Shown: in pieces, positions 1-64,000 of the stretch | Layout of the letters: each line of letters starts with the position of its first letter | Numbering within the stretch: the first letter of the stretch is position 1 | Assembly (NCBI GenBank): GCA_035546035.1 | Contig: DASZXC010000003.1 | Coordinates: 479 to 64,478, forward strand | Direction of reading: 5' to 3' | DNA length: 64,000 nt | DNA from: Minisyncoccota bacterium | GTDB taxonomy: Bacteria > Patescibacteriota > Minisyncoccia > Phycocordibacterales > UBA6065 | The notes under the pieces: generated by a model | The model's input: only the letters and a program-made list of their open reading frames with translations | Database searches by the model: none | Told to the model about the DNA's origin: nothing | Program-made: the position numbers and the translations under genes

Positions 1-450
1 CACGACGAGTCTGCTGGCGGTTCAAGCTTCGGAGCATCCGCAAGGAGCTCCTCTCGATCAGGTCTAAGCCGGTCCTCTCGGCAGGGGATCGGATTCGTAT
101 CGGCGACCTTGGAGACAAGGCCGTCGAAGTCCGGAAACAATCGAGGGCCTCCCGGCCCGAATTTGCCTCGCTTCGCAGGCTCTTTCAGGACACATATGAA
201 GACAAGAGTCAGAACCATCGCCGATCTCGGGGTTGGTCCCCAGGAATCGGTATTCGAGAGGGCGGCGAGATTCGTCTCCCTCCGTCTCACGGCAAAGCAT
301 AAGCTCTGCCTGGCTATGGTCGGAGCCTGTATCGGATCGTACGTCACCCTCGGTCTCGTGAGATGCGCTGCCGTAGCGCTCTCCGACGACCCGGGCATCG
401 TTTACATCCCGGCTCTCGACTGGTGGTGGATCCTGCTTTTCGCACGATAA
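1..450 (+). CDS. 3' end of a gene entering from the left (hypothetical protein; C-terminal residues ...IPALDWWWILLFAR)
   Basis: Frame +1 is open from nt 1 to the TAA at 448-450 and is followed by an intrinsic terminator at 475-507. GC3 bias is only moderate and no family is recognised. Confidence 0.3.
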   Translation, partial: HDESAGGSSFGASARSSSRSGLSRSSRQGIGFVSATLETRPSKSGNNRGPPGPNLPRFAGSFRTHMKTRVRTIADLGVGPQESVFERAARFVSLRLTAKHKLCLAMVGACIGSYVTLGLVRCAAVALSDDPGIVYIPALDWWWILLFAR

Positions 451-474
451 GCCGGTTCCGCCCCAAGGTTTCAA

Positions 475-507
475 AAGGCGCTCTCCAGATCAGAGGGCGC
501 CTTTTTA
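475..507 (+). terminator. Rho-independent terminator (stem ggcgctctc / gagggcgcc, 7-nt loop, TTTTT)
   Basis: Hairpin plus T-run read directly from the sequence, immediately after the stop at 450. Confidence 0.6.
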
Positions 508-616
508 TCGCTCTTTCGTTGCGATTCGGCCCTCTTTTTGCTATATTTCTGGGGCGTTACAAGGTCCTGGCGAACTCGTATCAACGCCATTCCGGGCCGC
601 CTGTAGCATTGAAAAT

Positions 617-689
617 GCGCGTATAGCTCAGTTGGTAGAGCACATCACTGATACTGATGGGGTCCTAGGTTCAAATCCTAGTACGCGCA
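617..689 (+). tRNA. tRNA-Ile (anticodon GAT)
   Basis: Cloverleaf folded by hand: acceptor stem GCGCGTA/TACGCGC, D-arm GCTC-AGTTGGTA-GAGC, anticodon stem CATCA/TGATG with loop CTGATAC (anticodon GAT), T-arm CTAGG-TTCAAAT-CCTAG, discriminator A. No CCA is encoded. Confidence 0.9.
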
Positions 690-693
690 CAGC

Positions 694-725
694 GAAAGGA
701 ACCGACATGGTCGGTTTTTCCTTTC
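694..725 (+). terminator. Rho-independent terminator after the tRNA (aaccgac-atg-gtcggtt followed by a T-run)
   Basis: Hairpin plus TTTTT directly downstream of the tRNA. Confidence 0.55.
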
Positions 726-752
726 CGAAATTAGACTTAAATCCACACAACC

Positions 753-2165
753 TTGAACAAGAAGACCAAGATCGTCTGCACTATCGGACCGGCTACCGAA
801 TCCCAGCCGCAGCTCGAAAAGCTCCTCCGGGCGGGCATGAACGTCATGCGCCTCAACTTCTCGCACGGCGACTTCAGCGAGCATGGCAACCGCGTGAAGA
901 ATCTCAAGAAGGCGATAGAGGAGACCGGCATCCCTGCGGCGATCCTTCAGGACCTCGGCGGCCCGAAGATCCGTATCGGCACGTTCAAGACCGAGTCGGT
1001 CATGCTCAAGGAAGGCGCCAAGTTCACGCTCACGACCGACAAGGTCGAAGGCGACGAGGCGCGCGTATCGGTGAACTATCCTAATTTCGCGAAAGAGGTC
1101 AAGAAGGGTCATATCGTCTTCCTCCATGACGGCAGGAAGAAGCTCGAAGTCCTCGAGGTGAAGGGCAATAGCGTCGTCTGCAAGATCCTCGTCGGCGGCG
1201 AGATCAAGGGCAAGCGCGGCGTGAATCTCCCCGATTCCGACCTCACCATCTCGTCCCTCACTCCGAAGGACCTCGCCGACCTCGAATTCGGCATCAAGAA
1301 CAAGGTCGATTTCATGGCGCTCTCGTTCGTGCGCCGCGCGTCCGATATCACCGAACTCCGCGACATCCTCAAGGCCAAGAAATCCAAGGCCAAGATCATA
1401 GCCAAGATCGAGACTCCGCAGGCCCTCGCGTGCATAGACGAGATCATCGCGCTCGCTGACGGTATCATGGTCGCCCGCGGAGACCTTGCCATCGAGATCC
1501 CCGCAGAGAAAGTCCCTGCGGCCCAGAAGATGCTCATCAGGAAGTGCAACGAGGCGGGCAAGCCGGTCATCACCGCGACCCAGATGCTCGAATCGATGAT
1601 CAAGGCGCCGGTCCCTACGCGCGCAGAGGTCTCCGACGTCGCGAACGCCATTATAGACGGTACCGACGCTATCATGCTCTCCGAAGAGACGACGCTCGGC
1701 GACTATCCCGTACAGGCCGTCGAAGTCATGAATAAGGTCGCTCTCCAGGCGGAGGCGGGCATGGTCAAGAAGCAGCTCCTGGAGACCGTTCCCGGCGTCC
1801 TCTACGCTTCCGGCGAGTCGATCACGGCTTCGGCGGTGAAGCTCGCCGACAGGGTCGGCGCGAAGTTCCTGGTCTCGTTCACCGAGAGCGGCAAGAGCGC
1901 CCGATCCATGTCGCGCCATAAGCCCGACCAGCATATCGTCGTATTCACGCCGAACGAGCTCACGTTCCGCCAGTCCATATTGTCGTGGGCGACGATGCCG
2001 GTCCTCGTGAAGCGCACGACCGATTTCAACGAGGTCGCCAAGATGGTTCGCGACCATTTCCTGAAGTCCAAGCTCGCCAAGAAGGGAGACAAGGTCGTCA
2101 TCGCGTCCGCTCTGCCGTTCGGCGCGGGCACCGAGACGAACATGCTCCTCATAGAGACTTTGTAG
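753..2165 (+). CDS. pyk: Pyruvate kinase (TTG start)
   Basis: 470 aa: N-terminal KIVCTIGPA...MNVMRLNFSHG, MVARGDLGIEIP, and the PK C-terminal domain. Full-length and unambiguous. Confidence 0.95.
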   Translation: MNKKTKIVCTIGPATESQPQLEKLLRAGMNVMRLNFSHGDFSEHGNRVKNLKKAIEETGIPAAILQDLGGPKIRIGTFKTESVMLKEGAKFTLTTDKVEGDEARVSVNYPNFAKEVKKGHIVFLHDGRKKLEVLEVKGNSVVCKILVGGEIKGKRGVNLPDSDLTISSLTPKDLADLEFGIKNKVDFMALSFVRRASDITELRDILKAKKSKAKIIAKIETPQALACIDEIIALADGIMVARGDLAIEIPAEKVPAAQKMLIRKCNEAGKPVITATQMLESMIKAPVPTRAEVSDVANAIIDGTDAIMLSEETTLGDYPVQAVEVMNKVALQAEAGMVKKQLLETVPGVLYASGESITASAVKLADRVGAKFLVSFTESGKSARSMSRHKPDQHIVVFTPNELTFRQSILSWATMPVLVKRTTDFNEVAKMVRDHFLKSKLAKKGDKVVIASALPFGAGTETNMLLIETL

Positions 2166-2182
2166 TCTGCGATTTACAGGCA

Positions 2183-2240
2183 AATAAAAAGACTCCGTAA
2201 CGTCCCGCCAGGCCCTGGGACGTTACGGAGTCTTTTTATT
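2183..2240. terminator. Bidirectional intrinsic terminator / palindromic element (16-bp perfect stem gactccgtaacgtccc..gggacgttacggagtc flanked by A-run and T-run)
   Basis: Perfect inverted repeat with flanking aaataaaaa / tttttattt, sitting between the convergent pyk (+) and PLP-enzyme (-) genes. It shares a 21-nt core with the element at 3374-3446. Confidence 0.8.
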
Positions 2241-3135
2241 TGCCTGTGACGATACAAACTACAGAACCTCTAAAATGAGCGCCTTTGTTTATGGCACGGA
2301 TGAGTCCCGCGAGGCCGAGCGCGCCGTTGGCGGTCGCGGCGATGCCCTCTTTTTTCAAAAGCGCTATGGCACGCGCGATATCGGCATTCGATACGATCCA
2401 GCCTGTGCCACCAGTTCCTTTAATCGCTTCGACGACCGCTCCTTTGCGGTTAACGGCCTTGTCTACGATCGCGTCGGCGAGAGATATCTCGGGCTCGCTT
2501 TCCTCGGCAGAGAATTCGCGGGCGAGAGGGGAGTTGCCGGATGTCTGGACGATATGGACCTGCGGCACCGGCCCGGCGCCGTCCTTATCGTCTTTTTGCC
2601 AGCGCTCGATGAAATGCTTTGCCAATGCTTCCGCCGTCGTGCCTGACGACGTTCCTATGAATACGGCCGACAGACCGGGCGTCGCATCCATTTCCATGGC
2701 GAGCTCGGTATATCCAACGAGGGCGGCGTCGTCGGTAGACTGGCGAAGGCTTTCCTTGCCCCCGCCCTGGATCAGGCGGAACAGGGCCTGGAGCGGGCGA
2801 GGGGTCTCTTCTATGGTGATAGCGGGATCTTTGATCTCGTCCATGAGGGCCTTTCGCTTGGCTGGATTCATCTTTTCCCCGACGAGGATCGAAAGCGTCA
2901 GGCCGTCGCCGTTTACATTGCGCTCCTGGATGTGGCGCACCGCGGCGAGCGCGGCATTGCCCGACGACGATATGGCGAAATCTTTTTTGCCTTCGGCGAT
3001 CTTCAGGTCTATCATCACTGGTATCGAGCGGCCCTTGTGCGAGCCGTACGGATGGAGGTCTTCGCGCTTGAAATAGAGCCTGTCGAGGCCCAGTTCTTTG
3101 GCTATCTCCGGAGCTTCTGTCTGTGGAGTCTTCAC
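2236..3135 (-). CDS. Fold-type II PLP-dependent enzyme (ACC deaminase/D-cysteine desulfhydrase-like or threonine-synthase-like)
   Basis: 299 aa with motif FKREDLHPYGSHKGR (KREDL plus a lysine in SHKGR resembling the KRDDL...GGNKxRK signature) and a Gly-rich TSSGTTAEA loop. Substrate not assignable. Confidence 0.55.
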   Translation of the reverse strand: MKTPQTEAPEIAKELGLDRLYFKREDLHPYGSHKGRSIPVMIDLKIAEGKKDFAISSSGNAALAAVRHIQERNVNGDGLTLSILVGEKMNPAKRKALMDEIKDPAITIEETPRPLQALFRLIQGGGKESLRQSTDDAALVGYTELAMEMDATPGLSAVFIGTSSGTTAEALAKHFIERWQKDDKDGAGPVPQVHIVQTSGNSPLAREFSAEESEPEISLADAIVDKAVNRKGAVVEAIKGTGGTGWIVSNADIARAIALLKKEGIAATANGALGLAGLIRAINKGAHFRGSVVCIVTGK

Positions 3136-3210
3136 GTTCCTATACTAGCCTTTTTGCAGTACTATATAAAGCGTTTCGCGATTTAACCCGGCTTAAACAA
3201 AACAATCCGT

Positions 3211-3375
3211 ATGAAATGCGTCTGCCCTGAATGCAAGAACGATATCGATATGTCGCGGTATCCGCAGGTAGCCCAAAAGCACGTGATCGAGTGCGACAGA
3301 TGCGGAATAGTGCTCGAGGTCACGAATATTATGAACGGCGTCGTAGAGACCGAGATAGTAGACGAAGGCAAGTAA
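3211..3375 (+). CDS. Small zinc-ribbon protein with LysW/ArgW-like architecture (54 aa), absent from the ORF track
   Basis: ATG at 3211, translation MKCVCPECKNDIDMSRYPQVAQKHVIECDRCGIVLEVTNIMNGVVETEIVDEGK, stop TAA 3373-3375. The CPEC...CDRCG spacing and an acidic C-terminus resemble the amino-group carrier protein LysW, but the C-terminus is DEGK rather than EDWGE. High GC3 codons; promoter-like TATATAA lies upstream. Confidence 0.4.
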   Translation: MKCVCPECKNDIDMSRYPQVAQKHVIECDRCGIVLEVTNIMNGVVETEIVDEGK

Positions 3376-3446
3376 TAAGCACTAAAAACACCCCATAATG
3401 TCCCGCCAGGCCCTGGGACGTCTTAGGGTTTTTTTAGTGCTTATTA
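3374..3446. terminator. Bidirectional intrinsic terminator / palindromic element, second copy of the GTCCCGCCAGGCCCTGGGACG core
   Basis: Outer arms ataagcactaaaaa / tttttttagtgcttat. Inner core gtcccgccaggccctgggacg (3400-3420) is identical to 2202-2222. Lies between the convergent LysW-like ORF (+) and the Mur ligase (-). Confidence 0.7.
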
Positions 3447-4910
3447 TTTTCCTGCAAGGGCCTTTACCGTTTCCTCTATCATTCCACGGAATCCGTGCGA
3501 GCCGAGGAATGCTATGGCATCGCCTTCGCCCCTCGCGCGCGCGAGGAATTTCACGAGCTCCGCGTCGTCGTCTATATAATGGACGTCTTTGTGCGACTCT
3601 TTGACGAGAGCGGCGAGCTCTTCTCCTTCGAATGTCTTTTCAGGATCGGTCGGATCAGCCTTCAATTTAGTGAGGCGCGGGATGACCACGGTATCGGCAT
3701 CCCTGAACGCATCTTTATATGAGGGCTTGGACTGCTCGGTACGGTTGCCGGTATTCGGCTCGTACACGGCGACGATGAGGCCCGGATATATAGAACGGAT
3801 GATGGCGAGCGCTGATCTGGCTTTCTCCGGAGAGTGGGCGATGTCGTCTATGACGGCGACCTCGTGCTCGTAGCGCTTTTCGAGGCGGCGCTTCATGCCC
3901 CTGAACGTCGCTATGGCGTCGGTGATGTCGCCCGGAGCGATGCCGATCTCTCGCGCCATGGCGAAACAACCGGTGATATTCTCGGCATTGTATCCGCCGA
4001 GGAGGGGCGATTTGATACCGTACGCTTTGCCGTGATAGACGATGTCGAATGCAATGCCCTCGTGCGAGCCTTTGACGTTCTCATAGCGATAGTCGGCTTT
4101 CTCGTCCTTGCCATAGCTCACGTATTCGCGCTTCAAGCCGGCAAGGAGCTTCGGCACCGCTTCCGTATCGGCGCATGCGACGATCAGCCCGTTCTTTTTG
4201 CCGCCTTTGCCGTCGGCTTTCGGCGCGGGAACCGACGCGACGAGCGCTTTGAACGCGTCGAGGTAGCTTTTCTCCGTAGGGTAGACGTCGGCATGATCCC
4301 ATTTGACGGCGGTGAGCATGAGATGCGTCGGCTTGTAGTGGGCGAACTTCGGGCGCTTGTCCCATTTCGCCGTCGTATATTCGTCGCCTTCGATGACCGA
4401 CCATTCGCCCGCATCTATCGCTGCCGATGCCGAATTGTCTTGGGTGACGCCGCCGACCATGTATGAAGGCTTCATATCGGCATGTTTCAAGATATGGGAG
4501 AGAAGCGCTGACGACGTCGTCTTGCCGTAGGTGCCGGTAACGACGATCGAATGAGGCTTGATAATATGCTCGCCCGCCGCTTCAGGGAAAGACATGAACG
4601 GGATACCATGCTCTTTCACGTACAAGAGCTCTGGATTCTTGGTCGAAATGGCGTTGCCCACGATGACGAGATCAGGCGCTCCACCCCCGACCATTTTTTC
4701 AGGATGAAAACCAGGATAATAGGGAATGCCGAGATCAGTGAGATTGGTCGAAACGGGCGGGAAGAAGCCGGAATCCGAGCCGGTCACTTTATAGCCCTTC
4801 TGCCAGAGAGCCGTCGCGACGGCGCTCATAGCCACGCCGCATATGCCGATGAAATGGACTTTCTGGGTCTTTTGGGCGGCACCTTTCTTATTCGTGATGG
4901 TATTTTTCAT
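3444..4910 (-). CDS. murC: Mur ligase family: UDP-N-acetylmuramate--L-alanine ligase (MurC) or Mpl-type ligase
   Basis: 488 aa: N-terminal HFIGICGVAMSAVATAL...VTGSD (MurC/Mpl hallmark), P-loop VVTGTYGKTT, Mur ligase middle and C domains. MurC versus Mpl cannot be resolved by eye. Confidence 0.75.
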   Translation of the reverse strand: MKNTITNKKGAAQKTQKVHFIGICGVAMSAVATALWQKGYKVTGSDSGFFPPVSTNLTDLGIPYYPGFHPEKMVGGGAPDLVIVGNAISTKNPELLYVKEHGIPFMSFPEAAGEHIIKPHSIVVTGTYGKTTSSALLSHILKHADMKPSYMVGGVTQDNSASAAIDAGEWSVIEGDEYTTAKWDKRPKFAHYKPTHLMLTAVKWDHADVYPTEKSYLDAFKALVASVPAPKADGKGGKKNGLIVACADTEAVPKLLAGLKREYVSYGKDEKADYRYENVKGSHEGIAFDIVYHGKAYGIKSPLLGGYNAENITGCFAMAREIGIAPGDITDAIATFRGMKRRLEKRYEHEVAVIDDIAHSPEKARSALAIIRSIYPGLIVAVYEPNTGNRTEQSKPSYKDAFRDADTVVIPRLTKLKADPTDPEKTFEGEELAALVKESHKDVHYIDDDAELVKFLARARGEGDAIAFLGSHGFRGMIEETVKALAGK

Positions 4911-5310
4911 TCCGGAGTATCGTGAAAGCCCGGTAGAGCTGTTCTAGGAATATAGCACGCACGAGGTCGTGCGGGAACGTCATGGACGAGAGCGCGATCG
5001 ATCCGTCGGCGAGAGCACGGACTTCGTCCGAGAATCCGAATGGCCCGCCCACGACGAACACGGCGGATCTTATGCCCGCATTCAACTGCTTCTGGATGAA
5101 ATCGGCGAATTCGACCGATCGATATGCGCGGCCTTTTTCATCGAGCAGGAAAATGCGGTCGTATTTTTCGAGATTTTTCATGAGCTTATCGTCGGTCGTC
5201 TCGACGATATCGAATCCGCTGTAACGATCGATGCGCGACGAATAATCGGCGACGAGCGCCGCGACGTTCGGGTCTTGGGTCTTTCCTACGACAACGAGAG
5301 AGATCTTCAT
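4888..5310 (-). CDS. rlmH: 23S rRNA (pseudouridine1915-N3)-methyltransferase RlmH (SPOUT)
   Basis: 140 aa, MKISLVVVGK...FLLDEKG...SSMTFPH..YRA; typical YbeA/RlmH length and motifs. Confidence 0.8.
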   Translation of the reverse strand: MKISLVVVGKTQDPNVAALVADYSSRIDRYSGFDIVETTDDKLMKNLEKYDRIFLLDEKGRAYRSVEFADFIQKQLNAGIRSAVFVVGGPFGFSDEVRALADGSIALSSMTFPHDLVRAIFLEQLYRAFTILRNEKYHHE

Positions 5311-5311
5311 A

Positions 5312-5968
5312 TCATGGTTTAAGCAGTTCCTTGAGAGGCTCTATGTCCGTGCGCCATCTCTCGCCGTCGAACCATTCGCCGCCCTTGAACTGGAGCTTGT
5401 AGGTGTCGGTAGGGCGGGAGAGCGAGCCGAGATATACGTATCTCTTGTTGCATTCTTTGGCCTTCTGAAGGACCATGGTCATCATGCCGAGGCCGCGCGA
5501 CGGCTCGCGCGCGTCTTCGATGTAGAAAGGGAAGGCGTAGTGGAATATGTTCGCGCTGCGATATCCGATAACGAAGCCGATCTGCGAAGATCGGCGCGCG
5601 TCGCCGAATACGAGGAGCAGGTTGAAGTTGCTCTTGTCGGCGTCGGTGATGACCTCGCGCGCCTTGTTGGCGGTAAAGACGCTGTCGCCGAATTTCGCGT
5701 AGAAATCCTTGGCGAGCTTGCCGATCTGCCAGGAATAATCCTTGTAGGGCAGGGCCTCGGCCTCGAGGGCGAGATTTTCGGCTTTGCGGAGGATGCGCCG
5801 GTTCTCGCTCGAGAGTTCGAATCTGGAGAGATCGACGCGGAACGAGCGCGTCTGGTTCATGACGCCCTTGCCGACGCGCGTGAAGACATAGCCTTTATCG
5901 TACATCCGTTCGATGTTTTCGGGAGAAAGATCTGCTATGACCCGGCTGTCCCATGTGAGATATGACAT
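5312..5968 (-). CDS. Arginyl-tRNA--protein transferase / Bpt-like aminoacyl-tRNA-protein transferase family protein
   Basis: 218 aa: RSFRVDLSRFELSSENRRILRK (ATE_N-like signature) and RYVYLGS (ATE_C-like YLGY region). No Cys-rich N-terminal motif is present, so the assignment is tentative. Confidence 0.4.
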   Translation of the reverse strand: MSYLTWDSRVIADLSPENIERMYDKGYVFTRVGKGVMNQTRSFRVDLSRFELSSENRRILRKAENLALEAEALPYKDYSWQIGKLAKDFYAKFGDSVFTANKAREVITDADKSNFNLLLVFGDARRSSQIGFVIGYRSANIFHYAFPFYIEDAREPSRGLGMMTMVLQKAKECNKRYVYLGSLSRPTDTYKLQFKGGEWFDGERWRTDIEPLKELLKP

Positions 5969-5996
5969 ATGCGTGCGCGCGAGGCGCCCTATATTC

Positions 5997-7130
5997 CTAG
6001 TGAAGCCCTATCCAGACGCCGATGAGCACCATGCCGAGGTGCACGATCCACATGCGCATGATGACTTTTTCCTCGCTCCAGCCTTTCAATTCGAGGTGAT
6101 GATGCAAGGGCGCCATGCGGAATACGCGACGGCCGAATACGTGGCGACCGACGGATTGCACGAGTACGGTCGCAGCTTCGGCATAGAACATGAATGCGAT
6201 GAAGGGAAGTATGGCCATGCTGTTCACCGCCAATGCGTTGATGGCGAGCAATCCGCCGAGGCCGAGCGATCCGACGTCTCCCATCTGAAAGCGCGCAGGC
6301 TTTACGTTGAAATAAGTATAGGTGATGAGCGCTCCCACGGTTACCGCGTTCAGTATGGCGAGAGCGTCATAGCCCGCGATCCACGACAGGAATGCGAGCG
6401 CGCCGAATGTCGGGATGAGCATGCCTCCGGCCAAGCCGTCCATGCCGTCGGATACGTTCACGGCATTGGCGGTGAACATGACGACGAAGATGATGAGGGG
6501 AATAAGGAAGCCGTCGATCGAGACGAGCCCGTGAAAAGGGACGTATATGTCCCGCCACGCTTCGCCGAGCTTGTAATAGATCCACCAGACGGATACGGCG
6601 CCCGCGGCGAACTGGAGCAGGAGCTTTTCATGGACGAGGACGCCCGTACGCTGTTTGGATCCGAATATAGTCGTCGCGCGCTTGAAGACCGTCCAGGGCA
6701 GCGTGACGACGAGCCAGAGGCGGTAGAGGATGTTCTTGTGGACGCGTATGAGCGTCATCGTCTGCGACAGGCTCCTCTGGCGGCGGCCAGAGCCGAACGT
6801 ATTCAAAAGGTCGTCGAATGCGCCGAGAGCGGCGGACAAAAGCATGACGCCGACCGGTACCCACGTGTATCGGCGGTCCCAGTCAAAGAAATAGGCGAGC
6901 GCGGCGACCGTTACGATGACGAGGAGACCGCCCATGATCGGCGTATTCGCCTTTTCCGATCGGGATTCGAGGCCGAGCGTCTTGTCGCCTTCCGATTTGC
7001 GGACGATCCTCCCCCGGCGGAGGATCTTTATCAGAAACGGCGCCCATGCAAGGCTCGTCAGGCATGCTACGATGCCGAATCCGATGATGGTCGTAAGGCT
7101 ATGTATCTGAAGGGGGAGAAAGTCCGTCAT
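5997..7130 (-). CDS. mraY: Phospho-N-acetylmuramoyl-pentapeptide-transferase
   Basis: 377 aa polytopic membrane protein with NAVNVSDGMDGLAGG, MGDVGSLGLG and HHHLE motifs. The 494-aa antisense ORF 5913-7397 is rejected. Confidence 0.9.
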   Translation of the reverse strand: MTDFLPLQIHSLTTIIGFGIVACLTSLAWAPFLIKILRRGRIVRKSEGDKTLGLESRSEKANTPIMGGLLVIVTVAALAYFFDWDRRYTWVPVGVMLLSAALGAFDDLLNTFGSGRRQRSLSQTMTLIRVHKNILYRLWLVVTLPWTVFKRATTIFGSKQRTGVLVHEKLLLQFAAGAVSVWWIYYKLGEAWRDIYVPFHGLVSIDGFLIPLIIFVVMFTANAVNVSDGMDGLAGGMLIPTFGALAFLSWIAGYDALAILNAVTVGALITYTYFNVKPARFQMGDVGSLGLGGLLAINALAVNSMAILPFIAFMFYAEAATVLVQSVGRHVFGRRVFRMAPLHHHLELKGWSEEKVIMRMWIVHLGMVLIGVWIGLH

Positions 7131-7170
7131 GAGGCCCAGTATAGGCCAAAAGGCGACTTAAATAAAGGTT

Positions 7171-7986
7171 TTAAGCCAGGAATACGAGCCGGCGTACCGA
7201 GACTTCTTTTGCCCCGCGGGCGCTTTCAAGCGTATAGTTTTCCGGACCCGTCGCTCCTTTCTCTTTCCAGACCCCTTTGCCGCGGGCGATGTCACCCATG
7301 GTCTCGCCGGCAGGGACGAATATGTCGCCTTCGCGTACGCCGTGATCGGTCGTGCCGTCGGAAGGCCATGCGTATGAGTGCGCATATGAAAGCCTGATAC
7401 CGTTCGACGATCGCTCGACTCCCGTGATGACGAGCATGTGGTTATAGAGTCCGTCCTTACCCGTGCCCATGAACGTGATTATATCGCCCGGGCGCGCGTC
7501 GCTGGCCGCGATCTCGGCGCTATTCCTTTCGTTTGCGAACGTCGCTACGCCCATGTTCTCGGCAGGACGGAGACGCGCTATGAGCGAGCCTATGAAGCCC
7601 GAGCGGTTCGATCGCACGAACGCCGAGATGTTTCTGCCGCGCTTTTCCTGGGCGACGGCATTCAATACATGGTATGCGAAACCGGAGCAGTCGACGCCGA
7701 GGTCATGGGCGACGAGGAATTCCTTTAGTTTATCCGTCGAAAGCGTCGCCACGTTCACGCGCGAGTGCTTCGCGTCTATGTCCGCCTCTTCGGCGATCTC
7801 TTCAGGCGAGCCTTTGCCTTTGAGGACGCGCAACTGGCTGCGCGTCTTATGGCGCTTATTATTGAAATATGGGCACGAAGGCTTGGTCCCCAAAGGAAGG
7901 GCGAGGTATGCGTCGATGACCGCTCGAGCCCTGCCTTCGAGCTTCTCGGTCTCCGGTTTCGTTATCTCTACGGCGTCTTGATGCAT
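7171..7986 (-). CDS. NlpC/P60-family papain-like cysteine peptidase/amidase (no signal peptide seen)
   Basis: 271 aa. GVDCSGFAYHV (catalytic Cys) and GDIITF...LYNHMLVI (catalytic His) match the NlpC/P60 pattern. Its start overlaps the upstream ATP-grasp stop by 19 nt, suggesting translational coupling. Confidence 0.5.
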   Translation of the reverse strand: MHQDAVEITKPETEKLEGRARAVIDAYLALPLGTKPSCPYFNNKRHKTRSQLRVLKGKGSPEEIAEEADIDAKHSRVNVATLSTDKLKEFLVAHDLGVDCSGFAYHVLNAVAQEKRGRNISAFVRSNRSGFIGSLIARLRPAENMGVATFANERNSAEIAASDARPGDIITFMGTGKDGLYNHMLVITGVERSSNGIRLSYAHSYAWPSDGTTDHGVREGDIFVPAGETMGDIARGKGVWKEKGATGPENYTLESARGAKEVSVRRLVFLA

Positions 7987-9203
7987 GATGCGATGAATCG
8001 TCCCAAATCGTTCAGCTGATCGTGGGCCTTCATTATACCCGTCTCTGACTGAATACGGAAAAGCTCTTTATTATGATCCGTGTTCTCGTATGCCATGACG
8101 GCGAGGCCCTGTCCGCGAAGCGCGTCGATATCGACCGATGCGGGAATCTCCGTGACGCGCTTAACGATCTGGGCGCCTGATATGAGAGGCAGCCTTTCAG
8201 GAAAAGGCATATCGAGAAGCGCTGCGATGTGGGCTTCGAATATCGTCGGGGCGTCTGCCCCGGTTTTTTTCTCGAGCGCGGATTCGAATACGGCCGATGC
8301 GGGCTGCCGGGCGTTTATCTCCAAAAGCGATACCTTGCCCGTAGCGGCGTCATATATAACGTCTATGCCGAAGAGGCCTTTCCAACCCTCGGATTCGAGC
8401 CGCGCCCCGATCTGTTTTGCCATGCCCGCGGTGCTTTTGAGCAGGCCTCTGAAAGAAGCGTCGGCCGCCAGGCTCCAGTCATTGCCTATGGTCGAGAAGG
8501 GAAGGTCGGTGAAAGGCTCGAGGCCCGTGATCTGGTAGCTCGGATTTCCCATGAGCGTGCCTTTTCCGACGACGACGTTCATCGTAAACACGGGTCCGTC
8601 CACGAAATCGGCGACGCGGCATTCGCGCCGGGGAAAATCGGCGCGGATCTTCTCCAGGTCTTTGTCCGACTCGATCACGTATGTGCCTTGGCCCGTATGC
8701 GAGTGATTGAACTGGAGGACGGATTTTTTGCCCGCGTACGCAACGTCCTTACAGAGCATGATCCGATGCGGAGGCAGGAGACCGGCGATGTCATCGAGCC
8801 ATCGGACCTGCGACACCTTTTCCTCGACTTCTTTTGCGAGCTCCGCGCTCGGGTTCAAAAGATTCCAGCCTTTCTCTTTCGCCAACCGCTCTATGCGCGC
8901 CGTGTTCTGGAATACCAGAACGTCCGCCCCGCGTTCGGCGATCGTTTTCTGTGTTTCAGGAAGAGAAAGGAGGTCGAACGTATCCAGAAGCTCGCCGGCA
9001 TCCGCGCCTTTTGCTAGCCGCACGTTCTCGGAGAATCTCTTCCGGACCTCGCGGCCGTACGGCGTATCGTTCGAAACGATGAAATAATTTCCGGCAGGCT
9101 CCATACCGAGCGCGCGCTCTATGTCGCGGGTCACGTAGACAAGCGGCTTTTTAAGGCTAATATGCATTAATGATAGTATACTTATCGCCGAAACTATGGC
9201 CAC
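7968..9203 (-). CDS. ATP-grasp family ligase (pre-ATP-grasp N-terminal domain plus ATP-grasp), unknown substrate
   Basis: 411 aa: SVLQFNHSHTGQGTYVIES, ECRVADFVDGPVFTMNVV, GIDVIYDAATGKVSLLEINARQP. The annotated start overlaps the divergent rsmI start by 8 nt, so the true start may be a downstream Met (MHISLKK). Confidence 0.6.
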   Translation of the reverse strand: MAIVSAISILSLMHISLKKPLVYVTRDIERALGMEPAGNYFIVSNDTPYGREVRKRFSENVRLAKGADAGELLDTFDLLSLPETQKTIAERGADVLVFQNTARIERLAKEKGWNLLNPSAELAKEVEEKVSQVRWLDDIAGLLPPHRIMLCKDVAYAGKKSVLQFNHSHTGQGTYVIESDKDLEKIRADFPRRECRVADFVDGPVFTMNVVVGKGTLMGNPSYQITGLEPFTDLPFSTIGNDWSLAADASFRGLLKSTAGMAKQIGARLESEGWKGLFGIDVIYDAATGKVSLLEINARQPASAVFESALEKKTGADAPTIFEAHIAALLDMPFPERLPLISGAQIVKRVTEIPASVDIDALRGQGLAVMAYENTDHNKELFRIQSETGIMKAHDQLNDLGRFIASCIKTP

Positions 9204-9861
9204 TCTCTATATAGTCGCGACGCCGATAGGGAATCTCGAGGACATCACGCTCCGCGCTTTGCGCGTGCTCAAGGAAGTCTCCGTCATATTCTGCGAAGAC
9301 ACCCGCACTTCGCGCGTGCTCCTCTCCAAATACGGCATCAAGGTTCCGACCGAAAGCTTCCACGCCCAGAGCTCGCCCGTAAAGACCGATCGCGTCATCG
9401 AGCTCCTCGAAGCGGGGAACGATATCGCTCTCGTCACCGACGCGGGTACGCCGGGCATATCCGATCCCGGCATGCTTTTGGTCTCTGAGGTCCGCGCCCG
9501 CCTGCCGGCGGCGAATATCGTCGCCATTCCTGGCCCGTCAGCCCTTGCCGCCGCGGTTTCCATCGCCGGAAAGCCTCTCCATGAGTTCGTCTTCCTCGGA
9601 TTCTTGCCTCATAAGAAGGGCAGGCAGACCCTGTTCGAAGAGATCAAGGCCGGAGAGCGCCCATACGTGTTCTACGAATCTCCGCACCGCATAGAGAAGA
9701 CGCTCGAAGCGCTGAAGGGAATGGAAAAGACCGTCACTATACTTCGCGAGATCACCAAGATGCACGAATCATACGTGTCCGGAACCGCCGAAGAGGTCTT
9801 GAAGGCGTTCAGAGACAATCCGGGAACGCTCCGCGGAGAATTCGTCGTCATCGTCAGCTAA
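9196..9861 (+). CDS. rsmI: 16S rRNA (cytidine1402-2'-O)-methyltransferase RsmI
   Basis: 221 aa, LYIVATPIGNLEDIT...IFCEDTRTS...tetrapyrrole-methylase fold motifs. Confidence 0.85.
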   Translation: MATLYIVATPIGNLEDITLRALRVLKEVSVIFCEDTRTSRVLLSKYGIKVPTESFHAQSSPVKTDRVIELLEAGNDIALVTDAGTPGISDPGMLLVSEVRARLPAANIVAIPGPSALAAAVSIAGKPLHEFVFLGFLPHKKGRQTLFEEIKAGERPYVFYESPHRIEKTLEALKGMEKTVTILREITKMHESYVSGTAEEVLKAFRDNPGTLRGEFVVIVS

Positions 9862-9912
9862 TCAACAGCCGCGCGCTCTTCGTGCGCCTCTCTCGCGTGC
9901 TATAATGCGCGC

Positions 9913-10056
9913 ATGAGATTCAGGAACGTCATCATCGCCTTGGGTGTTCTGATAGTCATCGAGCCTTTACTCCGTTTCCCTTCATCGTGGGACGACGTCG
10001 TATACGGCATACTTGGCTTTTTCGTCATCGCGCTGGCGTACATGAGCCGCGGATAA
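9913..10056 (+). CDS. Candidate 47-aa two-TM small membrane protein (not in track), possibly leaderless
   Basis: ATG 9913 lies 7 nt after a perfect TATAAT (9901-9906). Translation MRFRNVIIALGVLIVIEPLLRFPSSWDDVVYGILGFFVIALAYMSRG has two hydrophobic segments. No SD. It could equally be a short upstream ORF / promoter region for the downstream gene. Confidence 0.25.
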   Translation: MRFRNVIIALGVLIVIEPLLRFPSSWDDVVYGILGFFVIALAYMSRG

Positions 10057-10071
10057 TCTTTCACATACCGA

Positions 10072-11313
10072 GTGTCAGGGAAGAACACCAAACAGAGCGT
10101 TCGAGCGTACAGGATAGGCGTCGGCCTATTCCTGCTTTTTATGTTCCTCGCCATTTTCCTCTATGCGGCCGGGCCGCTCTTCGAGCAGACGACCTATGAG
10201 AATAAGCCTGTCGAGGTCGCGACGACCACCGTACCCGTTCCGGTCGGCCGCCAGGCTACCCATGTGCCGACTCCGGAGCCGGTCAAAGGCATATATATGA
10301 CGTCGTGCGTCGCCGCGACGCCTTCGCTCCGCGTGAAGCTCGCCGACCTCATAGACGAGACCGAGCTCAACTCCGTCGTTATAGACATCAAGTCGTTCGA
10401 CGGGCATATCTCGTTCATGCCGGAGAATCCCGCGCTCAAAGACGCCGTCGGCGGATGCTATGTCAAAGACATGCAGGATTTCATCGACACGCTCCATGCG
10501 AAGGATATATATGTGATCGGCCGCGTCGCATCGTTCCAAGACCAGTACATGGTGGCGAAGCGTCCCGACCTCGCTGTCAAAAAAGAGAGCGCGACGTCTA
10601 CTGTCTGGCGCGACTATAAAGGCATCGCGTGGATAGACGCGTCGTCGGTCGAGCACTGGAAGTATCTCGTAGACATAGCGAAAGACGCCCATGCGATCGG
10701 TTTCGACGAGATAAACTTCGACTACATACGATTCCCGGCCGACGGCAATATGAAAGACATCTGGTATCCGCTGTCGGGGAAGAAAGACAAGAGCCAGGTC
10801 GTCAGGGGATTCTACGAATACCTCCATCACGAGCTCTCGCCGCTCGGCATCACCATATCGGGCGACCTCTTCGGCATGACGACGACCAATACCGACGACC
10901 TGAACATCGGGCAAATACTCGAATACGGATTGGCGAACTTCGATTACGTGATGCCGATGGTCTATCCGTCGCATTACCCGGACGGATTCTACGGGATCCC
11001 TGACCCGAACAAGGACGTCTACAAGGTCGTGAAGATCTCCATGGACAAGGCCGTCGCTCGCGCCGCCGCGACGACGACCCCGATCCTCACGGATACCCGT
11101 ATCGGTACCTCTACGCCCGCGGTCTATGCGAAGCCCGTATGGGACAGCAAGAAGCTCCGCCCGTGGCTTCAGGATAATAACTATCCGGTCACGTACACAG
11201 CTGAGATGGTGAGGGCGCAGATACAGGCCGACTACGATTCGAGCGCGACGAGCTGGTCGCTCTGGAATGCGGGGAACAAATATACGAGGGCGGCGCTCGA
11301 GCCGAAGCCGTGA
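10072..11313 (+). CDS. Membrane-anchored putative glycoside-hydrolase-like TIM-barrel protein (GHL/DUF4015-like)
   Basis: 413 aa with an N-terminal TM anchor. Motifs GIYMTSC, VVIDIKSFDG, GFDEINFDYIRFP, MPMVYPSHY recall the glycoside-hydrolase-like families. Assignment is from memory of the family patterns only. The antisense 458-aa ORF is rejected. Confidence 0.45.
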   Translation: MSGKNTKQSVRAYRIGVGLFLLFMFLAIFLYAAGPLFEQTTYENKPVEVATTTVPVPVGRQATHVPTPEPVKGIYMTSCVAATPSLRVKLADLIDETELNSVVIDIKSFDGHISFMPENPALKDAVGGCYVKDMQDFIDTLHAKDIYVIGRVASFQDQYMVAKRPDLAVKKESATSTVWRDYKGIAWIDASSVEHWKYLVDIAKDAHAIGFDEINFDYIRFPADGNMKDIWYPLSGKKDKSQVVRGFYEYLHHELSPLGITISGDLFGMTTTNTDDLNIGQILEYGLANFDYVMPMVYPSHYPDGFYGIPDPNKDVYKVVKISMDKAVARAAATTTPILTDTRIGTSTPAVYAKPVWDSKKLRPWLQDNNYPVTYTAEMVRAQIQADYDSSATSWSLWNAGNKYTRAALEPKP

Positions 11314-11386
11314 TATTGACTTTAGATTAAAATCATTATAGGATAGCAAGGAACTTTCCCAAGCGTTTCCTCGTTCCTTATATCTG

Positions 11387-11671
11387 ATGAATATTAAAAC
11401 CATAGCTCTATCCGTACTGGTGATCCCTGCCGCTGTCCTTGCCGGGCTTTGCATAAAATTCGGCGTGCTGCTCGTGCTGGGCAGTTTCCTCGGAATCCTC
11501 ATTGCTCTGTCTATCGTCGTGGTCCTCTTCGCTCTCTATCAGATGAGGCCTCGATGCGAGAACGACAGCTGCAAGTCGAGGCTCATCTTCAGCGGCACCT
11601 GCTCCCGATGCGGCAAGCCGCAGACGAGCTATCAGGCGGTCTCGAAGGTCCGCCGGTGCCGCGCGATCTGA
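11387..11671 (+). CDS. Small membrane protein with C-terminal Cys4 zinc ribbon (hypothetical)
   Basis: 94 aa: two hydrophobic helices, then CENDSCKS...CSRCGKP. Followed by an intrinsic terminator at 11696-11728. Confidence 0.4.
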   Translation: MNIKTIALSVLVIPAAVLAGLCIKFGVLLVLGSFLGILIALSIVVVLFALYQMRPRCENDSCKSRLIFSGTCSRCGKPQTSYQAVSKVRRCRAI

Positions 11672-11695
11672 TCGCCGGCGTTCGCCGTCAGACGA

Positions 11696-11728
11696 GCCGC
11701 TCTCATACCGAGAGCGGCTTTTCCTTTT
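11696..11728 (+). terminator. Rho-independent terminator (gccgctctc-atacc-gagagcggc-TTTTCCTTTT)
   Basis: Hairpin plus T-run downstream of the small membrane protein gene. Confidence 0.6.
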
Positions 11729-12106
11729 CGCCTTCCCGCGCTTTCGCGGTCTGGACAAAATCCGGCGATTCGATATAGTTTCGAAGGTCTTGTTCGCCGG
11801 CAACAAGCCCCTCGCTGAGGGGTTACGGTTTCCTCTCAGGAGCTTCGCCGGTATTTTACAAAATACATAACGATGCACCCACACGCCAGACGTACCATTG
11901 TCCTCGGTCCCAGCCTTCCCAAAGTCGATCCGGAAAAACCGGTTCCCGAACGCTCCTCGCGGAGCGTGCCGGAACCCGTGATTCCCGTCGGCTGCGGATT
12001 GGCGAGAGCCCGGGCCATCAAGGAAGATGCGGCCCGTCGCGGCCAGTCCGCGCCGGTAGGCCTCTCCGCGATGCCTGCTTGAACGTCGTGAAGTGCAAAA
12101 GCCTGC

Positions 12107-12140
12107 GCGGCCGCCGATGCATATCGGCGGCCGCTTTTTT
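12107..12140 (+). terminator. Strong rho-independent terminator (12-bp stem gcggccgccgat/atcggcggccgc, loop gcat, TTTTTT) ending 9 nt before the ATG of the VirD4-like gene
   Basis: Perfect 12-bp GC-rich stem plus six T. Its placement immediately upstream of a start codon is attenuator-like. Confidence 0.7.
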
Positions 12141-12148
12141 GTGACATA

Positions 12149-13993
12149 ATGATGGAAATGACCAGCGACGACAAAGTCACATACTTCGCCGAGACCGATG
12201 CCCGGAACAAGCGCGTCAAATTCGGGATCAAGGCAAAAGACCGCACCCGCCACGTCTATATCATCGGCAAGACGGGCATGGGCAAATCCACTCTCCTCGA
12301 GAATATGGCGGTGCAAGACATTCAGGGCGGGGAAGGCTGCTGCTTCATAGACCCTCACGGCAAGACCGCCGAGCTTCTCCTCAATTACGTTCCCGAAAAT
12401 CGCCTCAAGGACGTGCTCTATTTCGCGCCGTTCGACGTCGAGCACCCGATCGCGTTCAACGTCATGGAGGACGTCGGCTACGACAAGCGCCATCTCGTCG
12501 TATCCGGCCTCATGTCCACATTCAAAAAAATATGGGCCGATGCGTGGAGCGCCCGCATGGAATATATCCTCTCGAACACGCTTCTCGCGCTCCTCGAATA
12601 TCCAGGAGCGACGCTCTTGGGAGTGAACAAGATGCTCTCTGACAAGGACTATCGCAAAAAGGTCGTCGACAACATCAAAGATCCGGCGGTGAAGTCGTTC
12701 TGGGTGGACGAGTTCGCCAAATATACCGACAGGTTCGCCGCCGAAGCGACTCCGGCCATTCAGAACAAGATCGGCCAGTTCACGAATAACCCTCTCATCA
12801 GGAATATCATCGGCCAGCCGAAATCGTCGTTCGACCTTCGCAAGATGATGGACGACAGGAAGATTCTCATCGTGAACCTCTCGAAAGGCCGCGTGGGCGA
12901 ATCGAACGCCAATCTCCTCGGCGCTATGCTCATCACCAAGATATATCTCGCCGCGATGTCGCGCGCCGACGTCTCTGACAAGATAATGAAGACCCTGCCG
13001 AACTTCTACCTCTATGTGGACGAATTCCAGTCCTTCGCGAACGAGTCTTTCGCCGATATCCTCTCCGAGGCGCGAAAATACAAGCTGAACCTGACCATGG
13101 CGCATCAGTACATCGAGCAGATGTCCGAAGAAGTGCGCGCGGCGGTGTTCGGCAACGTCGGTACCATGATCGTGTTCCGGGTGGGCTCGTACGACGCAGA
13201 GGTCTTGGAGAAGGAATTCGCCCCGCAATTCACGGCTGAAGACATCGTGAACCTCGGCTTCGCGCAGATATATCTGCGGCTTATGATCGACGGGATAGGT
13301 TCGCAGCCGTTTTCGGCGACCACGCTGCCGCCGATACCCGAACCCGCCGTCACGTTCAAGGAGCAAGTCGTCCAGGGCTCGCGCGCCCAATTCACCCAAG
13401 TTCGTCCGGTCGTCGAAGAGCTCGTCCGCATGCAGACCTTGGGCGCGACGCCCGACAGGCCTCTCGCGACCATGAAGGCAGAGCCGCGCGACAGGACCAG
13501 CACGGCGGAAAGGGCTGACAGGCCGATGCCGCCGGCGCCTTCACCTATGCCGCCGCGCGAGCCGCGCAGGGAAGAGAGGCGTGACGATCGCCGCGAAGAT
13601 CGCAGAGACGACAGGCGCCTGCCGCAGGAGAATAATCGTCGCCACGAGACGCCGCCGATGGACGCGAGCGACGGATTTCATGGTTTCGACGCTATCAAGG
13701 CCATGGTCACGCCGCGTCCGCTTCAGAATAGCCAGAGCCAAGATCAGAAGCGCCCGAACGATCAGAGACCCGAAAAAAAGGGCGTGACCGAAGAGTCGCG
13801 AAACGACCTGCGTCAGGCACTCGCTTCTATAGCGAAGCCTCCGGCTGCTCCCAAAGAAGCGCCGAAGCAGGAGGCGAAGAAGGAAGCGGCTCCTCCGGCG
13901 CCTCCTGTCGCGCCGCGACCGCCTGAACTCAAGCATTCCGGACCGGCGAACGAGGTTCCGGAAGACGTCCTTAACAAACTCCTTGATATGTAA
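12149..13993 (+). CDS. P-loop ATPase of the VirD4/TraD/TraG type IV coupling-protein-like (DUF87/AAA-like) family, with an Arg/Asp/Glu/Pro-rich disordered C-terminal tail
   Basis: 614 aa: Walker A IIGKTGMGKST, Walker B YLYVDEFQSF, TraG-D_C-like LNLTMAHQYIEQ. No N-terminal TM segment. C-terminal ~170 aa are low-complexity (REPRREERRDDRREDRRDDRR...PPAPPVAPRPP). Confidence 0.55.
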   Translation: MMEMTSDDKVTYFAETDARNKRVKFGIKAKDRTRHVYIIGKTGMGKSTLLENMAVQDIQGGEGCCFIDPHGKTAELLLNYVPENRLKDVLYFAPFDVEHPIAFNVMEDVGYDKRHLVVSGLMSTFKKIWADAWSARMEYILSNTLLALLEYPGATLLGVNKMLSDKDYRKKVVDNIKDPAVKSFWVDEFAKYTDRFAAEATPAIQNKIGQFTNNPLIRNIIGQPKSSFDLRKMMDDRKILIVNLSKGRVGESNANLLGAMLITKIYLAAMSRADVSDKIMKTLPNFYLYVDEFQSFANESFADILSEARKYKLNLTMAHQYIEQMSEEVRAAVFGNVGTMIVFRVGSYDAEVLEKEFAPQFTAEDIVNLGFAQIYLRLMIDGIGSQPFSATTLPPIPEPAVTFKEQVVQGSRAQFTQVRPVVEELVRMQTLGATPDRPLATMKAEPRDRTSTAERADRPMPPAPSPMPPREPRREERRDDRREDRRDDRRLPQENNRRHETPPMDASDGFHGFDAIKAMVTPRPLQNSQSQDQKRPNDQRPEKKGVTEESRNDLRQALASIAKPPAAPKEAPKQEAKKEAAPPAPPVAPRPPELKHSGPANEVPEDVLNKLLDM

Positions 13994-14056
13994 CGCCTTC
14001 GCCTCCAAGAGGATTATAATGAGGCGCTACAATTCATATATCCCGTAAAAACCGCC

Positions 14057-15220
14057 ATGTCAGCAAAGAAAGCCCTTATATTCTCCCTCGCATACTATCC
14101 TCGCCTCGTCGGCGGGGCTGAAGTCGCCGTGAGGGAGATGACCGACCGTATCGATCCGGCGGACATCGAATTCCACATGGTCACCATGAAGGCCGGATCT
14201 CTGCCCGTGCAGGAGAAGATCGGCAACGTGACCGTCTACCGCGTCGGCCTTCCGGTGTCGTCGGGGCCGCTCTTCGCGCTCAATAAATACCTCTATCTCT
14301 TTCTTGCGCCGCTCAAGGCGTCGTGTCTCCATCGCTCGATGAAATTCGATTTCACCTGGAGCATCATGGCCTATGTCGCCGGCTTTCCCGGCCTTTTCTT
14401 CAAGCTCTTCCATATGGACGTGCCGTTCGTGCTCACGCTCCAGGAAGGCGATCCGATCGATTATATGCTCCGCAAGACGCGGTTCGTGCGGGGGACGTTC
14501 CGCAAGATATTCGCGCATGCCGACCGCATCCAGGCCATCTCGAAATACCTGGCCGATTTCGCGCGCGATATGGGTGCGACCGCAAAGCCCGTCGTCGTCC
14601 CGAACGGCGTAGATGTGGAGAAGTTCTCGAAATTCATCGTGGGCGAAGAGCTCCAGGCGATAAAGCGCGAGATCGGCAAAATGCCGGACGACGTATTCAT
14701 CGTCACAGCCGGACGCCTTGTGGAAAAGAATGCGGTCGGCGATATTATCGGCTCTCTCGTATACCTTCCGGCGAACGTGAAATTCCTCAATATCGGTTCG
14801 GGTCATCTGGAGCAAGGACTCAGACAACAGGCGAAACGGCTTGGCGTGGATAACCGCGTCATATTCAAAGGCTTCGTTCCGCATGAATCATTGCCCGGAT
14901 ACCTTCAGGCTTCCGACATATTCATCCGCCCGTCTCTCTCCGAAGGATTCGGCAATTCATTCGTCGAAGCGATGGTCGCAGGCATACCCGTCATCGCTAC
15001 GAGGACGGGCGGCATCGTCGACTTCCTCCGCGACAAAGAAACGGGGCTTTTCTGCGAAACGAATTCGCCGCAGGACATCGCCCGCAAGGTCCAGATATAT
15101 ATGCAGGACAAGAGCCTCCGCACCGAGATCGTGGATAATGCCATGCACATGGTCGTAGACCGCTATGACTGGAGGACGGTCGCGAACGACATGAAGGAGA
15201 AGGTTTTCGACCTGGTATGA
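14057..15220 (+). CDS. Glycosyltransferase family 4 (GT-B, retaining)
   Basis: 387 aa; C-terminal EGFGNSFVEAMVAGIPVIATRTGGIVDF, the canonical GT4/GT1 E-x7-E region. Confidence 0.8.
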   Translation: MSAKKALIFSLAYYPRLVGGAEVAVREMTDRIDPADIEFHMVTMKAGSLPVQEKIGNVTVYRVGLPVSSGPLFALNKYLYLFLAPLKASCLHRSMKFDFTWSIMAYVAGFPGLFFKLFHMDVPFVLTLQEGDPIDYMLRKTRFVRGTFRKIFAHADRIQAISKYLADFARDMGATAKPVVVPNGVDVEKFSKFIVGEELQAIKREIGKMPDDVFIVTAGRLVEKNAVGDIIGSLVYLPANVKFLNIGSGHLEQGLRQQAKRLGVDNRVIFKGFVPHESLPGYLQASDIFIRPSLSEGFGNSFVEAMVAGIPVIATRTGGIVDFLRDKETGLFCETNSPQDIARKVQIYMQDKSLRTEIVDNAMHMVVDRYDWRTVANDMKEKVFDLV

Positions 15221-15227
15221 TGAAGCC

Positions 15228-16340
15228 ATGAAGATTCTCGTAGCAACCGGCATATTCCCGCCGCAGATCGGCGGCCCTGCGACCTATTCCAAGCTCATAT
15301 ATGACGAGCTTCCGAAGCGCGGCATCGAAGTCGAGATCGCGAGCTTCGGCGACTACATCCACAAGCCGAGGTTCGTCAGGCATTTTATGTATTTCATGGA
15401 ATTGCTCCGCAAGGCGCCGGAAGCCGACATCATATATGCCATGGATCCCGTCTCCGTGGGGCTTCCGGCGCTCTTCGCTTCCCAGATACGCGGCAAGGAG
15501 CTCGTTCTCAAGGTCGTCGGGGACTATGCCTGGGAGCAGGGGACGCAGAGGTTCGGCGTGACCGATACGCTCGACCATTTCGCGCGGAACCATGGCGCGC
15601 ATGCCTGGCAGGTCAGGCTTCTCAAATGGATAGAAGCCTATGTCGCCGAAGGCGCGAAGCGCGTCATCACGCCTTCGAAATATCTGAAGTCGATACTCGT
15701 GGATTGGGGCGTGGACTCGCGCAATGTATCTGTCATATATAACGGCTTTCATATAGAGCCGGTCAAGGAGACTCCAAGCGTTCTGAAGAAGCGCATGAAA
15801 TGGACGGGCAAGACGATCGTCACCGTCGGGCGCCTCGTCCCATGGAAGGGGATCAAGGAAGTGATCGAGGCCATGCCCGACGTCATCGCCGCGCATCCCG
15901 ATGCCAAGCTCCTGGTTATCGGCGACGGGCCGGACGGGGAGAGCCTGAAGAAGCGCGCGACGGAGCTCGCCGTCGCCGACAGGGTCGCATTTACAGGCCG
16001 CTTGGATCAGAGAACGATGTTCGAATACGTGAAAGCATCCGACCTGTTCGTCCTGAATACGGCGTATGAAGGATTCTCGCACCAGATACTCGAAACCATG
16101 GCTTTAGGTACCCCGGTTATAACCACGGCTGTGGGCGGAAACGTCGAGATAATAAGGAATGCCGAGAACGGTATTTTGATCGCTCCTGGGGCCTTGCAGA
16201 GCCTTAAAGAGGCCATCATAGGTCTTTTGGGCAATATAAAGGGCGCTGACGGCCTTGCCCGAAAGGCTAAGAAAGACGTCTCCGGGTTCACCGACGAGAT
16301 CATGCTCGACAGGCTTGCGGACGAGCTAAAGAAGATATAG
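15228..16340 (+). CDS. Glycosyltransferase family 4
   Basis: 370 aa; EGFSHQILETMALGTPVITTAVGGNVEII. Confidence 0.8.
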   Translation: MKILVATGIFPPQIGGPATYSKLIYDELPKRGIEVEIASFGDYIHKPRFVRHFMYFMELLRKAPEADIIYAMDPVSVGLPALFASQIRGKELVLKVVGDYAWEQGTQRFGVTDTLDHFARNHGAHAWQVRLLKWIEAYVAEGAKRVITPSKYLKSILVDWGVDSRNVSVIYNGFHIEPVKETPSVLKKRMKWTGKTIVTVGRLVPWKGIKEVIEAMPDVIAAHPDAKLLVIGDGPDGESLKKRATELAVADRVAFTGRLDQRTMFEYVKASDLFVLNTAYEGFSHQILETMALGTPVITTAVGGNVEIIRNAENGILIAPGALQSLKEAIIGLLGNIKGADGLARKAKKDVSGFTDEIMLDRLADELKKI

Positions 16341-16346
16341 CGAAGT

Positions 16347-17453
16347 ATGACGAAAGTGCTCATGATATCAGCTGACGAAAAGGTGCTTCAGGTAGAAAGC
16401 CCTGTTCAGGCGCGCATGAAAGATTACGGATCGTGCTTCGACGAGCTTCACATCGTCGTGCGCTCTCTTAAAAATCCCGCTATCACGGCGGCGAAGATTT
16501 CTATAGCTCCAAATACGTTCGCGTATCCGACCCAGTCGGCCGGCAAGGCTTCATATATGAAAGACATCGTGCGCGTAGGCGGGGAAGTCATCGCGCAGGC
16601 CGGACTATCGCCGAAAGATTCCGTCATCACGGTCCAGGATCCTTTCGTCACAGGCTCCGCTGCCCTCGCATTGGCAAAACGGTCGGGCTTGCCGCTCCAT
16701 GTTCAGATTCATACCGATATGTACAGCCCCTATTTCAAAGATGGATTCCTCAACAGATTCCGCATACTCATGTCGGGTCGAGTGCTTCGCGCCGCCAAGG
16801 CGATCCGCACGGTATCAGAACGCACCCGCGCCGGTCTGCCGACGGCATTGCGCGCCAAGTCGTCCGTCGTGCCGGTCTACATAGACCTTCATGAGATAAG
16901 GAGAGCGCCGATCTCTGTCGATCTCCATCAAAAATATCCTCAATTCGAAAAGATCGCGCTCATGGCATCGCGCATCACCGCTGAAAAAGATATGCCGACG
17001 GCGTTGCGCGCATTCGCAAAAGCTCTCGCCGATCGCTCGGAGGCAGGTCTCGTCATCGCCGGCGCCGGTCCGGAGCTCGAGAATATCAAATCGCTCGTAA
17101 GCAGGCTCGGTCTCGACGAAAGCGTCGTCTTCGAGCCGTGGACAGACCATGATACTCTTGTCTCATATATGAAGACATGCGACGTTTTTATGCTCTCGTC
17201 TTTGTATGAAGGCTATGGCATGGCGCTCCTCGAAGCGCACGCGGCGGGCGCGACGATCGTTTCGACCGATGTCGGCATAGCGCCTCTTTTGGCAGGGGAA
17301 GTCTGCGAGCCGAAAGATGCCGATGCGTTCGCCCGATCGATCGTGCGCGCATTTTCAGGCGAGCTTCGCAATAAGAATTATGTGTATCCGTATCCGTCGC
17401 GCGCAGCATATCTGGCAGAGCATGCGAAAGATATAGAGCGCGCTTTGCCGTAA
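16347..17453 (+). CDS. Glycosyltransferase family 4
   Basis: 368 aa; YEGYGMALLEAHAAGATIVSTDVGIAPLL. Confidence 0.7.
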   Translation: MTKVLMISADEKVLQVESPVQARMKDYGSCFDELHIVVRSLKNPAITAAKISIAPNTFAYPTQSAGKASYMKDIVRVGGEVIAQAGLSPKDSVITVQDPFVTGSAALALAKRSGLPLHVQIHTDMYSPYFKDGFLNRFRILMSGRVLRAAKAIRTVSERTRAGLPTALRAKSSVVPVYIDLHEIRRAPISVDLHQKYPQFEKIALMASRITAEKDMPTALRAFAKALADRSEAGLVIAGAGPELENIKSLVSRLGLDESVVFEPWTDHDTLVSYMKTCDVFMLSSLYEGYGMALLEAHAAGATIVSTDVGIAPLLAGEVCEPKDADAFARSIVRAFSGELRNKNYVYPYPSRAAYLAEHAKDIERALP

Positions 17454-17470
17454 TCCCGTATAATCTCGCC

Positions 17471-17914
17471 ATGGATACCGCTCTGAATGTCATCCTCTTT
17501 CCGTACCGGCGGGCGATGCGCATATTCCGCCGATCGCAGTTTATCCGCTATATCTTTTCGGGCGGCACGGCCTCGGTTCTCGACGTCGCCCTCGTGTATG
17601 TCCTCGTGACGTATCTCAACGTCTATTATCTGGCCGCGGCGACGTTCGCTATGACGGTTTCATTCATCGCGCGATTCCTCCTCCAGAAATTCGTGGCTTT
17701 CCAGAACGATAACAAAGAAGAGGAGAAGAAGCAGTTCTTCGCGTACAGCATCCTCTATTTCGCGAGCCTTTGGGCGACGAATGCCATGCTCTACGTATTC
17801 GTCGAGAAGCTCCATATGGATGTCACGGTCTCGCAGGTTCTCGCCATACTCATATTCGCCGTCATCAGTTATTTCACCTATAAGTTGCTTATATTCAGGA
17901 AGAAGATCTCATGA
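17471..17914 (+). CDS. GtrA-family membrane protein (polyprenyl-phosphate-sugar flippase-associated)
   Basis: 147 aa, 4 TM; FIRYIFSGGTASVLDVALVYVL...FVAFQN matches the GtrA family. Confidence 0.7.
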   Translation: MDTALNVILFPYRRAMRIFRRSQFIRYIFSGGTASVLDVALVYVLVTYLNVYYLAAATFAMTVSFIARFLLQKFVAFQNDNKEEEKKQFFAYSILYFASLWATNAMLYVFVEKLHMDVTVSQVLAILIFAVISYFTYKLLIFRKKIS

Positions 17915-18963
17915 GGCTTCTTTTTATAACTCAAGCCCTCGACCTCGACGATCCGGTGCTTTCGGCGTATCACCGGCTCGTCAACGAAACGGCCAAGAAT
18001 TTCGATTCCGTAGTCGCCGTCTGCCTGAAAAAAGGGCGATGCGAATTGCCGGCGAATGTTACGATCCGCTCTTTGGGCAAAGAAAGGGGCGGCAGCCGAT
18101 TGGCCGCCAAGCTCCGCTACGTCTCTCGTTTCTACAAATATGTATTCGCGGAACGATATGACGCGGTCTTCGTCCACATGAATCAGGAATATATCCTGCT
18201 CGGCGGACCGTTCTGGAAGATGATGGGGAAGCGCATATACATGTGGAGGAACCACCATGCGGGATCGCTCCTCACCGACATCGCTGCTGCTTTCTGCGCG
18301 AAAGTATTCTGTACGTCTCGATTCTCGTACACGGCGAAATATAAAAAGACGGTTCTCATGCCCGTCGGCATAGACACGCAGACGTTCAAACCGGTACCGG
18401 ATACAAGGCGCATTCCCGGCTCGATCCTATTCCTGGCTCGCATGGCGCCGGTAAAGAAGCCTGATCTTTTTATCGAAATCCTTTTGCGCCTTGAAAAGAG
18501 CAACGTGCCGTTCACGGCGTCTCTCTACGGCGACCCTTTGCCGAAGGACGAGATATTCTACAAATTGCTCCAGGAAAAAGTCGCGGCGCTCGGCTTGGGC
18601 GACAAGACGGTGTTCTACCACGGCGTTCCGAACGGCGCGACGCCCGGTATATACAGCGCTCATGATGTTTCGGTGAATCTGTCTTCGTCCGGCATGTATG
18701 ACAAGACGATATTCGAGGCGATGGCGTGCGAGACTCTCGTGGTCGCTACGAATAAGAACCTCGACGGCCTTGTCCCGGCTGAATTCGTCGCGAAAGAGGG
18801 CGATGCGGAAGAAATCGCAGGAAAGATATCGCATCTGCTCGGGCTTTCGGCTCTGGAAAAAGATTCGTACCGCAAAAAGCTGCGCGCGACCGCCGAGGCG
18901 AAGCATTCTTTGGCTATGCTCGGCAAAAGGCTTGCGGAAGAAGTGGTCGAGCGGATAATCTAA
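17911..18963 (+). CDS. Glycosyltransferase (GT4-like, GT-B fold)
   Basis: 350 aa; the C-terminal half has a GT1/4-like Rossmann domain (SSSGMYDKTIFEAMACETLVVATN). Start overlaps the gtrA-like stop by 4 nt. Confidence 0.55.
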   Translation: MRLLFITQALDLDDPVLSAYHRLVNETAKNFDSVVAVCLKKGRCELPANVTIRSLGKERGGSRLAAKLRYVSRFYKYVFAERYDAVFVHMNQEYILLGGPFWKMMGKRIYMWRNHHAGSLLTDIAAAFCAKVFCTSRFSYTAKYKKTVLMPVGIDTQTFKPVPDTRRIPGSILFLARMAPVKKPDLFIEILLRLEKSNVPFTASLYGDPLPKDEIFYKLLQEKVAALGLGDKTVFYHGVPNGATPGIYSAHDVSVNLSSSGMYDKTIFEAMACETLVVATNKNLDGLVPAEFVAKEGDAEEIAGKISHLLGLSALEKDSYRKKLRATAEAKHSLAMLGKRLAEEVVERII

Positions 18964-18967
18964 CCAT

Positions 18968-19621
18968 ATGGACGTAAAAGCATTCGAGAACAGGCGCTGG
19001 AGCGGGGAAGACCAGGCGATCCAATTCAGGCACAGGGCGGCGCTCGACCTGGTCCCGCGCGGAACCGTGCTCGACCTCGGCTCGGGCGACGGCCTTTTGC
19101 TGTCGCTTCTGTGGAAAAAGAAGGCGATCACGGGCAAAGGGCTCGATCTTTCGGAAGAAGGCGTCAAAAAGGCGAATGCCAAAGGCCTCGACACCCGCGT
19201 ATACGATTTCGGGCTCAATAAATTGCCGTTCGCAGAGGGGAGCTTTGATACCGTCACGCTCCTCGATATCCTCGAGCATCTCTATGATCCAGGTTCGGTA
19301 TTGAAAGAGGCAGCGCGCGTCGCAAAGAAGAACGTCGTCGTCGGCGTGCCTAATTTCAGCTCGCTTCCGGCGCGACTGCAGGTTCTGCTCGGCCGCATTC
19401 CGGAGAATAACCAGCCGAAGAAGGGCCATGTCTACTGGTTCAACAAAAAAGCGCTCGAAAAGATCGCTGCGGATGCGGGATTGCGATTGGTCGAGCTTCA
19501 CACCAACACTCTTTTTGAAAGGGTTCCCGTCGTAGGGACGATAACGAGGCTCAAGGCGCGCTTCTGGCCGTCGCTCTTCGCGCTGTCGTTCGTGGCGAAG
19601 TTCGAGAAGCGCGGGAACTAA
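18968..19621 (+). CDS. Class I SAM-dependent methyltransferase (Methyltransf_11/MetW-like)
   Basis: 217 aa; VLDLGSGDGLL (motif I) ... FDTVTLLDILEHLYDP. Confidence 0.7.
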   Translation: MDVKAFENRRWSGEDQAIQFRHRAALDLVPRGTVLDLGSGDGLLLSLLWKKKAITGKGLDLSEEGVKKANAKGLDTRVYDFGLNKLPFAEGSFDTVTLLDILEHLYDPGSVLKEAARVAKKNVVVGVPNFSSLPARLQVLLGRIPENNQPKKGHVYWFNKKALEKIAADAGLRLVELHTNTLFERVPVVGTITRLKARFWPSLFALSFVAKFEKRGN

Positions 19622-19624
19622 ATC

Positions 19625-20329
19625 CTAGCGCACGAAGAGAGAGTCTTCGCGGAGGATGCCTCCGTCCTTGCCGTCGTGCCTCTGGTCTATGCCGCCTTTG
19701 TAGGTGAAGCCGAGGGAAGTCAGGAGCTTATATATATCGGCGAAAAGAGCCTGGCCTTCGTAGAACGGGACGAATGACGTCTCTACGATGAGCGCATTCG
19801 CGCTCTTAAGGAACTCCGCGCCGCCGAGGATGACTTTGTCTTCGTAGCCCTGCGTATCCATTTTGACGAGGATGTTCTTCTCGGTGCGGGCTGATCTCAT
19901 TTCAGGGATATCGTCGAGGCGGCGCACGGATATGGCCTCTGTGCTCTCGCCTTTGGTATGAGGATAGAGGTCTTTGTGGAGCTGGGCCATCTTGAGGAGC
20001 GACGAGCTCGCCGAATACGAGCTGCGGTTGATATCGGTCGCGGCGTTCCGGTCGCCGAGCGCGCAGTTGAAGGCTTGGAATCGAGGATCGCCCGCCCGCG
20101 AGGCGACGAGCTCGTCATAACAGTCTTTCAGAGGCTCGAACGAATATATGAACGCATCAGGAAGGACAGAGCGGATCTCTTCCGCGAATTGACCGGTGTT
20201 GGCGCCTATGTCGAGGACCGTCTTGATGCCGCGCTCCTTGAGCCAGATGAGCTGGTTCGGCTTGGGCCTGTATTTATGGAAATCGAGGCCGGCTTTCCAA
20301 AGTATCTTTCGGAGAGGGTTTACTGACAT
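19625..20329 (-). CDS. FkbM-family methyltransferase
   Basis: 234 aa; VLDIGANTGQFAEE ... LVKMDTQGYEDKVILGG, the FkbM-domain pattern. Confidence 0.7.
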   Translation of the reverse strand: MSVNPLRKILWKAGLDFHKYRPKPNQLIWLKERGIKTVLDIGANTGQFAEEIRSVLPDAFIYSFEPLKDCYDELVASRAGDPRFQAFNCALGDRNAATDINRSSYSASSSLLKMAQLHKDLYPHTKGESTEAISVRRLDDIPEMRSARTEKNILVKMDTQGYEDKVILGGAEFLKSANALIVETSFVPFYEGQALFADIYKLLTSLGFTYKGGIDQRHDGKDGGILREDSLFVR

Positions 20330-21252
20330 ATGCTTCGAACTATACGCGTTGTTTCCTGTTTAATCCAGCGGAGAGGGGAGATCTCCGCTGCGAACCCATA
20401 TTTCCATGAAGGTTCGACTGATGCGATCTCGTCCTGCGCCTTTTGGAGCGCGGCGATATAGGCATCGTAGATCTTCCCGTGATGGACGGTGATCGGATAC
20501 GGACGTACCGTATTTCCGTCGAGATATGCGATAAAGCCGTGGAAGTGATAGCAGACGAGGGCCTCTCCGTCTATGGAGAATCCTTCGCCCCGCTGCCTGA
20601 TGGTATAGCGGTCAATGTTCCACGTGCCGAGATTCACGCCCTTTTCCGGTATCTCTTCTATATTCGAAAATTCCTGCGGCCAGGTCTTCAGGTATGACTG
20701 GTCTCCGTGGCGGCCTTTGTCGTGATAGTTGAAGCACCATTCGATGCACTGACCTTTCCATTTTCGGAGCGCTGCCTTGCTTGTCTCGTCGTCCTTGAAG
20801 ACGATGAAACCCGAATTGAAATAACCGACGAGATCCGCGAGCGGCGCTTTCTTCGGCGTGAATTTATGGGACGTGAGCATGATAGACGCGTTCGGATGCG
20901 CATCGAAGAGGGGAGCGACGGAAGAATAGAAGAGCAGGTCTGAATCGGCGAATATGAGCGATCCCCTCACTTTTCTTTCGAGGAGATAGCTCATGATCGC
21001 CGGCTTGCACGTCCATGCGAATTCCTGCTTTGTCCGGGCGCGCGTCGCTTCCAAGTCTTTGTTCCCGATATCTACGAGCGCCACTGTCTTTATGCCCGGC
21101 TTCCCGAGCTTTTTAAAAAGCCTTTCGGATTCGTCGTCGAGGCACAGGACCCAGAGCCTCGAGCCGGGCATATGCCTTTCTATTGAATCAAAAAGAGCCA
21201 GGCATTTATAGACAAAGTTCTTGTCGGTAAGGGTGCAAAAATCGTAGGTCAT
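20320..21252 (-). CDS. Putative nucleotide-diphospho-sugar (GT-A-like) glycosyltransferase with DxD motif
   Basis: 310 aa; WVLCLDDES, ADSDLLF (DxD), GYFNSGFIVFK. Weak family assignment. Confidence 0.4.
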   Translation of the reverse strand: MTYDFCTLTDKNFVYKCLALFDSIERHMPGSRLWVLCLDDESERLFKKLGKPGIKTVALVDIGNKDLEATRARTKQEFAWTCKPAIMSYLLERKVRGSLIFADSDLLFYSSVAPLFDAHPNASIMLTSHKFTPKKAPLADLVGYFNSGFIVFKDDETSKAALRKWKGQCIEWCFNYHDKGRHGDQSYLKTWPQEFSNIEEIPEKGVNLGTWNIDRYTIRQRGEGFSIDGEALVCYHFHGFIAYLDGNTVRPYPITVHHGKIYDAYIAALQKAQDEIASVEPSWKYGFAAEISPLRWIKQETTRIVRSICQ

Positions 21253-22295
21253 GCAGTTTTCGTTATCGCGGTGAATACGCCCTCGGCGAGCTTCTTTGAG
21301 GTCAGGCGCGATTTGTAGAGATCATATCCTGCCGCCGCGAGCCTTTCACACGTATCAGGATTCTCTTTAAGGGCGATGATCTTCGCGACGAGCTCGTCTG
21401 CCGATGCAGGCTCGACGGCGGCGCAGGTCACGTTTTCTTCGAGGACTTCGAATATCGCCTTATTCCTGCCGGTAAGGTAGGGAAGCTTTAAGGCGATGCT
21501 TTCGAAGAGCTTGCACGGCAGGGTGCGATCGAGCCTCGGATGCCGCGCGAGCTGGCCGAGCGATATATGGCATTCGAGCATCCGCCGCCGCAATTCATGC
21601 GCGGGAAGCCTGTCATGGATATGCTCGAGATTTCTCGGAGCGAGCTCTACGAGGAGCGCATTTACTTTCCGATACATAAAGCCGTGCCCTATGACGAGGA
21701 ATCTGATTTCCGAATCCTCGAGCCTTTTCGCCGCCTCTATGACGGTGAGGATGCCTGATTCCGGCAGGAATCGGCCACGGAAGAGCACGGTGAAATCAGG
21801 CCGCTTCTGCACCGATGCATCATAGAAGAAATCCCTTTCGTCTATGCCCGAATACGAGAGGACGCATTTGCTCTTCGGGACCAAGAACAATCGGCTCGCA
21901 TATTCGATCTGCGCATTGCTTTCGAGGAGTATCCGCGAGGAAAGATGGAATGAAATGAAGTCTATCGCATACGATTTGAGCGCTTTCCAGCCCAAGAACC
22001 CGATCTCGCCGCGCGAGACGACGTTCGCTTCCCACTGCGACGACACGGCGTTGAATATGATCGGCAAACGGGTCGAAAGTTTCGCACGGATCGCGAGGAG
22101 AGGAGAGGGGTATCCGACGATGACGACGTCTCCCTGGCGCCATTCGCTTCGGAGGCGCGATATGAGGCGGCTATAGGAAAAGCTCTCCTTCTTTTCGGCT
22201 ATCTCGATGACCTCATGCCCGAGCTCGCGAAAGCCCTGAATGAGGTGAGTATCCTGGGTATAGAGGTTTTCGCTGTTGAGGTAGAGGAGTCTCAT
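21249..22295 (-). CDS. Glycosyltransferase (GT-B, GT1/4-like)
   Basis: 348 aa; C-terminal Rossmann-like region (LFESIALKLPYLTGRN...), divergent. Confidence 0.45.
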   Translation of the reverse strand: MRLLYLNSENLYTQDTHLIQGFRELGHEVIEIAEKKESFSYSRLISRLRSEWRQGDVVIVGYPSPLLAIRAKLSTRLPIIFNAVSSQWEANVVSRGEIGFLGWKALKSYAIDFISFHLSSRILLESNAQIEYASRLFLVPKSKCVLSYSGIDERDFFYDASVQKRPDFTVLFRGRFLPESGILTVIEAAKRLEDSEIRFLVIGHGFMYRKVNALLVELAPRNLEHIHDRLPAHELRRRMLECHISLGQLARHPRLDRTLPCKLFESIALKLPYLTGRNKAIFEVLEENVTCAAVEPASADELVAKIIALKENPDTCERLAAAGYDLYKSRLTSKKLAEGVFTAITKTA

Positions 22296-22358
22296 CCGTG
22301 CCTTTAAATCGCCTTTAAATATAGCATTAAATCTGCTATATTTCCCTTATATTTCAAC

Positions 22359-22979
22359 ATGAAATCCTACTCCATCATTCGCGACGGAGAGTACCGTAAC
22401 CTGCGCGGCATCTCTCTCGACGGGGCGATCCTCGACCTCGGCGGCAATATCGGGTCCGAATATCACAGCCTCATCGGAGGCTCGCACGCGTTTACGACCG
22501 TGAACATAGATCGGTCGCATCCGTGCGACATGATATTCGACATTCAGGAGAAATTCCCGCTCGAGACCGGTTCGTTCGATGCGGTCATTTCTATGAACGT
22601 ATTCGAGCATATCTATGGATTCCATAACGCATTTTCGGAGTCGGCGCGCGTGCTGAAGGCGGGCGGCACGTTCGTATTCGCCGTGCCGTTCATGCACCAC
22701 ATCCACGGCTGTCCTGACGATTACATGCGATACACCAAGTCCACGCTCGAAAAGCTCCTTCTCGAAAACGGATTCAAGCGTATGGACATACGCGAGATCG
22801 GCTACGGCATATGTTCGCTGGTCTACCAATCCGCGTCGGGAGCGTTGCCGCGGATCATAAAACCGGCCTTCAAGGCGGTCGCCGTCGGCATAGACAAGGC
22901 CTTGCTCAAGATCATTCCTCGCTATCGCGCCATGGCGGAAAGGATACCGCTCGGCTATTTCGTGGTGGCCCATAAATAA
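22359..22979 (+). CDS. Class I SAM-dependent methyltransferase
   Basis: 206 aa; ILDLGGNIGSE ... FDAVISMNVFEHI ... LKAGGTFVFAVP. Confidence 0.7.
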   Translation: MKSYSIIRDGEYRNLRGISLDGAILDLGGNIGSEYHSLIGGSHAFTTVNIDRSHPCDMIFDIQEKFPLETGSFDAVISMNVFEHIYGFHNAFSESARVLKAGGTFVFAVPFMHHIHGCPDDYMRYTKSTLEKLLLENGFKRMDIREIGYGICSLVYQSASGALPRIIKPAFKAVAVGIDKALLKIIPRYRAMAERIPLGYFVVAHK

Positions 22980-22980
22980 C

Positions 22981-24123
22981 ATGAAGCGCCGACTTTTTCT
23001 CGTATTCCATGGCAGGTTCCCGGGCGAGAAAGCAGCCTCTCTTTTCGCGGCGAAAAGCGCCGAGGCTTTTGCGGATGTCGGTCTCGAGGTGACGGTTCTT
23101 GTTCCAAAAAGGAAGGGTGTCGATAGCCAGACTGCATATGACTATTTCGGCGTGAGGAATGTTTTTTCGATCGTCGAGATACCTGCCACCGAATTGTCGC
23201 CGGTCTTCCGGAAGATATCGTTCTGGATGAGCTACCGCTCGTTCTCAAAGGGTATTGTTGCCTATATAAAAGCTCATGCAGTCTCTGACGACATCGTCTA
23301 TTCGAACGAAACCTTGCCTCTGCTCGCCGCGTCGCGCGTCGCGGGAAATACTTTCTATGAAATGCACGATTTTCCGGAGAGCAAGCTCGCGCTCTTCGGC
23401 CGATTTTTGAAAAAGATGAAATGGGTGCTCGTCCATAACAAATGGAAGATGGAAAAGGTCGAGAGGGCATTCGGCATCTCTGCCGAGCGCATGCTCTATG
23501 AGCCGAATGCGGTAGATATAGGAGCTTTCGATATCTCCGTGTCTAAAGAAGAAGCTCGAAAGAAGCTTGGTTTGCCTCCGGATAAAAAGATCGCCGTGTA
23601 TACAGGGCATCTCTATGGCTGGAAGGGCGTGGATGCGCTCGCGCAGGCAGCAGGCATGCTCGCCGATGATTTTCTTGCCGTATTCGTGGGCGGTACCGAT
23701 GCCGACGTCGCAGCGTTCAAATCGAAATACGGCGACTCGCCGCGGATTCTGATCGCAGGCCACAAAAAGTACGCTGAAATCCCTGTCTGGCAAAAGGCCG
23801 CTGACGTTCTGGCGCTTCCTAATTCGGGTAAAGAAGCGATATCTCTCTACTACACGTCGCCGATGAAGCTGTTCGAATACATGGCGAGCCGGAGGCCGAT
23901 CGTCGCATCCGACATCCCATCCATCCGCGAGATCGTGGACGGATCGTCGGCGTCTCTGGTCCCGCCTGATGATGCAAAAGCCCTCGCGGATGCGATCCGG
24001 ACGCTCGCTTCTGATTCTCAAGGGGGAGAGGCTCTCGCCCAGAGCGCTTTCGCGCGGGTTTCCAGTCATACATGGGAGAAGCGCGCCCGTCGCATCCTTT
24101 CTTTCATAGAAAAAAATGGTTAA
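22981..24123 (+). CDS. Glycosyltransferase family 4
   Basis: 380 aa; GT4 C-terminal domain (KLFEYMASRRPIVASDIPSIREIV). Confidence 0.75.
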   Translation: MKRRLFLVFHGRFPGEKAASLFAAKSAEAFADVGLEVTVLVPKRKGVDSQTAYDYFGVRNVFSIVEIPATELSPVFRKISFWMSYRSFSKGIVAYIKAHAVSDDIVYSNETLPLLAASRVAGNTFYEMHDFPESKLALFGRFLKKMKWVLVHNKWKMEKVERAFGISAERMLYEPNAVDIGAFDISVSKEEARKKLGLPPDKKIAVYTGHLYGWKGVDALAQAAGMLADDFLAVFVGGTDADVAAFKSKYGDSPRILIAGHKKYAEIPVWQKAADVLALPNSGKEAISLYYTSPMKLFEYMASRRPIVASDIPSIREIVDGSSASLVPPDDAKALADAIRTLASDSQGGEALAQSAFARVSSHTWEKRARRILSFIEKNG

Positions 24124-25519
24124 GGATTTTGTTGCGCGCTATAAAGTCGAGGTCATCATATTCTGCATCGCCCTCGCCGCGAGGCTCGTACTTTTTTCCA
24201 TCGTTTTTGCCCACAATGACGGCAATCTCCTGAATTCGATCCACGGCGACGACGGATATTATGAATTGTCGCAGGGAATCCTGAATGGCCACGGCATGAC
24301 GTGGGATACGCAGCCGCCGTTCGCACCGAATCCTTTGCGCCCGCCGGTCTGGCCGTATCTCATTGCGTTTTTTGCGGGCGTGTTCAAAACATACTGGGCC
24401 GTATTCGCTTTCGAGCTTGTCCTCGGAAGCCTTATCCCAGTCCTCGCATACAGGGTCGCACGTATGCTCTTCGGGCATCGCATAGGGAAGTGGACAGCGA
24501 TCATCATGTGCGTCGAGCCGTACCTCATGTTGTTTTCGATCATCCTCTATACCGAGACGTGCTTCATGTTCTTTTTCCTCCTTTTTCTGATATTCCTCAT
24601 CAGATATATAGAACGGCCGACGATCCGGTCGGCGCTCTACGCGGGTCTGACGCTCGGCCTCGCCACGATGGTGAAGCCGACGGTTCAATATCTGCCGATA
24701 TTGATACCGATCGCGCTCGCGATCATGTGGCGCGAACGTTTGCGCGGTCCACAACAAGGCGGCGAAGGTACGGCTTTAGCGAAGCAATGCGCGATATTCC
24801 TTCTGATGTTCTTGGTCGTCATCGCTCCGTGGCTCGTGCGAAATCACCAAGCGTTCGGCGTCTGGGGCATGAGCGCCCAACCGGAATTCAATCTGTACGT
24901 GTATCTCGCGCCGACGCTGCTCGCCATAGACAACGGCACCGACTTCAAAACGGAATACGCCGCATTTGTTGAAAGAGGCGGCTTCGATCCGAATTCCATA
25001 ACGCTCGCCAATGCGGATATCTATAAATCGAAGGGGCTCGATGTTATCAGAGACCACAAGCTCGCGCTCATGAAATCAGGGCTCATAACGCTCGTCACGT
25101 TCTTTACCCATGACGGCATGCTCACGGTGCTCGGATATTCAGGCATTACGATACCGAACGTCGTTTCGAAGCCGGTCATACAATTAGCTTCTCATCCGAT
25201 CGAGCTTGCATCGGTCATGGCGCGCTATGCGGCAAGCCCTGCTGTGCTCATCATCCTCTTGCGCTTGTTCTGGATCGCCGTGACGATATCGTTCGTATAC
25301 GGCGCATGCAGATATCTCCGCAGGGGAGACAAAGCCGCTGCCGCGATCATGATTCTCATAGTCCTCTATTTCGCCGGTACGACGGCGATCAACGGATTCG
25401 GCGTGAATGCGCGATTCAGGATGCCGGTGGACGCTATCATCCTCGGATTCGCTCTATTTGGACTTTTTTCCATAAAAAGGGATAATACGCGCACTGAAAT
25501 CCCTGCAGCTGCTCGATGA
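24116..25519 (+). CDS. Polytopic GT-C-type glycosyltransferase (ArnT/PMT_2/GT39-83-like)
   Basis: 467 aa, ~11 predicted TM helices; N-terminal loop with DDGYY; overall architecture of polyprenyl-phosphate-sugar-dependent GT-C enzymes. Confidence 0.55.
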   Translation: MVKDFVARYKVEVIIFCIALAARLVLFSIVFAHNDGNLLNSIHGDDGYYELSQGILNGHGMTWDTQPPFAPNPLRPPVWPYLIAFFAGVFKTYWAVFAFELVLGSLIPVLAYRVARMLFGHRIGKWTAIIMCVEPYLMLFSIILYTETCFMFFFLLFLIFLIRYIERPTIRSALYAGLTLGLATMVKPTVQYLPILIPIALAIMWRERLRGPQQGGEGTALAKQCAIFLLMFLVVIAPWLVRNHQAFGVWGMSAQPEFNLYVYLAPTLLAIDNGTDFKTEYAAFVERGGFDPNSITLANADIYKSKGLDVIRDHKLALMKSGLITLVTFFTHDGMLTVLGYSGITIPNVVSKPVIQLASHPIELASVMARYAASPAVLIILLRLFWIAVTISFVYGACRYLRRGDKAAAAIMILIVLYFAGTTAINGFGVNARFRMPVDAIILGFALFGLFSIKRDNTRTEIPAAAR

Positions 25520-25526
25520 TCCTGCG

Positions 25527-27092
25527 ATGAAGCTTTCTATCGTAATCCCCGCATATAACGAGGAAAAGACCCTGGAGGAGATCCTTTCCCGGGTCTTTGC
25601 CGTCTCTATTCCCGGATGGACGACCGAGATCGTTGTCGTTGACGACGCTTCGACCGACGGGACGCCGGATATACTCAAAAAGCACGGAAAGAAGCTAAAA
25701 TCGGTCAGACTCGATAAGAATTCAGGCAAGGGCACGGCCGTCCTCCGCGGCCTCTCTGAAGCGACAGGCGACTATATCGTCATACAGGACGCCGACCTTG
25801 AATATCACCCGAAAGATATCCTGTCGCTTGTCGTTGCATTAGATGTAGGTGGCGCGGCCGGCAAGCAGGCCGTATATGGATCGCGTAACCTGTATCATGA
25901 GAAGCGCGAGGGATTCATATTCCAGCGCCTTGGCGTTTGGAGCATCACTAAAATGATCAATGTGCTCTATGACGCGGACCTCACTGACGTCTGGACGTGC
26001 TACAAGCTTTTTCCGGCAGACGCCAAAAAATATTTCGTGCCGGGCCGATTCGAATCCGAGCTCATATTTACCGCCGCGCTCCTCCGTAACGGCTACGATA
26101 TCCGCGAAGTCCCGATATCCCATGCTCCCCGCACGGCTGCGGAAGGCAAAAAGATCCGCTATCGCGACGGATTCCGCGCCATACAGCTTCTCTTCGCCGA
26201 CAGGCTCGGCAATATCCGGAAACCGCAGATCCGCGTGACGGGGGACCACTCCCACATCATCTGCTGTCCGTTCTGCAAGGCGGATCTCCTTAAAACCGAA
26301 AACGGCCTCGTCTGCAAAACCCACGGGCATTTCGTTGTGGATGAATCGCGCCGACCGATCCTTATCGAGAAAGGCGTATATGAGCATAACAGCGACCAGC
26401 ACGAATCGGGCGTGAACTGGCTCAAATCGTTCTTCAAGCAATTCCCGAAGGTCTATTATTCGATCTGGCACATGTTCTGCCCGGTCATGATGCTCGTGAA
26501 TGGCCCGCGCATGGTGCTCGACAGGGTAGAAGAGGGCTCAACGGTCATAGACGTAGGCTCCGGTCCCGAGCGCCTCGGCAAGGAATTCATAAACGTGGAT
26601 ATATTCCCGTTCCCCGAAGTTGACATCGTGTCTGATGCGACGCAATTGCCGTTCAAAAACGATACGATCGATGCCGCCGTGTCCGAATCGCTGTTCGAGC
26701 ACGTGCCGGATGCGCATAAGGTCGCGCGCGAAATGGTCCGCGTCGTGAAGCCTGGGGGCTATGTATACGTTTCCGCTCCGTTCATGCATCCGTACCATGC
26801 GTCGCCCGACGATTTCAATCGCTGGACGATATCGGGCCTGAAGCATATGTTCTCTGACCTCGATATCGTCGAATCGGGCGTGAGGTCGGGGCCGTGGTCA
26901 ACGTTCCTCATGTTCCTCGCGTACTGGCTCGGCGTCATATTCTCGTTCGGCTCGCGCAAAGCCGCGCCGTTCATGGCGCACGTATTCATGCTCGTACTCG
27001 GCCCGCTCAAATATCTCGATTACATATTCATATATATTCCAGGGTCTGATGCGGTAGCGACGCATCTGTATATATTGGGAAGGAAGAAATAA
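25527..27092 (+). CDS. Fusion protein: GT2 (Dol-P-Man/Glc synthase-like) domain + Trm112-like Zn-ribbon + class I SAM methyltransferase domain + C-terminal TM segments
   Basis: 521 aa. N-terminus KLSIVIPAYNEEKTLEEIL...VVDDASTDGT...IQDADLEYHP (GT2/DPM-like), then CCPFCKADLLKTENGLVCKTHGHF (Zn-ribbon), then VIDVGSGPERLG...LFEHVPDAHK...VKPGGYVYVSAPF (MTase), then hydrophobic C-terminus. Confidence 0.7.
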   Translation: MKLSIVIPAYNEEKTLEEILSRVFAVSIPGWTTEIVVVDDASTDGTPDILKKHGKKLKSVRLDKNSGKGTAVLRGLSEATGDYIVIQDADLEYHPKDILSLVVALDVGGAAGKQAVYGSRNLYHEKREGFIFQRLGVWSITKMINVLYDADLTDVWTCYKLFPADAKKYFVPGRFESELIFTAALLRNGYDIREVPISHAPRTAAEGKKIRYRDGFRAIQLLFADRLGNIRKPQIRVTGDHSHIICCPFCKADLLKTENGLVCKTHGHFVVDESRRPILIEKGVYEHNSDQHESGVNWLKSFFKQFPKVYYSIWHMFCPVMMLVNGPRMVLDRVEEGSTVIDVGSGPERLGKEFINVDIFPFPEVDIVSDATQLPFKNDTIDAAVSESLFEHVPDAHKVAREMVRVVKPGGYVYVSAPFMHPYHASPDDFNRWTISGLKHMFSDLDIVESGVRSGPWSTFLMFLAYWLGVIFSFGSRKAAPFMAHVFMLVLGPLKYLDYIFIYIPGSDAVATHLYILGRKK

Positions 27093-27118
27093 AAAAACCG
27101 CCGCGCGGCGGTTTTTTG
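27090..27118. terminator. Bidirectional intrinsic terminator (AAAAAAAccgccgcgcggcggTTTTTT)
   Basis: GC-rich palindrome flanked by an A-run and a T-run, between convergent genes. Confidence 0.8.
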
Positions 27119-27123
27119 CATGT

Positions 27124-27912
27124 TTATCTGAATTTTATCGCTGCGGCGTCTTTTGGTGTCGTCCACTCGCCCGATTCAGGGACGAATTTGACCGGAGCGG
27201 CCTTGCAGACGAATACGCATCTAAAATTGAATATATATTTTTCAACGACATCGAATCCGGCGCAGTTGAGGAGGGATTCAAGGCATGAGGGCGTCATGCC
27301 CCAGAACCAATTGGCATAGCCTTCCTGAGGCTCGTAAGGGCCTGTAATAGCCCTCTGCATGCCGATACCGCGCTGCCATACCTTTCGCTGGTTTTCGTTG
27401 AGGAATGGGTAGAATACGGCCGCATTGCTGAGACCCTTCATCTCAGGGATGGAGGCAGTGTTCAGGATAAACGTCTCTTTGGTGATCGCGCGGAGCCTCA
27501 TGAGCATATGGGACGGATCAGGAGTGTGATAGAGCACGCCTGCGCAGAGGACGACGTCGCATGCACCGATCTTTTTTATCGTCTCGGCGGAATTGATGTC
27601 GCCTTGGATGAATTCGACCTTCGAGCCGCGCTTTTTCTTCGCTTCTATGAATTCCTTGCTTTCAGGGTAAACGTCGACGGCGACTGACCGGATCGCGCCT
27701 GCTTCTTCTGCTGCGAACGTATTCGCTCCGTGGACGCCCCAGAGCGCGCCGATGTCTGCGAACGACTTGCCGGAGGCGTATTTTCTGACGAGAGACGCAT
27801 TGTCGAATGCGTCGTTGGTCATGTCTTTGCCGAGGACGATCTTGGACGATTTTCGGATGACTCTTTTCAGGAATCGGTTATTAAGGGCCAGGACGCGGAG
27901 TTTGTAGAGCAT
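27124..27912 (-). CDS. Class I SAM-dependent methyltransferase-like protein
   Basis: 262 aa; FADIGALWGVHGANTFAAEEAG ... CDVVLCAGVLYHTPDP (MTase motifs I and post-II). Confidence 0.5.
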   Translation of the reverse strand: MLYKLRVLALNNRFLKRVIRKSSKIVLGKDMTNDAFDNASLVRKYASGKSFADIGALWGVHGANTFAAEEAGAIRSVAVDVYPESKEFIEAKKKRGSKVEFIQGDINSAETIKKIGACDVVLCAGVLYHTPDPSHMLMRLRAITKETFILNTASIPEMKGLSNAAVFYPFLNENQRKVWQRGIGMQRAITGPYEPQEGYANWFWGMTPSCLESLLNCAGFDVVEKYIFNFRCVFVCKAAPVKFVPESGEWTTPKDAAAIKFR

Positions 27913-27949
27913 TGGGGTTATCGCACGTGCTACTCATTATACATAGTCC

Positions 27950-28873
27950 CTAATATCGCGCGAGTTCGGAGTATTTATTGGTGAAGAACGAAGTTTTGTT
28001 TTTATAGTAAGCCCAATCCATGGCTTCATTCTTGAATATGATATGAGGTACGTTCGCATACCATGCGGCGAAAGCGCCGAAGCTCGAGTCGGATCCGATG
28101 ACCGCGTCAGCCCGAGAGAGGAGGAAGAGGTCCGTGACCGAATTCTCCTTTGAGATATGTATGTTGAGACCATCGAATTTCCTCGCGTCTATAGGCCCAT
28201 CAGAAGTTATGAGGAAAAGCGCGGCGGCGGCATCCATCGAATTTTCGCGGATGTATTCGTCCAAGGTCTCGCGGACCCGTTTCTGGCCCACGATAAATCT
28301 GCCGCCCTTAAAGCCGGCATAGTCGCTTTGGCGGATGTGGACGCCGACGATCTTCGAGTGCTTCTCCCGGAGCGGCGCGATTATGGAATCGACGCGTTTA
28401 GCGACGAAATCCGCCGGCTTGAATGCTTCGCGGAGCGCAGAGCCGAATTTTTCAAGCCCTTTCGGATTCCTGAAAAGCCAGCCGGTGAAATAGAGCGCGT
28501 CGTATCTCTGAAGGCGGTCGGGGAGAGGCGCGGACGGCGGAAGATACGTCGCCTGATTCAGGCTGTTTTCAGACGAGTATACGCGAGAGGGTTCGAACCA
28601 TGCCGTTATGCGCGATCGCAGGGCGTATTTACGCCGTTCGATCCTATTGATGAAGCTCGACCGCCTGCGCGGCTTTCGGAATAGAAGCCTCGCCTTTAGA
28701 TTCGTTACGAAGCTTTCGTCTTTGAGGAAGCGGAAGAAATGGTGGTACTCGTAGAACGAAGGATTGCGGACGGTCGCGCCGATCTCGAGGCCGTATGCGC
28801 ATATGCTCACGTAATTCCAGAGCTGGTTCGCCAGCTCGCCGCCACCGTGCTTGAGAATGACGAGCTTCTTCAT
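27950..28873 (-). CDS. Putative GT11-like (alpha-1,2-fucosyltransferase-like) glycosyltransferase, divergent
   Basis: 307 aa; N-terminus MKKLVILKHGGGELANQLWNY resembles the GT11 GGLGNQMFQY start, but weakly. Confidence 0.3.
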   Translation of the reverse strand: MKKLVILKHGGGELANQLWNYVSICAYGLEIGATVRNPSFYEYHHFFRFLKDESFVTNLKARLLFRKPRRRSSFINRIERRKYALRSRITAWFEPSRVYSSENSLNQATYLPPSAPLPDRLQRYDALYFTGWLFRNPKGLEKFGSALREAFKPADFVAKRVDSIIAPLREKHSKIVGVHIRQSDYAGFKGGRFIVGQKRVRETLDEYIRENSMDAAAALFLITSDGPIDARKFDGLNIHISKENSVTDLFLLSRADAVIGSDSSFGAFAAWYANVPHIIFKNEAMDWAYYKNKTSFFTNKYSELARY

Positions 28874-29637
28874 TATTTTTGGAAATGATAGAGGCCGGTG
28901 CCGAACCCTTTTTTCGCGTCGCAGAATCTTTCGACGTCTCTTCCGTAAACGTAGCTTTCTTCCTGCAGCTTCAATCCAGGGAAGAGGGATATGACTTGCT
29001 CGCGCGTGAATGCGCGGTGCGCGTTGAAGTATGTTTTGCTCTCACGGTCTATGGGCACGGATATATAGAGCGATCCGCCGGGGGCGAGCACGCGGGAGAG
29101 TTCCTTCGCCGATTTTTCGGTGCCGAATTGGTCGAGCGGGTCGCCGTAGCGGCCGAGACCGATATGCTCGATGACGCAGATCGAAGAAAGCGACTCGAGC
29201 TCGCCGTCTTTGAAGGGAAGCGCGGTTATATCGCCTTTAACGAATGAGAGGCCGGGAATAGAGACGGAGAGAGGGCGGATGTCTACCATCGCCGTCGGCA
29301 CGAATTGGGAGATTATGCCTACCATCAATGCTTGCGAACCGACATCGCAGTGCTTTCGAGGCTTCGCTTCGAAGACTTTCTTTGCGCACCAGCATCCCTG
29401 GATAAAATAGACCGGATCGATATCGGTGAGGGCAGTCTTGTCGTATATGCGGGGGAAGAGGTCTGCCGTAGAGACCTTGAACGAAGGGTTCTTTTCGAGC
29501 CTTCGATATTTTCTATAGTCGGAAAAATACGCCGAAAGGTTTTTGATGCGCGATCCAAACCCCGGCTTCACGCGAAAGATTCGCGCCATGACGATCGCGT
29601 ATTTGAAAGGGGGAAAGCGCTTCAGGGATTCTCTCAT
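28873..29637 (-). CDS. SAM-dependent methyltransferase (DUF268-like)
   Basis: 254 aa; HCDVGSQ ... FKDGELESLSSICVIEHIGLGRYGD ... LAPGGSLYISVP. Confidence 0.5.
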   Translation of the reverse strand: MRESLKRFPPFKYAIVMARIFRVKPGFGSRIKNLSAYFSDYRKYRRLEKNPSFKVSTADLFPRIYDKTALTDIDPVYFIQGCWCAKKVFEAKPRKHCDVGSQALMVGIISQFVPTAMVDIRPLSVSIPGLSFVKGDITALPFKDGELESLSSICVIEHIGLGRYGDPLDQFGTEKSAKELSRVLAPGGSLYISVPIDRESKTYFNAHRAFTREQVISLFPGLKLQEESYVYGRDVERFCDAKKGFGTGLYHFQK

Positions 29638-29643
29638 GCGATT

Positions 29644-30645
29644 TTATAGTACGACTTCCGCGAAGTTTTCGCGAGGGAAGCCCCAGTCTTCAGGGTTGGT
29701 CTTGTAAGGGATTTTCGTCTCGAGCATCTTTTTGGTGTCTTCTTGGAATTTCGTGAATGAAGCGAGGTACCTGACGCCTTTGTGGTGATGGTAGATGTGA
29801 TATACGGAGTGGGGCAGGATTTTCTGTTTTAATCCGAAACAATAGAGCACGTAGAGGATATAGCCGTCGAGCGTGCCGCTGCCCACGGTCATCTGGTCGT
29901 ATCCGCGGACTTTCTCTACGGCGCCCCTATGCATCATGAGGAAGTCTCCGGCAGCGTTCGTGTGCATGATCGATTCATCAGATTCTTTGTCCCTAAAAGG
30001 GTTGAGGAACGGGCATTGGAGGAGTATCTTCCTTGTCCTGCCGTGGATAAGGGCAGAGAGCCATTCTTTGAATGAAAGATATACGGTCCTGTCGTTGTAC
30101 ATGATCTTGATCGCGTCTTTCTCCGCGCGAGCGAGCACTTCTGCAGCCGAAAGCCGCGGGTCTATCCAGTTCATAGCCATATCCTTGCGATTGATGCGGT
30201 AGAAGGAATTCGCATCGAGTTCCTTTGCCGCGAAGAAGTCAAAGAGCTTGTCGCTGTAGAGCACGTCCGGATTCGTCGCCACGATCCATTCGCCTTTGGA
30301 GCGCCTCATGCCTATGTTCTTTCCGATGAATTCGCAGACGGTTACCTTTTCATTGTCGGGAAGCGTCTTGTGAAAGCTCGCCGGCACGGTGACGAAACGG
30401 ACTGCCAGATAGCGGTTATCCTCGATGACGAGCTCTTCATATATATGCTTCTTATGGGCCGGGGGATTGTATTCGACGAAGACGAGCTCGCACCAGAGCT
30501 TGGTGCGGTTGGTCTGGTATATAAGGACTTTTATGAACGCATTGATGCGGTTCGTCCAATTGCCGCCGTAATCGTCGTTGCGGGCGGTCACTACGAATGA
30601 GATGAACGGGCTCATTTGGTTTTTCCGTAAAGGATCCTCTGCCAT
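29644..30645 (-). CDS. Putative glycosyltransferase (GT-A-like), family unclear
   Basis: 333 aa; ISFVVTARNDDYGG ... WIVATNPD. Weak similarity to GT2-like transferases from memory only. Confidence 0.3.
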   Translation of the reverse strand: MAEDPLRKNQMSPFISFVVTARNDDYGGNWTNRINAFIKVLIYQTNRTKLWCELVFVEYNPPAHKKHIYEELVIEDNRYLAVRFVTVPASFHKTLPDNEKVTVCEFIGKNIGMRRSKGEWIVATNPDVLYSDKLFDFFAAKELDANSFYRINRKDMAMNWIDPRLSAAEVLARAEKDAIKIMYNDRTVYLSFKEWLSALIHGRTRKILLQCPFLNPFRDKESDESIMHTNAAGDFLMMHRGAVEKVRGYDQMTVGSGTLDGYILYVLYCFGLKQKILPHSVYHIYHHHKGVRYLASFTKFQEDTKKMLETKIPYKTNPEDWGFPRENFAEVVL

Positions 30646-31637
30646 TCGATCGTGCGCGCGAGACCGGCATCGAGGCCGACGAAATCCGTTTTTGAGAACT
30701 CTTTTTTAGCTTTCGAAAGGTCGAGCCAGACGTCTTCCGGCGCGCCGCCGAGGGCCTGTGCCGAAGCGCCGGCCTTTACCGGCGCGCCGGCTATGCCGCC
30801 GATCTTCGCGGCCAGCTCCGCGATCGTGGTCTTGCTCTCTCCGCCCACGTTATAGACGAATTCCTTGCCCGAAAGCAGTATCTTCCACATCATCTCTACC
30901 GCATCGGTGACATAGCAATACGTCCTCTTCGCCGCGCCGCTATCCATCATGGCTATCTCGCCGTTCAGGGCTTTTTCGATGAATGAATTGAGCACGCGCT
31001 GGTCGCCTTTCTTGGTTCCCGGTCCGTAGGCGAGGGAGAGGCGGGCCGCTTTGGCGTCCAATCCTTTCGCCCGATACGCATCGGCGATCGCTTCGCCCGA
31101 ACGCTTGCCTTCGATATAGCACGCGCGTGGATGTTCGGGACCCGTCGTCCCTATGTCCGTTTCCTTGTAGGGAACGTTCTTCGAGCCGCTGTATATCTCG
31201 CTCGTCGATACGAAGAGGAATTTGCCGCCGGTCTTAACCTTTTCCGCGAGCATGGACGTCGCGAGCGTATTGAGCGCCAGCGTCTTTACCGGATCCGAGA
31301 GGAACTTTCCCGGTTGGCCGTATCCCGCGGCGTGTATGACGATATCGGCGGACGGGAGGCTTTGAAGGAATGCGGGATCGGTGAGGTCTCCGGCAATGAT
31401 CTCCGAGCCTTTCGGCAGGAGCTCTTTGAAATAGGCGTCCGGAGCATTGTGGACCACTGCGATGACCTTGACCGCGATACCGTTCGCTTCAGCCTGTTTC
31501 AAGGAAGCGGCGAAATATGTGCCGACGAGGCCGGTTATGCCCGTGATGAGCACGCTTTTACCTTGAAGCGACGAAAGGTCTGTAGCCTCGGCGATACTTT
31601 CCGCGTCTTTATATATGAGGTCTGCGAGAGTATTCAT
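30612..31637 (-). CDS. NAD-dependent epimerase/dehydratase (extended SDR)
   Basis: 341 aa; VLITGITGLVGTY (GxxGxxG), YIEGKRSGE (YxxxK). Confidence 0.7.
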   Translation of the reverse strand: MNTLADLIYKDAESIAEATDLSSLQGKSVLITGITGLVGTYFAASLKQAEANGIAVKVIAVVHNAPDAYFKELLPKGSEIIAGDLTDPAFLQSLPSADIVIHAAGYGQPGKFLSDPVKTLALNTLATSMLAEKVKTGGKFLFVSTSEIYSGSKNVPYKETDIGTTGPEHPRACYIEGKRSGEAIADAYRAKGLDAKAARLSLAYGPGTKKGDQRVLNSFIEKALNGEIAMMDSGAAKRTYCYVTDAVEMMWKILLSGKEFVYNVGGESKTTIAELAAKIGGIAGAPVKAGASAQALGGAPEDVWLDLSKAKKEFSKTDFVGLDAGLARTIEWQRILYGKTK

Positions 31638-32519
31638 TTATATGATCTTTTCTATCCTCTCCCTGATATCGGCTGCCGTGAGCTTCAGATATGCGTCTAT
31701 ATCGCCGACATTGCCGTATTTATGGATGAATTCGCGCGGTACGCCGATGTGGTGTACGCTCGGCGATTTCTTCGCCATCTCTGCCGATTTCGCTATGTCC
31801 CAATCGAGAGAGCCTTCATAGAAAGGCTCGCAGACGATCACCTTGTCTCCCGCGATATTCGTCGCCAGCGCATCTCGGTCGAAAGGCGCGACGGTCGTGT
31901 AATAGAGGATCGTCACGTCCAGTCCTTTGCAGGCTTCGCGCACGCTTTCGAGCATCGGCCCTACGGTCACGACCGTAGCTTTCAAGCCTTTTTGTACGAT
32001 CATGGCTTTGCCGAACTCTACGGGGAAGCTCTCTTTATTGCTTCGCTCGCTCAAGCGGAAGTATGTAGGCTTGCCGTCCGCATAGGTCGCCCTGAACAGC
32101 GAGTCGAATTCCGCAGGCGTTCCCGGTACGACGATCTCCATGTTCGGGACGTTCTTCAGTATGCCGACGTCGCCAGGGCAGTGATGGGTGCCTCCCATGA
32201 CCGCATAATCGTACGATCCGCCGATGCCTATGAAGTTGCCGCCGATATTCTGGTATCCGAAATCGTCTTTGATCTGTTCAAGCGAACGTTCGACTATGAA
32301 CGGGGCGATGGTGTGCACGACAGGGATCATGTCGTGGAGCGAGAGACCTGCGGCCAGGCTCACCGTCGATTGCTCGAGGATGCCGATATTGTAGACGCGG
32401 TCAGGATGCTCTTTGAAAGCGTTCCTGAACCCGAATACGCTTATGTCGCCCAAAAGCAGGACGAGGCGCGGGTCGGTCTTCAGTATATCTTCGACGGTCT
32501 TTACGAATTGTTTTCTCAT
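31638..32519 (-). CDS. Transketolase, C-terminal subunit (pyrimidine-binding + C-terminal domains)
   Basis: 293 aa; YNIGILEQSTVSLAAGLSL...HHCPGDVGIL...EIVVPGTP. Stop is adjacent to the N-terminal subunit gene. Confidence 0.85.
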   Translation of the reverse strand: MRKQFVKTVEDILKTDPRLVLLLGDISVFGFRNAFKEHPDRVYNIGILEQSTVSLAAGLSLHDMIPVVHTIAPFIVERSLEQIKDDFGYQNIGGNFIGIGGSYDYAVMGGTHHCPGDVGILKNVPNMEIVVPGTPAEFDSLFRATYADGKPTYFRLSERSNKESFPVEFGKAMIVQKGLKATVVTVGPMLESVREACKGLDVTILYYTTVAPFDRDALATNIAGDKVIVCEPFYEGSLDWDIAKSAEMAKKSPSVHHIGVPREFIHKYGNVGDIDAYLKLTAADIRERIEKII

Positions 32520-32521
32520 GG

Positions 32522-33280
32522 CTATATCAGTTCTTTAAGGAATGCTTCGAGCTCCTCGGGTTTCGGCGATTTGTGGTGCCATTCCGGATTGTGTTCCATG
32601 GACTTCACGCCCTTGCCTTTTATCGTGGCGGCGATGACGGCGATGGGCCTCTCGCTCTTTGCGGTCAACGCCTTATATATCGCCTCTTCATCGTGCCCGT
32701 CTATCGCTATGGTGTGCCAGCCGAATGATTTGAACTTCGCTTCTACGTCTCCGAGCACGAGCGAGCGGTCATTCGAGTGGTTGTAGTCGACGATGCAGCA
32801 GAGGTTGTCGAGCTTTTGGTGGGGCGCAAGGAGCGCGGATTCCCATACCGTACCCTCATTGCACTCGCCGTCGCCTATGATGGTATAGACCCGGCCCTTC
32901 TGCTTCCGTATCTTCATCGCCAGAGCGAGGCCGACTGCCATAGGGAAGCCATGGCCGAGCGAGCCCGTAGAGGTCTCTACTCCCGGAACTTTTGTCCGGT
33001 CCGGATGACCGCCGAGGATGCTGTCGAATCTTCCGAACGAATGGAGCGTCTCCTCGGTGATGAATCCTTTTTCCGCGAGGACGGCATAGAGGCCGATGGA
33101 AGCGTGGCCCTTCGAAAGCACGAATCGGTCGCGGTCAGGGTGCGATACGGTCTCGGGACTTATGTTAAGGACGCGGTCATAGAGGACCCAGAGTATCTCC
33201 AGGATCGAAAACGCCGTAGATATGTGGCCTTCTCCGGATTTGGTCGCTATTTCCAGTATCTTTCGTTTCAGATGCTTCAT
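32522..33280 (-). CDS. Transketolase, N-terminal subunit (TPP-binding)
   Basis: 252 aa; GHISTAFSILEIL, GSLGHGFPMAVGLALA, IIGDGECNEGTVWE, CIVDYN. Confidence 0.85.
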   Translation of the reverse strand: MKHLKRKILEIATKSGEGHISTAFSILEILWVLYDRVLNISPETVSHPDRDRFVLSKGHASIGLYAVLAEKGFITEETLHSFGRFDSILGGHPDRTKVPGVETSTGSLGHGFPMAVGLALAMKIRKQKGRVYTIIGDGECNEGTVWESALLAPHQKLDNLCCIVDYNHSNDRSLVLGDVEAKFKSFGWHTIAIDGHDEEAIYKALTAKSERPIAVIAATIKGKGVKSMEHNPEWHHKSPKPEELEAFLKELI

Positions 33281-33289
33281 AGGCCGATG

Positions 33290-34135
33290 CTACATTATAA
33301 TCTCTTTAATACCTCCGAGGTAACGAGGATTCTGGTCCTTTACCCTCCACATATAGAGGGGGCTCAAAACGACGTGGCTGTTGCGGAACGTCTCTGCCAC
33401 ATGGAAATTGAAATCCTTGTCGGCGCCGCGGCCCATGAATGAGGGCCATACCCGGTCGCGGAGCTTTCTGAACACGACTTTCTCGATGACCGTTCGTTCA
33501 AAAAGCGGAGAATTGCCCGCCGCCGGATAATTTTCCAGCGAACCGAAGAAAAGCTTGTTTACGATCCTCTTTCGTTTCCAGTGGAAGGGGATAATGCGAT
33601 TAAGGCGCGTCGAGATTTTGGCGACAAAGCCTTTCGATCTCTGCGACATCGCATACAGCGCATCCGGTCCGATGACCTCGGGATTTTCAAGAAGACCGGC
33701 TTTTTTACCGACGAGATCCTGGTCAAATTGGATCCAGTCGATCGTGAGGTGCGTCGATCCGTGCTTTTTAAGCAAGCTGTATTGGAGCTCGATGCGATTG
33801 AGGAACGACGCATCGTCAGCGTCTTGGAACGTTATATATGCGCCGCGGGCCTCTCGGAGTCCCGTATTGCGCGCGGACCAGCCAGCATTCACGTTGCGGT
33901 TCAGCGCGGCATCGAACCTTTCAGGGTCATTGTCGGCGGAAAGGAGTTTCGCCCGACTATCCTGCGCTGCGATCGCTTCTACGGCCTTTTTCGTGCCGTC
34001 GGTAGACGCATCGTCCACGACGATGACTTCGAGGTTATCGTAGGTCTGACGGAGGATCGAATCCAAGGCTGCCGCGATCGTTTTCTCGCAATTGTAAACC
34101 GGTATGATGACGCTTATGAGAGGCTTGTCGCTCAT
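33290..34135 (-). CDS. Glycosyltransferase family 2
   Basis: 281 aa; ISVIIPVYNCEKTIAAALDSILRQTY..EVIVVDDASTDGT ... QDADD. Confidence 0.8.
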   Translation of the reverse strand: MSDKPLISVIIPVYNCEKTIAAALDSILRQTYDNLEVIVVDDASTDGTKKAVEAIAAQDSRAKLLSADNDPERFDAALNRNVNAGWSARNTGLREARGAYITFQDADDASFLNRIELQYSLLKKHGSTHLTIDWIQFDQDLVGKKAGLLENPEVIGPDALYAMSQRSKGFVAKISTRLNRIIPFHWKRKRIVNKLFFGSLENYPAAGNSPLFERTVIEKVVFRKLRDRVWPSFMGRGADKDFNFHVAETFRNSHVVLSPLYMWRVKDQNPRYLGGIKEIIM

Positions 34136-34144
34136 GGCTTAGTT

Positions 34145-35317
34145 TTACAGCTTCAGTATATCGTCTATGAATCGTCCGTATGCTTCGCTGAAGGCCTTTT
34201 TGGTGTGATGCGAACGGACGTAATTCCAGACCTGGCGAGCTTTTTCTTTGATCTCGCCCTCTGGCATCATCGAGAAGCCGCGCGCCGCTTGCCGTACCGA
34301 TTCGACGGTCGGATTCTCCATGACGATAGCGCCGAGGTTTTCGTTAAGACCGGTTTGCGGCGTGACGATCGGGACGAGACCGCCATGGCACGACTGGATC
34401 ACGGCGCCTGACGTGCCTTCAGCCGATGACGGATATATGATGGCCCCGCACGCGTTGAACACCTCGCTGATATCCCTTCCTCCGACCGTGATGCGGCCCT
34501 CTTGGTCTATTTTAGGCCTGGTATAACGGATGATGTTCGGGAGCGCGAGCTCTTTTTCGTATTCCTCGGCGAAATCGGGTTCGTGCGCGGCCGGTCCGAG
34601 GATATGGAGCGTGAGATCCGGCATGCCCGCGAACGCTTCGATCGCGAGGTCCAGGCCCTTCAATATCGCGCCGCCCCCGCCGAAATAGAGGAAATGCTTT
34701 CGGGCTGCGGCGAAATCCTTATTCTCCGGGAAAGGGAATTCTTGGACGACCGAGATCGGTACAGGAAACATAGGTTTGCCGAAGCGCTCGAACGTTTTGA
34801 GCACATTCTCATTGCCGAAGCCTTCGAGAAAATCGGCGATCGCCACGCTCTGGGTGGGCGCTACCTGTCTCTTCGGAGTAATGGACGTGCCGCGGCGCTT
34901 ATTTATCGCTGTGAGGCGCGCTTTCTCGCGCTCGTTGTATTCCGCATAGTACGGATTGTCTATGTGGACGGCTTTCTTGCAGGAAGCGGGGAGGTATTTC
35001 GAAAGACGCTCGAGGTCTTGCTGAATATCTATGCATGCGACGTAGGGCTTTTTGGGGATGAATACGTGCTCGCGAGCGTTGATGATGTCTACGTCATACC
35101 CGCGCACCGAGAACAGGCGCGCCATCTCCGCGGATTCCCAGTAATTGCTGTGAGGATCAGTCTTGTATTCCCAGGGGAAGAGAGTGAACGTATCGGTGAT
35201 ATAGGAAATGAGGACCGAACCCTTACGCTTTCCTCGCGCGGGTACATGCACGACGCGCTGAAGCTTGTTCGTGACTTTATTGATCATCGTCTGGAATATA
35301 TTCGCAGGATTATGCAT
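34145..35317 (-). CDS. Glycosyltransferase (GT-B, GT1/4-like C-terminal domain)
   Basis: 390 aa; FLYFGGGGAILKGLDLAIEAF ... SSAEGTSGAVIQSCHGGLVPIVT. Confidence 0.5.
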   Translation of the reverse strand: MHNPANIFQTMINKVTNKLQRVVHVPARGKRKGSVLISYITDTFTLFPWEYKTDPHSNYWESAEMARLFSVRGYDVDIINAREHVFIPKKPYVACIDIQQDLERLSKYLPASCKKAVHIDNPYYAEYNEREKARLTAINKRRGTSITPKRQVAPTQSVAIADFLEGFGNENVLKTFERFGKPMFPVPISVVQEFPFPENKDFAAARKHFLYFGGGGAILKGLDLAIEAFAGMPDLTLHILGPAAHEPDFAEEYEKELALPNIIRYTRPKIDQEGRITVGGRDISEVFNACGAIIYPSSAEGTSGAVIQSCHGGLVPIVTPQTGLNENLGAIVMENPTVESVRQAARGFSMMPEGEIKEKARQVWNYVRSHHTKKAFSEAYGRFIDDILKL

Positions 35318-37064
35318 GGTCTTTATGGTGAAGCTCGAACCAGAGAGCGAGGCAGAGGAATGTCCAGAGCCTATAGTTGCCCGTAATACCCCGGGCTTTT
35401 GCCTGGTCTATGTAGGCAAAGATCGGGTGCGACGGGTCGTCCATTATCGACGATATTTTCTTTTGAACGGTCTCGGCCTTGAGCCATATATCTACGGGTG
35501 CGCCGAAGCCCTGCTTGCGGCGATAGACGAATTCTTTCGGGAAAACTTCAGCGAGGATGTCTTTGAGGATGATTTTGTTCTCGGTCTTATTTATCTTGAA
35601 TTCGATTGGCAGGCTATATATGTATTCTGCAAACTCGGTGTCGAGGAAAGGCGAGCGGATCTCGAGCGAATGCATCATGCTCGTGCGGTCTACCTTGGTC
35701 AAAAGCTGACCCGGCAGATATATATTGAGGTCGAAGGCGTTTATCTTTCCCGTGCCTCTCGGAGCGTCTACGAGAATTTTCTTCTCATATGAGTGGTCTG
35801 AAGAGTCTTTTTTCTTTATAAGGCTCTGTACCTGTCCGTCCGAGAATACTCCGGTCATTTTCTTGTACGAGCTGAAATGGGTATGGAAAAGCCTCTGGTG
35901 GAGAGGGGTATGCCAATATTTCTGATACCAGCCGTATCCCATGAAAAGCTCGTCCGCGCCGTCGCCCGTGAGAGCGACTTTGACCTTCGATGCGGCGAGC
36001 TTAGAAACAAGATGTTGCGGAAAATCTGAAGAATCGGCGTGAGGCTCGTCGAAATATCCGATGACTTCTTTGAGAGCTTCGAGATCGGGTTTTTCCGCGG
36101 CGAGCGTATAGTGGTCGGTGCCGATTTTCTCTGACGCGGCCTTTGCATAGGACAGCTCGTCTTTGGCCTCGCCATATCCTACTGAAAATGTTTTAATCGG
36201 TCGGTCCATGTGTTTGTGGGCTTCCAGCGTAACGATCGTGGAGTCGACGCCGCCGGAGAGGAGGGAGCCTATCTCTACGTCTGCGACCATCCTCTTTTCG
36301 ACCGCCTTAGCAAAGAGCCTCTTGATCTCTGCTTTCGCTTCGCCATACGAAGCCGCGGTCTTTTTCTTCTCTATCTGCCAGTATCGCCGCGATTCCAATG
36401 AGCCGTCCTTTACGATCCCCGCATGCGCAGGCGGGAGAGTATGGACATTGGAATAGATCGTCTTGTACGGAGGTATGTAGCCGAGCCGTAGATAGTCGGC
36501 GATAGACCCGGGATCGACGATGCCTTTGAAGAGGCCTGCGGCAAAGATCGTTTTTATTTCAGAGCCGGCGATGAACATGCCGTCATGGAACGCATAGTAG
36601 AAAGGCTTTTTTCCGAACCTGTCGCGCGCGATGAAAAGCTCTTTTTTCGCATCGTCCCAGAGGGCGAACGCGAACATACCGTCTATGTGGTCTACGCACG
36701 AGGCTCCGTATTCGGCGTATGATTTCAAGATGACCTCGGTATCTGAATGAGACCGGAAGACATGGCCTTTCCTTTCGAGCTCTGCGCGCAGATCCTTGTA
36801 TCCGTATATCTCGCCGTTAAATACGATGGTGTAGGGACCTTCGTTGTCTTTCATCGGCTGATGGCCTGCAGGAGAGAGATCGACGATGGCGAGGCGCGTC
36901 ATGCCGAGGATCGAGCCGCTGGTCGAGTCGCTGGTCGAGTCGCCGGCGCGTTCGAAGCCTTTATCGTCAGGCCCGCGCTTGTGGATGCAAGTGAGCATCG
37001 CCTCGACGGAGGAGTCTTTGATGGAGTCCGTGTTTTTCCCGGCTATGGCTATGATGCCGCACAT
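35310..37064 (-). CDS. asnB: Asparagine synthase (glutamine-hydrolysing)-like amidotransferase (AsnB family)
   Basis: 584 aa; N-terminal MCGIIAI (Ntn Cys2), SLLSGGVDSTIV (PP-loop SGGxDS). AsnB paralogs are common in glycan clusters. Confidence 0.8.
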   Translation of the reverse strand: MCGIIAIAGKNTDSIKDSSVEAMLTCIHKRGPDDKGFERAGDSTSDSTSGSILGMTRLAIVDLSPAGHQPMKDNEGPYTIVFNGEIYGYKDLRAELERKGHVFRSHSDTEVILKSYAEYGASCVDHIDGMFAFALWDDAKKELFIARDRFGKKPFYYAFHDGMFIAGSEIKTIFAAGLFKGIVDPGSIADYLRLGYIPPYKTIYSNVHTLPPAHAGIVKDGSLESRRYWQIEKKKTAASYGEAKAEIKRLFAKAVEKRMVADVEIGSLLSGGVDSTIVTLEAHKHMDRPIKTFSVGYGEAKDELSYAKAASEKIGTDHYTLAAEKPDLEALKEVIGYFDEPHADSSDFPQHLVSKLAASKVKVALTGDGADELFMGYGWYQKYWHTPLHQRLFHTHFSSYKKMTGVFSDGQVQSLIKKKDSSDHSYEKKILVDAPRGTGKINAFDLNIYLPGQLLTKVDRTSMMHSLEIRSPFLDTEFAEYIYSLPIEFKINKTENKIILKDILAEVFPKEFVYRRKQGFGAPVDIWLKAETVQKKISSIMDDPSHPIFAYIDQAKARGITGNYRLWTFLCLALWFELHHKDHA

Positions 37065-37068
37065 GTGA

Positions 37069-38007
37069 TTACAATCTTATCCAATTCTCCGCATAGACGT
37101 CTTTCGTATCCGCTTTCGGAGCATTCCTAAACCAGACCTTCGGCGCGACGACGACCTTGTCCGTGCGCGGATTGAGCCATGCGCCCCACCAGCCGAACGA
37201 CGAATTGGCGATGATATGGTGCTTGCACGCGCTCATGAGGGCCAGGTCTTCATAGTCGCTCGCCTCGGTGCCTTTTATGCACGTGACGGGATGTTTCAGG
37301 CCCTTGAAGTTCTCGACTGACCACGCATAGTCGTCGGAGAATATGAAGAAATGAGGATTCGCGACGTTCTTTTCGATATGGGCGATGGCCGCGGCGTAAT
37401 AGCTCATGGAACAGACGCCGTGCATCTCTGCGGCAAGGGGGTCGGTGACATAGTCGCCGCGCCGGACATGGAGGGAGACCGCATTTGCTTTCTTTATCTC
37501 TTCGAGCGCCTTGAGGCTCGCTTCCGAAAGCGCTTTTACGGGCGTTATCTCGGCTCGGAGTTCATCAGCGATGTGTCTGAAATACTTCTCGCCCTGCCAG
37601 TCGCCGTCGAAATAGGTCGAGCTTTTCCGGGCAAAGACTTCAACGTCATATGCGAACGTCTTTTCAGGATAATAGAAAGGGAGGAAGAATCGCTTTCCGC
37701 GGAGATATTTATAGAATGCGTCGAATGCCTTGTAATGCTTACGGATGCCGACGAAGCCGAACATGTCGCCGTCTTCGGCAAAAGGCGTTTTCGTGTTGAA
37801 GAGGTTGAGGGAGTATTTTCTGTGTATCTTATGCGGGTCCCAGCGGGCGTCGTCGCACACTTTTTTGTCGATCAGATAGGGCATTCCGAGGCGCGCCGAG
37901 ACTCCGCGCGCGAATGCGTACTGAAAGAGCTGATTGCCTGTGCCGCCTTGGATGCGTACGATGATCTTTTTCATTCTTTTATCGTTGCCGGATCGACCGT
38001 CTTCCAC
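37069..38007 (-). CDS. GT11 alpha-1,2-fucosyltransferase
   Basis: 312 aa; IIVRIQGGTGNQLFQYAFARG at the N-terminus (the GT11 hallmark), HVRRGDY. Confidence 0.7.
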   Translation of the reverse strand: MEDGRSGNDKRMKKIIVRIQGGTGNQLFQYAFARGVSARLGMPYLIDKKVCDDARWDPHKIHRKYSLNLFNTKTPFAEDGDMFGFVGIRKHYKAFDAFYKYLRGKRFFLPFYYPEKTFAYDVEVFARKSSTYFDGDWQGEKYFRHIADELRAEITPVKALSEASLKALEEIKKANAVSLHVRRGDYVTDPLAAEMHGVCSMSYYAAAIAHIEKNVANPHFFIFSDDYAWSVENFKGLKHPVTCIKGTEASDYEDLALMSACKHHIIANSSFGWWGAWLNPRTDKVVVAPKVWFRNAPKADTKDVYAENWIRL

Positions 38008-38870
38008 ATGTCTTTGAAACCGGCGTTTCCATAGACCTTGTTCTTGTCGTCGCCTTCGACGACCTCGAAGCCGTTCGATTCCATAAAAGCGTCGAGCTCC
38101 GCTTCCGTATACGCTCCTTCGTATTCCGCCTCGAGGGGGATCTCGGCGATGACGAAGACGATCCTCTTCAGATATTCTCCGGCGCTTCGTATAACGGCGA
38201 TATCGTTTCCTTGGGTATCTACCTTAAGCGCGTCTATGCGCTTGAATCGATCCCAAGGGATATGCGAGAGAAAGTCGGAAAGCCGTACCGTCGGGACGGA
38301 TATCTGTTTCGCCGTGCGGTAGCGGAGAGGCCTTAGAAAGCTCGATGTGCCGACGCCGTCCGTCACGTTGAATCGTTTCATGTCCGGCTTCGCATCGTCT
38401 ACGGCAAGGCCGAATACGAGCATGTTCTTTCCGAGGCTCTGTGCCCAGTCGACGCCGCCAACCTTTCGAAGCGAAGGCGCGACGAGCGTTCGGAGCTTAT
38501 TTCGATCGGCCTTGCCCGTGAATATAAAATCGAGCGCTTCAGGGTTCGGTTCGAAGCCGAATACGAACGTTCGCGGGTCGTTCTTGATCCACAGAGCGGA
38601 ATTCGGGGCGGTGTAGGAAAGCCCCACGTCTAGGCGGAGCGATGTGATATCGCGGGGTATGTCGAGGCCGAACGCGCTCTCCGTCGAGCGAGCCGATGCA
38701 TAGAGCTTGTCCGTCAGCGCGCGCATGTCGTGCGCGGTATCGCGACACGCCGACGCATCTCGAGCGATCGATCTTTCCTTTGAGCGCTCGCCAAGGCTTT
38801 GCCACTTCTTTTGAAGCGGCGCATATATGCTCGAAGGCACGATATTCTTGGCTAAGCGTTTGATCGACAT
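37971..38870 (-). CDS. FkbM-family methyltransferase
   Basis: 299 aa; FGFEPNPEA ... ALKVDTQGNDIAVIRSAGEYL. Confidence 0.6.
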   Translation of the reverse strand: MSIKRLAKNIVPSSIYAPLQKKWQSLGERSKERSIARDASACRDTAHDMRALTDKLYASARSTESAFGLDIPRDITSLRLDVGLSYTAPNSALWIKNDPRTFVFGFEPNPEALDFIFTGKADRNKLRTLVAPSLRKVGGVDWAQSLGKNMLVFGLAVDDAKPDMKRFNVTDGVGTSSFLRPLRYRTAKQISVPTVRLSDFLSHIPWDRFKRIDALKVDTQGNDIAVIRSAGEYLKRIVFVIAEIPLEAEYEGAYTEAELDAFMESNGFEVVEGDDKNKVYGNAGFKDMWKTVDPATIKE

Positions 38871-39512
38871 CTATCGTTTTGGGTAGATACGGATGTTGTC
38901 GTTCTTGACCTCGAATCCGTAGCCGGCCGCCGTCGCCATCTTTTCCACTCTTTCGAGGGTCGGATAGTTATTCTTGCCGACGAATTCGCGGGCGTCGTCT
39001 ATGAGGATCACGTGGTTCTTGACCGGATGGGCGAATATGACCTTGAGCTCTTCTTCGACGGGCGTATCGACGTCGGTGCGCGTCGTCTCGCCGCCGGAGA
39101 AATGCGCGTCGAGCCAGAAGAGCGCGGGCTCTTGTATCTCCGCGAGCATCTTGGGAAGCATGACTCCGCTATCGCCGTGGAAAAGCTTCACGTGCCTTTC
39201 GTTCGCGTATTTTTTGACGGCGTCGGCATAGAGCGCATCGGAGAGCTCGACGGAATATATCGCGTCGAAGCGGCGGATCATGGTGTCGATCATCTCGCCC
39301 TTGTACGTGCCGGTCTCGACGAATACGCGCGGCTTGAACTTGGAATAGTAGCCGATGATCGAGTTCACGCGCTCTGCGTGGAGCTTTGCGTGCTTTCGGC
39401 GCTCTCGGACTTTGATGTAGATCCCATAGAGGCCGAATACCTTCAATACTCCTTTCGCCACGCGGCGGGCCGGGGTAGAAGGGATATGTGGTTTGCTGTA
39501 GACGATGCTCAT
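38871..39512 (-). CDS. Class I SAM-dependent O-methyltransferase (TylF/MycF/CmcI-like)
   Basis: 213 aa; VFVETGTYKGE ... LFWLDAHFSGG ... ILIDDA. Confidence 0.5.
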   Translation of the reverse strand: MSIVYSKPHIPSTPARRVAKGVLKVFGLYGIYIKVRERRKHAKLHAERVNSIIGYYSKFKPRVFVETGTYKGEMIDTMIRRFDAIYSVELSDALYADAVKKYANERHVKLFHGDSGVMLPKMLAEIQEPALFWLDAHFSGGETTRTDVDTPVEEELKVIFAHPVKNHVILIDDAREFVGKNNYPTLERVEKMATAAGYGFEVKNDNIRIYPKR

Positions 39513-39513
39513 A

Positions 39514-40461
39514 TTATTGTATGTTCTTAAGGAATCTATCGAAGAAGACCTGGGTCGTATATTCTTTCACCGCTCTCCGGTACGCGTTCTCGATTATCGG
39601 CTTGTATGAATCATAGTTGGCGAGGATCTCCCGGACCGTTTCTTCGAGCTTGTCCGGTTCGTAATACACGAATTCTTTTCCGGGGGTGAAAAACTTCTCT
39701 ATGATATTGAATTCGTCTTTGCGGCAGAGGATGAGGGATTTGCCGAACGCCGCGTCGAATGTCCTGGATTTGATCTGGGGCACCATCGCCGTCTGCTTCT
39801 TGAACATGCCCCTGATGCTCCAGCGCGGTATGCCCGCATAGGCTTTGTTTTCCTTCCAGCCGCGCGTCCCGCGGACGCATCTTATCTCTTGGTCGCGGAG
39901 GAAGAGCAGGTTGTGGACGAGCGTGATCTTGGATTCGGATACAAGCTTGATCTTCTGGTCATAATCCGCGTTCGGATCGGTGGTAAGAGGGTAGTCTGCA
40001 GGGGCAACGAGGCGGTAATTGAATCTCGCTATCTCTTTCACGCTCTTCTCGATCTCGGGCGTATATTCGGTGAAGATGTGCCCGGCGTATATGATGTCGT
40101 ATTTCTTGTCGAACGTCTTCGGTATCTTGTTCTCGTTAAAAGGTATGAAAGAGAAGGCGCGCTTGTCGTTCTCGTATCTTTTATTGAGCCATTCGACGGT
40201 GTACGGGCATATGCTGAAGACTTTGTAGAGGAGGTCTTCGTATATCTCGTGCCTGAAGTCGCGGTTGTCGGTGAAGAACCTATTCGGCTCTTCGAATTCG
40301 AGATGCACGATCTTGTCGCCTTTGATGTCGAGAAGGCCGCGAAAATCCAAGAATCCTTCGATGAGCCAGAAATCTCCCGCCCTGCCGGCGAAGCGCGCGA
40401 AATCGAATGTCCTCGTGGCGTCGAATTTATACGTCTTTACGCGCTTGTTGAAGATTTTCAT
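39514..40461 (-). CDS. Hypothetical protein, possibly CgeB-like GT-B glycosyltransferase
   Basis: 315 aa; only the C-terminal KSRTFDAAFGKSLILC...FVYYEPDKLEETV resembles the GT1/CgeB-like C-terminal region. Confidence 0.3.
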   Translation of the reverse strand: MKIFNKRVKTYKFDATRTFDFARFAGRAGDFWLIEGFLDFRGLLDIKGDKIVHLEFEEPNRFFTDNRDFRHEIYEDLLYKVFSICPYTVEWLNKRYENDKRAFSFIPFNENKIPKTFDKKYDIIYAGHIFTEYTPEIEKSVKEIARFNYRLVAPADYPLTTDPNADYDQKIKLVSESKITLVHNLLFLRDQEIRCVRGTRGWKENKAYAGIPRWSIRGMFKKQTAMVPQIKSRTFDAAFGKSLILCRKDEFNIIEKFFTPGKEFVYYEPDKLEETVREILANYDSYKPIIENAYRRAVKEYTTQVFFDRFLKNIQ

Positions 40462-41714
40462 GAGAGTTTCTCGGTATGGTGATCGAGGATGTTCGATATC
40501 TTGCCAGGGTTGTAGCCGCGATAGACCTTTGATCGGGGATTGTCCACGTCGAGTATCTCGAAATTGACGTCTTTCTTGGTATCAAACGATCGGATGCCCG
40601 GGTCATGGAGATGGACATCGAACGTGTGTATGCCGACATTGAAAAGGAATTTCGGTATCTTGACCGTCGTCGAATAGGTGCCCGGTTCGCGATCGAACGC
40701 CTCGCCCTTCTTATCCGAATCCGACGTGACGAGGAGGAGTTCGCCGTCGGCATGGATATAGAGCGATAGTATCGAGCGCTCGATCTCGCGCTTGATCGTG
40801 TAATCTACCTGGACGGTGAAATCCTTGCTCACCGGTATGCGCGGCGTAAGCTCGCCGTCTTCGTCCTTGATGGTCACTTTAGTGACGAATGCGTCCTGGT
40901 CCTTCGGCTCGAATTCAGTGACACTCAAAAGGGAGGCTTCCTGGAGGTATCGGTCGATGACCTTTTCGGTCTCGCCGATCATCTTTATCTTTCCTTTTTC
41001 GAGCAAGATGCAGGTCTTACAGAGCGATCGTACTGCGGACAGGTTATGGCTGACGAACAATATCGTGCGGCCCTGGGCTTGGGTCACTTCTTCCATCTTG
41101 CCGAGGCATTTCTTTTGGAATTCTGCGTCGCCGACGGCGAGGACCTCGTCCACGAGCAGTATGTCCGGCTCCATATGCGCCGCGACCGAGAATGCGAGGC
41201 GCACGTACATGCCGCTCGAATAGTATTTGACCGGCGTATCTATGAATTTCTCTATGCCCGCGAATTCGACGATGGATTCGAAGTTCTTCGCGATCTCCTT
41301 CTTCTTCATGCCCAAGATGGCGCCGTTGAGGAATATGTTCTCGCGTCCGGTGAGCTCGGGATGGAAGCCGGTGCCGACTTCGAGGAGCGACGCCACGCGG
41401 CCGCGCATGACGATCTCGCCTTCGGAAGGCGGCGTGATGCCCGTGAGGATCTTGAGGAGCGTCGATTTTCCCGCTCCGTTTCTGCCGATGATGCCGATGA
41501 CCTCTCCGGGCATCACCTGGAAATCGATGCCTTTGAGCGCCCAGAACTCTTCTTTCGTGCCGATGCCGGCCACGTTCTTGGCTTTCTGCTTGAAGAATTT
41601 GAACGGGCTCTTTACGATGTTCATGAGCACGTCGCGCAGGGCAACATACTTGCCCCGATAGTGGCTGATGCTATATCGCTTGCCGACGCCTTTTACTTCG
41701 ATGATGGGTTTCAT
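40458..41714 (-). CDS. wzt: Polysaccharide ABC exporter ATP-binding protein (Wzt/TagH-type) with C-terminal carbohydrate-binding extension
   Basis: 418 aa; GRNGAGKSTLLK (Walker A), YSSGMYVRLAF (signature), LLVDEVLAVGD (Walker B), plus a ~170-aa C-terminal domain typical of Wzt. Confidence 0.85.
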   Translation of the reverse strand: MKPIIEVKGVGKRYSISHYRGKYVALRDVLMNIVKSPFKFFKQKAKNVAGIGTKEEFWALKGIDFQVMPGEVIGIIGRNGAGKSTLLKILTGITPPSEGEIVMRGRVASLLEVGTGFHPELTGRENIFLNGAILGMKKKEIAKNFESIVEFAGIEKFIDTPVKYYSSGMYVRLAFSVAAHMEPDILLVDEVLAVGDAEFQKKCLGKMEEVTQAQGRTILFVSHNLSAVRSLCKTCILLEKGKIKMIGETEKVIDRYLQEASLLSVTEFEPKDQDAFVTKVTIKDEDGELTPRIPVSKDFTVQVDYTIKREIERSILSLYIHADGELLLVTSDSDKKGEAFDREPGTYSTTVKIPKFLFNVGIHTFDVHLHDPGIRSFDTKKDVNFEILDVDNPRSKVYRGYNPGKISNILDHHTEKLS

Positions 41715-41726
41715 AGTCGATTGCGA

Positions 41727-42551
41727 TTAGAGTATATCGGCGAAATACCTCTCGACTTTTTTAAAATACGCCGAGCCGACAAGGAGTATGACGAGGCAGG
41801 CCAGCGACGATATGCCGAGGAGCGTCCAGTTGACGGCGGTCGTGCCCAAAAGCGCCGCGCGCGCCGACTGGATGACGCCCGTCATCGGGTTAAGGGCGAG
41901 GAGCCACGAATATTTGCCCGCGATAGATGCCGGATATATGACCGGCGTGAGGAACAAGAGTATCTGGATGAAGAACGGCAGCGCGTATCGCACGTCGCGA
42001 TATTTTACATTGACGGCCGCGAGGAAGAGGCCGGCGCCCACCGATGCCATGAACGTGATGAGCAGAAGCAGAGGGATGAGCCAGATGCCCATAAGATGCG
42101 GCACGAATCCGTAATAGATCATGAGCCCGGCGAGCACGATCGCGGCGAACAGGAAGTCCACGAATTTGGATATGACGCCGGAGATAGGGAGGAGGAGGCG
42201 GGGGAAGTAGACCTTGGTTATGATCGCCTGGTTCCCGATGAGGACGTTCGACGTATCAGAGAGCGCGCCCGAAAAGAATTGCCAGAAAAGGAGGCCCGTA
42301 TAGACGAAGATCGGATATGGCACGCCGTCCGATGGCACCTGGGCCAGATTGCCGAAGAATACCGAGAACACGATCATCGTCACGAACGGCTGGAGTATCG
42401 CCCAAAGCGCGCCGATGAACGTCTGCTTATAGCGCACCTTGAAATCGCGCCAGGTGAAGAAATAGAGCAGCTCGCGGTAATTCCAAAGCTCCCTGACGTC
42501 GTTCCAGGAAAAGCTTTTCTTCGGGCGTATAACGGTGAGGGTCTCGTGCAT
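41727..42551 (-). CDS. wzm: ABC-2 type polysaccharide exporter permease (Wzm)
   Basis: 274 aa, 6 TM, ABC-2 family pattern (ILQPFVTMIVFSVFFG...); directly upstream of wzt. Confidence 0.85.
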   Translation of the reverse strand: MHETLTVIRPKKSFSWNDVRELWNYRELLYFFTWRDFKVRYKQTFIGALWAILQPFVTMIVFSVFFGNLAQVPSDGVPYPIFVYTGLLFWQFFSGALSDTSNVLIGNQAIITKVYFPRLLLPISGVISKFVDFLFAAIVLAGLMIYYGFVPHLMGIWLIPLLLLITFMASVGAGLFLAAVNVKYRDVRYALPFFIQILLFLTPVIYPASIAGKYSWLLALNPMTGVIQSARAALLGTTAVNWTLLGISSLACLVILLVGSAYFKKVERYFADIL

Positions 42552-42554
42552 GCT

Positions 42555-43475
42555 CTATATATTGTTGAAGTCCTGGAACGGGTCGTAGAACTTGTAGACT
42601 TTCACCATCTCCGCGATACCGTCGTCGAGAGTCTTCTTCGGCTTGAAGCCGAGGGCCGCGAGCTTTGCATAGCTTATGTTGAAATCGCGCGTGTCGGCGT
42701 CTTTGATCTCCGAATTGACGATCTTGCAGCCGGTAGCCTTCGCGATCTTTTCAGCGATCTCGAGCTTTGTGAAATTGAGCGAATCAGAGCCGACGTTGTA
42801 GACGTTGCCTTTCATCCGGTCTGTCTTGTCGAGGGCAAGGAGGTATGCGTCTATCGCATCGTCTATGTGGAGGCAGGTGCGCTTGGAATGCGCCTGGAAG
42901 AGCACGAGGACGCGATCGTAAATAGCGCGATAGCAGAAATCGTTGACGATGAGGTCGGTGCGCATGCGCGGGCTCGCCCCGAAAATAGTGGCGAAGCGGA
43001 AGCCGATGCTGTTCTTACGCTTCATGACGGCCTCTTCGCCGGCGAATTTCGTCTTGCTGTACACGCTCTTCAGCTTTACCGGCGTGGTCTCGTCGCAGTT
43101 CGCGCCTTTCTGATCGCCGTATACCGTCGTGGTGCCGGCATAGACGATAAGGGTCTCTGGATCGGCGAGTTCGGCGATCTTTATCGTCGCTTCCGCGTTT
43201 ATGGACCATGCCGACGAAGGGTTCGCCTCGCACGCAGGAAGGCCGCCGAGGCCGCCGAGATGGAATATGACGTCGAAGCCCGCGAGAGTCTCTTTCGTCA
43301 CGTTGCGTATGTCGTCTTTCGCTACCGAAAGCCGCGCATTCTTCACCAGGTGCATGACAGGATCATATCCGTAGAGGAAATTGTCGTGGATCGTGACGTC
43401 ATGCGCGCGGTCGAGGAGCTTTTCCGCGAGGAGGATGCCTTTGTAGCCCGCACCGCCGGTGATGAGGATCTTCAT
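42555..43475 (-). CDS. NAD-dependent sugar epimerase/dehydratase (extended SDR)
   Basis: 306 aa; KILITGGAGYKG (GxxGxxG), YSKTKFAGE (YxxxK). Confidence 0.8.
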   Translation of the reverse strand: MKILITGGAGYKGILLAEKLLDRAHDVTIHDNFLYGYDPVMHLVKNARLSVAKDDIRNVTKETLAGFDVIFHLGGLGGLPACEANPSSAWSINAEATIKIAELADPETLIVYAGTTTVYGDQKGANCDETTPVKLKSVYSKTKFAGEEAVMKRKNSIGFRFATIFGASPRMRTDLIVNDFCYRAIYDRVLVLFQAHSKRTCLHIDDAIDAYLLALDKTDRMKGNVYNVGSDSLNFTKLEIAEKIAKATGCKIVNSEIKDADTRDFNISYAKLAALGFKPKKTLDDGIAEMVKVYKFYDPFQDFNNI

Positions 43476-43485
43476 ATAAATGATT

Positions 43486-43734
43486 TTACCACCTGTTAAT
43501 CTTGTTCACGACCTTCTTCTTGAGCTTGAGGTACTCTTTCACGGCGCCTTTCTCGAGGTCAGGGGAGACGAGGCGGAGGATCTCCTTGCCGAGGATGCGG
43601 TATTGGCCGCCGACCTTGTTCGCGCGGATGAGCCCGCGCTTCAGCATGCGCTTTATGGTACTTTCGCTTATGCGGAGCACCTGGCGGGTCTCTTCCGTCG
43701 TATAGACTGCGTTGGGCTTGATCTCTTCTGCCAT
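43486..43734 (-). CDS. Helix-turn-helix DNA-binding protein (excisionase/MerR-like HTH_17 family)
   Basis: 82 aa; YTTEETRQVLRISESTIKRMLKRGLI matches the HTH_17 pattern. Confidence 0.6.
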   Translation of the reverse strand: MAEEIKPNAVYTTEETRQVLRISESTIKRMLKRGLIRANKVGGQYRILGKEILRLVSPDLEKGAVKEYLKLKKKVVNKINRW

Positions 43735-43752
43735 AGCCTCATTTTAGTGTAA

Positions 43753-43772
43753 GTGTCAAAAGGTGTCAAAAG
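43753..43772. promoter_or_regulatory. Tandem direct repeat GTGTCAAAAG x2 (with degenerate flanking copies) in the divergent promoter region
   Basis: gtgtcaaaag gtgtcaaaag read directly, between the HTH gene (-) and the ligase-like gene (+); candidate operator. Confidence 0.4.
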
Positions 43773-43817
43773 GTTTCATGCTCAAATCACGATATTTTAT
43801 ATGCTATATTTGAAGCC

Positions 43818-45995
43818 ATGACGCTCAACACCATATTGAAAAAGACCGCGATCGCGACGATTTTTTCCGTATTTATCATTCCGTTCATCGTGCCCGGCGA
43901 CATGTTCTTCCCGTTCATCACGGGGAAGGGCTTCCTCTTCAGGGTCTTGGTCGAGATCGGCTTCGCGGCGTGGCTTCTCCTCTCGCTCCGCGACGCGTCG
44001 GTCAGGCCGCGCAAGTCATGGGTGCTCTGGGCTTTCGGCGCATTCGTGGCGGTCATAGGCATTGCCGACATATTCGGCGTCAATCCGTGGAAGAGCTTCT
44101 GGTCCAATTTCGAGCGCATGGAAGGATATATCACCATCCTTCATATCTTCCTCTATTTCATCGTCGCGTCTTCGGTCCTCGCGACGGAAAAGCTCTGGAA
44201 GCGATTCCTTGAATGGTCGGTGTGGTCGAGCCTTGCCATGTCTCTCTACGGCTTCCTCCAGCTTTCGGGCGTATTCCAGATCAATCAGGGCGGCGTGCGC
44301 GTCGACGGAACGTTCGGTAATGCGACGTACCTCGCCATATACGCCGTCTTCAATATATTCTTTGCCCTCATACTCATAAATAGGGACAAGGAGCTTTGGA
44401 AAAAGATATCCTACGGCGTCATCGCATTCCTCGATTTCATCATCCTCTATCACACGGCGACTCGCGGCTCGATCTTGGGCCTTCTCGGCGGCCTGCTCCT
44501 TTCGGGGCTCCTCATAGCTATATTCGACAAGGGCGAAAGGAAGATCCGCATAGCGGCGGCTTCAATCGTGGGCGCGGTGATACTCCTCGTCATCGGATTC
44601 ATCGGCGTCCGGCATGCGTCGTTCGTGGCGAACAGTCCGGTATTGTCGCGATTCGCCTCTATCTCGTGGGCGGATACCCAGACCCAGGCCCGCGCATATA
44701 TATGGCCGATGGCGATCAAAGGCTGGGAAGAGAAGCCTGTGCTCGGCTGGGGCCAGGAGAATTTCAACTATATATTCAACGCCAACTATGATCCGCGCAT
44801 GTATTCGCAGGAGCAGTGGTTCGACCATGCGCATAATACGGTCCTCGATTGGCTCGTCGCGGGTGGCTTGCTCGGCCTCCTCGCGTATCTGTCGCTTTTT
44901 GTGACGGCGGTCTGGCTCCTCTGGAAGAAGTCGCCAGACGTGTCCTTCACGGAGAAAGCGCTCTTTACCGGCCTCGGCGCGGCGTATTTCTTCCATAATC
45001 TCTTCGTATTCGATAATCTCGTAAGCTACATATTATTCGTCGCGGTCCTCGCCTTCATCCATTTCAAGGCGACGAGGCTCGAAAAACCCGTCGCTTCGGA
45101 GAAGGGCGAGATCGACGGAGACGACATACGCATGGCCGGTCCGATCATCCTCGTCGCCCTCGCATTCGCCGTCTGGTTCTTCAATTGGCGCGGATACGAG
45201 ACGAACCTCGCCATGATAGACGGCCTTCGCGCGACGAGCGTGTCGCCGGTCCAGGCCCAGGCCGCATTGGACGGATTCGCTAGGGCCGCGTCTTATGATA
45301 CGCTCGGCAGGCCTGAATTGGTCGAGCGCGTCATCGGCGCCGTTCCCGCGATGAACAGCGACGCGGTGCCTCTCGATATCCGCCAGAAATTCGCCGAGCT
45401 CGCGAAGGGTCTCGTAGACGCCCAGATCGCGCGATTCCCGGGCGACGCCCGTTACGAGACGTTCGCCGGCACGTTCTATTCGTCATACGGACAGGCCGCC
45501 GACGCCGAGAAGCACTATCTCGAAGCGGTTAAATTGTCGCCGAAGAAGCAGACGATACTTTTCCAGGTCGGCAGCTTCTATATAACGTCGAAGCAGTATG
45601 ACAAGGCGATCGCGACGTTCAAGGAAGCCTATGACCTCGACCATTCATTCGCTACCGCGGCGCAATATTATGCGATGTCTCTCGCATATGCGGGCAGGGA
45701 GACGGAGGCAAAGGCCGTTCTCGCCCAAGCGGGCCTGGATACGTCTATGACGGACGACAATTTCCTCCGCGCATATATAGATGCCGACAATTGGACGAAA
45801 GTGCTCTCGATATTGAAGGCGCGCATCGCGGCGAATCCAAAAGATGTCGGAAGCATGCAGAATCTCGCGGCTGCATATTATCAGATGGGTAATAAGGCGA
45901 TGGCCGTAGCGACCTTCAGGCAGATAGAAACCGTCGATCCGTCCCTCAAGGCGCAGGTCGAGCAGTACATACAGGCTATTCAGAACGGGCAGTAA
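43818..45995 (+). CDS. O-antigen ligase/polymerase (Wzy_C/WaaL)-domain polytopic membrane protein with C-terminal TPR repeats
   Basis: 725 aa; ~12 TM helices including a YHTATRGS...LLGLLGGLLL region typical of the O-antigen ligase domain; C-terminal ~250 aa are TPR-like. Confidence 0.6.
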   Translation: MTLNTILKKTAIATIFSVFIIPFIVPGDMFFPFITGKGFLFRVLVEIGFAAWLLLSLRDASVRPRKSWVLWAFGAFVAVIGIADIFGVNPWKSFWSNFERMEGYITILHIFLYFIVASSVLATEKLWKRFLEWSVWSSLAMSLYGFLQLSGVFQINQGGVRVDGTFGNATYLAIYAVFNIFFALILINRDKELWKKISYGVIAFLDFIILYHTATRGSILGLLGGLLLSGLLIAIFDKGERKIRIAAASIVGAVILLVIGFIGVRHASFVANSPVLSRFASISWADTQTQARAYIWPMAIKGWEEKPVLGWGQENFNYIFNANYDPRMYSQEQWFDHAHNTVLDWLVAGGLLGLLAYLSLFVTAVWLLWKKSPDVSFTEKALFTGLGAAYFFHNLFVFDNLVSYILFVAVLAFIHFKATRLEKPVASEKGEIDGDDIRMAGPIILVALAFAVWFFNWRGYETNLAMIDGLRATSVSPVQAQAALDGFARAASYDTLGRPELVERVIGAVPAMNSDAVPLDIRQKFAELAKGLVDAQIARFPGDARYETFAGTFYSSYGQAADAEKHYLEAVKLSPKKQTILFQVGSFYITSKQYDKAIATFKEAYDLDHSFATAAQYYAMSLAYAGRETEAKAVLAQAGLDTSMTDDNFLRAYIDADNWTKVLSILKARIAANPKDVGSMQNLAAAYYQMGNKAMAVATFRQIETVDPSLKAQVEQYIQAIQNGQ

Positions 45996-46022
45996 TAGTC
46001 GCGGCGCGAAATTCGCATACCT

Positions 46023-47084
46023 GTGAAGATATCAGAAAACATACCGCTTGCTCCCTATACGACGTTCAAGATCGGCGGAGCCGCGCGCTATTTTTGCGTC
46101 GCGAAGAGCGAAGCGGAGATCGGAGAGGCCGTGGCGTTCGCGCGCAACAAGAAGGTTCTGCTTGTTATTCTGGGCGGCGGGTCGAACGTGGTTGTCTCTG
46201 ATGCAGGAGTCCCGGGCCTCGTCATGAAGATGGAGATGAAGGGCGCGACATACGAAGAGAAGGACGGGGCTATCATGGTCACGGCATGGGCGGGGGAGAA
46301 TTGGGACGAGCTCGTCGGGAAGACCGTCGAATGGGGAGCATGGGGTCTGGAGAATCTCTCTGCCATACCGGGGACTGTCGGTGCCGCACCGGTCCAGAAC
46401 ATCGGGGCGTATGGCACCGAAGCGATGGACGTCATCGAATCCGTGCGCGCCATAGATCGCGCGACCGGTGCGGCGCGCCTCTTCACCAACAAAGAATGCG
46501 GCTTCTCATACCGCGATAGCATATTCAAAACCGAAGAGGGCAAAAAATGGGCCATCGTTTCCGTTACCTTCAGGCTCTCGAGAGCGCCGAAGCCGAACCT
46601 TTCATACAAAGACCTTAAAGAGCGCTTTGCCTCCCGGATCGCCGCGAATGAAACGCCGTCGCAGTCAGAGATCCGCGATGCCGTCGCCGAGATCCGTCGC
46701 GGAAAATTCCCCGACATAGCGAAGACCGGCACGGCGGGTTCTTTCTGGAAGAACCCGATCATATGCCGCGAACATTTCGAGGGCATCAAGAAGCGTTTTC
46801 CCGATCTGCCGTCGTTTCCAGCGGATGCTCCCGCGGGAAGCCGTGAAGTCGGTCCCGCGGAAGAAGCCGTCAAAGTGCCTCTGGCCTGGATCCTCGATAA
46901 GATCTGCGGCCTCAAGGGATATTCGAAAGGAAAGATATCTCTCCATCAGAATCAGCCACTTGTCGTCGTCGCTGAAAAGGGCGCGACCGCCGCAGAGGTC
47001 TGCTCCTTCGAGAACGGTATCCGCGCTATCGTAAAAGAGAAGACGGGCATAGACATACAGCCCGAAGTCGGCTTCTTGGAATAA
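46023..47084 (+). CDS. murB: UDP-N-acetylenolpyruvoylglucosamine reductase (GTG start)
   Basis: 353 aa; PLAPYTTFKIGGAARYF, ILGGGSNVVVSD (FAD-binding), C-terminal MurB domain. Confidence 0.9.
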   Translation: MKISENIPLAPYTTFKIGGAARYFCVAKSEAEIGEAVAFARNKKVLLVILGGGSNVVVSDAGVPGLVMKMEMKGATYEEKDGAIMVTAWAGENWDELVGKTVEWGAWGLENLSAIPGTVGAAPVQNIGAYGTEAMDVIESVRAIDRATGAARLFTNKECGFSYRDSIFKTEEGKKWAIVSVTFRLSRAPKPNLSYKDLKERFASRIAANETPSQSEIRDAVAEIRRGKFPDIAKTGTAGSFWKNPIICREHFEGIKKRFPDLPSFPADAPAGSREVGPAEEAVKVPLAWILDKICGLKGYSKGKISLHQNQPLVVVAEKGATAAEVCSFENGIRAIVKEKTGIDIQPEVGFLE

Positions 47085-47133
47085 TGGCCTTAAAAGGGGC
47101 TAAATGCGCGTCAGTATGGTAGAATAGCGCCCT

Positions 47134-49674
47134 ATGGCATCTTTCTTAACGAAGCTGTTCGGCGACCAGAATACGTCAGATCTGAAGCCGTTTTTGGCCT
47201 TAGTGCCGAAGATAAACGCTCTCGAGGAAGGCTTTAAGGCGCTTTCCGACGCCGATCTCAAAGGCAAGACCGCGGAATTCAAAGAGCGCCTCGTTAAAGG
47301 CGAGACTGAAGACGATCTATTGCCGGAGGCCTTCGCGGCGGTCCGCGAAGCGGCCCGCCGCACCCTCGGCCAGCGTCACTTCGACGTCCAGCTCGTCGGC
47401 GGCGCCATTTTGCATAAAAGCGGCATAGCCGAAATGCGCACGGGCGAAGGCAAGACGCTCGTCGCCACGCTCCCGACATACCTCAACGCGCTCTCCGGTC
47501 ACGGCGTCCACGTCGTCACGGTGAACGACTATCTGTCCCGCCGCGACGCGGCATGGATGGGACAGGTGTACGATTTCCTCGGCCTCACCTCTGCCGTCAT
47601 CAATCACGAATCCTCGTATCTTTACGATCCGGCGCATCGCAGCGCTCCGAATGACGCGAATGCCGACGAAAATCGCGACGAGACCGGCGCGTTCAAGGTC
47701 GCGCATGAGTTCCTCCGTCCCTGCTCTCGCAAGGAAGCCTATGCCGCCGACGTCACGTACGGCACCAACCAGGAATTCGGCTTCGACTACCTACGCGACA
47801 ACCTCGAATACTCGCCGGAAAACCTCCGCCAGCGCGAATGGAACTACGCCGTCGTGGACGAAGTGGACTCGATCCTCATAGACGAGGCGCGAACGCCGCT
47901 CATCATCTCGTCCGCTACGTCCGAATCCGAAGATTTGTATAAGATGTTCGCCAAGATCTCGACGAACCTCGTCAAAGACGAAGACTTCAAGCTCGACGAG
48001 AAGCGCAAGGCGATCCAGCTTACCGACGCGGGCATAACCAAGGCCGAAAAGCTCCTCGGCATCGACAACATATATACCGACCGCGGCGTTAAATACGTGC
48101 ATCACCTCGAAACGGCAGTCCGTGCCAAGGCTCTTTTCCATGTAGACAAGGAATACGTCGTCAGGAACGGCGAAGTGATCATCGTGGACGAATTCACCGG
48201 TCGCCTCCAGCCCGGTCGCCGCTGGTCCGAAGGCCTTCATCAGGCAATCGAGGCAAAAGAAGGCGTCACTATACAAAAGGAGACCCGCACGTTCGCTTCG
48301 ATCACGTATCAGAACTTCTTCAGGCTCTATAAGAAGCTCTCCGGCATGACGGGTACCGCCCTTACGTCCCGCGAAGAGTTCCATAAAGTATACGGCCTCA
48401 ACACTATCGCCGTCCCTACCAACAGGCAGGTCGCGAGGATAGACAGGAACGACCAGATATTCCAGACCGAGCAGGGAAAATTAAAGGCTATCGCCCGCAA
48501 GGTCAAAGAAGTGAACCAAAAAGGCCAGCCGGTGCTTATTGGCACGGTTTCGATCGAAAAGAACGAGACGCTTTCAGACTATCTGAAGCGCGAAGGCATC
48601 AAGCACGAGATCCTCAACGCCAAGAACCATGAAAGGGAAGGCGAGATCATCGCCCAGGCCGGAAGTTTCAGCGCCGTCACTATCGCGACGAACATGGCGG
48701 GCCGCGGCGTGGACATCAAGCTGGGCGGCGCGCTCGCGTCCAAAGAAGACGGCGACAAAGTGCGCGCGGTGGGCGGCTTGTTCGTCCTCGGCACGGAAAG
48801 GCACGAAGCCCGGCGCATAGACAACCAGCTCCGCGGACGTTCCGGCCGCCAGGGCGACCAGGGCGAGACGCAATTCTTCGTATCGCTCGAAGACACGCTC
48901 ATGCGCGTCTTCGCGACCGACATGGTCAAGCGCATGATGGGCCGATTCGGCATTCCCGAAGACGAGCCTGTCGAGAACCGCATGATAACGAGGTCGCTCG
49001 AAACGGCGCAGACCCGCATCGAAGGTTTCAACTTCGACGCCCGAAAGCACGTCCTCGAATATGACGACGTCATGAACCTCCATCGAAAGACCATATACGA
49101 CCGCAGGAGGAAGATGCTGATTGGCACAGATGGCGAAGCCATCGCCGAATTCACCGCTCTCATAGACGAGAACGATGAAGAGGGCAAAAAACTTGCCGAT
49201 TTCGTCAAAGCCAAGCGATCGGAGATGAGCGATGCAGGATTCGCCGCCGCTCTTCGCAGGCTTTTCCTCCAGTGCATAGACATGTTCTGGGTCGAGCATC
49301 TCGAGGCCATGGAATATCTCCGCTCGTCGGTCAATCTCCGCGCCTATGGCCAACGCGATCCGTTGGTCGAGTACAAGAGGGAAGGCCTCGCGCTCTTTAA
49401 ATCCATGCAGATGTCCATAAACGCCCAGGTCATGAATCTGGCAAAGAATATCGGACAGATAACTGGCGCGGTTACGGTAGATATGAAGCCTCTCAACGCC
49501 GTCGAAGCCGACGCAAAGGGCATTCTGGGCGCCGACGGCGCGAAGTCGGCAGCTTCCGCCGACAGAATGGGCCGAAACGACAAAATAGTTATCACCAGGG
49601 GCGGGGAGGAAAAAGAGGTAAAATGGAAGAAGCTCGATTCATACCTGAAAGACGGCTGGGTAGCGAAGAGATAA
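47134..49674 (+). CDS. secA: Preprotein translocase ATPase SecA
   Basis: 846 aa; DEAD-like motor with MRTGEGKTLVATL, DEVDSILIDEARTPLIIS, TNMAGRGVDIKLGG; lacks the C-terminal Zn-finger tail. Upstream has a TGgTAGAAT extended -10. Confidence 0.95.
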   Translation: MASFLTKLFGDQNTSDLKPFLALVPKINALEEGFKALSDADLKGKTAEFKERLVKGETEDDLLPEAFAAVREAARRTLGQRHFDVQLVGGAILHKSGIAEMRTGEGKTLVATLPTYLNALSGHGVHVVTVNDYLSRRDAAWMGQVYDFLGLTSAVINHESSYLYDPAHRSAPNDANADENRDETGAFKVAHEFLRPCSRKEAYAADVTYGTNQEFGFDYLRDNLEYSPENLRQREWNYAVVDEVDSILIDEARTPLIISSATSESEDLYKMFAKISTNLVKDEDFKLDEKRKAIQLTDAGITKAEKLLGIDNIYTDRGVKYVHHLETAVRAKALFHVDKEYVVRNGEVIIVDEFTGRLQPGRRWSEGLHQAIEAKEGVTIQKETRTFASITYQNFFRLYKKLSGMTGTALTSREEFHKVYGLNTIAVPTNRQVARIDRNDQIFQTEQGKLKAIARKVKEVNQKGQPVLIGTVSIEKNETLSDYLKREGIKHEILNAKNHEREGEIIAQAGSFSAVTIATNMAGRGVDIKLGGALASKEDGDKVRAVGGLFVLGTERHEARRIDNQLRGRSGRQGDQGETQFFVSLEDTLMRVFATDMVKRMMGRFGIPEDEPVENRMITRSLETAQTRIEGFNFDARKHVLEYDDVMNLHRKTIYDRRRKMLIGTDGEAIAEFTALIDENDEEGKKLADFVKAKRSEMSDAGFAAALRRLFLQCIDMFWVEHLEAMEYLRSSVNLRAYGQRDPLVEYKREGLALFKSMQMSINAQVMNLAKNIGQITGAVTVDMKPLNAVEADAKGILGADGAKSAASADRMGRNDKIVITRGGEEKEVKWKKLDSYLKDGWVAKR

Positions 49675-49693
49675 CCGAAACGATCGAGCCCTT

Positions 49694-50260
49694 ATGCTTG
49701 AAGTAATCCTTGCTCAATACGGTCTTGTCGCCGTCTTTCTCGGTACCTTCTTTGAAGGCGAGATCGTCGTCATCGCCGCCGGGATCCTGGCGAGCCTCGA
49801 GTTCTTGCCTCTTCCCGCGGTTTTGGCCGTGGCGTTCGCGGCGACGTTCCTCGGCGACCAGTTCTTTTTCTTCGTAGGAAGGCAGAAAGGCACCGCATTC
49901 CTCGAGAAGCGCCACCGAAGGCACTGGAGGAAGCGCGCGGAGAAGGTCCACGACCTCATCCACAACCATCAGAACAAGATCCTATTCGGCTACCGCTTCC
50001 TCTACGGCCTCCGCATCCCGACGCTCTTCGCACTCGGAACGAGCGAGCTTCCGACCAAGAAATTCGTCCTCCTCAATATCGTCAATTCCGCCGTCTGGAC
50101 GTCGCTCTTCGTCCTCGGCGGCTATTTCTTCGGCGACGTCTTTATTTCATATTTCGATACGGCGAAAATCTATACCCGCGAGATACTCATCGGCGCCGGC
50201 ATATTCGCTCTTCTGGTCTGGGTCGGTTCCTGGCTCAAGAATAGGGAAGAATATAACTAG
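49694..50260 (+). CDS. DedA/VTT-domain family membrane protein
   Basis: 188 aa; FFEGEIVVIAAGILAS ... FGYRFLYGLRIP pattern of DedA. Confidence 0.75.
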   Translation: MLEVILAQYGLVAVFLGTFFEGEIVVIAAGILASLEFLPLPAVLAVAFAATFLGDQFFFFVGRQKGTAFLEKRHRRHWRKRAEKVHDLIHNHQNKILFGYRFLYGLRIPTLFALGTSELPTKKFVLLNIVNSAVWTSLFVLGGYFFGDVFISYFDTAKIYTREILIGAGIFALLVWVGSWLKNREEYN

Positions 50261-51816
50261 GATACAAGGTTCGCGCCTGTCATGACGGCAGGTTTTTTGA
50301 TGCCTAAAAGCGCGAGCATGGTCGGCGCTATGTCGGCAAGGCCGCCCGTGACGCCCTGCGGCGCATGTGCGAGCTGTCTTTTGGTGAATTTTACCGCAGC
50401 GCTCGTGATGATGGCAGGTACGGGATTGATCGTATGTGCGGTATGCTTTTCTCCGGTCGCCGGGTCGATGTTGAGCTCCGCATTACCATGGTCCGCAGTG
50501 ACGAATGCGACGCCGCCTCGTTTTACCAGAGCTTCCACGACGCGTTTCAATTGAGCGTCTACGGTTTCCACAGCTTTTACGATGGCCGCGACGTTCGCGG
50601 TATGGCCGACCATGTCGGGATTGGCGAAATTGATGAATATGAAATTCGCTCCCGCTTCGATCTCTTCGATCGCCTTGTCTGCGATCGCTTCGGCGCGCAT
50701 TTCGGGCGCTTGATCGTGGGTCTTCACGTCCTTGCGGCTTTCCAGGAGGAGATGTCTTTCGCCCGGATACGGCTTTTCGACGCCGCCGTTCATGAAATAG
50801 GTCGCGTGAGGGAACTTTTCCGTCTCTGCTATGTGCGCTTGGGTCATGCCCGCCGCCGAAATCTCTTTCGCGAGCGTCGTCTCTATGATTCGGGGAGGGA
50901 AAGCGACTTCGCACCCGAACGTCTTGTCATATTCCGTCAGCGTCGCGAAGGCGATATTTTCTTTTGCGGCGCGCTCGATCGTCTTTTTCGATATCTGGCG
51001 GGCGCGATCGGCGCGGAAATTGAAAAAGAATGCCGCATCGCCGGACCGTATCGGATAGCTCTTGCCGCTTTTGTCCAAAAACACGACGGGTTCGAGGTGC
51101 TCGTCGAGTGCCCCTTTCGCATGGAGGCGCGATATGACTTCCGACGGGATCTCGCCTGGCTCGCAGACGTTTCCCTTGCATTCGAAGAGTGCTTCCTCGG
51201 CTTTTTTCACGCGGTCCCAATTATTGTCGCGGTCCATAGCATAGAAGCGGCCCGTCGCCGTGGCGATGAATCCGATACCGATCTTCTCTAGATCGGATTC
51301 GAGTTCGCGGAGGAATTGCGCCGAGCTCTGCGGCGGAGTGTCGCGGCCGTCGGTGTATGCGTGGATGGCGACTTGGCGGATGCCGGCGTCTTTTGCCGCC
51401 TGGACGAATGCGACAAGGTGGTCCTGATGGGCATGCACGCCGCCGTTACCGATGAGGCCCTTAGCATGGAGCGTCGAACCATTCTTTTTGACGTGGTCGA
51501 AGAGCTTTTTGAATGCCGGGATGCGCGCGAATTCGCCGCTCTCGATGGATTTCTTTATGCGCACGAGGTCGGTGTCTATGACCGTGCCTGCGCCGATCGT
51601 GGTGTGGCCGATCTCGCTGTTTCCCATCTGTCCGCGCGGCAGGCCTACGTGAAGGCCGGACGCTTCGAGCAGGGTATGAGGATATTCGCGCCAGATCTTA
51701 TCGAAAAAAGGCTTTTTTGCCGCCGACACGGCGTTGTCTTCCGGATCTTCCCGATGGCCCCAGCCGTCGAGGACGATGAGCGCGGTTTGAGCGAAGGTTT
51801 TCATAGGGTTTTTCAT
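50257..51816 (-). CDS. gpmI: 2,3-bisphosphoglycerate-independent phosphoglycerate mutase
   Basis: iPGM motifs (LIVLDGWGHR, GNSEIGHT, metalloenzyme domain). The track ORF extends to 51936, but the conserved N-terminus begins at MKNPMKTFAQTALIVLDGWG, so the start is more likely 51816 or 51804. Confidence 0.85.
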   Translation of the reverse strand: MKNPMKTFAQTALIVLDGWGHREDPEDNAVSAAKKPFFDKIWREYPHTLLEASGLHVGLPRGQMGNSEIGHTTIGAGTVIDTDLVRIKKSIESGEFARIPAFKKLFDHVKKNGSTLHAKGLIGNGGVHAHQDHLVAFVQAAKDAGIRQVAIHAYTDGRDTPPQSSAQFLRELESDLEKIGIGFIATATGRFYAMDRDNNWDRVKKAEEALFECKGNVCEPGEIPSEVISRLHAKGALDEHLEPVVFLDKSGKSYPIRSGDAAFFFNFRADRARQISKKTIERAAKENIAFATLTEYDKTFGCEVAFPPRIIETTLAKEISAAGMTQAHIAETEKFPHATYFMNGGVEKPYPGERHLLLESRKDVKTHDQAPEMRAEAIADKAIEEIEAGANFIFINFANPDMVGHTANVAAIVKAVETVDAQLKRVVEALVKRGGVAFVTADHGNAELNIDPATGEKHTAHTINPVPAIITSAAVKFTKRQLAHAPQGVTGGLADIAPTMLALLGIKKPAVMTGANLVS

Positions 51817-51947
51817 GCGTTTAAGAGAGCCTCTATTGTACAAAAAGTTGTGCACCGCGAGTCCTTGACCGAGTCCCTCGGCAGTTGTAGGGTATTTGAG
51901 GTAACGAGCACACTCAGAAACATAAACCTTTAACAAAAGGATTTGGT

Positions 51948-52439
51948 ATGTCAGTAAAAAAGAATACGTCAGGAACAGGTAGCGTACTCAGCGGCTACGT
52001 CGATGTGGATGACCGGAAACAGCCCGAACACGCGGAACACGACTGGCGGTTCCTCGGCAGGGGCATGGATGCCGACGACGCGCACGAGCTCCAGGAGTCG
52101 GAGCGTCGCGGCATCGAGCTGATCGAGGTCATTCCGGAACGCGGCGGTAAGCGTCTCCGTCACACGGGTTTCGTCTTCGAAGGCCAGCTTCCCGTTCTCC
52201 AGGCGGATCTCCGCAACGGGCTCGACGCGTGCGATTGCGACTGCGCCGCCAAGGGCAAGGTCTGCATTCGCTGTTGCACGCACCAAGATCTGCTCGGCGT
52301 TCCGGCCGCCGTAACGGAGCTCATCGAGGTCACCAACCGCCGGACAAAAATCGTCGGCGGGCGGAAGCTCGCGGAGGTCTTCGACCTTGTTATGCCGTAT
52401 GGAGTCGCGTCCATGCTCGGTCTCGCTCGCGCGGAATAA
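51948..52439 (+). CDS. Hypothetical Cys-rich protein (CDCDC...C..CC cluster)
   Basis: 163 aa; AAAGGA 7 nt upstream of the ATG; ends 16 nt before an intrinsic terminator with TTTTT on this strand. The co-phased minus-strand ORF 51969-52454 has equally high GC3 but no RBS and starts inside the terminator hairpin. Confidence 0.35.
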   Translation: MSVKKNTSGTGSVLSGYVDVDDRKQPEHAEHDWRFLGRGMDADDAHELQESERRGIELIEVIPERGGKRLRHTGFVFEGQLPVLQADLRNGLDACDCDCAAKGKVCIRCCTHQDLLGVPAAVTELIEVTNRRTKIVGGRKLAEVFDLVMPYGVASMLGLARAE

Positions 52440-52455
52440 GTCCGCTCCGCGCATA

Positions 52456-52487
52456 AAGCCGCCCCGGTTTTCCAGGGCGGCTTTTTC
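52456..52487. terminator. Intrinsic terminator (aagccgccc...gggcggctt + TTTTT), probably serving both the + ORF and the convergent eno
   Basis: Hairpin followed by TTTTT on the + strand, and by a weaker UUUAU on the minus strand. Confidence 0.6.
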
Positions 52488-52509
52488 ATCGGAGAGATCG
52501 CGGCAGGAT

Positions 52510-53820
<1,311 letters not shown>

Positions 53821-53862
53821 CTAAAGGTAATAGGGCACCATTATACATGCTATACTTTTTTC

Positions 53863-54192
53863 ATGAAAATCATCCTCAGATTTTTGCTCGTTGCCGGTGC
53901 GATCATGGCTTTGCCGCATCTTGTCCCCGGCATCGCCGTCGCGGGCATATACCCGGCGCTTATCGCGGCCGCCATATTCGGTCTCTTGAATCTCGTCGTC
54001 AAACCGATCGTCGGCATCGTGACGCTGCCTATAAATATCGTCACCCTCGGCCTCTTCGGGCTCGTCGTGAACAGCCTCTTGCTCTGGTTCGTCGGCTCGT
54101 TCGTCGCCGGATTCTCAGTCGCCACGTTCACGGCCGCATTCGTCGGCGCCCTTATCCTGGCCGTCGTTAACTGGATTGCGCACCTCTTTTAA
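53863..54192 (+). CDS. Phage-holin-4_2-like 4-TM small membrane protein
   Basis: 109 aa; GLLNLVVKPIVGIVTLPINIVTLGLFGLVVNSLLLW matches the holin superfamily IV-like family that is widespread in non-phage contexts. Confidence 0.55.
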   Translation: MKIILRFLLVAGAIMALPHLVPGIAVAGIYPALIAAAIFGLLNLVVKPIVGIVTLPINIVTLGLFGLVVNSLLLWFVGSFVAGFSVATFTAAFVGALILAVVNWIAHLF

Positions 54193-54208
54193 GGTAAGGT
54201 GACACCCT

Positions 54209-55180
54209 ATGGCATTCGTAGACGAAGTAGAATTTCACGTAAAGGCGGGCAAAGGCGGAAGCGGCGTCGAGCGCTGGCTCCATGAGAAAGGCAAGGAGTT
54301 CATGGGTCCCGCAGGCGGCAACGGCGGCAAGGGAGGCGACGTGTACGTCGAGGCTGTCCGCGATATCGGCATTTTGAACTCGTACCGAAACGTGAAGCTT
54401 TTTGAAGCCGAAGACGGCAAAGACGGCGACAAGAAGGGAATGGAAGGCCGCGCGGGCGAGGATCTGATCCTCAAGCTGCCCGTCGGTTCCGTCGTCTATA
54501 ACAAGGACACCGAGCAATCGTTCGAGCTTTTGAAGGAAGGCGAGCGCGCGCTCGTCTTGAAAGGCGGCCGCTACGGCCTGGGCAACGAGCACTTCAAGGC
54601 TTCGACCAATCAGAGGCCGACCCAGACGACCGAAGGCCGAACGGGCGAGGAAGCTGATTTCCATGTCGTCCTGAAGCTCATCGTGGACGCCGGCTTCGTC
54701 GGGTTCCCGAATGCGGGCAAGTCGTCGCTCTTGAACGCGCTCACGAACGCGAAATCGAAAGTGGCTTCGTATCAATTCACCACGCTCGAGCCGGCCCTCG
54801 GCGACATGTACGGATTCATCCTCGCCGACATCCCCGGCCTCATCGAAGGCGCGTCGGAAGGAAAGGGTCTCGGCGACAAATTCCTGCGCCACATATCGCG
54901 CACGAAGATGGTCCTGCACTGCATATCGCTCGAAAACGAAGACATCGCGGCGGCATACAAGACCATTCGCGCCGAGCTCGAGAACTATTCAGACGAATTG
55001 GCGAAGAAGCGCGAGATCATCCTCCTCACTAAGACCGATCTCGTAGACGAAGCCGCCCTCTCGAAGAAAGTGAAGGAAGCGAAGAAGCTTAATCCCGAAG
55101 TCCTGTACGTTTCGGTCATAAACGACGAGCAGGTGAAAGCTCTGAAAGACGGATTGGTGAAGACTTTGCGGCAGGAATAG
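54209..55180 (+). CDS. obg: GTPase Obg (short form lacking the C-terminal OCT domain)
   Basis: 323 aa; Gly-rich Obg fold (GGNGGKGGDV), G domain GFPNAGKSSLL ... DIPGLIEGA. Confidence 0.9.
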   Translation: MAFVDEVEFHVKAGKGGSGVERWLHEKGKEFMGPAGGNGGKGGDVYVEAVRDIGILNSYRNVKLFEAEDGKDGDKKGMEGRAGEDLILKLPVGSVVYNKDTEQSFELLKEGERALVLKGGRYGLGNEHFKASTNQRPTQTTEGRTGEEADFHVVLKLIVDAGFVGFPNAGKSSLLNALTNAKSKVASYQFTTLEPALGDMYGFILADIPGLIEGASEGKGLGDKFLRHISRTKMVLHCISLENEDIAAAYKTIRAELENYSDELAKKREIILLTKTDLVDEAALSKKVKEAKKLNPEVLYVSVINDEQVKALKDGLVKTLRQE

Positions 55181-55191
55181 CGCGCTCGCGC

Positions 55192-55232
55192 ATATAAAAA
55201 AACCGATAGGAGCAATCCTATCGGTTCGTTCG
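55192..55232. terminator. Bidirectional intrinsic terminator (A-run, ccgatagga-gcaa-tcctatcgg, T-rich)
   Basis: Stronger in the minus orientation (hairpin followed by TTTTTTTTAT), terminating the acetyltransferase gene; also follows obg. Confidence 0.7.
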
Positions 55233-55245
55233 CGCTTGGCGGCGC

Positions 55246-55911
55246 TTAGGGTCTGATCCATCCCGGCGCCGGGGCAGGGATTATCTCGCTGACGACCTTG
55301 GCGGGGTTTCCGCCCGCTATCGCGTTGTCGGGCACGTCCTTCACCGCCAGAGCCATCGCTCCGACGATGGAGTTCTCCCCGACGGTGACGCCGTGGCGGA
55401 CGAAAGCCCGGAACCCGATCCAGCAGTTCCTCTTCAGGCGGATGTTCCCTTTCTTCACCGGCGCGCCCGGGAACACGGGATGATAATCCGACGTGAAGAG
55501 CACCGATTCGTTGCCGAGCTTTGCATGAGACTCGATCACGACTTCGCAGCCGGTCTCGACGTGGATCAGAGCGCCTTGGTTGATATAGACGCCCTCGCCT
55601 ATGATCAGCCTGCCGCCTTCGTTCACGTAGAGGACGGTCCGGTCTCTCGACGAGGACCAGATGGCGCAGTTCTTCCCGAAGGAGATCGTGCCTCTGTTGC
55701 ACAGGCTCGGACAGTCGCCTTCGATGTGGGGTATGTTGTCTCGCACCCCGCGCCTGCGAAAATACAGCTCGTTTCGGAATCTCTTGCAGCGCTTCATGAC
55801 GCGCCGGGCAAATCGCTTGCCCTTCGCGAACAGGGAATCGTCTTTCATATGCGGTTTGGATGGTTGTTGTAGAGAGCGTTTATGATATAAGTATATCAAA
55901 TATATATCCAA
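55246..55911 (-). CDS. Hexapeptide-repeat (left-handed beta-helix) acyl/acetyltransferase, LacA/NodL/CysE superfamily
   Basis: 221 aa in the track. Hexapeptide repeats (IGEGVYINQGALIHVETGCEVVIESHAKLGNESV ... GENSIVGAMALAV). The likely true start is the internal MKDDSLF (about 55848). Confidence 0.65.
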   Translation of the reverse strand: MDIYLIYLYHKRSLQQPSKPHMKDDSLFAKGKRFARRVMKRCKRFRNELYFRRRGVRDNIPHIEGDCPSLCNRGTISFGKNCAIWSSSRDRTVLYVNEGGRLIIGEGVYINQGALIHVETGCEVVIESHAKLGNESVLFTSDYHPVFPGAPVKKGNIRLKRNCWIGFRAFVRHGVTVGENSIVGAMALAVKDVPDNAIAGGNPAKVVSEIIPAPAPGWIRP

Positions 55912-55981
55912 ATGTCAATGGCATTTTGGAATGTCTTAGAAAAGTCCGGTTTCTTTGTGCGAATAGGGTCTCTTTGCTAGT

Positions 55982-57451
55982 ATGGATTTCGCGATGAAGA
56001 CCTATATTCCTACGATCGGTCTCGAGATCCACGCGGAGCTCAAGACCGCGACCAAGATGTTCTGCGACTCCAAGAACGACCCGTTCAACAGCGCCCCGAA
56101 TGCGAACGTCTGTCCGATCTGTATGGGACATCCGGGCACGCTTCCGGTCATAAACAAGAAGGCGGTCGAGCACGTCCTCCGTGTCGGAGTCGCATTGGGC
56201 GCAGAGCTCGCGGACTTCACCGAATTCGACCGCAAGAACTATTTCTATCCCGATATCCCGAAGGGCTATCAGCTTTCCCAATATAAATATCCGCTCGTGA
56301 AGGGCGGCAGGCTCGGCGACGTAGAGATAACCCGCGTGCACCTGGAAGAAGACACCGCGTCGTCGGTCCATGACAGCGAGAACGGGCAGAGCGACTACTC
56401 GCTCGTGGATTTCAATCGCGCGGGCGTGCCTTTGATGGAGCTTGTCACCGAGCCGGTCATCCATTCTGCTGAAGAGGCGGGAGATTTCGGCCGCGAGCTC
56501 CAGCTTTTGCTTCGCACGCTCGGCGTATCCGAAGCGAACATGGAAAAAGGAGAGATGCGCGTCGAGGCGAACATCTCTATCGCCACGGAAGAAGACACCG
56601 CCGCGCGAAAATTCGGCACGAAAGTTGAAGTGAAGAACCTCAATTCGTTCAAAGCCGCCGAAAAAGCGATCGCGTACGAAGTCGCGCGACACATCGAGGT
56701 CATCGAATCGGGAGGCAAGATCGAGCAGGAGACCCGCGGCTGGGACGACAATAAAGGCAAGACGTTCAGCCAGCGCAAGAAAGAGGACTCTCACGACTAT
56801 CGCTATTTCCCGGATCCTGACCTGCCGAAGCTCAAGATATCGGAGATACCTGAATTTTCCCTGAAGAATCTCCGCGACACTATGCCCGAGCTGCCGTGGG
56901 AGAAGCGCGAGCGCTATGCGGCGATCGGTCTGAAGCCTACTGATATACATATATATGTGTCGTCGCCTCTCGTCGGGTCTTTCTTCGAAGCCTCTACCGT
57001 CGGTTTCGGTAAGAAAGAGGCCATTTTGACGGCCTCCAACTATATTTCCACCGATATCCTGGGCCTTATAAAGAAGAAATACGGCGAAGGTCGGGAAGAG
57101 CGAATCTCTACACTGCCGTTCGGCCCTAAAGAGTTCGCGAAACTCGTAGCTATGATCGATTCCAAGTCCGTTTCCTCGCGCGGAGCGAAAGACATCCTCG
57201 CCATCATGTTCGAAAAGGGCGGAGAGCCCGAGGCGATCGCCGCCGAAAATAATCTCGGCCAGAAATCCGACGAAGGCGCGGTAAAAAAGATCGCCGAGGA
57301 AGTGATCGCTGAAAATCCGGCTGTGGCGGAAGATTTCAAGAAGGGCAAGCAGGCATCGCTGCAGTTCCTCATCGGACAGGGTATGAAAAAATCGAAAGGA
57401 TCCGCGAATCCGGAAGTCTTGAAGAGCGCTCTCGCGTCGCTTCTCTCGTAA
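55982..57451 (+). CDS. gatB: Asp-tRNA(Asn)/Glu-tRNA(Gln) amidotransferase subunit B
   Basis: 489 aa; PTIGLEIHAEL, GatB/YqeY C-terminal domain. The true start is probably MKTYIPT at 55994. Confidence 0.9.
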   Translation: MDFAMKTYIPTIGLEIHAELKTATKMFCDSKNDPFNSAPNANVCPICMGHPGTLPVINKKAVEHVLRVGVALGAELADFTEFDRKNYFYPDIPKGYQLSQYKYPLVKGGRLGDVEITRVHLEEDTASSVHDSENGQSDYSLVDFNRAGVPLMELVTEPVIHSAEEAGDFGRELQLLLRTLGVSEANMEKGEMRVEANISIATEEDTAARKFGTKVEVKNLNSFKAAEKAIAYEVARHIEVIESGGKIEQETRGWDDNKGKTFSQRKKEDSHDYRYFPDPDLPKLKISEIPEFSLKNLRDTMPELPWEKRERYAAIGLKPTDIHIYVSSPLVGSFFEASTVGFGKKEAILTASNYISTDILGLIKKKYGEGREERISTLPFGPKEFAKLVAMIDSKSVSSRGAKDILAIMFEKGGEPEAIAAENNLGQKSDEGAVKKIAEEVIAENPAVAEDFKKGKQASLQFLIGQGMKKSKGSANPEVLKSALASLLS

Positions 57452-57468
57452 TATCGTCTTCAAATCTC

Positions 57469-57981
57469 ATGACAAGCTTTTTCATCACCATAGCGGTCGC
57501 CGTCGCGGCGATCGTCGGAGGTGTCGCACTGCGCGGGCATCCGTCGGAAAAGATCTCTTCGGCTACGACGACCGCAACGAGCACGCATGCAACCGCGCTC
57601 TCCGACGAAAGATATCCCCATGCAGAAGTGACGATAGGAGGGAAAGCGTTCGATGCTCTCGTCGCGGACACGGAGGAGCTCAAGGATCTCGGTCTCGGCG
57701 ACCGAAAAGGCCTCGAAAAAGACCAGGCAATGCTGTTTCCGTTCGACGAGCCTTCGTATCTCGGATTTTGGATGAAAGACATGCTCTTTTCGATAGACAT
57801 GTTGTGGCTCGATGCCGATCTTCGCGTCGTCTCGTTCGAGTCGAACGTCTCTCCGAAGACGTATCCGAAAGCTTTCTTTCCTCCGAAGCCTGCGCAGTAT
57901 GTGATCGAGCTCTCTGCCGGCGCTTTGTCAGAGCTTGGTGTAAAAGCCGGAGATAAAATAAATCTCTCGGCGCATCGGTAA
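57469..57981 (+). CDS. DUF192 (COG1430) domain protein with N-terminal TM anchor
   Basis: 170 aa; ADTEEL..GLGDRKGL..AMLFPF..P..FWMKDMLFSIDMLWLDADLRVV follows the DUF192 pattern. Confidence 0.65.
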   Translation: MTSFFITIAVAVAAIVGGVALRGHPSEKISSATTTATSTHATALSDERYPHAEVTIGGKAFDALVADTEELKDLGLGDRKGLEKDQAMLFPFDEPSYLGFWMKDMLFSIDMLWLDADLRVVSFESNVSPKTYPKAFFPPKPAQYVIELSAGALSELGVKAGDKINLSAHR

Positions 57982-58263
57982 TCTGTTTCCCGTCGGGAAA
58001 TGCCGAAAGTCTCTTCATTTTTTCTTGATTTTTATTTTTCTCGTTCGGCTCCCTTCCGGATTTCAAAAAGACGCCCGAGGACGGATCTTAAAATCGCACA
58101 TATTTAAGCGCTTTTACGAGCGTCCTTAAAATCTTGTTTTGACAGAGGGCGCCTGCCGTTCTCTAAGTTCTATTCCACAACTTTTCGCCTATCGGCTCGT
58201 GTAAAATAAATCAGCGTTAAATTTTTTATCAGCCATCCCTCAACCATTATCAACTTCCGCGTC

Positions 58264-61125
58264 ATGAACATCTTCATCACCAAGAGAGACGGCACGAAGC
58301 ATCTCTTCAACGCAGACAAGATCAACCGTTCGATCGAGCGCGCCGCTACAGGTCTCTCCGATCCGATATCGATGGTGACCCAGATCGCGACTGATACGCG
58401 CCTCACCATGTATGATGGCATGACTACCGAGGAATTGGACAAAGCCACTATCAACGCGGCCATCCAGAACATCCAGTACGACACCGATTTCGACAAAGTA
58501 GCGACTCGTCTCTTGCTCAAGACCGTATATAAGAAGGTCTTAGGCGACTATGACACCGAAAACGCATCTGAATTGATGGAAAAGCACCGCTCCGGCTTTC
58601 CGGAGTACGTGAAAAAAGGCGTGGCGGAGAATCGCCTCCACCCTGACATGATCGCGAAGTACGATCTCGAGAAGCTTGCCGCCGCTCTCGACATGTCGCG
58701 CGACGATCTCTTCCTCTATTCGGGCCTCGACGGTCTCATGAACCGCTACTCGATCAGGAATCTCAAGCAGGAGCCGACCGAGACCCCGCAGTATCTCTTC
58801 ATGCGCATCGGCATGGGTCTTGCTTATAACGAGGAGAACCCGACCGAATGGGCGATCAAGTTCTATGACAAGATGTCGAAGCACGAATTCATCGCCGGCG
58901 GTTCGACGAACGTTGCCGCGGGCACGAATCGCCCTTCGCTCGCGAATTGCTTCCTCCTCGAGATCCACGACGATATGTCGCATATCGCGAAGTCGGTCGC
59001 CGATGTCATGCTCCTCTCGAAAGGCTCCGGCGGCATCGGCGCGTCGATCACCAAGCTCCGCGCGTCGGGCTCGCCGCTCAAATCCAATTTCGGCGGAGCG
59101 TCTACCGGCCCGACGCCGTTCGCCAAGATCATTGATACCGCCATCCGCGCTATCCAGCGCGGCGGTAAGAAAAAGGGCGCTCTCTGTTTCTATATGGAGA
59201 ACTGGCACCTCGATTTCCCTGATTTCATAGACTGGAAGCACAATGCCGGCGACGACTATCTCCGTATGAGGACGGCCAATACGGCGGCTTTCTTGAGCGA
59301 CGAATTCATGAAGCGCGTCATTTCGGGCCAGGACTGGTATATGTTTGACCCTGCCGACGCCCCTGAATTGAACGAGCTCTACGGCGCGGCTTTCTCGGCT
59401 AAATATAAAGAATATTGCGCAAAAGCCGAGAGGGGAGAGCTCCGCATCTGGAAGAAGGTTCCTGCATCCGAGCAGTGGCGCCAGATACTGACATCTCTTC
59501 AGTCTACGTCGCACCCATGGATCACGTGGAAGGACCCTATCAACCTCCGCGCTTTGAATAACAACACCGGCACGATCCATATGTCGAACCTCTGCACGGA
59601 GATCTGCCTCCCGCAGGACAAAGACAACGTCGCCGTCTGTAACCTCATCTCCGTCAACCTCGCCGTTCACGTATCGAATAAGGAAGTCAATTGGGCGAAG
59701 CTCGAAGACTCTGTCCGCCTCGCCGTTCGCCAGCTCGACAACCTCATAGACATCAACAAGCTTCCGATCCCTGAAGCCGTCCGATCGGACAAAGAGAACC
59801 GCGCCATCGGCCTCGGCGTCATGGGTCTCGCCGACGTATTCGAGAAGCTTGGCCTCTCGTACGATTCCGAGCACGCATGGGATTTCGCCGACCGCATATT
59901 CGAATTCGTCTCATACATGGCTATAGACGAATCGACGAACCTTGCCCAAACGCGCGGCGCGTACAACAATTTCGCCGGCTCGCGATGGGCGCAGGGCATG
60001 GTGCCCGTGGACACTATTAGGGCTCTCGAAGAGGACCGCGGCCGACCGGTGACCGTGTCGAAAGAATCTCGACACAAGGGCCTCAACTGGGACCTCCTCC
60101 GACAGAAAGTTAAGCGCGGTATGCGAAACGCGACCCTCATGGCCGTCGCTCCGAATGCGAACATCGGCCTCGTCGCTGGCACGACGCCCGGCATGGACCC
60201 TCGCTTCGCGCAGGTATTCTCGCGCAATAAGATATCGGGCAAGTACATGGATATCAACCATAACCTCGTGAAGGACCTCAAGAACATGGGCATATGGGAG
60301 AAGGTCCGCAGCCAGATCATCGAAAGCCAGGGCGACATCGCCAACATCGACGGCATCCCGCAGCACATCAAAGACGTATATAAGACTTCGTTCACCACGT
60401 CGCCGCTCGCATTCATCGAAGTCGCCGCTCGCGCGCAGAAGTGGATAGACCAGGCTATCTCGCGAAACATGTATCTCGAGACCCGCGACGTTGAAGAGAC
60501 GATGAAGATATATACCGCCGCATGGGAGAAGGGAGTGAAGACCACCTATTATCTCCATATGAAGCCGCGCCATACGGCAGAGCAATCCACGGTCCGCGTG
60601 AATAAGGCCGAAGTCATGGGCAAGAAAGGCTTTGCCGCCGTCGCCTCGACGCTCTCGTCTACCGTTGCCGACAAGAAAGCCCCGTTCGAGGCCCCTCTCC
60701 AGAAATCTCTCGAAATAGTCGAGCCGGCCCCCCTTCGCACGGCAGAGCCTGTCGTCGTCATGGCTCCGCCTGCCCCGAAGGCGGCGGTGTCGTGGAGCCT
60801 TCCGAAGGCAGAGCCAGCTGCTCCGATGGCCGCTCCGGTATCGTTCGCCGCTCCGAAGCAGGTCTCGTTCGCGGCCGCTCCCGTAGCTCCGGCTCCGGCC
60901 GCCAGGGCCGAGAAGGCGGCAGAGGCCGTTTCTGCGCCCGAAACGCCCCGCGCCGCGGCCCAAGGCTACCGATCTCTCTCCGACCTTGCGGCTGCCATGC
61001 CGGCCGCTCAAGGCGAGGAGGGCTCTTCCGCAAAGGCCGCGCTGTCCTTCAAGATCGTGAATGGCCGCAGAATCTTTGCTCCTTCCGATCCTTCGGAAGA
61101 GAATCTCTGCGACAGCTGCCAGTAG
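58264..61125 (+). CDS. nrdA: Ribonucleoside-diphosphate reductase alpha subunit (class I) with ATP-cone and an extended Ala/Pro-rich C-terminal tether ending in CDSCQ
   Basis: 953 aa; N-terminal ATP-cone (IFITKRDGTKHLFNADKINRSIERA), catalytic core motifs (NLCTEI, PNANIG...), and a C-terminal Cys pair after a ~150-aa low-complexity A/P-rich segment. Confidence 0.9.
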   Translation: MNIFITKRDGTKHLFNADKINRSIERAATGLSDPISMVTQIATDTRLTMYDGMTTEELDKATINAAIQNIQYDTDFDKVATRLLLKTVYKKVLGDYDTENASELMEKHRSGFPEYVKKGVAENRLHPDMIAKYDLEKLAAALDMSRDDLFLYSGLDGLMNRYSIRNLKQEPTETPQYLFMRIGMGLAYNEENPTEWAIKFYDKMSKHEFIAGGSTNVAAGTNRPSLANCFLLEIHDDMSHIAKSVADVMLLSKGSGGIGASITKLRASGSPLKSNFGGASTGPTPFAKIIDTAIRAIQRGGKKKGALCFYMENWHLDFPDFIDWKHNAGDDYLRMRTANTAAFLSDEFMKRVISGQDWYMFDPADAPELNELYGAAFSAKYKEYCAKAERGELRIWKKVPASEQWRQILTSLQSTSHPWITWKDPINLRALNNNTGTIHMSNLCTEICLPQDKDNVAVCNLISVNLAVHVSNKEVNWAKLEDSVRLAVRQLDNLIDINKLPIPEAVRSDKENRAIGLGVMGLADVFEKLGLSYDSEHAWDFADRIFEFVSYMAIDESTNLAQTRGAYNNFAGSRWAQGMVPVDTIRALEEDRGRPVTVSKESRHKGLNWDLLRQKVKRGMRNATLMAVAPNANIGLVAGTTPGMDPRFAQVFSRNKISGKYMDINHNLVKDLKNMGIWEKVRSQIIESQGDIANIDGIPQHIKDVYKTSFTTSPLAFIEVAARAQKWIDQAISRNMYLETRDVEETMKIYTAAWEKGVKTTYYLHMKPRHTAEQSTVRVNKAEVMGKKGFAAVASTLSSTVADKKAPFEAPLQKSLEIVEPAPLRTAEPVVVMAPPAPKAAVSWSLPKAEPAAPMAAPVSFAAPKQVSFAAAPVAPAPAARAEKAAEAVSAPETPRAAAQGYRSLSDLAAAMPAAQGEEGSSAKAALSFKIVNGRRIFAPSDPSEENLCDSCQ

Positions 61126-61134
61126 CCGGTCCGT

Positions 61135-61228
61135 AAAAGCCCTTTTCCAAACGCACGCGGTTTCTTTGCTAAGAAATTGCTCGTGTTCGTGCCAGTCGCG
61201 CTCGCATGGCGTTTGGAAAAGGGCTTTT
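61135..61228 (+). promoter_or_regulatory. Intercistronic stem-loop between nrdA and nrdB (20-bp perfect stem aaaagcccttttccaaacgc / gcgtttggaaaagggctttt, ~54-nt loop)
   Basis: Perfect 20-nt inverted repeat read from the sequence; no T-run follows, so it is more likely a processing/stability or coupling element than a terminator. Confidence 0.5.
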
Positions 61229-61297
61229 GCTTCCCTTACGAGGAGTCCTGGTTTATTATTAGGCCCGTCAATTAGATTCCCTTAATCACTTACCATC

Positions 61298-62281
61298 ATG
61301 GCACTTATCGGAAAAGCATCGCCGGAGGACGTGAACCTGCATCCGCTCCGCTACAAATGGGCGTACGACCTCTATAACCAGGCAGTCCGTAACACCTGGT
61401 TCCCGCACGAGATAGCTCTTAAGGAAGACCTCGACGACTGGGCGAAGATGACCGAAGACGAGAGGCATGCAGTCAAATTCCTCATGGCGTTCTTCAACCC
61501 TGCGGAACTGATCGTGAATCGCTCGATCGCTCTCGGCATCTATCCCTACCTCAAGTCTCCTGAATGCCATCTTTATCTGGCAAAGCAGATGTGGGAGGAG
61601 GCGAACCACTGCGTGGCGTTCGAGTACGTGCTCGAAACGTTCCCGTTCGATAGGGAGAAAATCTACAACGTCCATCTCGAAGTGCCTTCGATGCAGGCGA
61701 AAGAAGCCTTCATCACCAAGTATATGAAGCGTATGATGGACGAGACGCTCGATATCTCGACGCCTGACGGCAAGAAAGACTTCATCAGGAACCTCGTCGC
61801 GACGAATATCGTGATGGAAGGCATCTGGTTCTATTCAGGCTTTATGGTGGCACTGTCATTTAGGCAGAGAAACCAGCTCCGAAACTTCGGCTCTATGATC
61901 AACTGGGTCATCCGCGACGAATCGCTGCACCTCAAGTTCGGCATGAACCTCGTGCATCATATCCTCGAAGAGAACGCCGAGCTTTTGACCGAGGAATTCG
62001 CGACCGAGATCCGCGACATCATCATCGAAGGCGTGAACCTCGAAGTCAATTACAACAAGGATCTCTTCCCGAACGGCATCCTCGGCCTCAACGCCGACTA
62101 CGTGAACCAGTACGTCATGTACGTCTGCGACCGGCGCCTCGAAGAGCTCGGCTTGCCGAAGTATTACAACGCTACGAACCCTGCCAAGTGGATGGCGACG
62201 TCGACCGACGTATTCGAGCTCGTGAACTTCTTCGAAGCTCAGAACACGAACTACGAAGTGGACTCGGGGCACAAGAAATAG
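61298..62281 (+). CDS. nrdB: Ribonucleoside-diphosphate reductase beta subunit (ferritin-like di-metal R2)
   Basis: 327 aa; ExxH motifs (EEANH ... RDESLH); Phe at H+4 of the first ExxH, where class Ia has the radical Tyr. Confidence 0.9.
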   Translation: MALIGKASPEDVNLHPLRYKWAYDLYNQAVRNTWFPHEIALKEDLDDWAKMTEDERHAVKFLMAFFNPAELIVNRSIALGIYPYLKSPECHLYLAKQMWEEANHCVAFEYVLETFPFDREKIYNVHLEVPSMQAKEAFITKYMKRMMDETLDISTPDGKKDFIRNLVATNIVMEGIWFYSGFMVALSFRQRNQLRNFGSMINWVIRDESLHLKFGMNLVHHILEENAELLTEEFATEIRDIIIEGVNLEVNYNKDLFPNGILGLNADYVNQYVMYVCDRRLEELGLPKYYNATNPAKWMATSTDVFELVNFFEAQNTNYEVDSGHKK

Positions 62282-62303
62282 GGCGGAGCTCGATACGAGC
62301 AAA

Positions 62304-62335
62304 AGAAAAATCCCGCCTGTAGGCGGGATTTTCCA
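62304..62335. terminator. Bidirectional intrinsic terminator shared by nrdB (+) and rnpB (-): gaaaaatcccgcctgtaggcgggattttcc
   Basis: Palindrome cccgcc-tgta-ggcggg flanked by an A-run and a T-run in both orientations. Confidence 0.8.
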
Positions 62336-62336
62336 T

Positions 62337-62631
62337 GCTGCTGTACCTATAAGCCGAATTCTGTTGTCGACGGCCATTTATCTGGGACCGATGTCGCCAT
62401 CGGCCTCAAGCGGCTCTCCGGTCTTGCGACCGGCGCGGCCTTGCACATAGGTAAGAATTTTGCCGTTTCACCCCGGCCAGTCTATTCGACCGGCCGGACT
62501 CGTCTCTGTTCGCATCTCTAGGATTACTCCCGGCGGGCGTTACCCGCTACCGTGCTCCGCCTTGCGACGGATGTGTTCGGACTTTCCTCTAGGATGCCTA
62601 AGCCCCCTAGCGGCCGTCCGGTACAGGCCAA
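62337..62631 (-). ncRNA. rnpB: RNase P RNA (bacterial type A, reduced size ~295 nt)
   Basis: Reverse complement reads GGCCUGUACCGG...GAGGAAAGUCCGAACAC (P4 5' strand), ...GCGGGUAACGCCCGCC..., ...GGGGUGAAACGGC..., ...GCUUGAGGCC...CAGAUAAAUGGCCGUCGACAACAGAAUUCGGCUUAUAGGUACAG (P4 3' strand, ACAGAAuuCGGCUUAU). The 5' CUGUACC pairs with the 3' GGUACAG to form P1. A promoter (TTGGCT-17-TATAAT) lies just upstream on the minus strand. Confidence 0.75.
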
Positions 62632-62637
62632 CAAATT

Positions 62638-62672
62638 ATACACTGATTATGCCCAAAAGCCAAGCCCTGTAA
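62638..62672 (-). promoter_or_regulatory. Sigma70-like promoter for rnpB (-35 TTGGCT, 17-nt spacer, extended -10 TGTATAAT)
   Basis: Reverse complement of 62632-62672 is TTGGCTTTTGGGCATAATCAGTGTATAATTTGTTG; the -10 ends about 7 nt before the P1 5' strand. Confidence 0.45.
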
Positions 62673-62675
62673 GCG

Positions 62676-62704
62676 TTGTAGGGCAGAAAGCGATTTTATA
62701 TAAT
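62676..62704 (+). promoter_or_regulatory. Sigma70-like promoter for the downstream membrane-protein gene (-35 TTGTAG, 17-nt spacer, -10 TATAAT)
   Basis: ttgtag-ggcagaaagcgatttta-tataat read from the sequence, ~70 nt upstream of the ATG at 62775, back-to-back with the rnpB promoter. Confidence 0.35.
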
Positions 62705-62774
62705 GAACCTCGCATCAAAGGCTTTTCGGCCGTTTTGCCGGCATTATCCGATCATTTTCATTGAGACAAAGACT

Positions 62775-64000
62775 ATGACACCGACCGCTTCATCGAAGCT
62801 CGACAGGGTAGCGTTCTACGCGCTTCAGGCGACGCTTTTCTTCGCTCCGCTCTTCTTTATCCCCTCGATCTCCGTCCCTCTCCAAACTGGCAAATCGGCG
62901 GTCATCCTTTTCGGCATAACGGCGGCGCTCGTCGTCTGGCTCATCGCTCGATTGAAAGACGGATCGTTCTCGTGGCCGAAGACCTGGCTCTATGCCGGCG
63001 CGGGCATCCTCGGCCTCGTCTACACGGTCTCGGCTCTCGCATCGGCTAATCAGGCGTCGTCGCTTGCCGGCACATCGTTCGAGCTCGGCACTCTCGCATT
63101 CTTCCTGCCGTCCCTTTTCCTCTTCGTCCTCATCTCTCTGGTCACGAAGTCGGAAAAGCAGGTCTTCTATTCGTATATGACGCTCTTCGTAGCGTTTCTC
63201 GTCGCCGGGCTGTTCCATGCCGTCCGCTTCATCGGCGGCGCCGATGTTCTCTCGTTCGGTGTCTTCACCGACGTTACGGCGAACTTCATAGGCAAGTGGA
63301 ACGATGTCGGCATATTCTTCGGCCTCGGCGCCGTCCTTTCGCTCATAACGCTTGAAAGGACGGCGCTCTCGCGCCTGCTTAAGATCCTGGTCTATGCCGT
63401 CTTCGTGCTCTCGCTCGTCATGCTCGTCGTGGTCAACTTCTCGCCGGTCTGGGTCGCTCTCGCGGCGCTCTCACTCGTGTTCTTCATATACGAGCTTTCT
63501 TACGGTAAGCGATCTGACGGCGCCTCGCGGGGCAATATCGGCGCGCGCATCCCGTATCACGCTCTTATCACGCTCGTCATCGCGGTCATATTCATCTTCT
63601 TCGGCGGCAGGATAAGTTCGCTCATCGCGAATACCCTCGGCACGTCGCAGGTAGAAGTGCGTCCGTCGTGGTCGGCGACCTTGGATATCACCGAATCTGC
63701 TCTCAAAGATAATCCCGTCCTCGGCACCGGCCCCAATCGATTCGCTTCGGAATGGCTCATGAACAAGCCTGTCGGCATCAACGGCACGCTCTTCTGGAAC
63801 ACCGATTTCAACTACGGCATCGGATTCATACCGAGCCTGGCGACGACGACCGGCATACTCGGCATCCTCGCAGCGCTCTTCTTCGTCGGCCTCTTCGTCT
63901 GGACGGCGATAAAAGCGCTCCTCAAAGAAGGAACCTCTCCGTTCTCGCGCTATCTCGTCCTCTCGTCCTTGTTCGCGAGCGCGTATCTTTGGGTCTTCTC
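62775..64000 (+). CDS. Polytopic membrane protein (5' part; runs off the window), paralog-like of the O-antigen-ligase-domain protein at 43818
   Basis: Open frame with no stop from ATG 62775 to the window end (not in the track because it is incomplete). The translation is dominated by hydrophobic helices (…ATLFFAPLFFIPSISVPLQTGKSAVILFGITAALVVWLIA…) with strong GC3 bias, and its architecture resembles the N-terminus of 43818-45995. Confidence 0.5.
   Translation, partial: MTPTASSKLDRVAFYALQATLFFAPLFFIPSISVPLQTGKSAVILFGITAALVVWLIARLKDGSFSWPKTWLYAGAGILGLVYTVSALASANQASSLAGTSFELGTLAFFLPSLFLFVLISLVTKSEKQVFYSYMTLFVAFLVAGLFHAVRFIGGADVLSFGVFTDVTANFIGKWNDVGIFFGLGAVLSLITLERTALSRLLKILVYAVFVLSLVMLVVVNFSPVWVALAALSLVFFIYELSYGKRSDGASRGNIGARIPYHALITLVIAVIFIFFGGRISSLIANTLGTSQVEVRPSWSATLDITESALKDNPVLGTGPNRFASEWLMNKPVGINGTLFWNTDFNYGIGFIPSLATTTGILGILAALFFVGLFVWTAIKALLKEGTSPFSRYLVLSSLFASAYLWVF

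Follow-up and report, generated by a model that had tools for sequence, protein, structure and literature searches.

Gene content of the island

Between positions 14057 and 43734 of the window, i.e. the whole 64-kb stretch of DNA that was analysed, gene calling and Pfam annotation place 31 closely packed genes over about 30 kb (Table 1). The limits of this island coincide with gene ends, namely the ATG of the first GT4 gene (14057) and the start of the minus-strand HTH_17 gene, which encodes 82 aa (43734). The genes form four strand blocks and are spaced by -37 to +63 bp throughout. With the Pfam gathering scores as the basis for the calls, 12 glycosyltransferases exceed the cut-offs, two are sub-threshold and one was recognized on motifs only. 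Eight methyltransferases were found, in agreement with the at least eight of the preliminary description: by Pfam five class I enzymes (starting at 18968, 22359, 27124 and 28873, and the C-terminal half of 25527) and two FkbM enzymes (19625 and 37971), and one more by its predicted fold. Pfam annotation and, for 38871-39512, the fold model identify them as SAM methyltransferases. Pfam also confirmed the three tandem GT4 genes, GtrA, the GT-C gene beside a GT2 gene, the AsnB-like amidotransferase, two SDRs, the split transketolase and wzm-wzt; the small HTH_17 gene is a further member. One functional class at such density cannot be ascribed to chance, and the glycan island proposed previously is real, as its gene ends, its 31 genes and their Pfam content demonstrate.

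The 80 best relatives of SecA are all Patescibacteria MAGs, the relatives of Wzt and of the GT2 are likewise Patescibacteria/Paceibacteria MAGs, and a Candidatus Paceibacterota MAG carries an annotated Wzt identical to that of the window. Judged by these sequence relationships, the ultra-small host is a Patescibacteria/CPR bacterium of the Paceibacteria. To our knowledge, the surface chemistry of this group has hardly been studied, and the island sits at a conserved yet highly variable position of its genomes.

Table 1. Genes of the island and the adjoining Wzy_C gene. L numbers denote loci of relatives.
Feature	Position	Strand	Evidence
GT4 glycosyltransferase 1, module A	14057..15220	+	Glycos_transf_1 118 bits, Glyco_transf_4 59 bits; L085 orthologue 59%
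GT4 glycosyltransferase 2, module A	15228..16340	+	Glycos_transf_1 137 bits; L085 60%
GT4 glycosyltransferase 3, module A	16347..17453	+	Glycos_transf_1 93 bits; L085 50%
GtrA-family small membrane protein, module A	17471..17914	+	PF04138 64 bits; four hydrophobic segments
GT-B, module A	17911..18963	+	Glyco_trans_1_4 50.5 bits; L085 54%, L086 52%
Class I SAM methyltransferase (MetW/Methyltransf_23/11)	18968..19621	+	MetW 82 bits, Methyltransf_11 56 bits
FkbM methyltransferase, variable cassette	19625..20329	-	PF05050 56 bits; cassette missing from L085
GT-A (GT8/Nucleotid_trans-like), variable cassette	20320..21252	-	PF03407 32.6 bits, PF01501 24.9 bits
GT-B, variable cassette	21249..22295	-	Glycos_transf_1 54 bits; 72% partial orthologue at L084 contig end
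Class I SAM methyltransferase, module A	22359..22979	+	Methyltransf_11 40.6 bits; L084 orthologue 83%; overlapping minus-strand ORF has no Pfam match
GT-B, module A	22981..24123	+	Glyco_trans_1_4 76.5 bits; L084 77%, L085 56%
GT-C membrane glycosyltransferase (PMT_2/ArnT-like), module A	24116..25519	+	PF13231 53.9 bits; orthologues L084 74%, L085 56%, L086 46%
GT2::methyltransferase fusion, module A	25527..27092	+	GT2 108 bits, Methyltransf_11 47.7 bits, Trm112p-like
Class I methyltransferase, module B, last gene of long minus-strand block	27124..27912	-	Methyltransf_11 33 bits, FtsJ 28 bits; orthologue absent from loci compared
Weak GT11-like, conserved sub-block	27950..28873	-	PF01531 16.7 bits (cut-off 23.9); L084 60%, L085 48%
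DUF268/Methyltransf_11 methyltransferase, conserved sub-block	28873..29637	-	PF03269 43 bits; L084 and L085 73%
GT-A-like on motifs only, module B	29644..30645	-	hhalign to GT2 family E 0.046; L085 64%
SDR epimerase/dehydratase, variable cassette	30612..31637	-	PF01370 141 bits; NCBIfam equivalog level not reached
Transketolase C-terminal subunit, variable cassette	31638..32519	-	Transket_pyr 79 bits, Transketolase_C
Transketolase N-terminal (ThDP) subunit, variable cassette	32522..33280	-	Transketolase_N 144 bits
GT2, conserved sub-block	33290..34135	-	PF00535 102 bits; 54-59% in L084, L085, L082, L089
Weak GT-B, conserved sub-block	34145..35317	-	Glyco_trans_1_4 25.6 bits (cut-off 27)
AsnB-like glutamine amidotransferase, conserved sub-block	35310..37064	-	Asn_synthase 279 bits, GATase_7; TIGR01536 478 bits; 48-62% identity in six relatives
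GT11 (fucosyltransferase family), wzt-proximal cassette	37069..38007	-	PF01531 130 bits; L081 83%
FkbM methyltransferase, wzt-proximal cassette	37971..38870	-	PF05050 52 bits; L081 55%
Class I methyltransferase-fold protein, wzt-proximal cassette	38871..39512	-	Predicted fold; no Pfam match; L081 78%
Glyco_trans_1_2 glycosyltransferase, wzt-proximal cassette	39514..40461	-	PF13524 34.6 bits; L081 84%, L087 end 78%
Wzt, ABC ATPase with C-terminal beta-sandwich (residues ~264-415)	40458..41714	-	ABC_tran 81 bits
Wzm, ABC-2 permease	41727..42551	-	PF01061 65 bits; relatives 64-84%
SDR epimerase/dehydratase upstream of wzm	42555..43475	-	PF01370 101 bits; L087 65%
Small DNA-binding HTH_17 protein, first in the wzm-wzt block	43486..43734	-	PF12728 43.8 bits; equal position in L081, L082, L087, L090
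Wzy_C (O-antigen-ligase/O-oligosaccharyltransferase family) with C-terminal TPR	43818..45995	+	Wzy_C 82.8 bits, TPRs

Module A

By sequence comparison the island is a composite of two parts, a lineage-conserved module A (14057-27092) and a variable module B (27124-43734). The core of module A consists of the three GT4 genes, GtrA, GT-C and the GT2::methyltransferase fusion. In the fusion protein a polyprenyl-P-sugar-synthase-type GT2 is followed by a Zn-ribbon, a class I methyltransferase and C-terminal hydrophobic segments, one according to a hydropathy scan (486-504, TM-like) and two according to a reading of the sequence. Full-length homologues with 56-85% identity occur across the Patescibacteria. 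The closest PDB matches of the GT2 part are the Dol-P-Man synthase DPMS (5mlz, 3e-18), ArnC and GtrB, and its top NCBIfam matches are AglJ/PgfS/ArnC. The GT-C protein has about nine hydrophobic segments and an acidic HGDDGYY motif in the first loop; a PDB sequence search with it gave no match. With the GtrA-family protein as putative polyprenyl-P-sugar flippase, these relationships support the view that GtrA, GT2 and GT-C form a polyprenyl-phosphate-sugar triad, as had been supposed.

An initiating phosphoglycosyltransferase (WecA/WbaP) was not found within the 64-kb window, as already noted in the preliminary description; the sole PF00953 gene (5997-7130) gave structure matches only to MraY. 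This total lack would suit a lipoglycan on a membrane glycolipid, similar to PIM/LM/LAM, in which the three GT4 enzymes glycosylate a diacylglycerol or phospholipid anchor. Since synthesis would start from the glycolipid, no phosphoglycosyltransferase would be required; GtrA, the polyprenyl-P-sugar synthase and GT-C would extend the chain outside, and the Wzy_C-TPR protein would ligate the variable module B chain to the conserved core. The conserved module A and the variable module B indeed mirror core and O-chain, and the sub-threshold NCBIfam matches of the three GT4 enzymes include glycolipid synthases (MGlcDAG synthase, IagA/BgsA, GlcN-PG synthase). However, these matches are far below the equivalog cut-offs, and EPS and thiol enzymes match equally well. 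The reading is drawn purely from gene architecture, lipoglycans are not known from the phylum, and a literature search pairing the phylum with glycan terms retrieved nothing relevant. We regard it as distinctly unlikely.

Module B and the mosaic structure of the locus

Module B comprises wzm-wzt and variable glycosyltransferase/methyltransferase cassettes on the minus strand. In the PDB, the family profile of the protein encoded at 38871..39512 matched class I SAM methyltransferases exclusively, and the top 50 Foldseek PDB matches of its AlphaFold model (pLDDT 89) were all SAM methyltransferases; L082 has a GT2 fused to a domain homologous to this protein. For 29644..30645 the Pfam, NCBIfam and PDB searches were all without a match, and the hhalign alignment to the GT2 family pairs the motifs SFVxxxRND / VEWNPP / TNPD. 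Its family counts 2241 proteins and is also present as repeated domains in proteins of 1000-2800 aa. Both sub-threshold genes, the GT11-like 27950-28873 and the GT-B-like 34145-35317, have orthologues conserved in relatives, the latter full-length ones with 38-52% in L084, L085, L082 and L089 and a partial match of 50% (26% coverage) at the end of L091.

Comparison of the loci revealed that module A is conserved across the lineage and module B variable, and that relatives exchange genes cassette by cassette. The transketolase cassette, for example, is missing between orthologous neighbours in L084/L085. The island could therefore be a recombination hot spot at which two or more unrelated glycan pathways have gathered and in which module A, module B and the Wzy_C-TPR gene are functionally uncoupled. 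The four strand blocks agree with this, as do the three relatives that lack the island completely and the Taylorbacteria locus L086, in which module A is present and wzm-wzt is absent within 10 kb. On the other hand, the window and L085 share the succession TrwB-like gene - module A - module B, and the window and the L084+L005 contig share module A - module B - Wzy_C-TPR; moreover, intergenic gaps do not exceed 83 bp and mobile-element scars were not found. We consider uncoupled pathways doubtful, but worth serious thought. The single glycan pathway of the preliminary description thus keeps the recurrent A-B order in its favour, whereas the division into modules and the Taylorbacteria locus speak against it; comparative genomics partly bears out the alternative named there, several unrelated operons.

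The Wzm/Wzt exporter

The Wzt_C domain scores 23.9 bits in the Wzt of the window, below the Pfam gathering score of 30.4, and PF14524 is present in most Wzt homologues. In a phmmer comparison with full-length Aquifex Wzt the alignment (residues 53-371, 3e-69) reaches the cap-binding domain of the latter. The AF2 model has an all-beta C-terminus (pLDDT 75-96), and the best Foldseek matches are full-length WzmWzt structures (8dku/7k2t, E 2e-38, 417 columns; NBD-only entries 1e-28). Sequence and model support a polysaccharide ABC exporter with a carbohydrate-binding-type C-terminal domain in Wzt, the fold anticipated in the preliminary description.

The Aquifex domain, which this beta-sandwich resembles, binds a 3-O-methyl-Man/Rha cap (PMC9445017). 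It has a methyl-contacting Trp, whereas the window Wzt's C-terminal domain contains no Trp anywhere, so that this contact is not conserved. The C-terminal domain (mean identity 40%) changes roughly twice as quickly as the NBD (78%). Its identity reaches 69-70% only in L081 and L087, the two loci that share the wzt-proximal cassette of the window with the Glyco_trans_1_2 gene (39514-40461) first; five loci with different cassettes show 39-44% (NBD 77-82%). This co-variation of domain and cassette covers about seven loci, with phylogenetic distance as a partial confounder. Directly after wzt, L005, L007, L082, L089 and L091 have a methyltransferase gene; in the window, L081 and L030 one follows within two genes. 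The methyl-gated export proposed earlier is plausible, since wzt is followed by methyltransferase genes in most relatives and the C-terminal domain co-varies with them. A WbdD-type terminator was not seen, the methyltransferases having no kinase domain in the Pfam scan, and together with the missing Trp this leaves methyl gating unproven.

The preliminary description had placed the locus in the frame of the E. coli O8/O9a O-polysaccharides, in which a WbdD-like cap gates export by Wzt before ligation to lipid A-core. The cap-binding-type domain of the exporter, the numerous methyltransferases, the adjoining Wzy_C 'O-antigen ligase' gene and the JGI label of the homologues ('lipopolysaccharide transport system ATP-binding protein') would fit. 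But Patescibacteria/CPR are taken to be monoderm bacteria, without outer membrane or LPS, and with such a host the locus would not be of the LPS O-antigen type; lipid A, core or Lpt genes are absent from the 64 kb, and the Pfam scan gave no kinase domain among the methyltransferases. We abandoned this frame as very improbable.

The Wzy_C-TPR gene and a possible pathway

Just beyond the island, divergent from it and adjoining module B, lies a Wzy_C-TPR gene, which the preliminary description had overlooked. The ligase motif H-N-x9-G-xx-G is present, and across 50 homologues the residues R216, R278, R292 and H339 show conservation of 97% or more. Of 43 relatives, 39 have the gene upstream of secA, and in 32 murB separates the two. 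It lies 100 bp-4.7 kb from wzm-wzt in the window and in L005, L007, L013, L081, L082, L089 and L091. Since it persists in the three island-less relatives (L008, L009, L024), its link to the island is positional, not exclusive.

The closest known analogues are the slg clusters of the Gram-positive Paenibacillus and Geobacillus, which serve the O-glycosylation of S-layer proteins and fit better than the O8/O9a systems. They contain wzm/wzt together with a methyl-capping enzyme; WsfB is a Wzy_C O-OTase with TPR, WsfA a homologue of AsnB, and WsfH/WsfD constitute a lipid-glucose branch (PMC2943079). Unlike the window, they carry a WbaP homologue.

We consider it probable that the region represents a composite locus for a cell-surface glycoconjugate, with an ABC-exported module B glycan, its transfer by the Wzy_C-TPR protein and module A as a conserved unit. 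Cytoplasmic GT-A and GT-B enzymes of module B would assemble a lipid-linked heteroglycan, in which AsnB may point to an amidated sugar and which several SAM methyltransferases could O-methylate. Its non-reducing terminus would be made by the products of the wzt-adjacent genes (GT, methyltransferase-fold protein, FkbM, GT11), and the fast-evolving beta-sandwich of Wzt would recognize this terminus and license export. Outside the membrane, the Wzy_C-TPR protein would move the glycan from the polyprenyl carrier to a surface acceptor, by analogy with the slg clusters most likely a protein of the S-layer or pilin type; an S-layer, pilin or other evident acceptor gene is absent from the window. Module A, presumably the older unit, would combine the three GT4 and further GT-B enzymes with the GtrA flippase, the polyprenyl-P-sugar synthase::methyltransferase and GT-C, which would add a sugar at the outer face. 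It may either decorate the module B glycoconjugate or build a separate, conserved one.

If the Wzy_C-TPR protein were functionally unrelated, as its presence without the island could indicate, the product might instead be a wall-anchored secondary cell-wall polysaccharide (streptococcal Rgp/Gac, enterococcal Epa or teichoic-type), exported by a TagGH-like Wzm/Wzt, decorated outside by GT2/GtrA/GT-C and fixed to the peptidoglycan through an LCP enzyme whose gene lies elsewhere. Such a triad is a decoration machinery of secondary cell-wall polymers, murB and mraY are nearby, and in NCBIfam Wzt matches TagH teichoic-acid exporters best, with TarGH/TagH also high among the structure matches. However, among the matched solved structures, those of TagH/TarH cover only the NBD in the alignment, and Aquifex Wzt alone covers the C-terminal domain too; LCP, TagO/WecA and rhamnose (rml) genes are absent from the window, and the proximity of Wzy_C-TPR to wzm-wzt recurs in seven further loci. 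This makes a wall polymer unlikely. Intracellular polymethylated polysaccharides like mycobacterial MGLP/MMP, whose loci resemble the island, would explain eight methyltransferases amid glycosyltransferases without a surface role. The exporter with its cap-binding-type domain, GT-C, GtrA and the adjoining ligase gene point to extracytoplasmic products, so that this explanation is hardly credible.

As to the composition of the proposed surface glycan, GT11 is the sole pointer to a 6-deoxyhexose such as fucose. It suggests the fucose content put forward earlier as a possibility, but Gmd/Fcl genes are absent from the window; relatives carry a gmd-NUDIX-fcl-like trio.

Gene content and layout of the island

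The island is tiled by 31 open reading frames with inter-gene spacings between -37 and +63 bp, which form four strand blocks (see table). Every island ORF was scanned with the Pfam and NCBIfam models, and nearly the whole gene list of the preliminary description, which had been made from the sequence alone, was borne out. The glycosyltransferases comprise three tandem GT4 proteins, a GT8-like GT-A, several enzymes of the GT-B type, a PMT_2-type GT-C adjoining a fusion of a GT2 with a class I methyltransferase (GT2::MTase fusion), a second GT2, a Glyco_trans_1_2 protein and a strong and a weak GT11; a GtrA protein is encoded besides. Twelve glycosyltransferases score above Pfam's own cut-offs; two more are sub-threshold and have conserved orthologues. 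Two FkbM and five class I methyltransferases are recognized by Pfam, and an eighth was identified by fold and profile. An AsnB-type amidotransferase, two SDR enzymes, a split transketolase and the exporter pair wzm-wzt complete the list, and the right end proposed for the island is accounted for by an 82-aa HTH_17 gene. The observation of a glycan-assembly island is thus confirmed by the ORF-by-ORF scans together with the fold evidence for the eighth methyltransferase.

No glycosyltransferase or SDR could be assigned a donor or acceptor at equivalog level with NCBIfam, the GT-C had no match in the PDB at sequence level, and no regulatory RNA was found within the island with Rfam. Long antisense ORFs, such as the one opposite wzm-wzt, were dismissed as GC-driven shadow frames. 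Three antisense ORFs of the minus strand were scanned and gave no Pfam hit.

Positions of features in the window
Feature	Position	Strand
tRNA-Ile(GAT)	617-690	+
Antisense ORF, scanned	678-2183	-
Peptidoglycan-related genes	3444-9203	-
mraY	5997-7130	
DUF4015 putative glycoside hydrolase	10072-11313	+
Antisense ORF, scanned	10126-11502	-
TrwB/VirD4/HerA-like ATPase	12149-13993	+
Island	14057-43734	
Module A	14057-27092	
Strand block 1	14057-19621	+
Strand block 2; cassette FkbM - GT8-like - GT-B	19625-22295	-
Antisense ORF, scanned	22347-22982	-
Strand block 3	22359-27092	+
GT2::MTase fusion	25527-27092	+
Strand block 4; module B	27124-43734	-
Pfam-less gene of the conserved sub-block	29644-30645	-
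SDR and split transketolase cassette	30612-33280	-
wzt-proximal set (GT, methyltransferase-fold, FkbM, GT11)	37069-40461	-
Eighth methyltransferase	38871-39512	-
wzt	40458-41714	-
Antisense ORF, dismissed	41046-43499	+
wzm	41727-42551	-
Wzy_C-TPR gene	43818-45995	+
Class I ribonucleotide reductase genes	58264-62281	+
RNase P RNA	62335-62629	-

Two modules with different conservation

Comparison with the corresponding loci of relatives resolves the island into two modules. Module A has the order GT4 (three genes), GtrA, GT-B, methyltransferase, cassette, methyltransferase, GT-B, GT-C and GT2::MTase fusion. It is collinear in locus L085 (50-81% identity), in L084 (74-85%; on the same contig as L005, the closest relative) and in L086 of a Taylorbacteria genome (26-58%), where no wzm-wzt is present within 10 kb. 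The cassette of FkbM, GT8-like and GT-B genes interrupts module A relative to L085.

Module B, which holds wzm-wzt, consists of a moderately conserved sub-block and several replaceable pieces. The sub-block comprises a GT11-like gene, a DUF268 methyltransferase, a gene without Pfam hit, a GT2, a GT-B and AsnB (48-73% identity). Among the replaceable pieces, the cassette of an SDR and the split transketolase occurs in the window only among the compared loci, and the wzt-proximal set (GT, methyltransferase-fold protein, FkbM and GT11) is common to L081 only, its first gene being found also in L087; the others are the terminal methyltransferase and the SDR before wzm. That such neighbouring pathways are functionally independent is one of the main alternatives to a single composite locus.

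Directly upstream of wzm, L089 carries a gmd-like SDR, a NUDIX protein and an fcl-like SDR (its positions 3736-6187), and L091 carries two SDRs and a DegT aminotransferase (its positions 3024-6164). The window has just one SDR at this place, which is not orthologous to those of L089 and L091. These sets suggest a supply of GDP-6-deoxyhexose or amino sugar for the conserved GT11.

Export and proposed recognition of the chain end

Wzm (PF01061, 65 bits) and Wzt (PF00005, 81 bits) are encoded with a gap of 12 bp between the genes. The best PDB matches of Wzt are WzmWzt entries: residues 53-371 align to full-length Wzt of Aquifex aeolicus and into its carbohydrate-binding domain (phmmer E 3e-69). 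In the AlphaFold (AF2) model the C-terminal domain (residues 264-415) is all-beta with a pLDDT of 75-96, and Foldseek retrieved the full-length Aquifex WzmWzt entries over 417 columns with 35% identity (E 2e-38), as compared with 1e-28 for entries of the NBD only. The Wzt_C model (PF14524) scores 23.9 in the window protein against a Pfam cut-off of 30.4; most homologues carry PF14524.

The Aquifex domain binds a 3-O-methyl-mannose/rhamnose cap, the methyl group of which is stacked by Trp362 (PMC9445017). Residues 259-418 of the window Wzt contain no tryptophan, nor does the domain in 48 of 57 homologues, so the methyl contact seen in Aquifex is not conserved. Mean identity to the window protein over 56 homologues is 78% for the NBD and 40% for the C-terminal domain. 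In two loci with the same wzt-proximal cassette the C-terminal domains are 69-70% identical to that of the window, whereas in five loci with other cassettes the values are 39-44%, with NBDs at 77-82%. Such a pattern would be expected of a domain that recognizes a terminal modification introduced by enzymes encoded nearby; the comparison is of a small sample, and phylogeny is a partial confounder. In five relatives a methyltransferase gene (TylF, CmcI-type rhamnosyl O-methyltransferase, Methyltransf_23 or FkbM) directly follows wzt, and in three more loci, the window included, a methyltransferase lies within two genes of wzt. A WbdD-like terminator was not found, the scan for Pfam domains showing no kinase domain. 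Methyl gating of export, as proposed in the preliminary description, is plausible from these sequence comparisons.

The extracytoplasmic triad and the question of initiation

The GT2 domain of the GT2::MTase fusion has as its best solved relatives DPMS (5mlz, 3e-18), ArnC (2e-14) and GtrB (1e-10); its top NCBIfam matches, AglJ, PgfS and ArnC, are all below their cut-offs. This domain is followed by a Trm112-like Zn-ribbon, an intact class I methyltransferase and one or more hydrophobic C-terminal segments. No other gene of the region is as well conserved as the fusion, which was found at 56-85% identity over the full length of about 519 aa across Paceibacteria, Taylorbacteria, Sungbacteria and others. 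GtrA, a putative flippase, scores 64 bits with PF04138 and the GT-C 53.9 bits with PF13231, the latter having the acidic motif HGDDGYY in its first loop. L085 and L086 have the genes for GtrA, the GT2 and the GT-C in synteny.

At the family level, the fusion, the adjacent GT-C and GtrA are a classical three-component extracytoplasmic glycosylation unit, which agrees with the second, polyprenyl-phosphate-sugar-dependent step that had been proposed from the presence of these three genes. The triad surpasses the presumed backbone genes in conservation. Its substrate is therefore probably a conserved acceptor and not a variable chain to be decorated.

That neither WecA nor WbaP is encoded in the window, as noted earlier, holds. 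No PF02397 (WbaP-type) gene is present within the 64 kb, and the sole member of the polyprenyl-phosphate phosphosugar transferase family (PF00953) is mraY. As a WecA-type initiator this gene was rejected: it scores 168 bits with the mraY model TIGR00445 and 42 bits with WecA, MraY structures alone match it (2e-35), and it is kept in relatives that lack the island. Either the initiator is encoded elsewhere in the genome or none is needed.

mraY belongs to an unusual peptidoglycan-related group that also encodes a MurC-like ligase, a 218-aa protein with a faint GNAT match, a weakly NlpC/P60/CHAP-like protein and a 411-aa Pfam-less protein that is ATP-grasp-like by eye. mraY and the next two genes form a conserved block in L009 and L024, and those next two genes are present also in L008.

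The Wzy_C-TPR gene and the genomic site

The preliminary inventory stood for the genes of the island itself but missed a neighbour, the Wzy_C-TPR gene, which begins 83 bp past the island on the opposite strand. It encodes 725 aa with a Wzy_C domain (O-antigen ligase / O-oligosaccharyltransferase; 82.8 bits) and, according to Pfam, C-terminal TPR_8/1/2 repeats. The external loop bears the ligase motif H-N-x9-G-xx-G. Among 50 homologues, R216, R278, R292 and H339 each show conservation of at least 97%, and conservation is highest in the external loop and lowest in the TPR region. At sequence level the membrane part has no PDB match; the TPR region alone has. An accessory PglL-specific domain, for which we take Pfam to hold a model, is absent, the Pfam scan giving Wzy_C and TPR families only.

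We compared 43 relatives with at least 6 kb of sequence upstream of secA. The Wzy_C-TPR gene is kept upstream of secA in 39 of them and is therefore a core gene of the lineage; murB is present as well in 32. In L008, L009 and L024 the TrwB/HerA-like gene that flanks the island on its left lies about 20-650 bp from the Wzy_C-TPR gene, the entire 29.7 kb being missing. In other relatives wzm-wzt adjoins the Wzy_C-TPR gene or is found within a few kb of it, and the genes beyond wzt differ.

Att-like repeats, an integrase or a tRNA were not found at the island borders, and the GC content shifts only slightly, from 56-57% in the flanks to 54.4% in the island. A recent acquisition by a mobile element is therefore not supported. 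The pattern suggests that genes were exchanged within the lineage, not recently inserted from a foreign source.

On the left, module A is bordered by a conserved gene for a TrwB/VirD4/HerA-like ATPase, in the window as in L085 and L086. This ATPase may belong to the type IV secretion machinery of monoderm type that has been reported for Patescibacteria (bioRxiv 10.1101/2025.01.22.634366). Upstream of the ATPase gene lies one for a putative glycoside hydrolase (DUF4015, 290 bits), the longer ORF antisense to which is a shadow frame; the same pair of genes occurs in L086.

Enzyme families without a Pfam model and the split transketolase

Pfam does not recognize the eighth methyltransferase, whose family counts more than 6000 unannotated members in public data, of about 210 aa each. 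In the PDB the family profile matches class I SAM methyltransferases and nothing else. Likewise, the top 50 Foldseek matches of the AlphaFold model (pLDDT 89) are all class I SAM methyltransferases. E65-T-G-T68, D134-x-H136 and D171-D172 are invariant in the family, and in L082 (its positions 12962-13474) a homologue forms the C-terminal domain of a 463-aa GT2. On the strength of profile and model we regard it as a candidate sugar O-methyltransferase family without a curated model.

For the Pfam-less gene of the conserved sub-block there was no match in Pfam, NCBIfam or the PDB, and its family profile likewise found nothing in the PDB. The family (2241 hits at E<=1e-3) occurs as stand-alone proteins of about 330 aa or as two to four repeated domains in proteins of 1000-2800 aa. 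Its motifs SFVxxxRND, VEWNPP and TNPD resemble those of GT2, and the protein looks GT-A-like by such aligned motifs only; the hhalign alignment to GT2 is weak.

The SDR and the N and C subunits of the split transketolase constitute a three-gene cassette that is inserted relative to L084 and L085. In the equivalent island of L090 (its positions 10132-13154) an E1_dh/Transket_pyr pair is found with an ADH and a PfkB gene; ThDP-dependent two-subunit enzymes thus recur in these glycan islands. A 'transketolase' match in L074 was rejected as a counterpart, being an unsplit housekeeping-type gene. The two-subunit enzymes perhaps serve a two-carbon transfer onto a keto-sugar. A search of the literature for split transketolases in glycan loci yielded nothing useful.

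Host, known systems and interpretation

The best 80 genomic matches of SecA, the gene of which is adjacent to the island, are all from Patescibacteria/CPR MAGs (Paceibacterota, Taylorbacteria, Kaiserbacteria and others), with a top identity of 87%. A MAG of Candidatus Paceibacterota has an annotated Wzt that is 100% identical, and homologues of the GT2::MTase fusion are from Patescibacteria, too. Patescibacteria are generally held to be monoderm and without LPS. Since, moreover, no lipid A, core, lpx, lpt or waa gene was found within the 64-kb window, an LPS O-antigen locus is an unlikely reading of the island.

The closest system known is that of the S-layer glycan (slg) clusters, in which wzm-wzt of monoderm cells goes with tightly overlapping glycosyltransferase genes; they are described from Paenibacillus alvei CCM 2051T and from Geobacillus stearothermophilus NRS 2004/3a (PMC2943079). 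There the methyl cap is made by the methyltransferase domain of WsaE, and the O-oligosaccharyltransferase is either WsfB (Wzy_C plus TPR) or WsaB together with the TPR protein WsaA; a WbaP-type initiator (WsaP/WsfP), the asparagine-synthase homologue WsfA and the WsfH/WsfD lipid-glucose branch system are also encoded (PMC2943079). By domain, wzm-wzt, packed glycosyltransferases, a methyltransferase, Wzy_C-TPR, an AsnB homologue and a lipid-sugar branch are all common to slg and the island, the Wzy_C-TPR architecture being that of WsfB. The GC content is slightly below that of the flanks in both, and both hosts are monoderm, which is assumed for the CPR bacterium. However, the island has no WbaP-type initiator, no rml genes and no nearby S-layer gene, and no candidate for an acceptor gene, S-layer or other, was seen in the window. 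It differs further by its eight methyltransferases as opposed to one domain, by the additional conserved module A and by the CPR host. Its Wzy_C-TPR gene is lineage-wide and located upstream of murB-secA, whereas the slg counterpart is part of a strain-specific cluster.

With the E. coli O9a/O8 (Wzt-C and WbdD) and Aquifex WzmWzt systems the island shares Wzm, the NBD of Wzt and a C-terminal beta-sandwich. Like cap-dependent O-antigen systems it has methyltransferase genes directly downstream of wzt and a C-terminal domain diverging much faster than the NBD. It differs from O9a and Aquifex in having no LPS acceptor, no WbdD kinase/methyltransferase found, no counterpart of Trp362 and a sub-cut-off Wzt_C.

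Systems of GtrA, GtrB and GT-C operate in phage Gtr O-antigen glucosylation, with streptococcal GacI/GacL and in enterococcal Epa decoration. As in these, a GtrA-family protein, a GT2 of the polyprenyl-phosphate-sugar-synthase clade and a GT-C with an acidic loop are present, the latter two adjacent; unlike in these, the GT2 continues into a Zn-ribbon and a class I methyltransferase. Five to six cytoplasmic glycosyltransferases accompany the triad in a module that is better conserved than the presumed backbone, the reverse of what is typical of serotype-converting decorations. No phosphoglycosyltransferase is needed in actinobacterial Ppm1/Pmt protein O-mannosylation and PIM/LM/LAM assembly. 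These pathways too combine GT4 enzymes, a polyprenyl-phosphate-sugar synthase and a PMT_2/GT-C acting outside the membrane in a cell without LPS; this likeness is one of architecture and not of sequence-level orthology, the NCBIfam matches being far below their cut-offs.

Taken whole, a composite cell-surface glycoconjugate locus resembling slg is the best explanation, and we hold it with moderate confidence. Besides independent pathways, a wall-linked polysaccharide and a glycolipid-anchored lipoglycan are its main alternatives. All components and the overall logic of the composite locus are already known, each element mapping to known glycan-assembly logic. The novelty lies in the host phylum, in a fixed genomic site that varies by cassettes and is anchored by the conserved Wzy_C-TPR gene, and in the conserved GT2::MTase fusion.

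A broader proposal, which as a joint reading we consider rather unlikely, is that Paceibacteria, and perhaps CPR at large, possess an O-antigen-like system in a cell without outer membrane. The conserved Wzy_C-TPR protein encoded beside murB-secA would ligate a hypervariable, methyl-capped module B glycan exported by Wzm/Wzt, and the acceptor would be the conserved product of the module A core (GT4s, GT-C and GT2::MTase fusion) or surface proteins. The product of the fusion would be a methylated lipid-linked sugar, a type of donor that to our knowledge has not been described. If this proposal were true, host attachment and phage specificity of these ultra-small episymbionts would depend mainly on the cassette-swapping island.

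CPR/Patescibacteria are believed to be attached to host cells, and hardly anything has been established about their envelopes. The genomes of CPR bacteria tend to be small, and this one gives about 30 kb to what is predicted to be a methyl-rich glycan of the cell surface. S-layers and pili are mentioned in a 2026 review of the phylum, from which the words glycosyl-, polysaccharide and teichoic are absent. Our literature searches found nothing pairing Patescibacteria with Wzt and nothing on such loci in Patescibacteria. Through a conserved site with cassettes exchanged between relatives, surface variation, host specificity and phage pressure in these organisms can be approached in a concrete and testable way, and the two Pfam-less enzyme families and the GT2::MTase fusion are worth biochemical study.

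Other features of the window

The only Rfam or tRNA matches in the window are a tRNA-Ile(GAT) and an RNase P RNA of the bacterial class A (144.6 bits). Near the latter, this CPR genome encodes a class I ribonucleotide reductase, consisting of a large subunit with an ATP-cone and a small subunit.

What the first reader, a model, noticed from the sequence alone, without database searches (positions are those of the whole stretch)
25527..27092. Single polypeptide fusing a Dol-P-sugar-synthase-like GT2, a Trm112-like zinc ribbon, a class I SAM methyltransferase and a membrane anchor
The N-terminal ~230 aa carry the GT2 signatures (IVIPAYNEE..., VVDDASTDGT, IQDADLE), followed by CCPFCKADL..VCKTHGHF (a zinc ribbon of the type that activates or partners methyltransferases), a complete MTase fold (VIDVGSGPERLG ... 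VKPGGYVYV) and C-terminal TM helices. It sits immediately downstream of a GT-C (ArnT/PMT-like) enzyme. Fusing a polyprenyl-P-sugar synthase to a methyltransferase would couple sugar activation to methylation, possibly making a methylated polyprenyl-P-sugar donor. I am not aware of this being a described architecture.
Basis: seen in the sequence. Interest (0 to 1): 0.65.

Follow-up and report, generated by a model that had tools for sequence, protein, structure and literature searches.

The report
Lipid-sugar synthase fused to a methyltransferase
One real, conserved gene of a Patescibacteria-type bacterium joins an enzyme that probably loads a sugar onto a membrane lipid carrier to a methyltransferase. 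Comparison with relatives suggests the two work with the neighbouring membrane glycosyltransferase to put a methylated sugar on the cell surface, which nobody has yet tested.

Summary
The 521-aa ORF at 25527..27092 (+) is real. More than 110 database clusters from Patescibacteria match it over its full length at 56-85% identity, so it is not a frameshift artefact.

- **GT2 domain (aa 1-230):** a TM-less polyprenyl-phosphate glycosyltransferase of the DPMS/GtrB/ArnC type. DxD, R120 and R202 are invariant, and ArnC, DPMS and GtrB are the top structural matches.
- **Methyltransferase module (aa 244-521):** a single compact domain (AF2 pTM 0.90). It consists of a Trm112-like ribbon, cap helices and a class I SAM methyltransferase.
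- **"C-terminal membrane anchor":** this is a hydrophobic two-helix hairpin inserted between the last two strands of the methyltransferase fold. It is only marginally TM-like and carries invariant D498.
- **Zinc site:** dispensable. 31 of 116 family members have lost all four ligands.

Both halves also exist as separate proteins. In close relatives, the orthologous 226-aa GT2 and a 300-aa methyltransferase (about 74% identical) are separate genes next to PMT_2 GT-C genes. GT-C-methyltransferase and GT2-GT-C fusions also occur, and domain order differs between lineages.

My best reading (about 0.45) is a GtrA/GT2/GT-C glycosylation system with a built-in methyltransferase acting on the polyprenyl-P-sugar before it is flipped. 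The chemistry is inferred, not shown. I rate it a new variant of a known kind, of moderate interest.

The parts
25527..27092 (+). Whole fusion gene, 521 aa plus stop codon
   Evidence: ORF. 115 full-length homologues at 56-85% identity. AF2 model with pLDDT 88.3 and pTM 0.70.
25527..26216 (+). GT2 / GT-A domain (aa 1-230), polyprenyl-phosphate glycosyltransferase type, with two helices (131-148, 212-228) where DPMS/GtrB/ArnC have juxtamembrane helices
   Evidence: Pfam PF00535. Best PDB sequence matches are PfDPMS, ArnC and GtrB. Foldseek top 22 are ArnC, DPMS and GtrB. D88, D90, R120, K160, R202, K208 are invariant in 116 fusion sequences and 80 sequences (79 related GT2 ORFs plus the window domain).
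26256..26366 (+). Trm112-like zinc ribbon (aa 244-280); ligands C247, C250, C263, H266
   Evidence: Pfam Trm112p at 18.4-19.3 bits, below the cut-off of 22. 31 of 63 stand-alone homologues match Trm112p. Three short strands in the model. Ligand counts.
26367..26528 (+). Helical cap in front of the methyltransferase core (aa 281-334). This is the most conserved stretch of the fusion family (H-x-SG-x-NWLKSF-x-KQFP-x-x-YY-x-IWH-x-x-CP)
   Evidence: Alignments A1 and A2. Helices 282-293, 297-304, 307-317 and 327-333. Helix 297-304 is strongly amphipathic (muH 0.75).
26529..26891 (+). Class I SAM methyltransferase Rossmann core (aa 335-455): motif I G344-S-G346, acidic D358, E391-H392, R405, H424, P427, D429, R432
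   Evidence: Pfam Methyltransf_11/23/25/31. These residues are invariant or nearly so across 63 distant homologues.
26892..27041 (+). Hydrophobic two-helix hairpin (aa 456-505) inserted between the sixth and seventh strands of the methyltransferase; holds K495 and invariant D498
   Evidence: AF2 secondary structure, hydropathy, conservation.
27042..27089 (+). Last strand of the methyltransferase sheet (aa 513-520, 'THLYILGRK') and the C-terminus
   Evidence: AF2 models. The neighbouring 206-aa paralogue ends in the same way.
24116..25519 (+). GT-C fold glycosyltransferase (PMT_2), 467 aa, about 8-12 hydrophobic segments; partner gene
   Evidence: Pfam PF13231 at 53.9 bits. Hydropathy. An orthologue lies directly upstream of the fusion in L001-L004.
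22981..24123 (+). GT4 glycosyltransferase; overlaps the start of the GT-C gene by 8 nt
   Evidence: Pfam Glycos_transf_1. The same neighbour is present in L003, L004 and L094.
22359..22979 (+). Small 206-aa methyltransferase, first gene of the operon. It is a paralogue of the fusion's methyltransferase core, without ribbon or hydrophobic hairpin
   Evidence: BLASTP 35% identity over 104 aa, E 2e-16. Pfam.
17471..17914 (+). GtrA-type small membrane protein (candidate flippase for the lipid-linked sugar)
   Evidence: Pfam PF04138 at 64.2 bits. GtrA genes also lie near the fusion or its split form in L001, L002, L004, L090 and L093.
22314..22342 (+). Promoter-like site upstream of the four-gene unit 22359..27092
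   Evidence: Consensus scan, 9 of 12 matches with a TG extension. Weak evidence: the region has fewer such sites than its shuffles.
27092..27117 (.). Bidirectional intrinsic-terminator-like hairpin (AAAAAACCGCCGCGCGGCGGTTTTTT) between the fusion and the convergent gene 27124..27912
   Evidence: Terminator scan: 11-bp stem with T-runs on both strands.

Best explanation
The gene encodes a bifunctional enzyme that works at the cytoplasmic face of the membrane, as part of a GtrA / GT2 / GT-C ('three-component') extracytoplasmic glycosylation system.

1. **Sugar loading (well supported).** The N-terminal GT-A domain transfers a sugar from a nucleotide sugar onto polyprenyl phosphate, as DPMS, GtrB and ArnC do. 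It has no transmembrane helices of its own.
2. **Methylation (inferred).** The C-terminal module is an active SAM methyltransferase stabilised by an intramolecular Trm112-like ribbon. Its amphipathic cap helices and hydrophobic hairpin form a lipid-facing pocket over the active site. It methylates the sugar headgroup of the polyprenyl-P-sugar that the first domain has just made.
3. **Flipping and transfer (inferred from context).** A GtrA-type protein flips the methylated lipid-linked sugar. The GT-C encoded 7 nt upstream then transfers it to an acceptor outside the cytoplasm. The likely acceptor is the polysaccharide made by the surrounding Wzm/Wzt cluster, or a surface protein.

The logic is that SAM exists only in the cytoplasm. 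A methyl group on a sugar delivered by a GT-C must therefore be added before flipping.
For: **GT2 domain is a polyprenyl-P glycosyltransferase**
- The best sequence matches among solved structures are PfDPMS (E 7e-25), ArnC and GtrB. Foldseek ranks 1-22 are ArnC, DPMS and GtrB.
- R120 aligns with PfDPMS R117 and R202 with ArnC R205. The ArnC and GtrB papers name these as the conserved acceptor-phosphate and donor-phosphate arginines (10.1101/2025.01.29.634835; PMC12698845).
- Both arginines and the DxD motif are invariant in 116 fusion sequences and 80 sequences (79 related GT2 ORFs plus the window domain).
- The same GT2 subfamily is fused directly to a PMT_2 GT-C in L007 and L029.
- In 51 of 84 loci a large polytopic membrane protein lies within 2.5 kb of it.

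**The methyltransferase is probably active**
- Motif I, D358, E391-H392, R405, H424, D429, R432 and D498 are invariant or nearly so across 63 homologues that share about 30% identity.
- The AF2 model of the module alone has pTM 0.90.

**The three activities are coupled**
- The GT-C is directly upstream in four loci whose fusion proteins are 58-61% identical to this one.
- Split form: the orthologous 226-aa GT2 (52-53% identity), a roughly 300-aa methyltransferase (about 74% identical) and PMT_2 genes are adjacent or overlapping in L090 and L091.
- A GT-C-methyltransferase fusion is followed by the orthologous GT2 in L094.
- An ORF with the order methyltransferase-GT2 occurs in L093.
- Other class I methyltransferases are fused or adjacent to the same GT2 subfamily in Acidobacteriota, Levyibacteriota, Anaerolineae and Nanoarchaeia.
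- A GtrA gene lies in the same cluster.

**The pocket looks lipid-facing**
- Hairpin hydropathy and the amphipathic helix 297-304.
Against: - No result identifies the methyl acceptor, the sugar or the lipid.
- The relative orientation of the two domains is uncertain. The full-length model has pTM 0.70 against 0.90 for the module alone, and I had no coordinates or PAE. I could not check whether the two active sites face each other.
- The closest solved methyltransferases are generic (RlmA(I), AtmM/RebM, Hvo_0019), with TM-scores of 0.4-0.5 and at most 18% identity.
- Gene clustering and fusion show shared pathway membership. They do not show that the GT2 product is the methyltransferase substrate.
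- The cluster holds at least seven other methyltransferases, so methylation of the main polymer is going on anyway.
- The metal-binding Gln of the DADLQ motif is Glu here (DADLEY).
- The canonical C-terminal TM helices of GtrB, ArnC and DPMS are absent.
Confidence: 0.45

Rival explanations
1. Same pathway, different substrate. The GT2 domain makes the polyprenyl-P-sugar, but the methyltransferase acts on something else in the same glycan pathway. That could be the nucleotide-sugar donor before transfer, or the lipid-linked polymer or oligosaccharide built by the GT4/GT2 enzymes of the cluster, for example as a chain-end cap read by Wzt. On this view the fusion only reflects co-regulation and co-localisation at the membrane.
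For: - The cluster is an ABC-transporter type polysaccharide locus whose Wzt has a weak Wzt_C domain, and it holds many methyltransferases.
- The closest solved structures include sugar O-methyltransferases that act on soluble glycosides (AtmM, RebM).
- Double-methyltransferase fusions of the same module exist (P0126, P0127, P0160), as expected for enzymes that decorate one glycan several times.
Against: - The module stays with the GT-C and the short GT2 in every lineage I examined, and all three pairwise fusions occur. A cytoplasmic methyltransferase fused to a GT-C shares only lipid-linked molecules with it.
- No kinase domain was found by Pfam, unlike WbdD-type terminators; coiled coils were not examined.
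- The hydrophobic cap argues against a purely soluble nucleotide-sugar substrate.
Confidence: 0.3
2. The GT2 domain is an ordinary glycan-extending GT-A enzyme that adds a sugar to a lipid-linked oligosaccharide, or to another acceptor. It is not a polyprenyl-phosphate glycosyltransferase. The fusion would then be a sugar-adding and sugar-methylating bifunctional enzyme, like the multi-domain methyl-rhamnosyltransferase WsaE (recalled from my own knowledge).
For: - The canonical C-terminal TM helices are missing.
- The soluble enzyme GpgS scores nearly as well in Foldseek (TMt about 0.6).
- The NCBIfam score for AglJ (82.9 bits) is far below its cut-off of 325.
- About 40% of loci with this GT2 subfamily show no large membrane protein nearby.
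Against: - The residues that define polyprenyl-P glycosyltransferases (R120 = PfDPMS R117, R202 = ArnC R205, and the E-x-P-x-x-H-x-x-R-x-x-x-G-K-K motif) are invariant.
- ArnC, DPMS and GtrB outrank all other GT-A structures.
- Direct GT2-GT-C fusions exist.
- NCBIfam includes short (213-226 position) models for polyprenyl/dolichyl-phosphate glycosyltransferases that this domain matches: PpgS model of 226 positions and the halophile Dol-P hexose transferase model of 213.
Confidence: 0.15
3. The methyltransferase module is mainly a structural substitute for the missing transmembrane and oligomerisation domain of GtrB-type enzymes. It tethers the GT2 domain to the membrane or to the GT-C and has little or no catalytic role.
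For: - It occupies the position where GtrB, ArnC and DPMS have their TM helices, and it carries the only strongly hydrophobic segments of the protein.
- Zinc ligands decay within the fusion family.
Against: - The SAM-binding motifs and a set of polar residues (H424, D429, R432, D498) are invariant across very distant homologues. That is not expected for a scaffold.
- The module is widespread as a free-standing protein (14,801 hits at E<=1e-3 and 256 at 1e-30).
Confidence: 0.05

Closest known systems
Polyprenyl-phosphate glycosyltransferases of family GT2: PfDPMS (5MLZ), GtrB (5EKP, 9NYC), ArnC (9BHC, 8VXH)
   Same: - GT-A fold, DxD motif, the acceptor-phosphate arginine (R120) and the donor-phosphate arginine (R202).
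- Helices at the positions of the two juxtamembrane helices.
- Genomic pairing with a GtrA-type protein and a GT-C enzyme.
   Different: - No C-terminal transmembrane helices. The polypeptide continues into a ribbon plus methyltransferase instead.
- The motif reads DADLEY instead of DADLQ.
- Only 21-27% identity to the solved enzymes.
- Activity has not been tested.
TM-less polyprenyl-P glycosyltransferases that feed GT-C enzymes, e.g. mycobacterial PpgS with Rv3779 (NCBIfam NF058614; the pairing is recalled from my own knowledge) and the halophile Dol-P hexose transferase (NF041391)
   Same: A short catalytic unit of about 220-240 aa without membrane spans that works with a separate GT-C. The stand-alone relatives of the window's GT2 domain have exactly this size.
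   Different: - Weak matches only (E 2e-8 and 7e-12, far below the family cut-offs).
- No methyltransferase partner is described for those enzymes.
Haloferax volcanii Agl pathway: AglJ (Dol-P glycosyltransferase), AglP (SAM methyltransferase), AglB (GT-C fold oligosaccharyltransferase) (PMC3871713)
   Same: A polyprenyl-monophosphate-linked sugar, SAM-dependent methylation of a sugar while the glycan is being assembled on the lipid, and then transfer by a GT-C fold enzyme. AglJ is the best NCBIfam match of the GT2 domain.
   Different: - The Agl proteins are separate, and AglP acts on a hexuronic acid of a lipid-linked tetrasaccharide.
- I did not test homology of the window's methyltransferase to AglP.
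- The GT-C here is PMT_2 type, not AglB/STT3 type.
Trm112-methyltransferase holoenzymes and Trm112-methyltransferase fusions (PMC5372719); RlmA(I) with its N-terminal zinc domain (1P91)
   Same: A small zinc-knuckle ribbon next to a class I methyltransferase. RlmA(I) is the top Foldseek match of the module and the Hvo_0019-Trm112 complex is in the top 6. The review notes that such fusions exist in bacteria and archaea with unknown function.
   Different: - Those enzymes modify RNA or translation factors.
- Here the module carries a hydrophobic hairpin and sits in glycan clusters next to GT-C genes.
- The zinc ligands are dispensable in part of the family.
WbdD-type chain-terminating methyltransferase-kinase of ABC-transporter O-antigen pathways (mentioned in PMC11127046)
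   Same: A methyltransferase in a Wzm/Wzt polysaccharide cluster. The methyl group may be read by the Wzt C-terminal domain.
   Different: No kinase domain. The module is fused or linked to a polyprenyl-P glycosyltransferase and a GT-C rather than to the polymerising enzymes.

Membership tests
Polyprenyl-phosphate glycosyltransferase (GT2; DPMS/GtrB/ArnC type) | GT-A fold with a DxD metal and nucleotide-sugar site | tested here: met
   PF00535 E 4.5e-31. D88-A-D90 invariant. Foldseek matches to ArnC, DPMS and GtrB at E 1e-15 to 1e-12.
Polyprenyl-phosphate glycosyltransferase (GT2; DPMS/GtrB/ArnC type) | Arginine that binds the acceptor lipid phosphate (PfDPMS R117 = GtrB R122 = ArnC R128), described as universally conserved in this class | tested here: met
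   'GSR' R120 aligns with PfDPMS chain residue 139, which is R117 after the 22-residue tag. Invariant in 116 + 80 sequences. The residue's role is taken from PMC12698845 and 10.1101/2025.01.29.634835.
Polyprenyl-phosphate glycosyltransferase (GT2; DPMS/GtrB/ArnC type) | Arginine of the E-x-P-x-x-x-x-x-R-x-x-G-E-S-K motif that coordinates the donor phosphate (PfDPMS R202 = ArnC R205 = GtrB R197) | tested here: met
   'EVPISHAPRTAAEGKK' aligns with ArnC 'EIPVHHAEREFGESK'. R202, G207, K208 and K209 are invariant.
Polyprenyl-phosphate glycosyltransferase (GT2; DPMS/GtrB/ArnC type) | Gln after the DxD (DADLQ) that helps bind the metal | tested here: not met
   The motif is DADLEY. E92 is invariant in the whole subfamily. 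Glu could still be a metal ligand, but that is inference.
Polyprenyl-phosphate glycosyltransferase (GT2; DPMS/GtrB/ArnC type) | Two amphipathic juxtamembrane helices between which the lipid enters | tested here: inconclusive
   The model has helices 131-148 and 212-228 at the expected places, but their amphipathicity is modest (muH 0.31 and 0.28). I had no coordinates to superpose.
Polyprenyl-phosphate glycosyltransferase (GT2; DPMS/GtrB/ArnC type) | C-terminal transmembrane helices (2 in GtrB and ArnC, 4 in PfDPMS) | tested here: not met
   After aa 230 comes the ribbon and methyltransferase. Only one 19-residue window in the whole protein exceeds KD 1.6. Stand-alone relatives end at about aa 228.
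Polyprenyl-phosphate glycosyltransferase (GT2; DPMS/GtrB/ArnC type) | Transfer of a sugar from an NDP-sugar to polyprenyl phosphate | not testable with these tools
   This needs a biochemical assay.
Three-component extracytoplasmic glycosylation system (polyprenyl-P glycosyltransferase + GtrA-type flippase + GT-C) | All three genes present and linked | tested here: met
   - GT-C 24116..25519 lies 7 nt upstream.
- GtrA 17471..17914 is in the same cluster.
- The same set is present in L001, L002, L004 and L090.
Three-component extracytoplasmic glycosylation system (polyprenyl-P glycosyltransferase + GtrA-type flippase + GT-C) | A defined extracytoplasmic acceptor glycan or protein | not testable with these tools
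   I can only infer that the Wzm/Wzt-exported polymer of the cluster is a candidate.
Trm112-like zinc ribbon (Pfam PF03966) | Profile match above the curated cut-off | tested here: inconclusive
   Window protein scores 18.4-19.3 bits against a cut-off of 22. 31 of 63 stand-alone homologues match at E<=0.01, best 2e-11.
Trm112-like zinc ribbon (Pfam PF03966) | [C/D]PxC ... CxxC zinc site | tested here: met
   - C247-P-F-C250 ... C263-K-T-H266, with His as the fourth ligand.
- Stand-alone homologues: 55 of 62 have all four ligands.
- Fusion family: 68 of 116 have four and 31 of 116 have none.
Trm112-like zinc ribbon (Pfam PF03966) | Beta-strand addition to the methyltransferase sheet, as in Trm112-methyltransferase complexes | not testable with these tools
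I know only that ribbon and methyltransferase fold as one confident unit (pTM 0.90).
Class I SAM-dependent methyltransferase | Profile match, glycine-rich motif I and the acidic residue after strand 2 | tested here: met
   Methyltransf_11 at 47.7 bits against a cut-off of 21.2. G344 and G346 are found in 62 and 61 of 63 sequences, and D358 in 61 of 63.
Class I SAM-dependent methyltransferase | Seven-stranded sheet whose last strand returns after strand 6 | tested here: met
   Strands 340-343, 354-358, 381-387, 407-418, 445-454 and 513-520 in both models; a short extra strand (module residues 136-138) is resolved only in the module model.
WbdD-type chain terminator | Kinase domain and coiled-coil ruler next to the methyltransferase | tested here: not met
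   No kinase family among the Pfam or NCBIfam hits. The whole polypeptide is accounted for by the GT2, ribbon and methyltransferase parts.

The most novel reading that the evidence does not exclude
The ribbon-methyltransferase-hairpin module would define an undescribed family of membrane-surface methyltransferases whose substrates are polyprenyl-phosphate monosaccharides. Together with a TM-less GT2 and a PMT_2-type GT-C, they would form a physical assembly line. In different lineages this line is seen as GT2-methyltransferase, GT-C-methyltransferase or GT2-GT-C fusions. It would explain how bacteria and DPANN archaea can place methylated sugars on surface polymers outside the cytoplasm, where no SAM is available.
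Probability: 0.4. Interest if true: 0.7.

Novelty: new variant of a known kind. Interest (0 to 1): 0.5.

Why it matters
**What would be new.** Three-component (GtrA/GtrB/GT-C) systems are the known route for decorating O-antigens, teichoic acids, arabinogalactan and lipid A from outside the cytoplasm. In every described case I know of, the lipid-linked donor carries an unmodified sugar or one finished at the nucleotide-sugar stage. A methyltransferase built into the donor-making enzyme would add a modification step at the lipid-linked monosaccharide stage.

**What it would assign.** It would give a function to a large, unannotated methyltransferase family with 14,801 representative hits. It would also give one to the fusions between Trm112-like domains and methyltransferases, which a 2017 review lists as being of unknown function.

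**Why the organism matters.** Patescibacteria are uncultured episymbionts whose surface glycans probably mediate host attachment. This cluster is one of the few handles on what those glycans look like.

**How far the claim goes.** It can be tested directly with one recombinant protein. It remains an inference from comparative genomics and is not a new kind of system.

Tried and rejected
- **Frameshift or assembly artefact: rejected.** 115 full-length homologues from independent sources. Both orders of fusion and split forms occur in syntenic clusters.
- **Separate C-terminal TM anchor: rejected.** The AF2 topology, marginal hydropathy, and conserved Glu at position 466 (33 of 63 homologues in the mainly stand-alone alignment A3) and invariant D498 inside the helices all argue against it.
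- **Obligatory zinc ribbon: rejected.** See the ligand counts.
- **The search for related loci with the diverse module alignments A3 and A4: failed.** No conserved stretch was available.
It cannot be used to say how many species carry the fusion.
- **My only metagenome DNA-pattern scan was wasted.** The three loci it returned (L087-L089) are irrelevant.
- **The GT-C has no sequence relative among solved structures,** even at E<=1.
- **Five literature searches found no paper on this fusion or on a polyprenyl-P-sugar methyltransferase**. The nearest hint is an uncharacterised '2-TM methyltransferase' (AMIS_70470) in a GtrA-type cluster of Actinoplanes (PMC13390465). I could not test whether it is homologous.
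- **I could not obtain model coordinates or PAE.**


Full report

Pfam finds Glycos_transf_2 at aa 4-120 (E 4.5e-31). It also finds Methyltransf_11, 23, 25 and 31 across aa 335-434, and a sub-threshold Trm112p match at aa 243-268 (18.4 bits, cut-off 22).

The gene 7 nt upstream (24116..25519) is a PMT_2 GT-C (53.9 bits).

The fusion is not a sequencing artefact. A search of 5.8 billion proteins returned 120 listed clusters, of which 115 align over the full length at 56-85% identity. They come from NCBI, JGI, ENA and Logan assemblies. Those that carry an organism name are from Patescibacteria (Paceibacterota, Parcubacteria, Sungbacteria, Taylorbacteria) or simply 'bacterium'. Their names go no further than 'glycosyltransferase'.

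**2. Anatomy**

An AF2 model built on 116 sequences has pLDDT 88.3 and pTM 0.70. A second model of aa 232-521, built on 63 distant homologues, has pLDDT 92.7 and pTM 0.90.

The parts are:

| Residues | Part |
|---|---|
| 1-230 | GT-A domain |
| 231-243 | variable linker |
| 244-280 | three-stranded ribbon |
| 281-334 | four helices (cap) |
| 335-455 | Rossmann methyltransferase core |
| 456-505 | two hydrophobic helices (456-472 and 480-501) |
| 513-520 | final strand, which returns into the methyltransferase sheet |

The 'C-terminal membrane anchor' is therefore an insertion between the last two strands of the methyltransferase. It is not a separate domain.

- Its hydropathy is marginal: KD 1.5 and 1.2, with a single 19-residue window above 1.6. 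The GT-C next door reaches 2.8.
- In homologues (mainly stand-alone) the first helix carries a conserved Glu (33 of 63), and the second carries invariant D498 and K495.
- I read it as a hydrophobic cap over the active site that may dip into the membrane surface. The membrane contact is inference.

**3. The GT2 domain**

- **Sequence matches.** Among solved structures the best sequence matches are P. furiosus DPMS (profile E 7e-25), ArnC and GtrB.
- **Structural matches.** Ranks 1-22 of the Foldseek PDB search are ArnC, DPMS and GtrB, ahead of the soluble enzyme GpgS.
- **Key residues.** The HMMER alignments place R120 ('GSR') on PfDPMS R117. They place R202 ('EVPISHAPRTAAEGKK') on ArnC R205 ('EIPVHHAEREFGESK'). 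The GtrB and ArnC structure papers describe these as the conserved acceptor-phosphate and donor-phosphate arginines of polyprenyl-phosphate glycosyltransferases (PMC12698845; 10.1101/2025.01.29.634835).
- **Conservation.** D88, D90, R120, D154, K160, R202, K208 and K209 are invariant in the 116 fusion proteins. All but K209 (79 of 80) are also invariant in 80 sequences: 79 ORFs of the same GT2 subfamily from other genomes plus the window domain.
- **Differences from the canonical enzymes.** The motif is DADLEY instead of DADLQ. The C-terminal transmembrane helices are absent.
- **Stand-alone relatives.** The domain belongs to a very widespread family of stand-alone, TM-less proteins of 225-240 aa, 40-50% identical, in many bacterial phyla and in DPANN archaea.
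- **Link to GT-C enzymes.** In 51 of 84 loci a protein of at least 330 aa with at least 7 hydrophobic segments lies within 2.5 kb, often with overlapping stop and start codons. In L007 (Paceibacterota) and L029 (Victivallales) the same GT2 is fused directly to a PMT_2 GT-C.

**4. The methyltransferase module**

- **Size of the family.** An exhaustive search with aa 232-521 found 14,801 representatives at E<=1e-3 and 256 at 1e-30. Most of the best 150 are free-standing proteins of 280-300 aa that cover ribbon, core and hairpin.
- **Conservation.** Across 63 of them, at about 30% identity, the following are invariant or nearly so: motif I (G344, G346), D358, E391-H392, R405, H424, P427, D429, R432, G437 and D498. 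I therefore expect an active enzyme.
- **The ribbon.** It is Trm112-like at family level: 31 of 63 homologues match PF03966, best E 2e-11.
- **The zinc site.** It is CPxC...CxxC in 55 of 62 free-standing members and CCCH in the window protein. All four ligands are absent in 31 of 116 fusion proteins. Zinc is therefore dispensable.
- **Nearest solved structures.** These are RlmA(I), which also has a zinc domain plus methyltransferase, the sugar O-methyltransferases AtmM and RebM, and the Hvo_0019-Trm112 complex. TM-scores are 0.4-0.5 and identity is at most 18%. No characterised close relative exists.
- **Known background.** A review of Trm112 notes that fusions of Trm112-like domains with methyltransferases occur in prokaryotes, with unknown function (PMC5372719).
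- **Local paralogue.** A 206-aa paralogue of the core, without ribbon or hydrophobic hairpin, opens the same operon (22359..22979; 35% identity).

**5. Comparative genomics: the main new result**

The GT2, the methyltransferase module and the GT-C form a trio that is kept together in several arrangements.

| Arrangement | Where seen |
|---|---|
| GT-C, then GT2-methyltransferase fusion, often with overlapping stop and start | window; L001-L004 (58-61% identical) |
| Split: free methyltransferase (about 74% identical to the module), overlapping or adjacent to PMT_2 genes, next to a 226-aa GT2 that is 52-53% identical to the fused domain | L090, L091 |
| GT-C-methyltransferase fusion (P0121, 764 aa, Sungbacteria), followed by the orthologous GT2 (56% identity), in a cluster that shares many gene types with the window | L094 |
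| One ORF with part of a GT-C, then methyltransferase, then GT2; the GT-C lacks its middle and may be decayed | L093 / P0088 |
| A more distant free-standing member right after a PMT_2 gene | L005 |
| Different class I methyltransferases fused to the same GT2 subfamily (L075, Acidobacteriota), or encoded immediately downstream of it (L016 Levyibacteriota, L018 Nanoarchaeia, L021 Anaerolineae) | L075, L016, L018, L021 |

All three pairwise fusions of the trio exist, and the domain order differs between lineages. That points to repeated selection for keeping the three activities together.

GtrA-type genes accompany the set in the window (17471..17914) and in L001, L002, L004, L090 and L093.

**6. 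Wider context**

Window 14.0-43.5 kb is one polysaccharide cluster. It contains:

- at least seven GT4 enzymes, plus GT2-, GT8- and GT11-like enzymes;
- at least seven further methyltransferases (MetW-like, two FkbM, DUF268, FtsJ-like and others);
- a split transketolase, an asparagine-synthase-like enzyme and epimerases;
- Wzm and Wzt, the latter with a weak Wzt_C domain.

The four genes 22359..27092 look like one transcription unit. A promoter-like site lies at 22314-22342 and a bidirectional terminator hairpin at 27092-27117.

Outside the cluster lie pyruvate kinase, a Mur ligase and a MraY/WecA-type transferase. These fit a peptidoglycan-bearing bacterium.

**7. How it most likely works**

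- **Shown.** The fold and catalytic-residue signature of a polyprenyl-P glycosyltransferase. An intact SAM methyltransferase signature. The tight genomic linkage and alternative fusions of GT2, methyltransferase and GT-C. A GtrA gene in the cluster.
- **Inferred.** The GT2 domain makes a polyprenyl-P-sugar. The methyltransferase methylates that sugar at the membrane surface. GtrA flips it. The GT-C transfers it to an extracytoplasmic acceptor.

The argument for the lipid-linked sugar as the methyl acceptor runs as follows. SAM is cytoplasmic. The GT-C active site is outside. The only molecules shared by a cytoplasmic methyltransferase and a GT-C are lipid-linked. The only product of the fused GT2 is the polyprenyl-P-sugar. 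I give this reading 0.45.

Rival readings:

| Rival | Confidence |
|---|---|
| The methyltransferase acts elsewhere in the same pathway (nucleotide sugar, or the polymer, for example as a cap) | 0.30 |
| The GT2 is a conventional glycan-extending enzyme | 0.15 |
| The module is mainly a scaffold | 0.05 |

**8. Comparison with what is known**

It works like a GtrB/ArnC/DPMS enzyme within a three-component system. It passes the catalytic-residue tests for that class but fails the TM-helix criterion and the DADLQ Gln. I therefore file the GT2 domain as a TM-less relative, comparable in size to the short (213-226 position) PpgS and halophile Dol-P hexose transferase models in NCBIfam.

The closest functional analogy for methylation during assembly on a polyprenyl monophosphate is the Haloferax Agl pathway (AglJ, AglP, AglB; PMC3871713). 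There the enzymes are separate and act on an oligosaccharide. I found no paper describing this fusion, or any polyprenyl-P-monosaccharide methyltransferase.

**9. Limits**

- I had no coordinates or PAE, so the relative placement of the two active sites is unknown.
- Two fold libraries were unavailable.
- My single metagenome pattern scan was mis-specified.
The taxonomic range of the fusion itself (so far only Patescibacteria) is therefore a lower bound.
- The sugar, the lipid, the position of methylation and the acceptor are all unknown.

**Verdict**

The membrane anchor and the zinc ribbon need reinterpretation. The proposed coupling of sugar activation and methylation is strengthened by fusion, fission and permutation evidence, but remains untested. 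I rate it a new variant of a known kind, with interest 0.5.

Noticed in passing
window 14057-43475: One polysaccharide cluster of about 30 kb. It holds at least seven GT4 genes, GT2-, GT8- and GT11-like genes, at least eight methyltransferase genes in all, GtrA, a GT-C, an asparagine-synthase-like gene, epimerases and Wzm/Wzt. This predicts a heavily methylated surface glycan exported by an ABC transporter.
   Followed up: partly
window 31638-33280 (-): A split transketolase (N-terminal TPP-binding part of 252 aa, then pyrimidine-binding and C-terminal part of 293 aa) sits inside the glycan cluster, next to an epimerase. The same pair next to a methyltransferase is reported in an Actinoplanes EPS cluster (PMC13390465). 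It may build a branched or two-carbon-extended sugar.
   Followed up: no
window 40458-41714 (-): The Wzt ABC ATPase has a weak Wzt_C carbohydrate-binding domain (E 4.5e-5, below the cut-off). In E. coli O9a this domain reads a methyl-phosphate chain cap. Here one of the many methyltransferases may make the export signal.
   Followed up: no
window 29644-30645 (-) and 38871-39512 (-): Two genes inside the cluster (333 aa and 213 aa) have no Pfam match at all.
   Followed up: no
window 27092-27117: A perfect 11-bp GC-rich hairpin flanked by A6 and T6 could terminate both convergent transcripts: the fusion operon and gene 27124..27912.
   Followed up: partly
L094:5001-7295 (protein P0121, Candidatus Sungbacteria): A natural fusion of the orthologous GT-C (aa 3-454) with the ribbon-methyltransferase module (aa 468-764), followed by a separate orthologous GT2 gene. 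This is a good target for modelling a GT-C/methyltransferase interface.
   Followed up: partly
L007:8705-10462 and L029:442-2598: The same short GT2 subfamily is fused in one polypeptide to a PMT_2 GT-C (585 aa in Paceibacterota and 718 aa in Victivallales). The donor-making and donor-using enzymes are thus on one chain, on opposite faces of the membrane.
   Followed up: partly
L075:2-1468 (Acidobacteriota); L016, L018 (Nanoarchaeia), L021: Independent pairings of the same GT2 subfamily with other class I methyltransferases that match only the core of the module model (the ribbon region is not matched). They are fused in L075 and are the next gene downstream in the other three. The GT2-methyltransferase link therefore reaches beyond Patescibacteria and into archaea.
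   Followed up: partly
L006:5980-7542 (P0126); also P0127, P0160, P0275, P0277: Double-methyltransferase proteins: an ordinary Methyltransf_11 domain fused in front of the ribbon-methyltransferase-hairpin module.
   Followed up: no
L001:5210-6112, L090:3300-4184, L003:5745-6575, L094:4134-4982: Short UDP-glucose/GDP-mannose dehydrogenase genes (about 300 aa) lie next to GtrA, and NTP-transferase genes lie right before the GT-C in relatives. This hints that the transferred sugar could be a hexuronic acid and the methyl group its ester, as made by AglP in Haloferax. No such gene was seen in the parts of the window I scanned.
   Followed up: no
L092:6001-6849 (Bacteroidales, P0337): A distant free-standing member of the methyltransferase family (32% identity) sits between an acetyltransferase and a DegT aminotransferase. 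A 314-aa GT2 and two large proteins without Pfam hits lie nearby. The layout resembles an Arn-like aminosugar pathway with an added methyltransferase.
   Followed up: no
window 12149-13993 (+): A TraG/TrwB-like type IV coupling protein gene lies just upstream of the glycan cluster.
   Followed up: no
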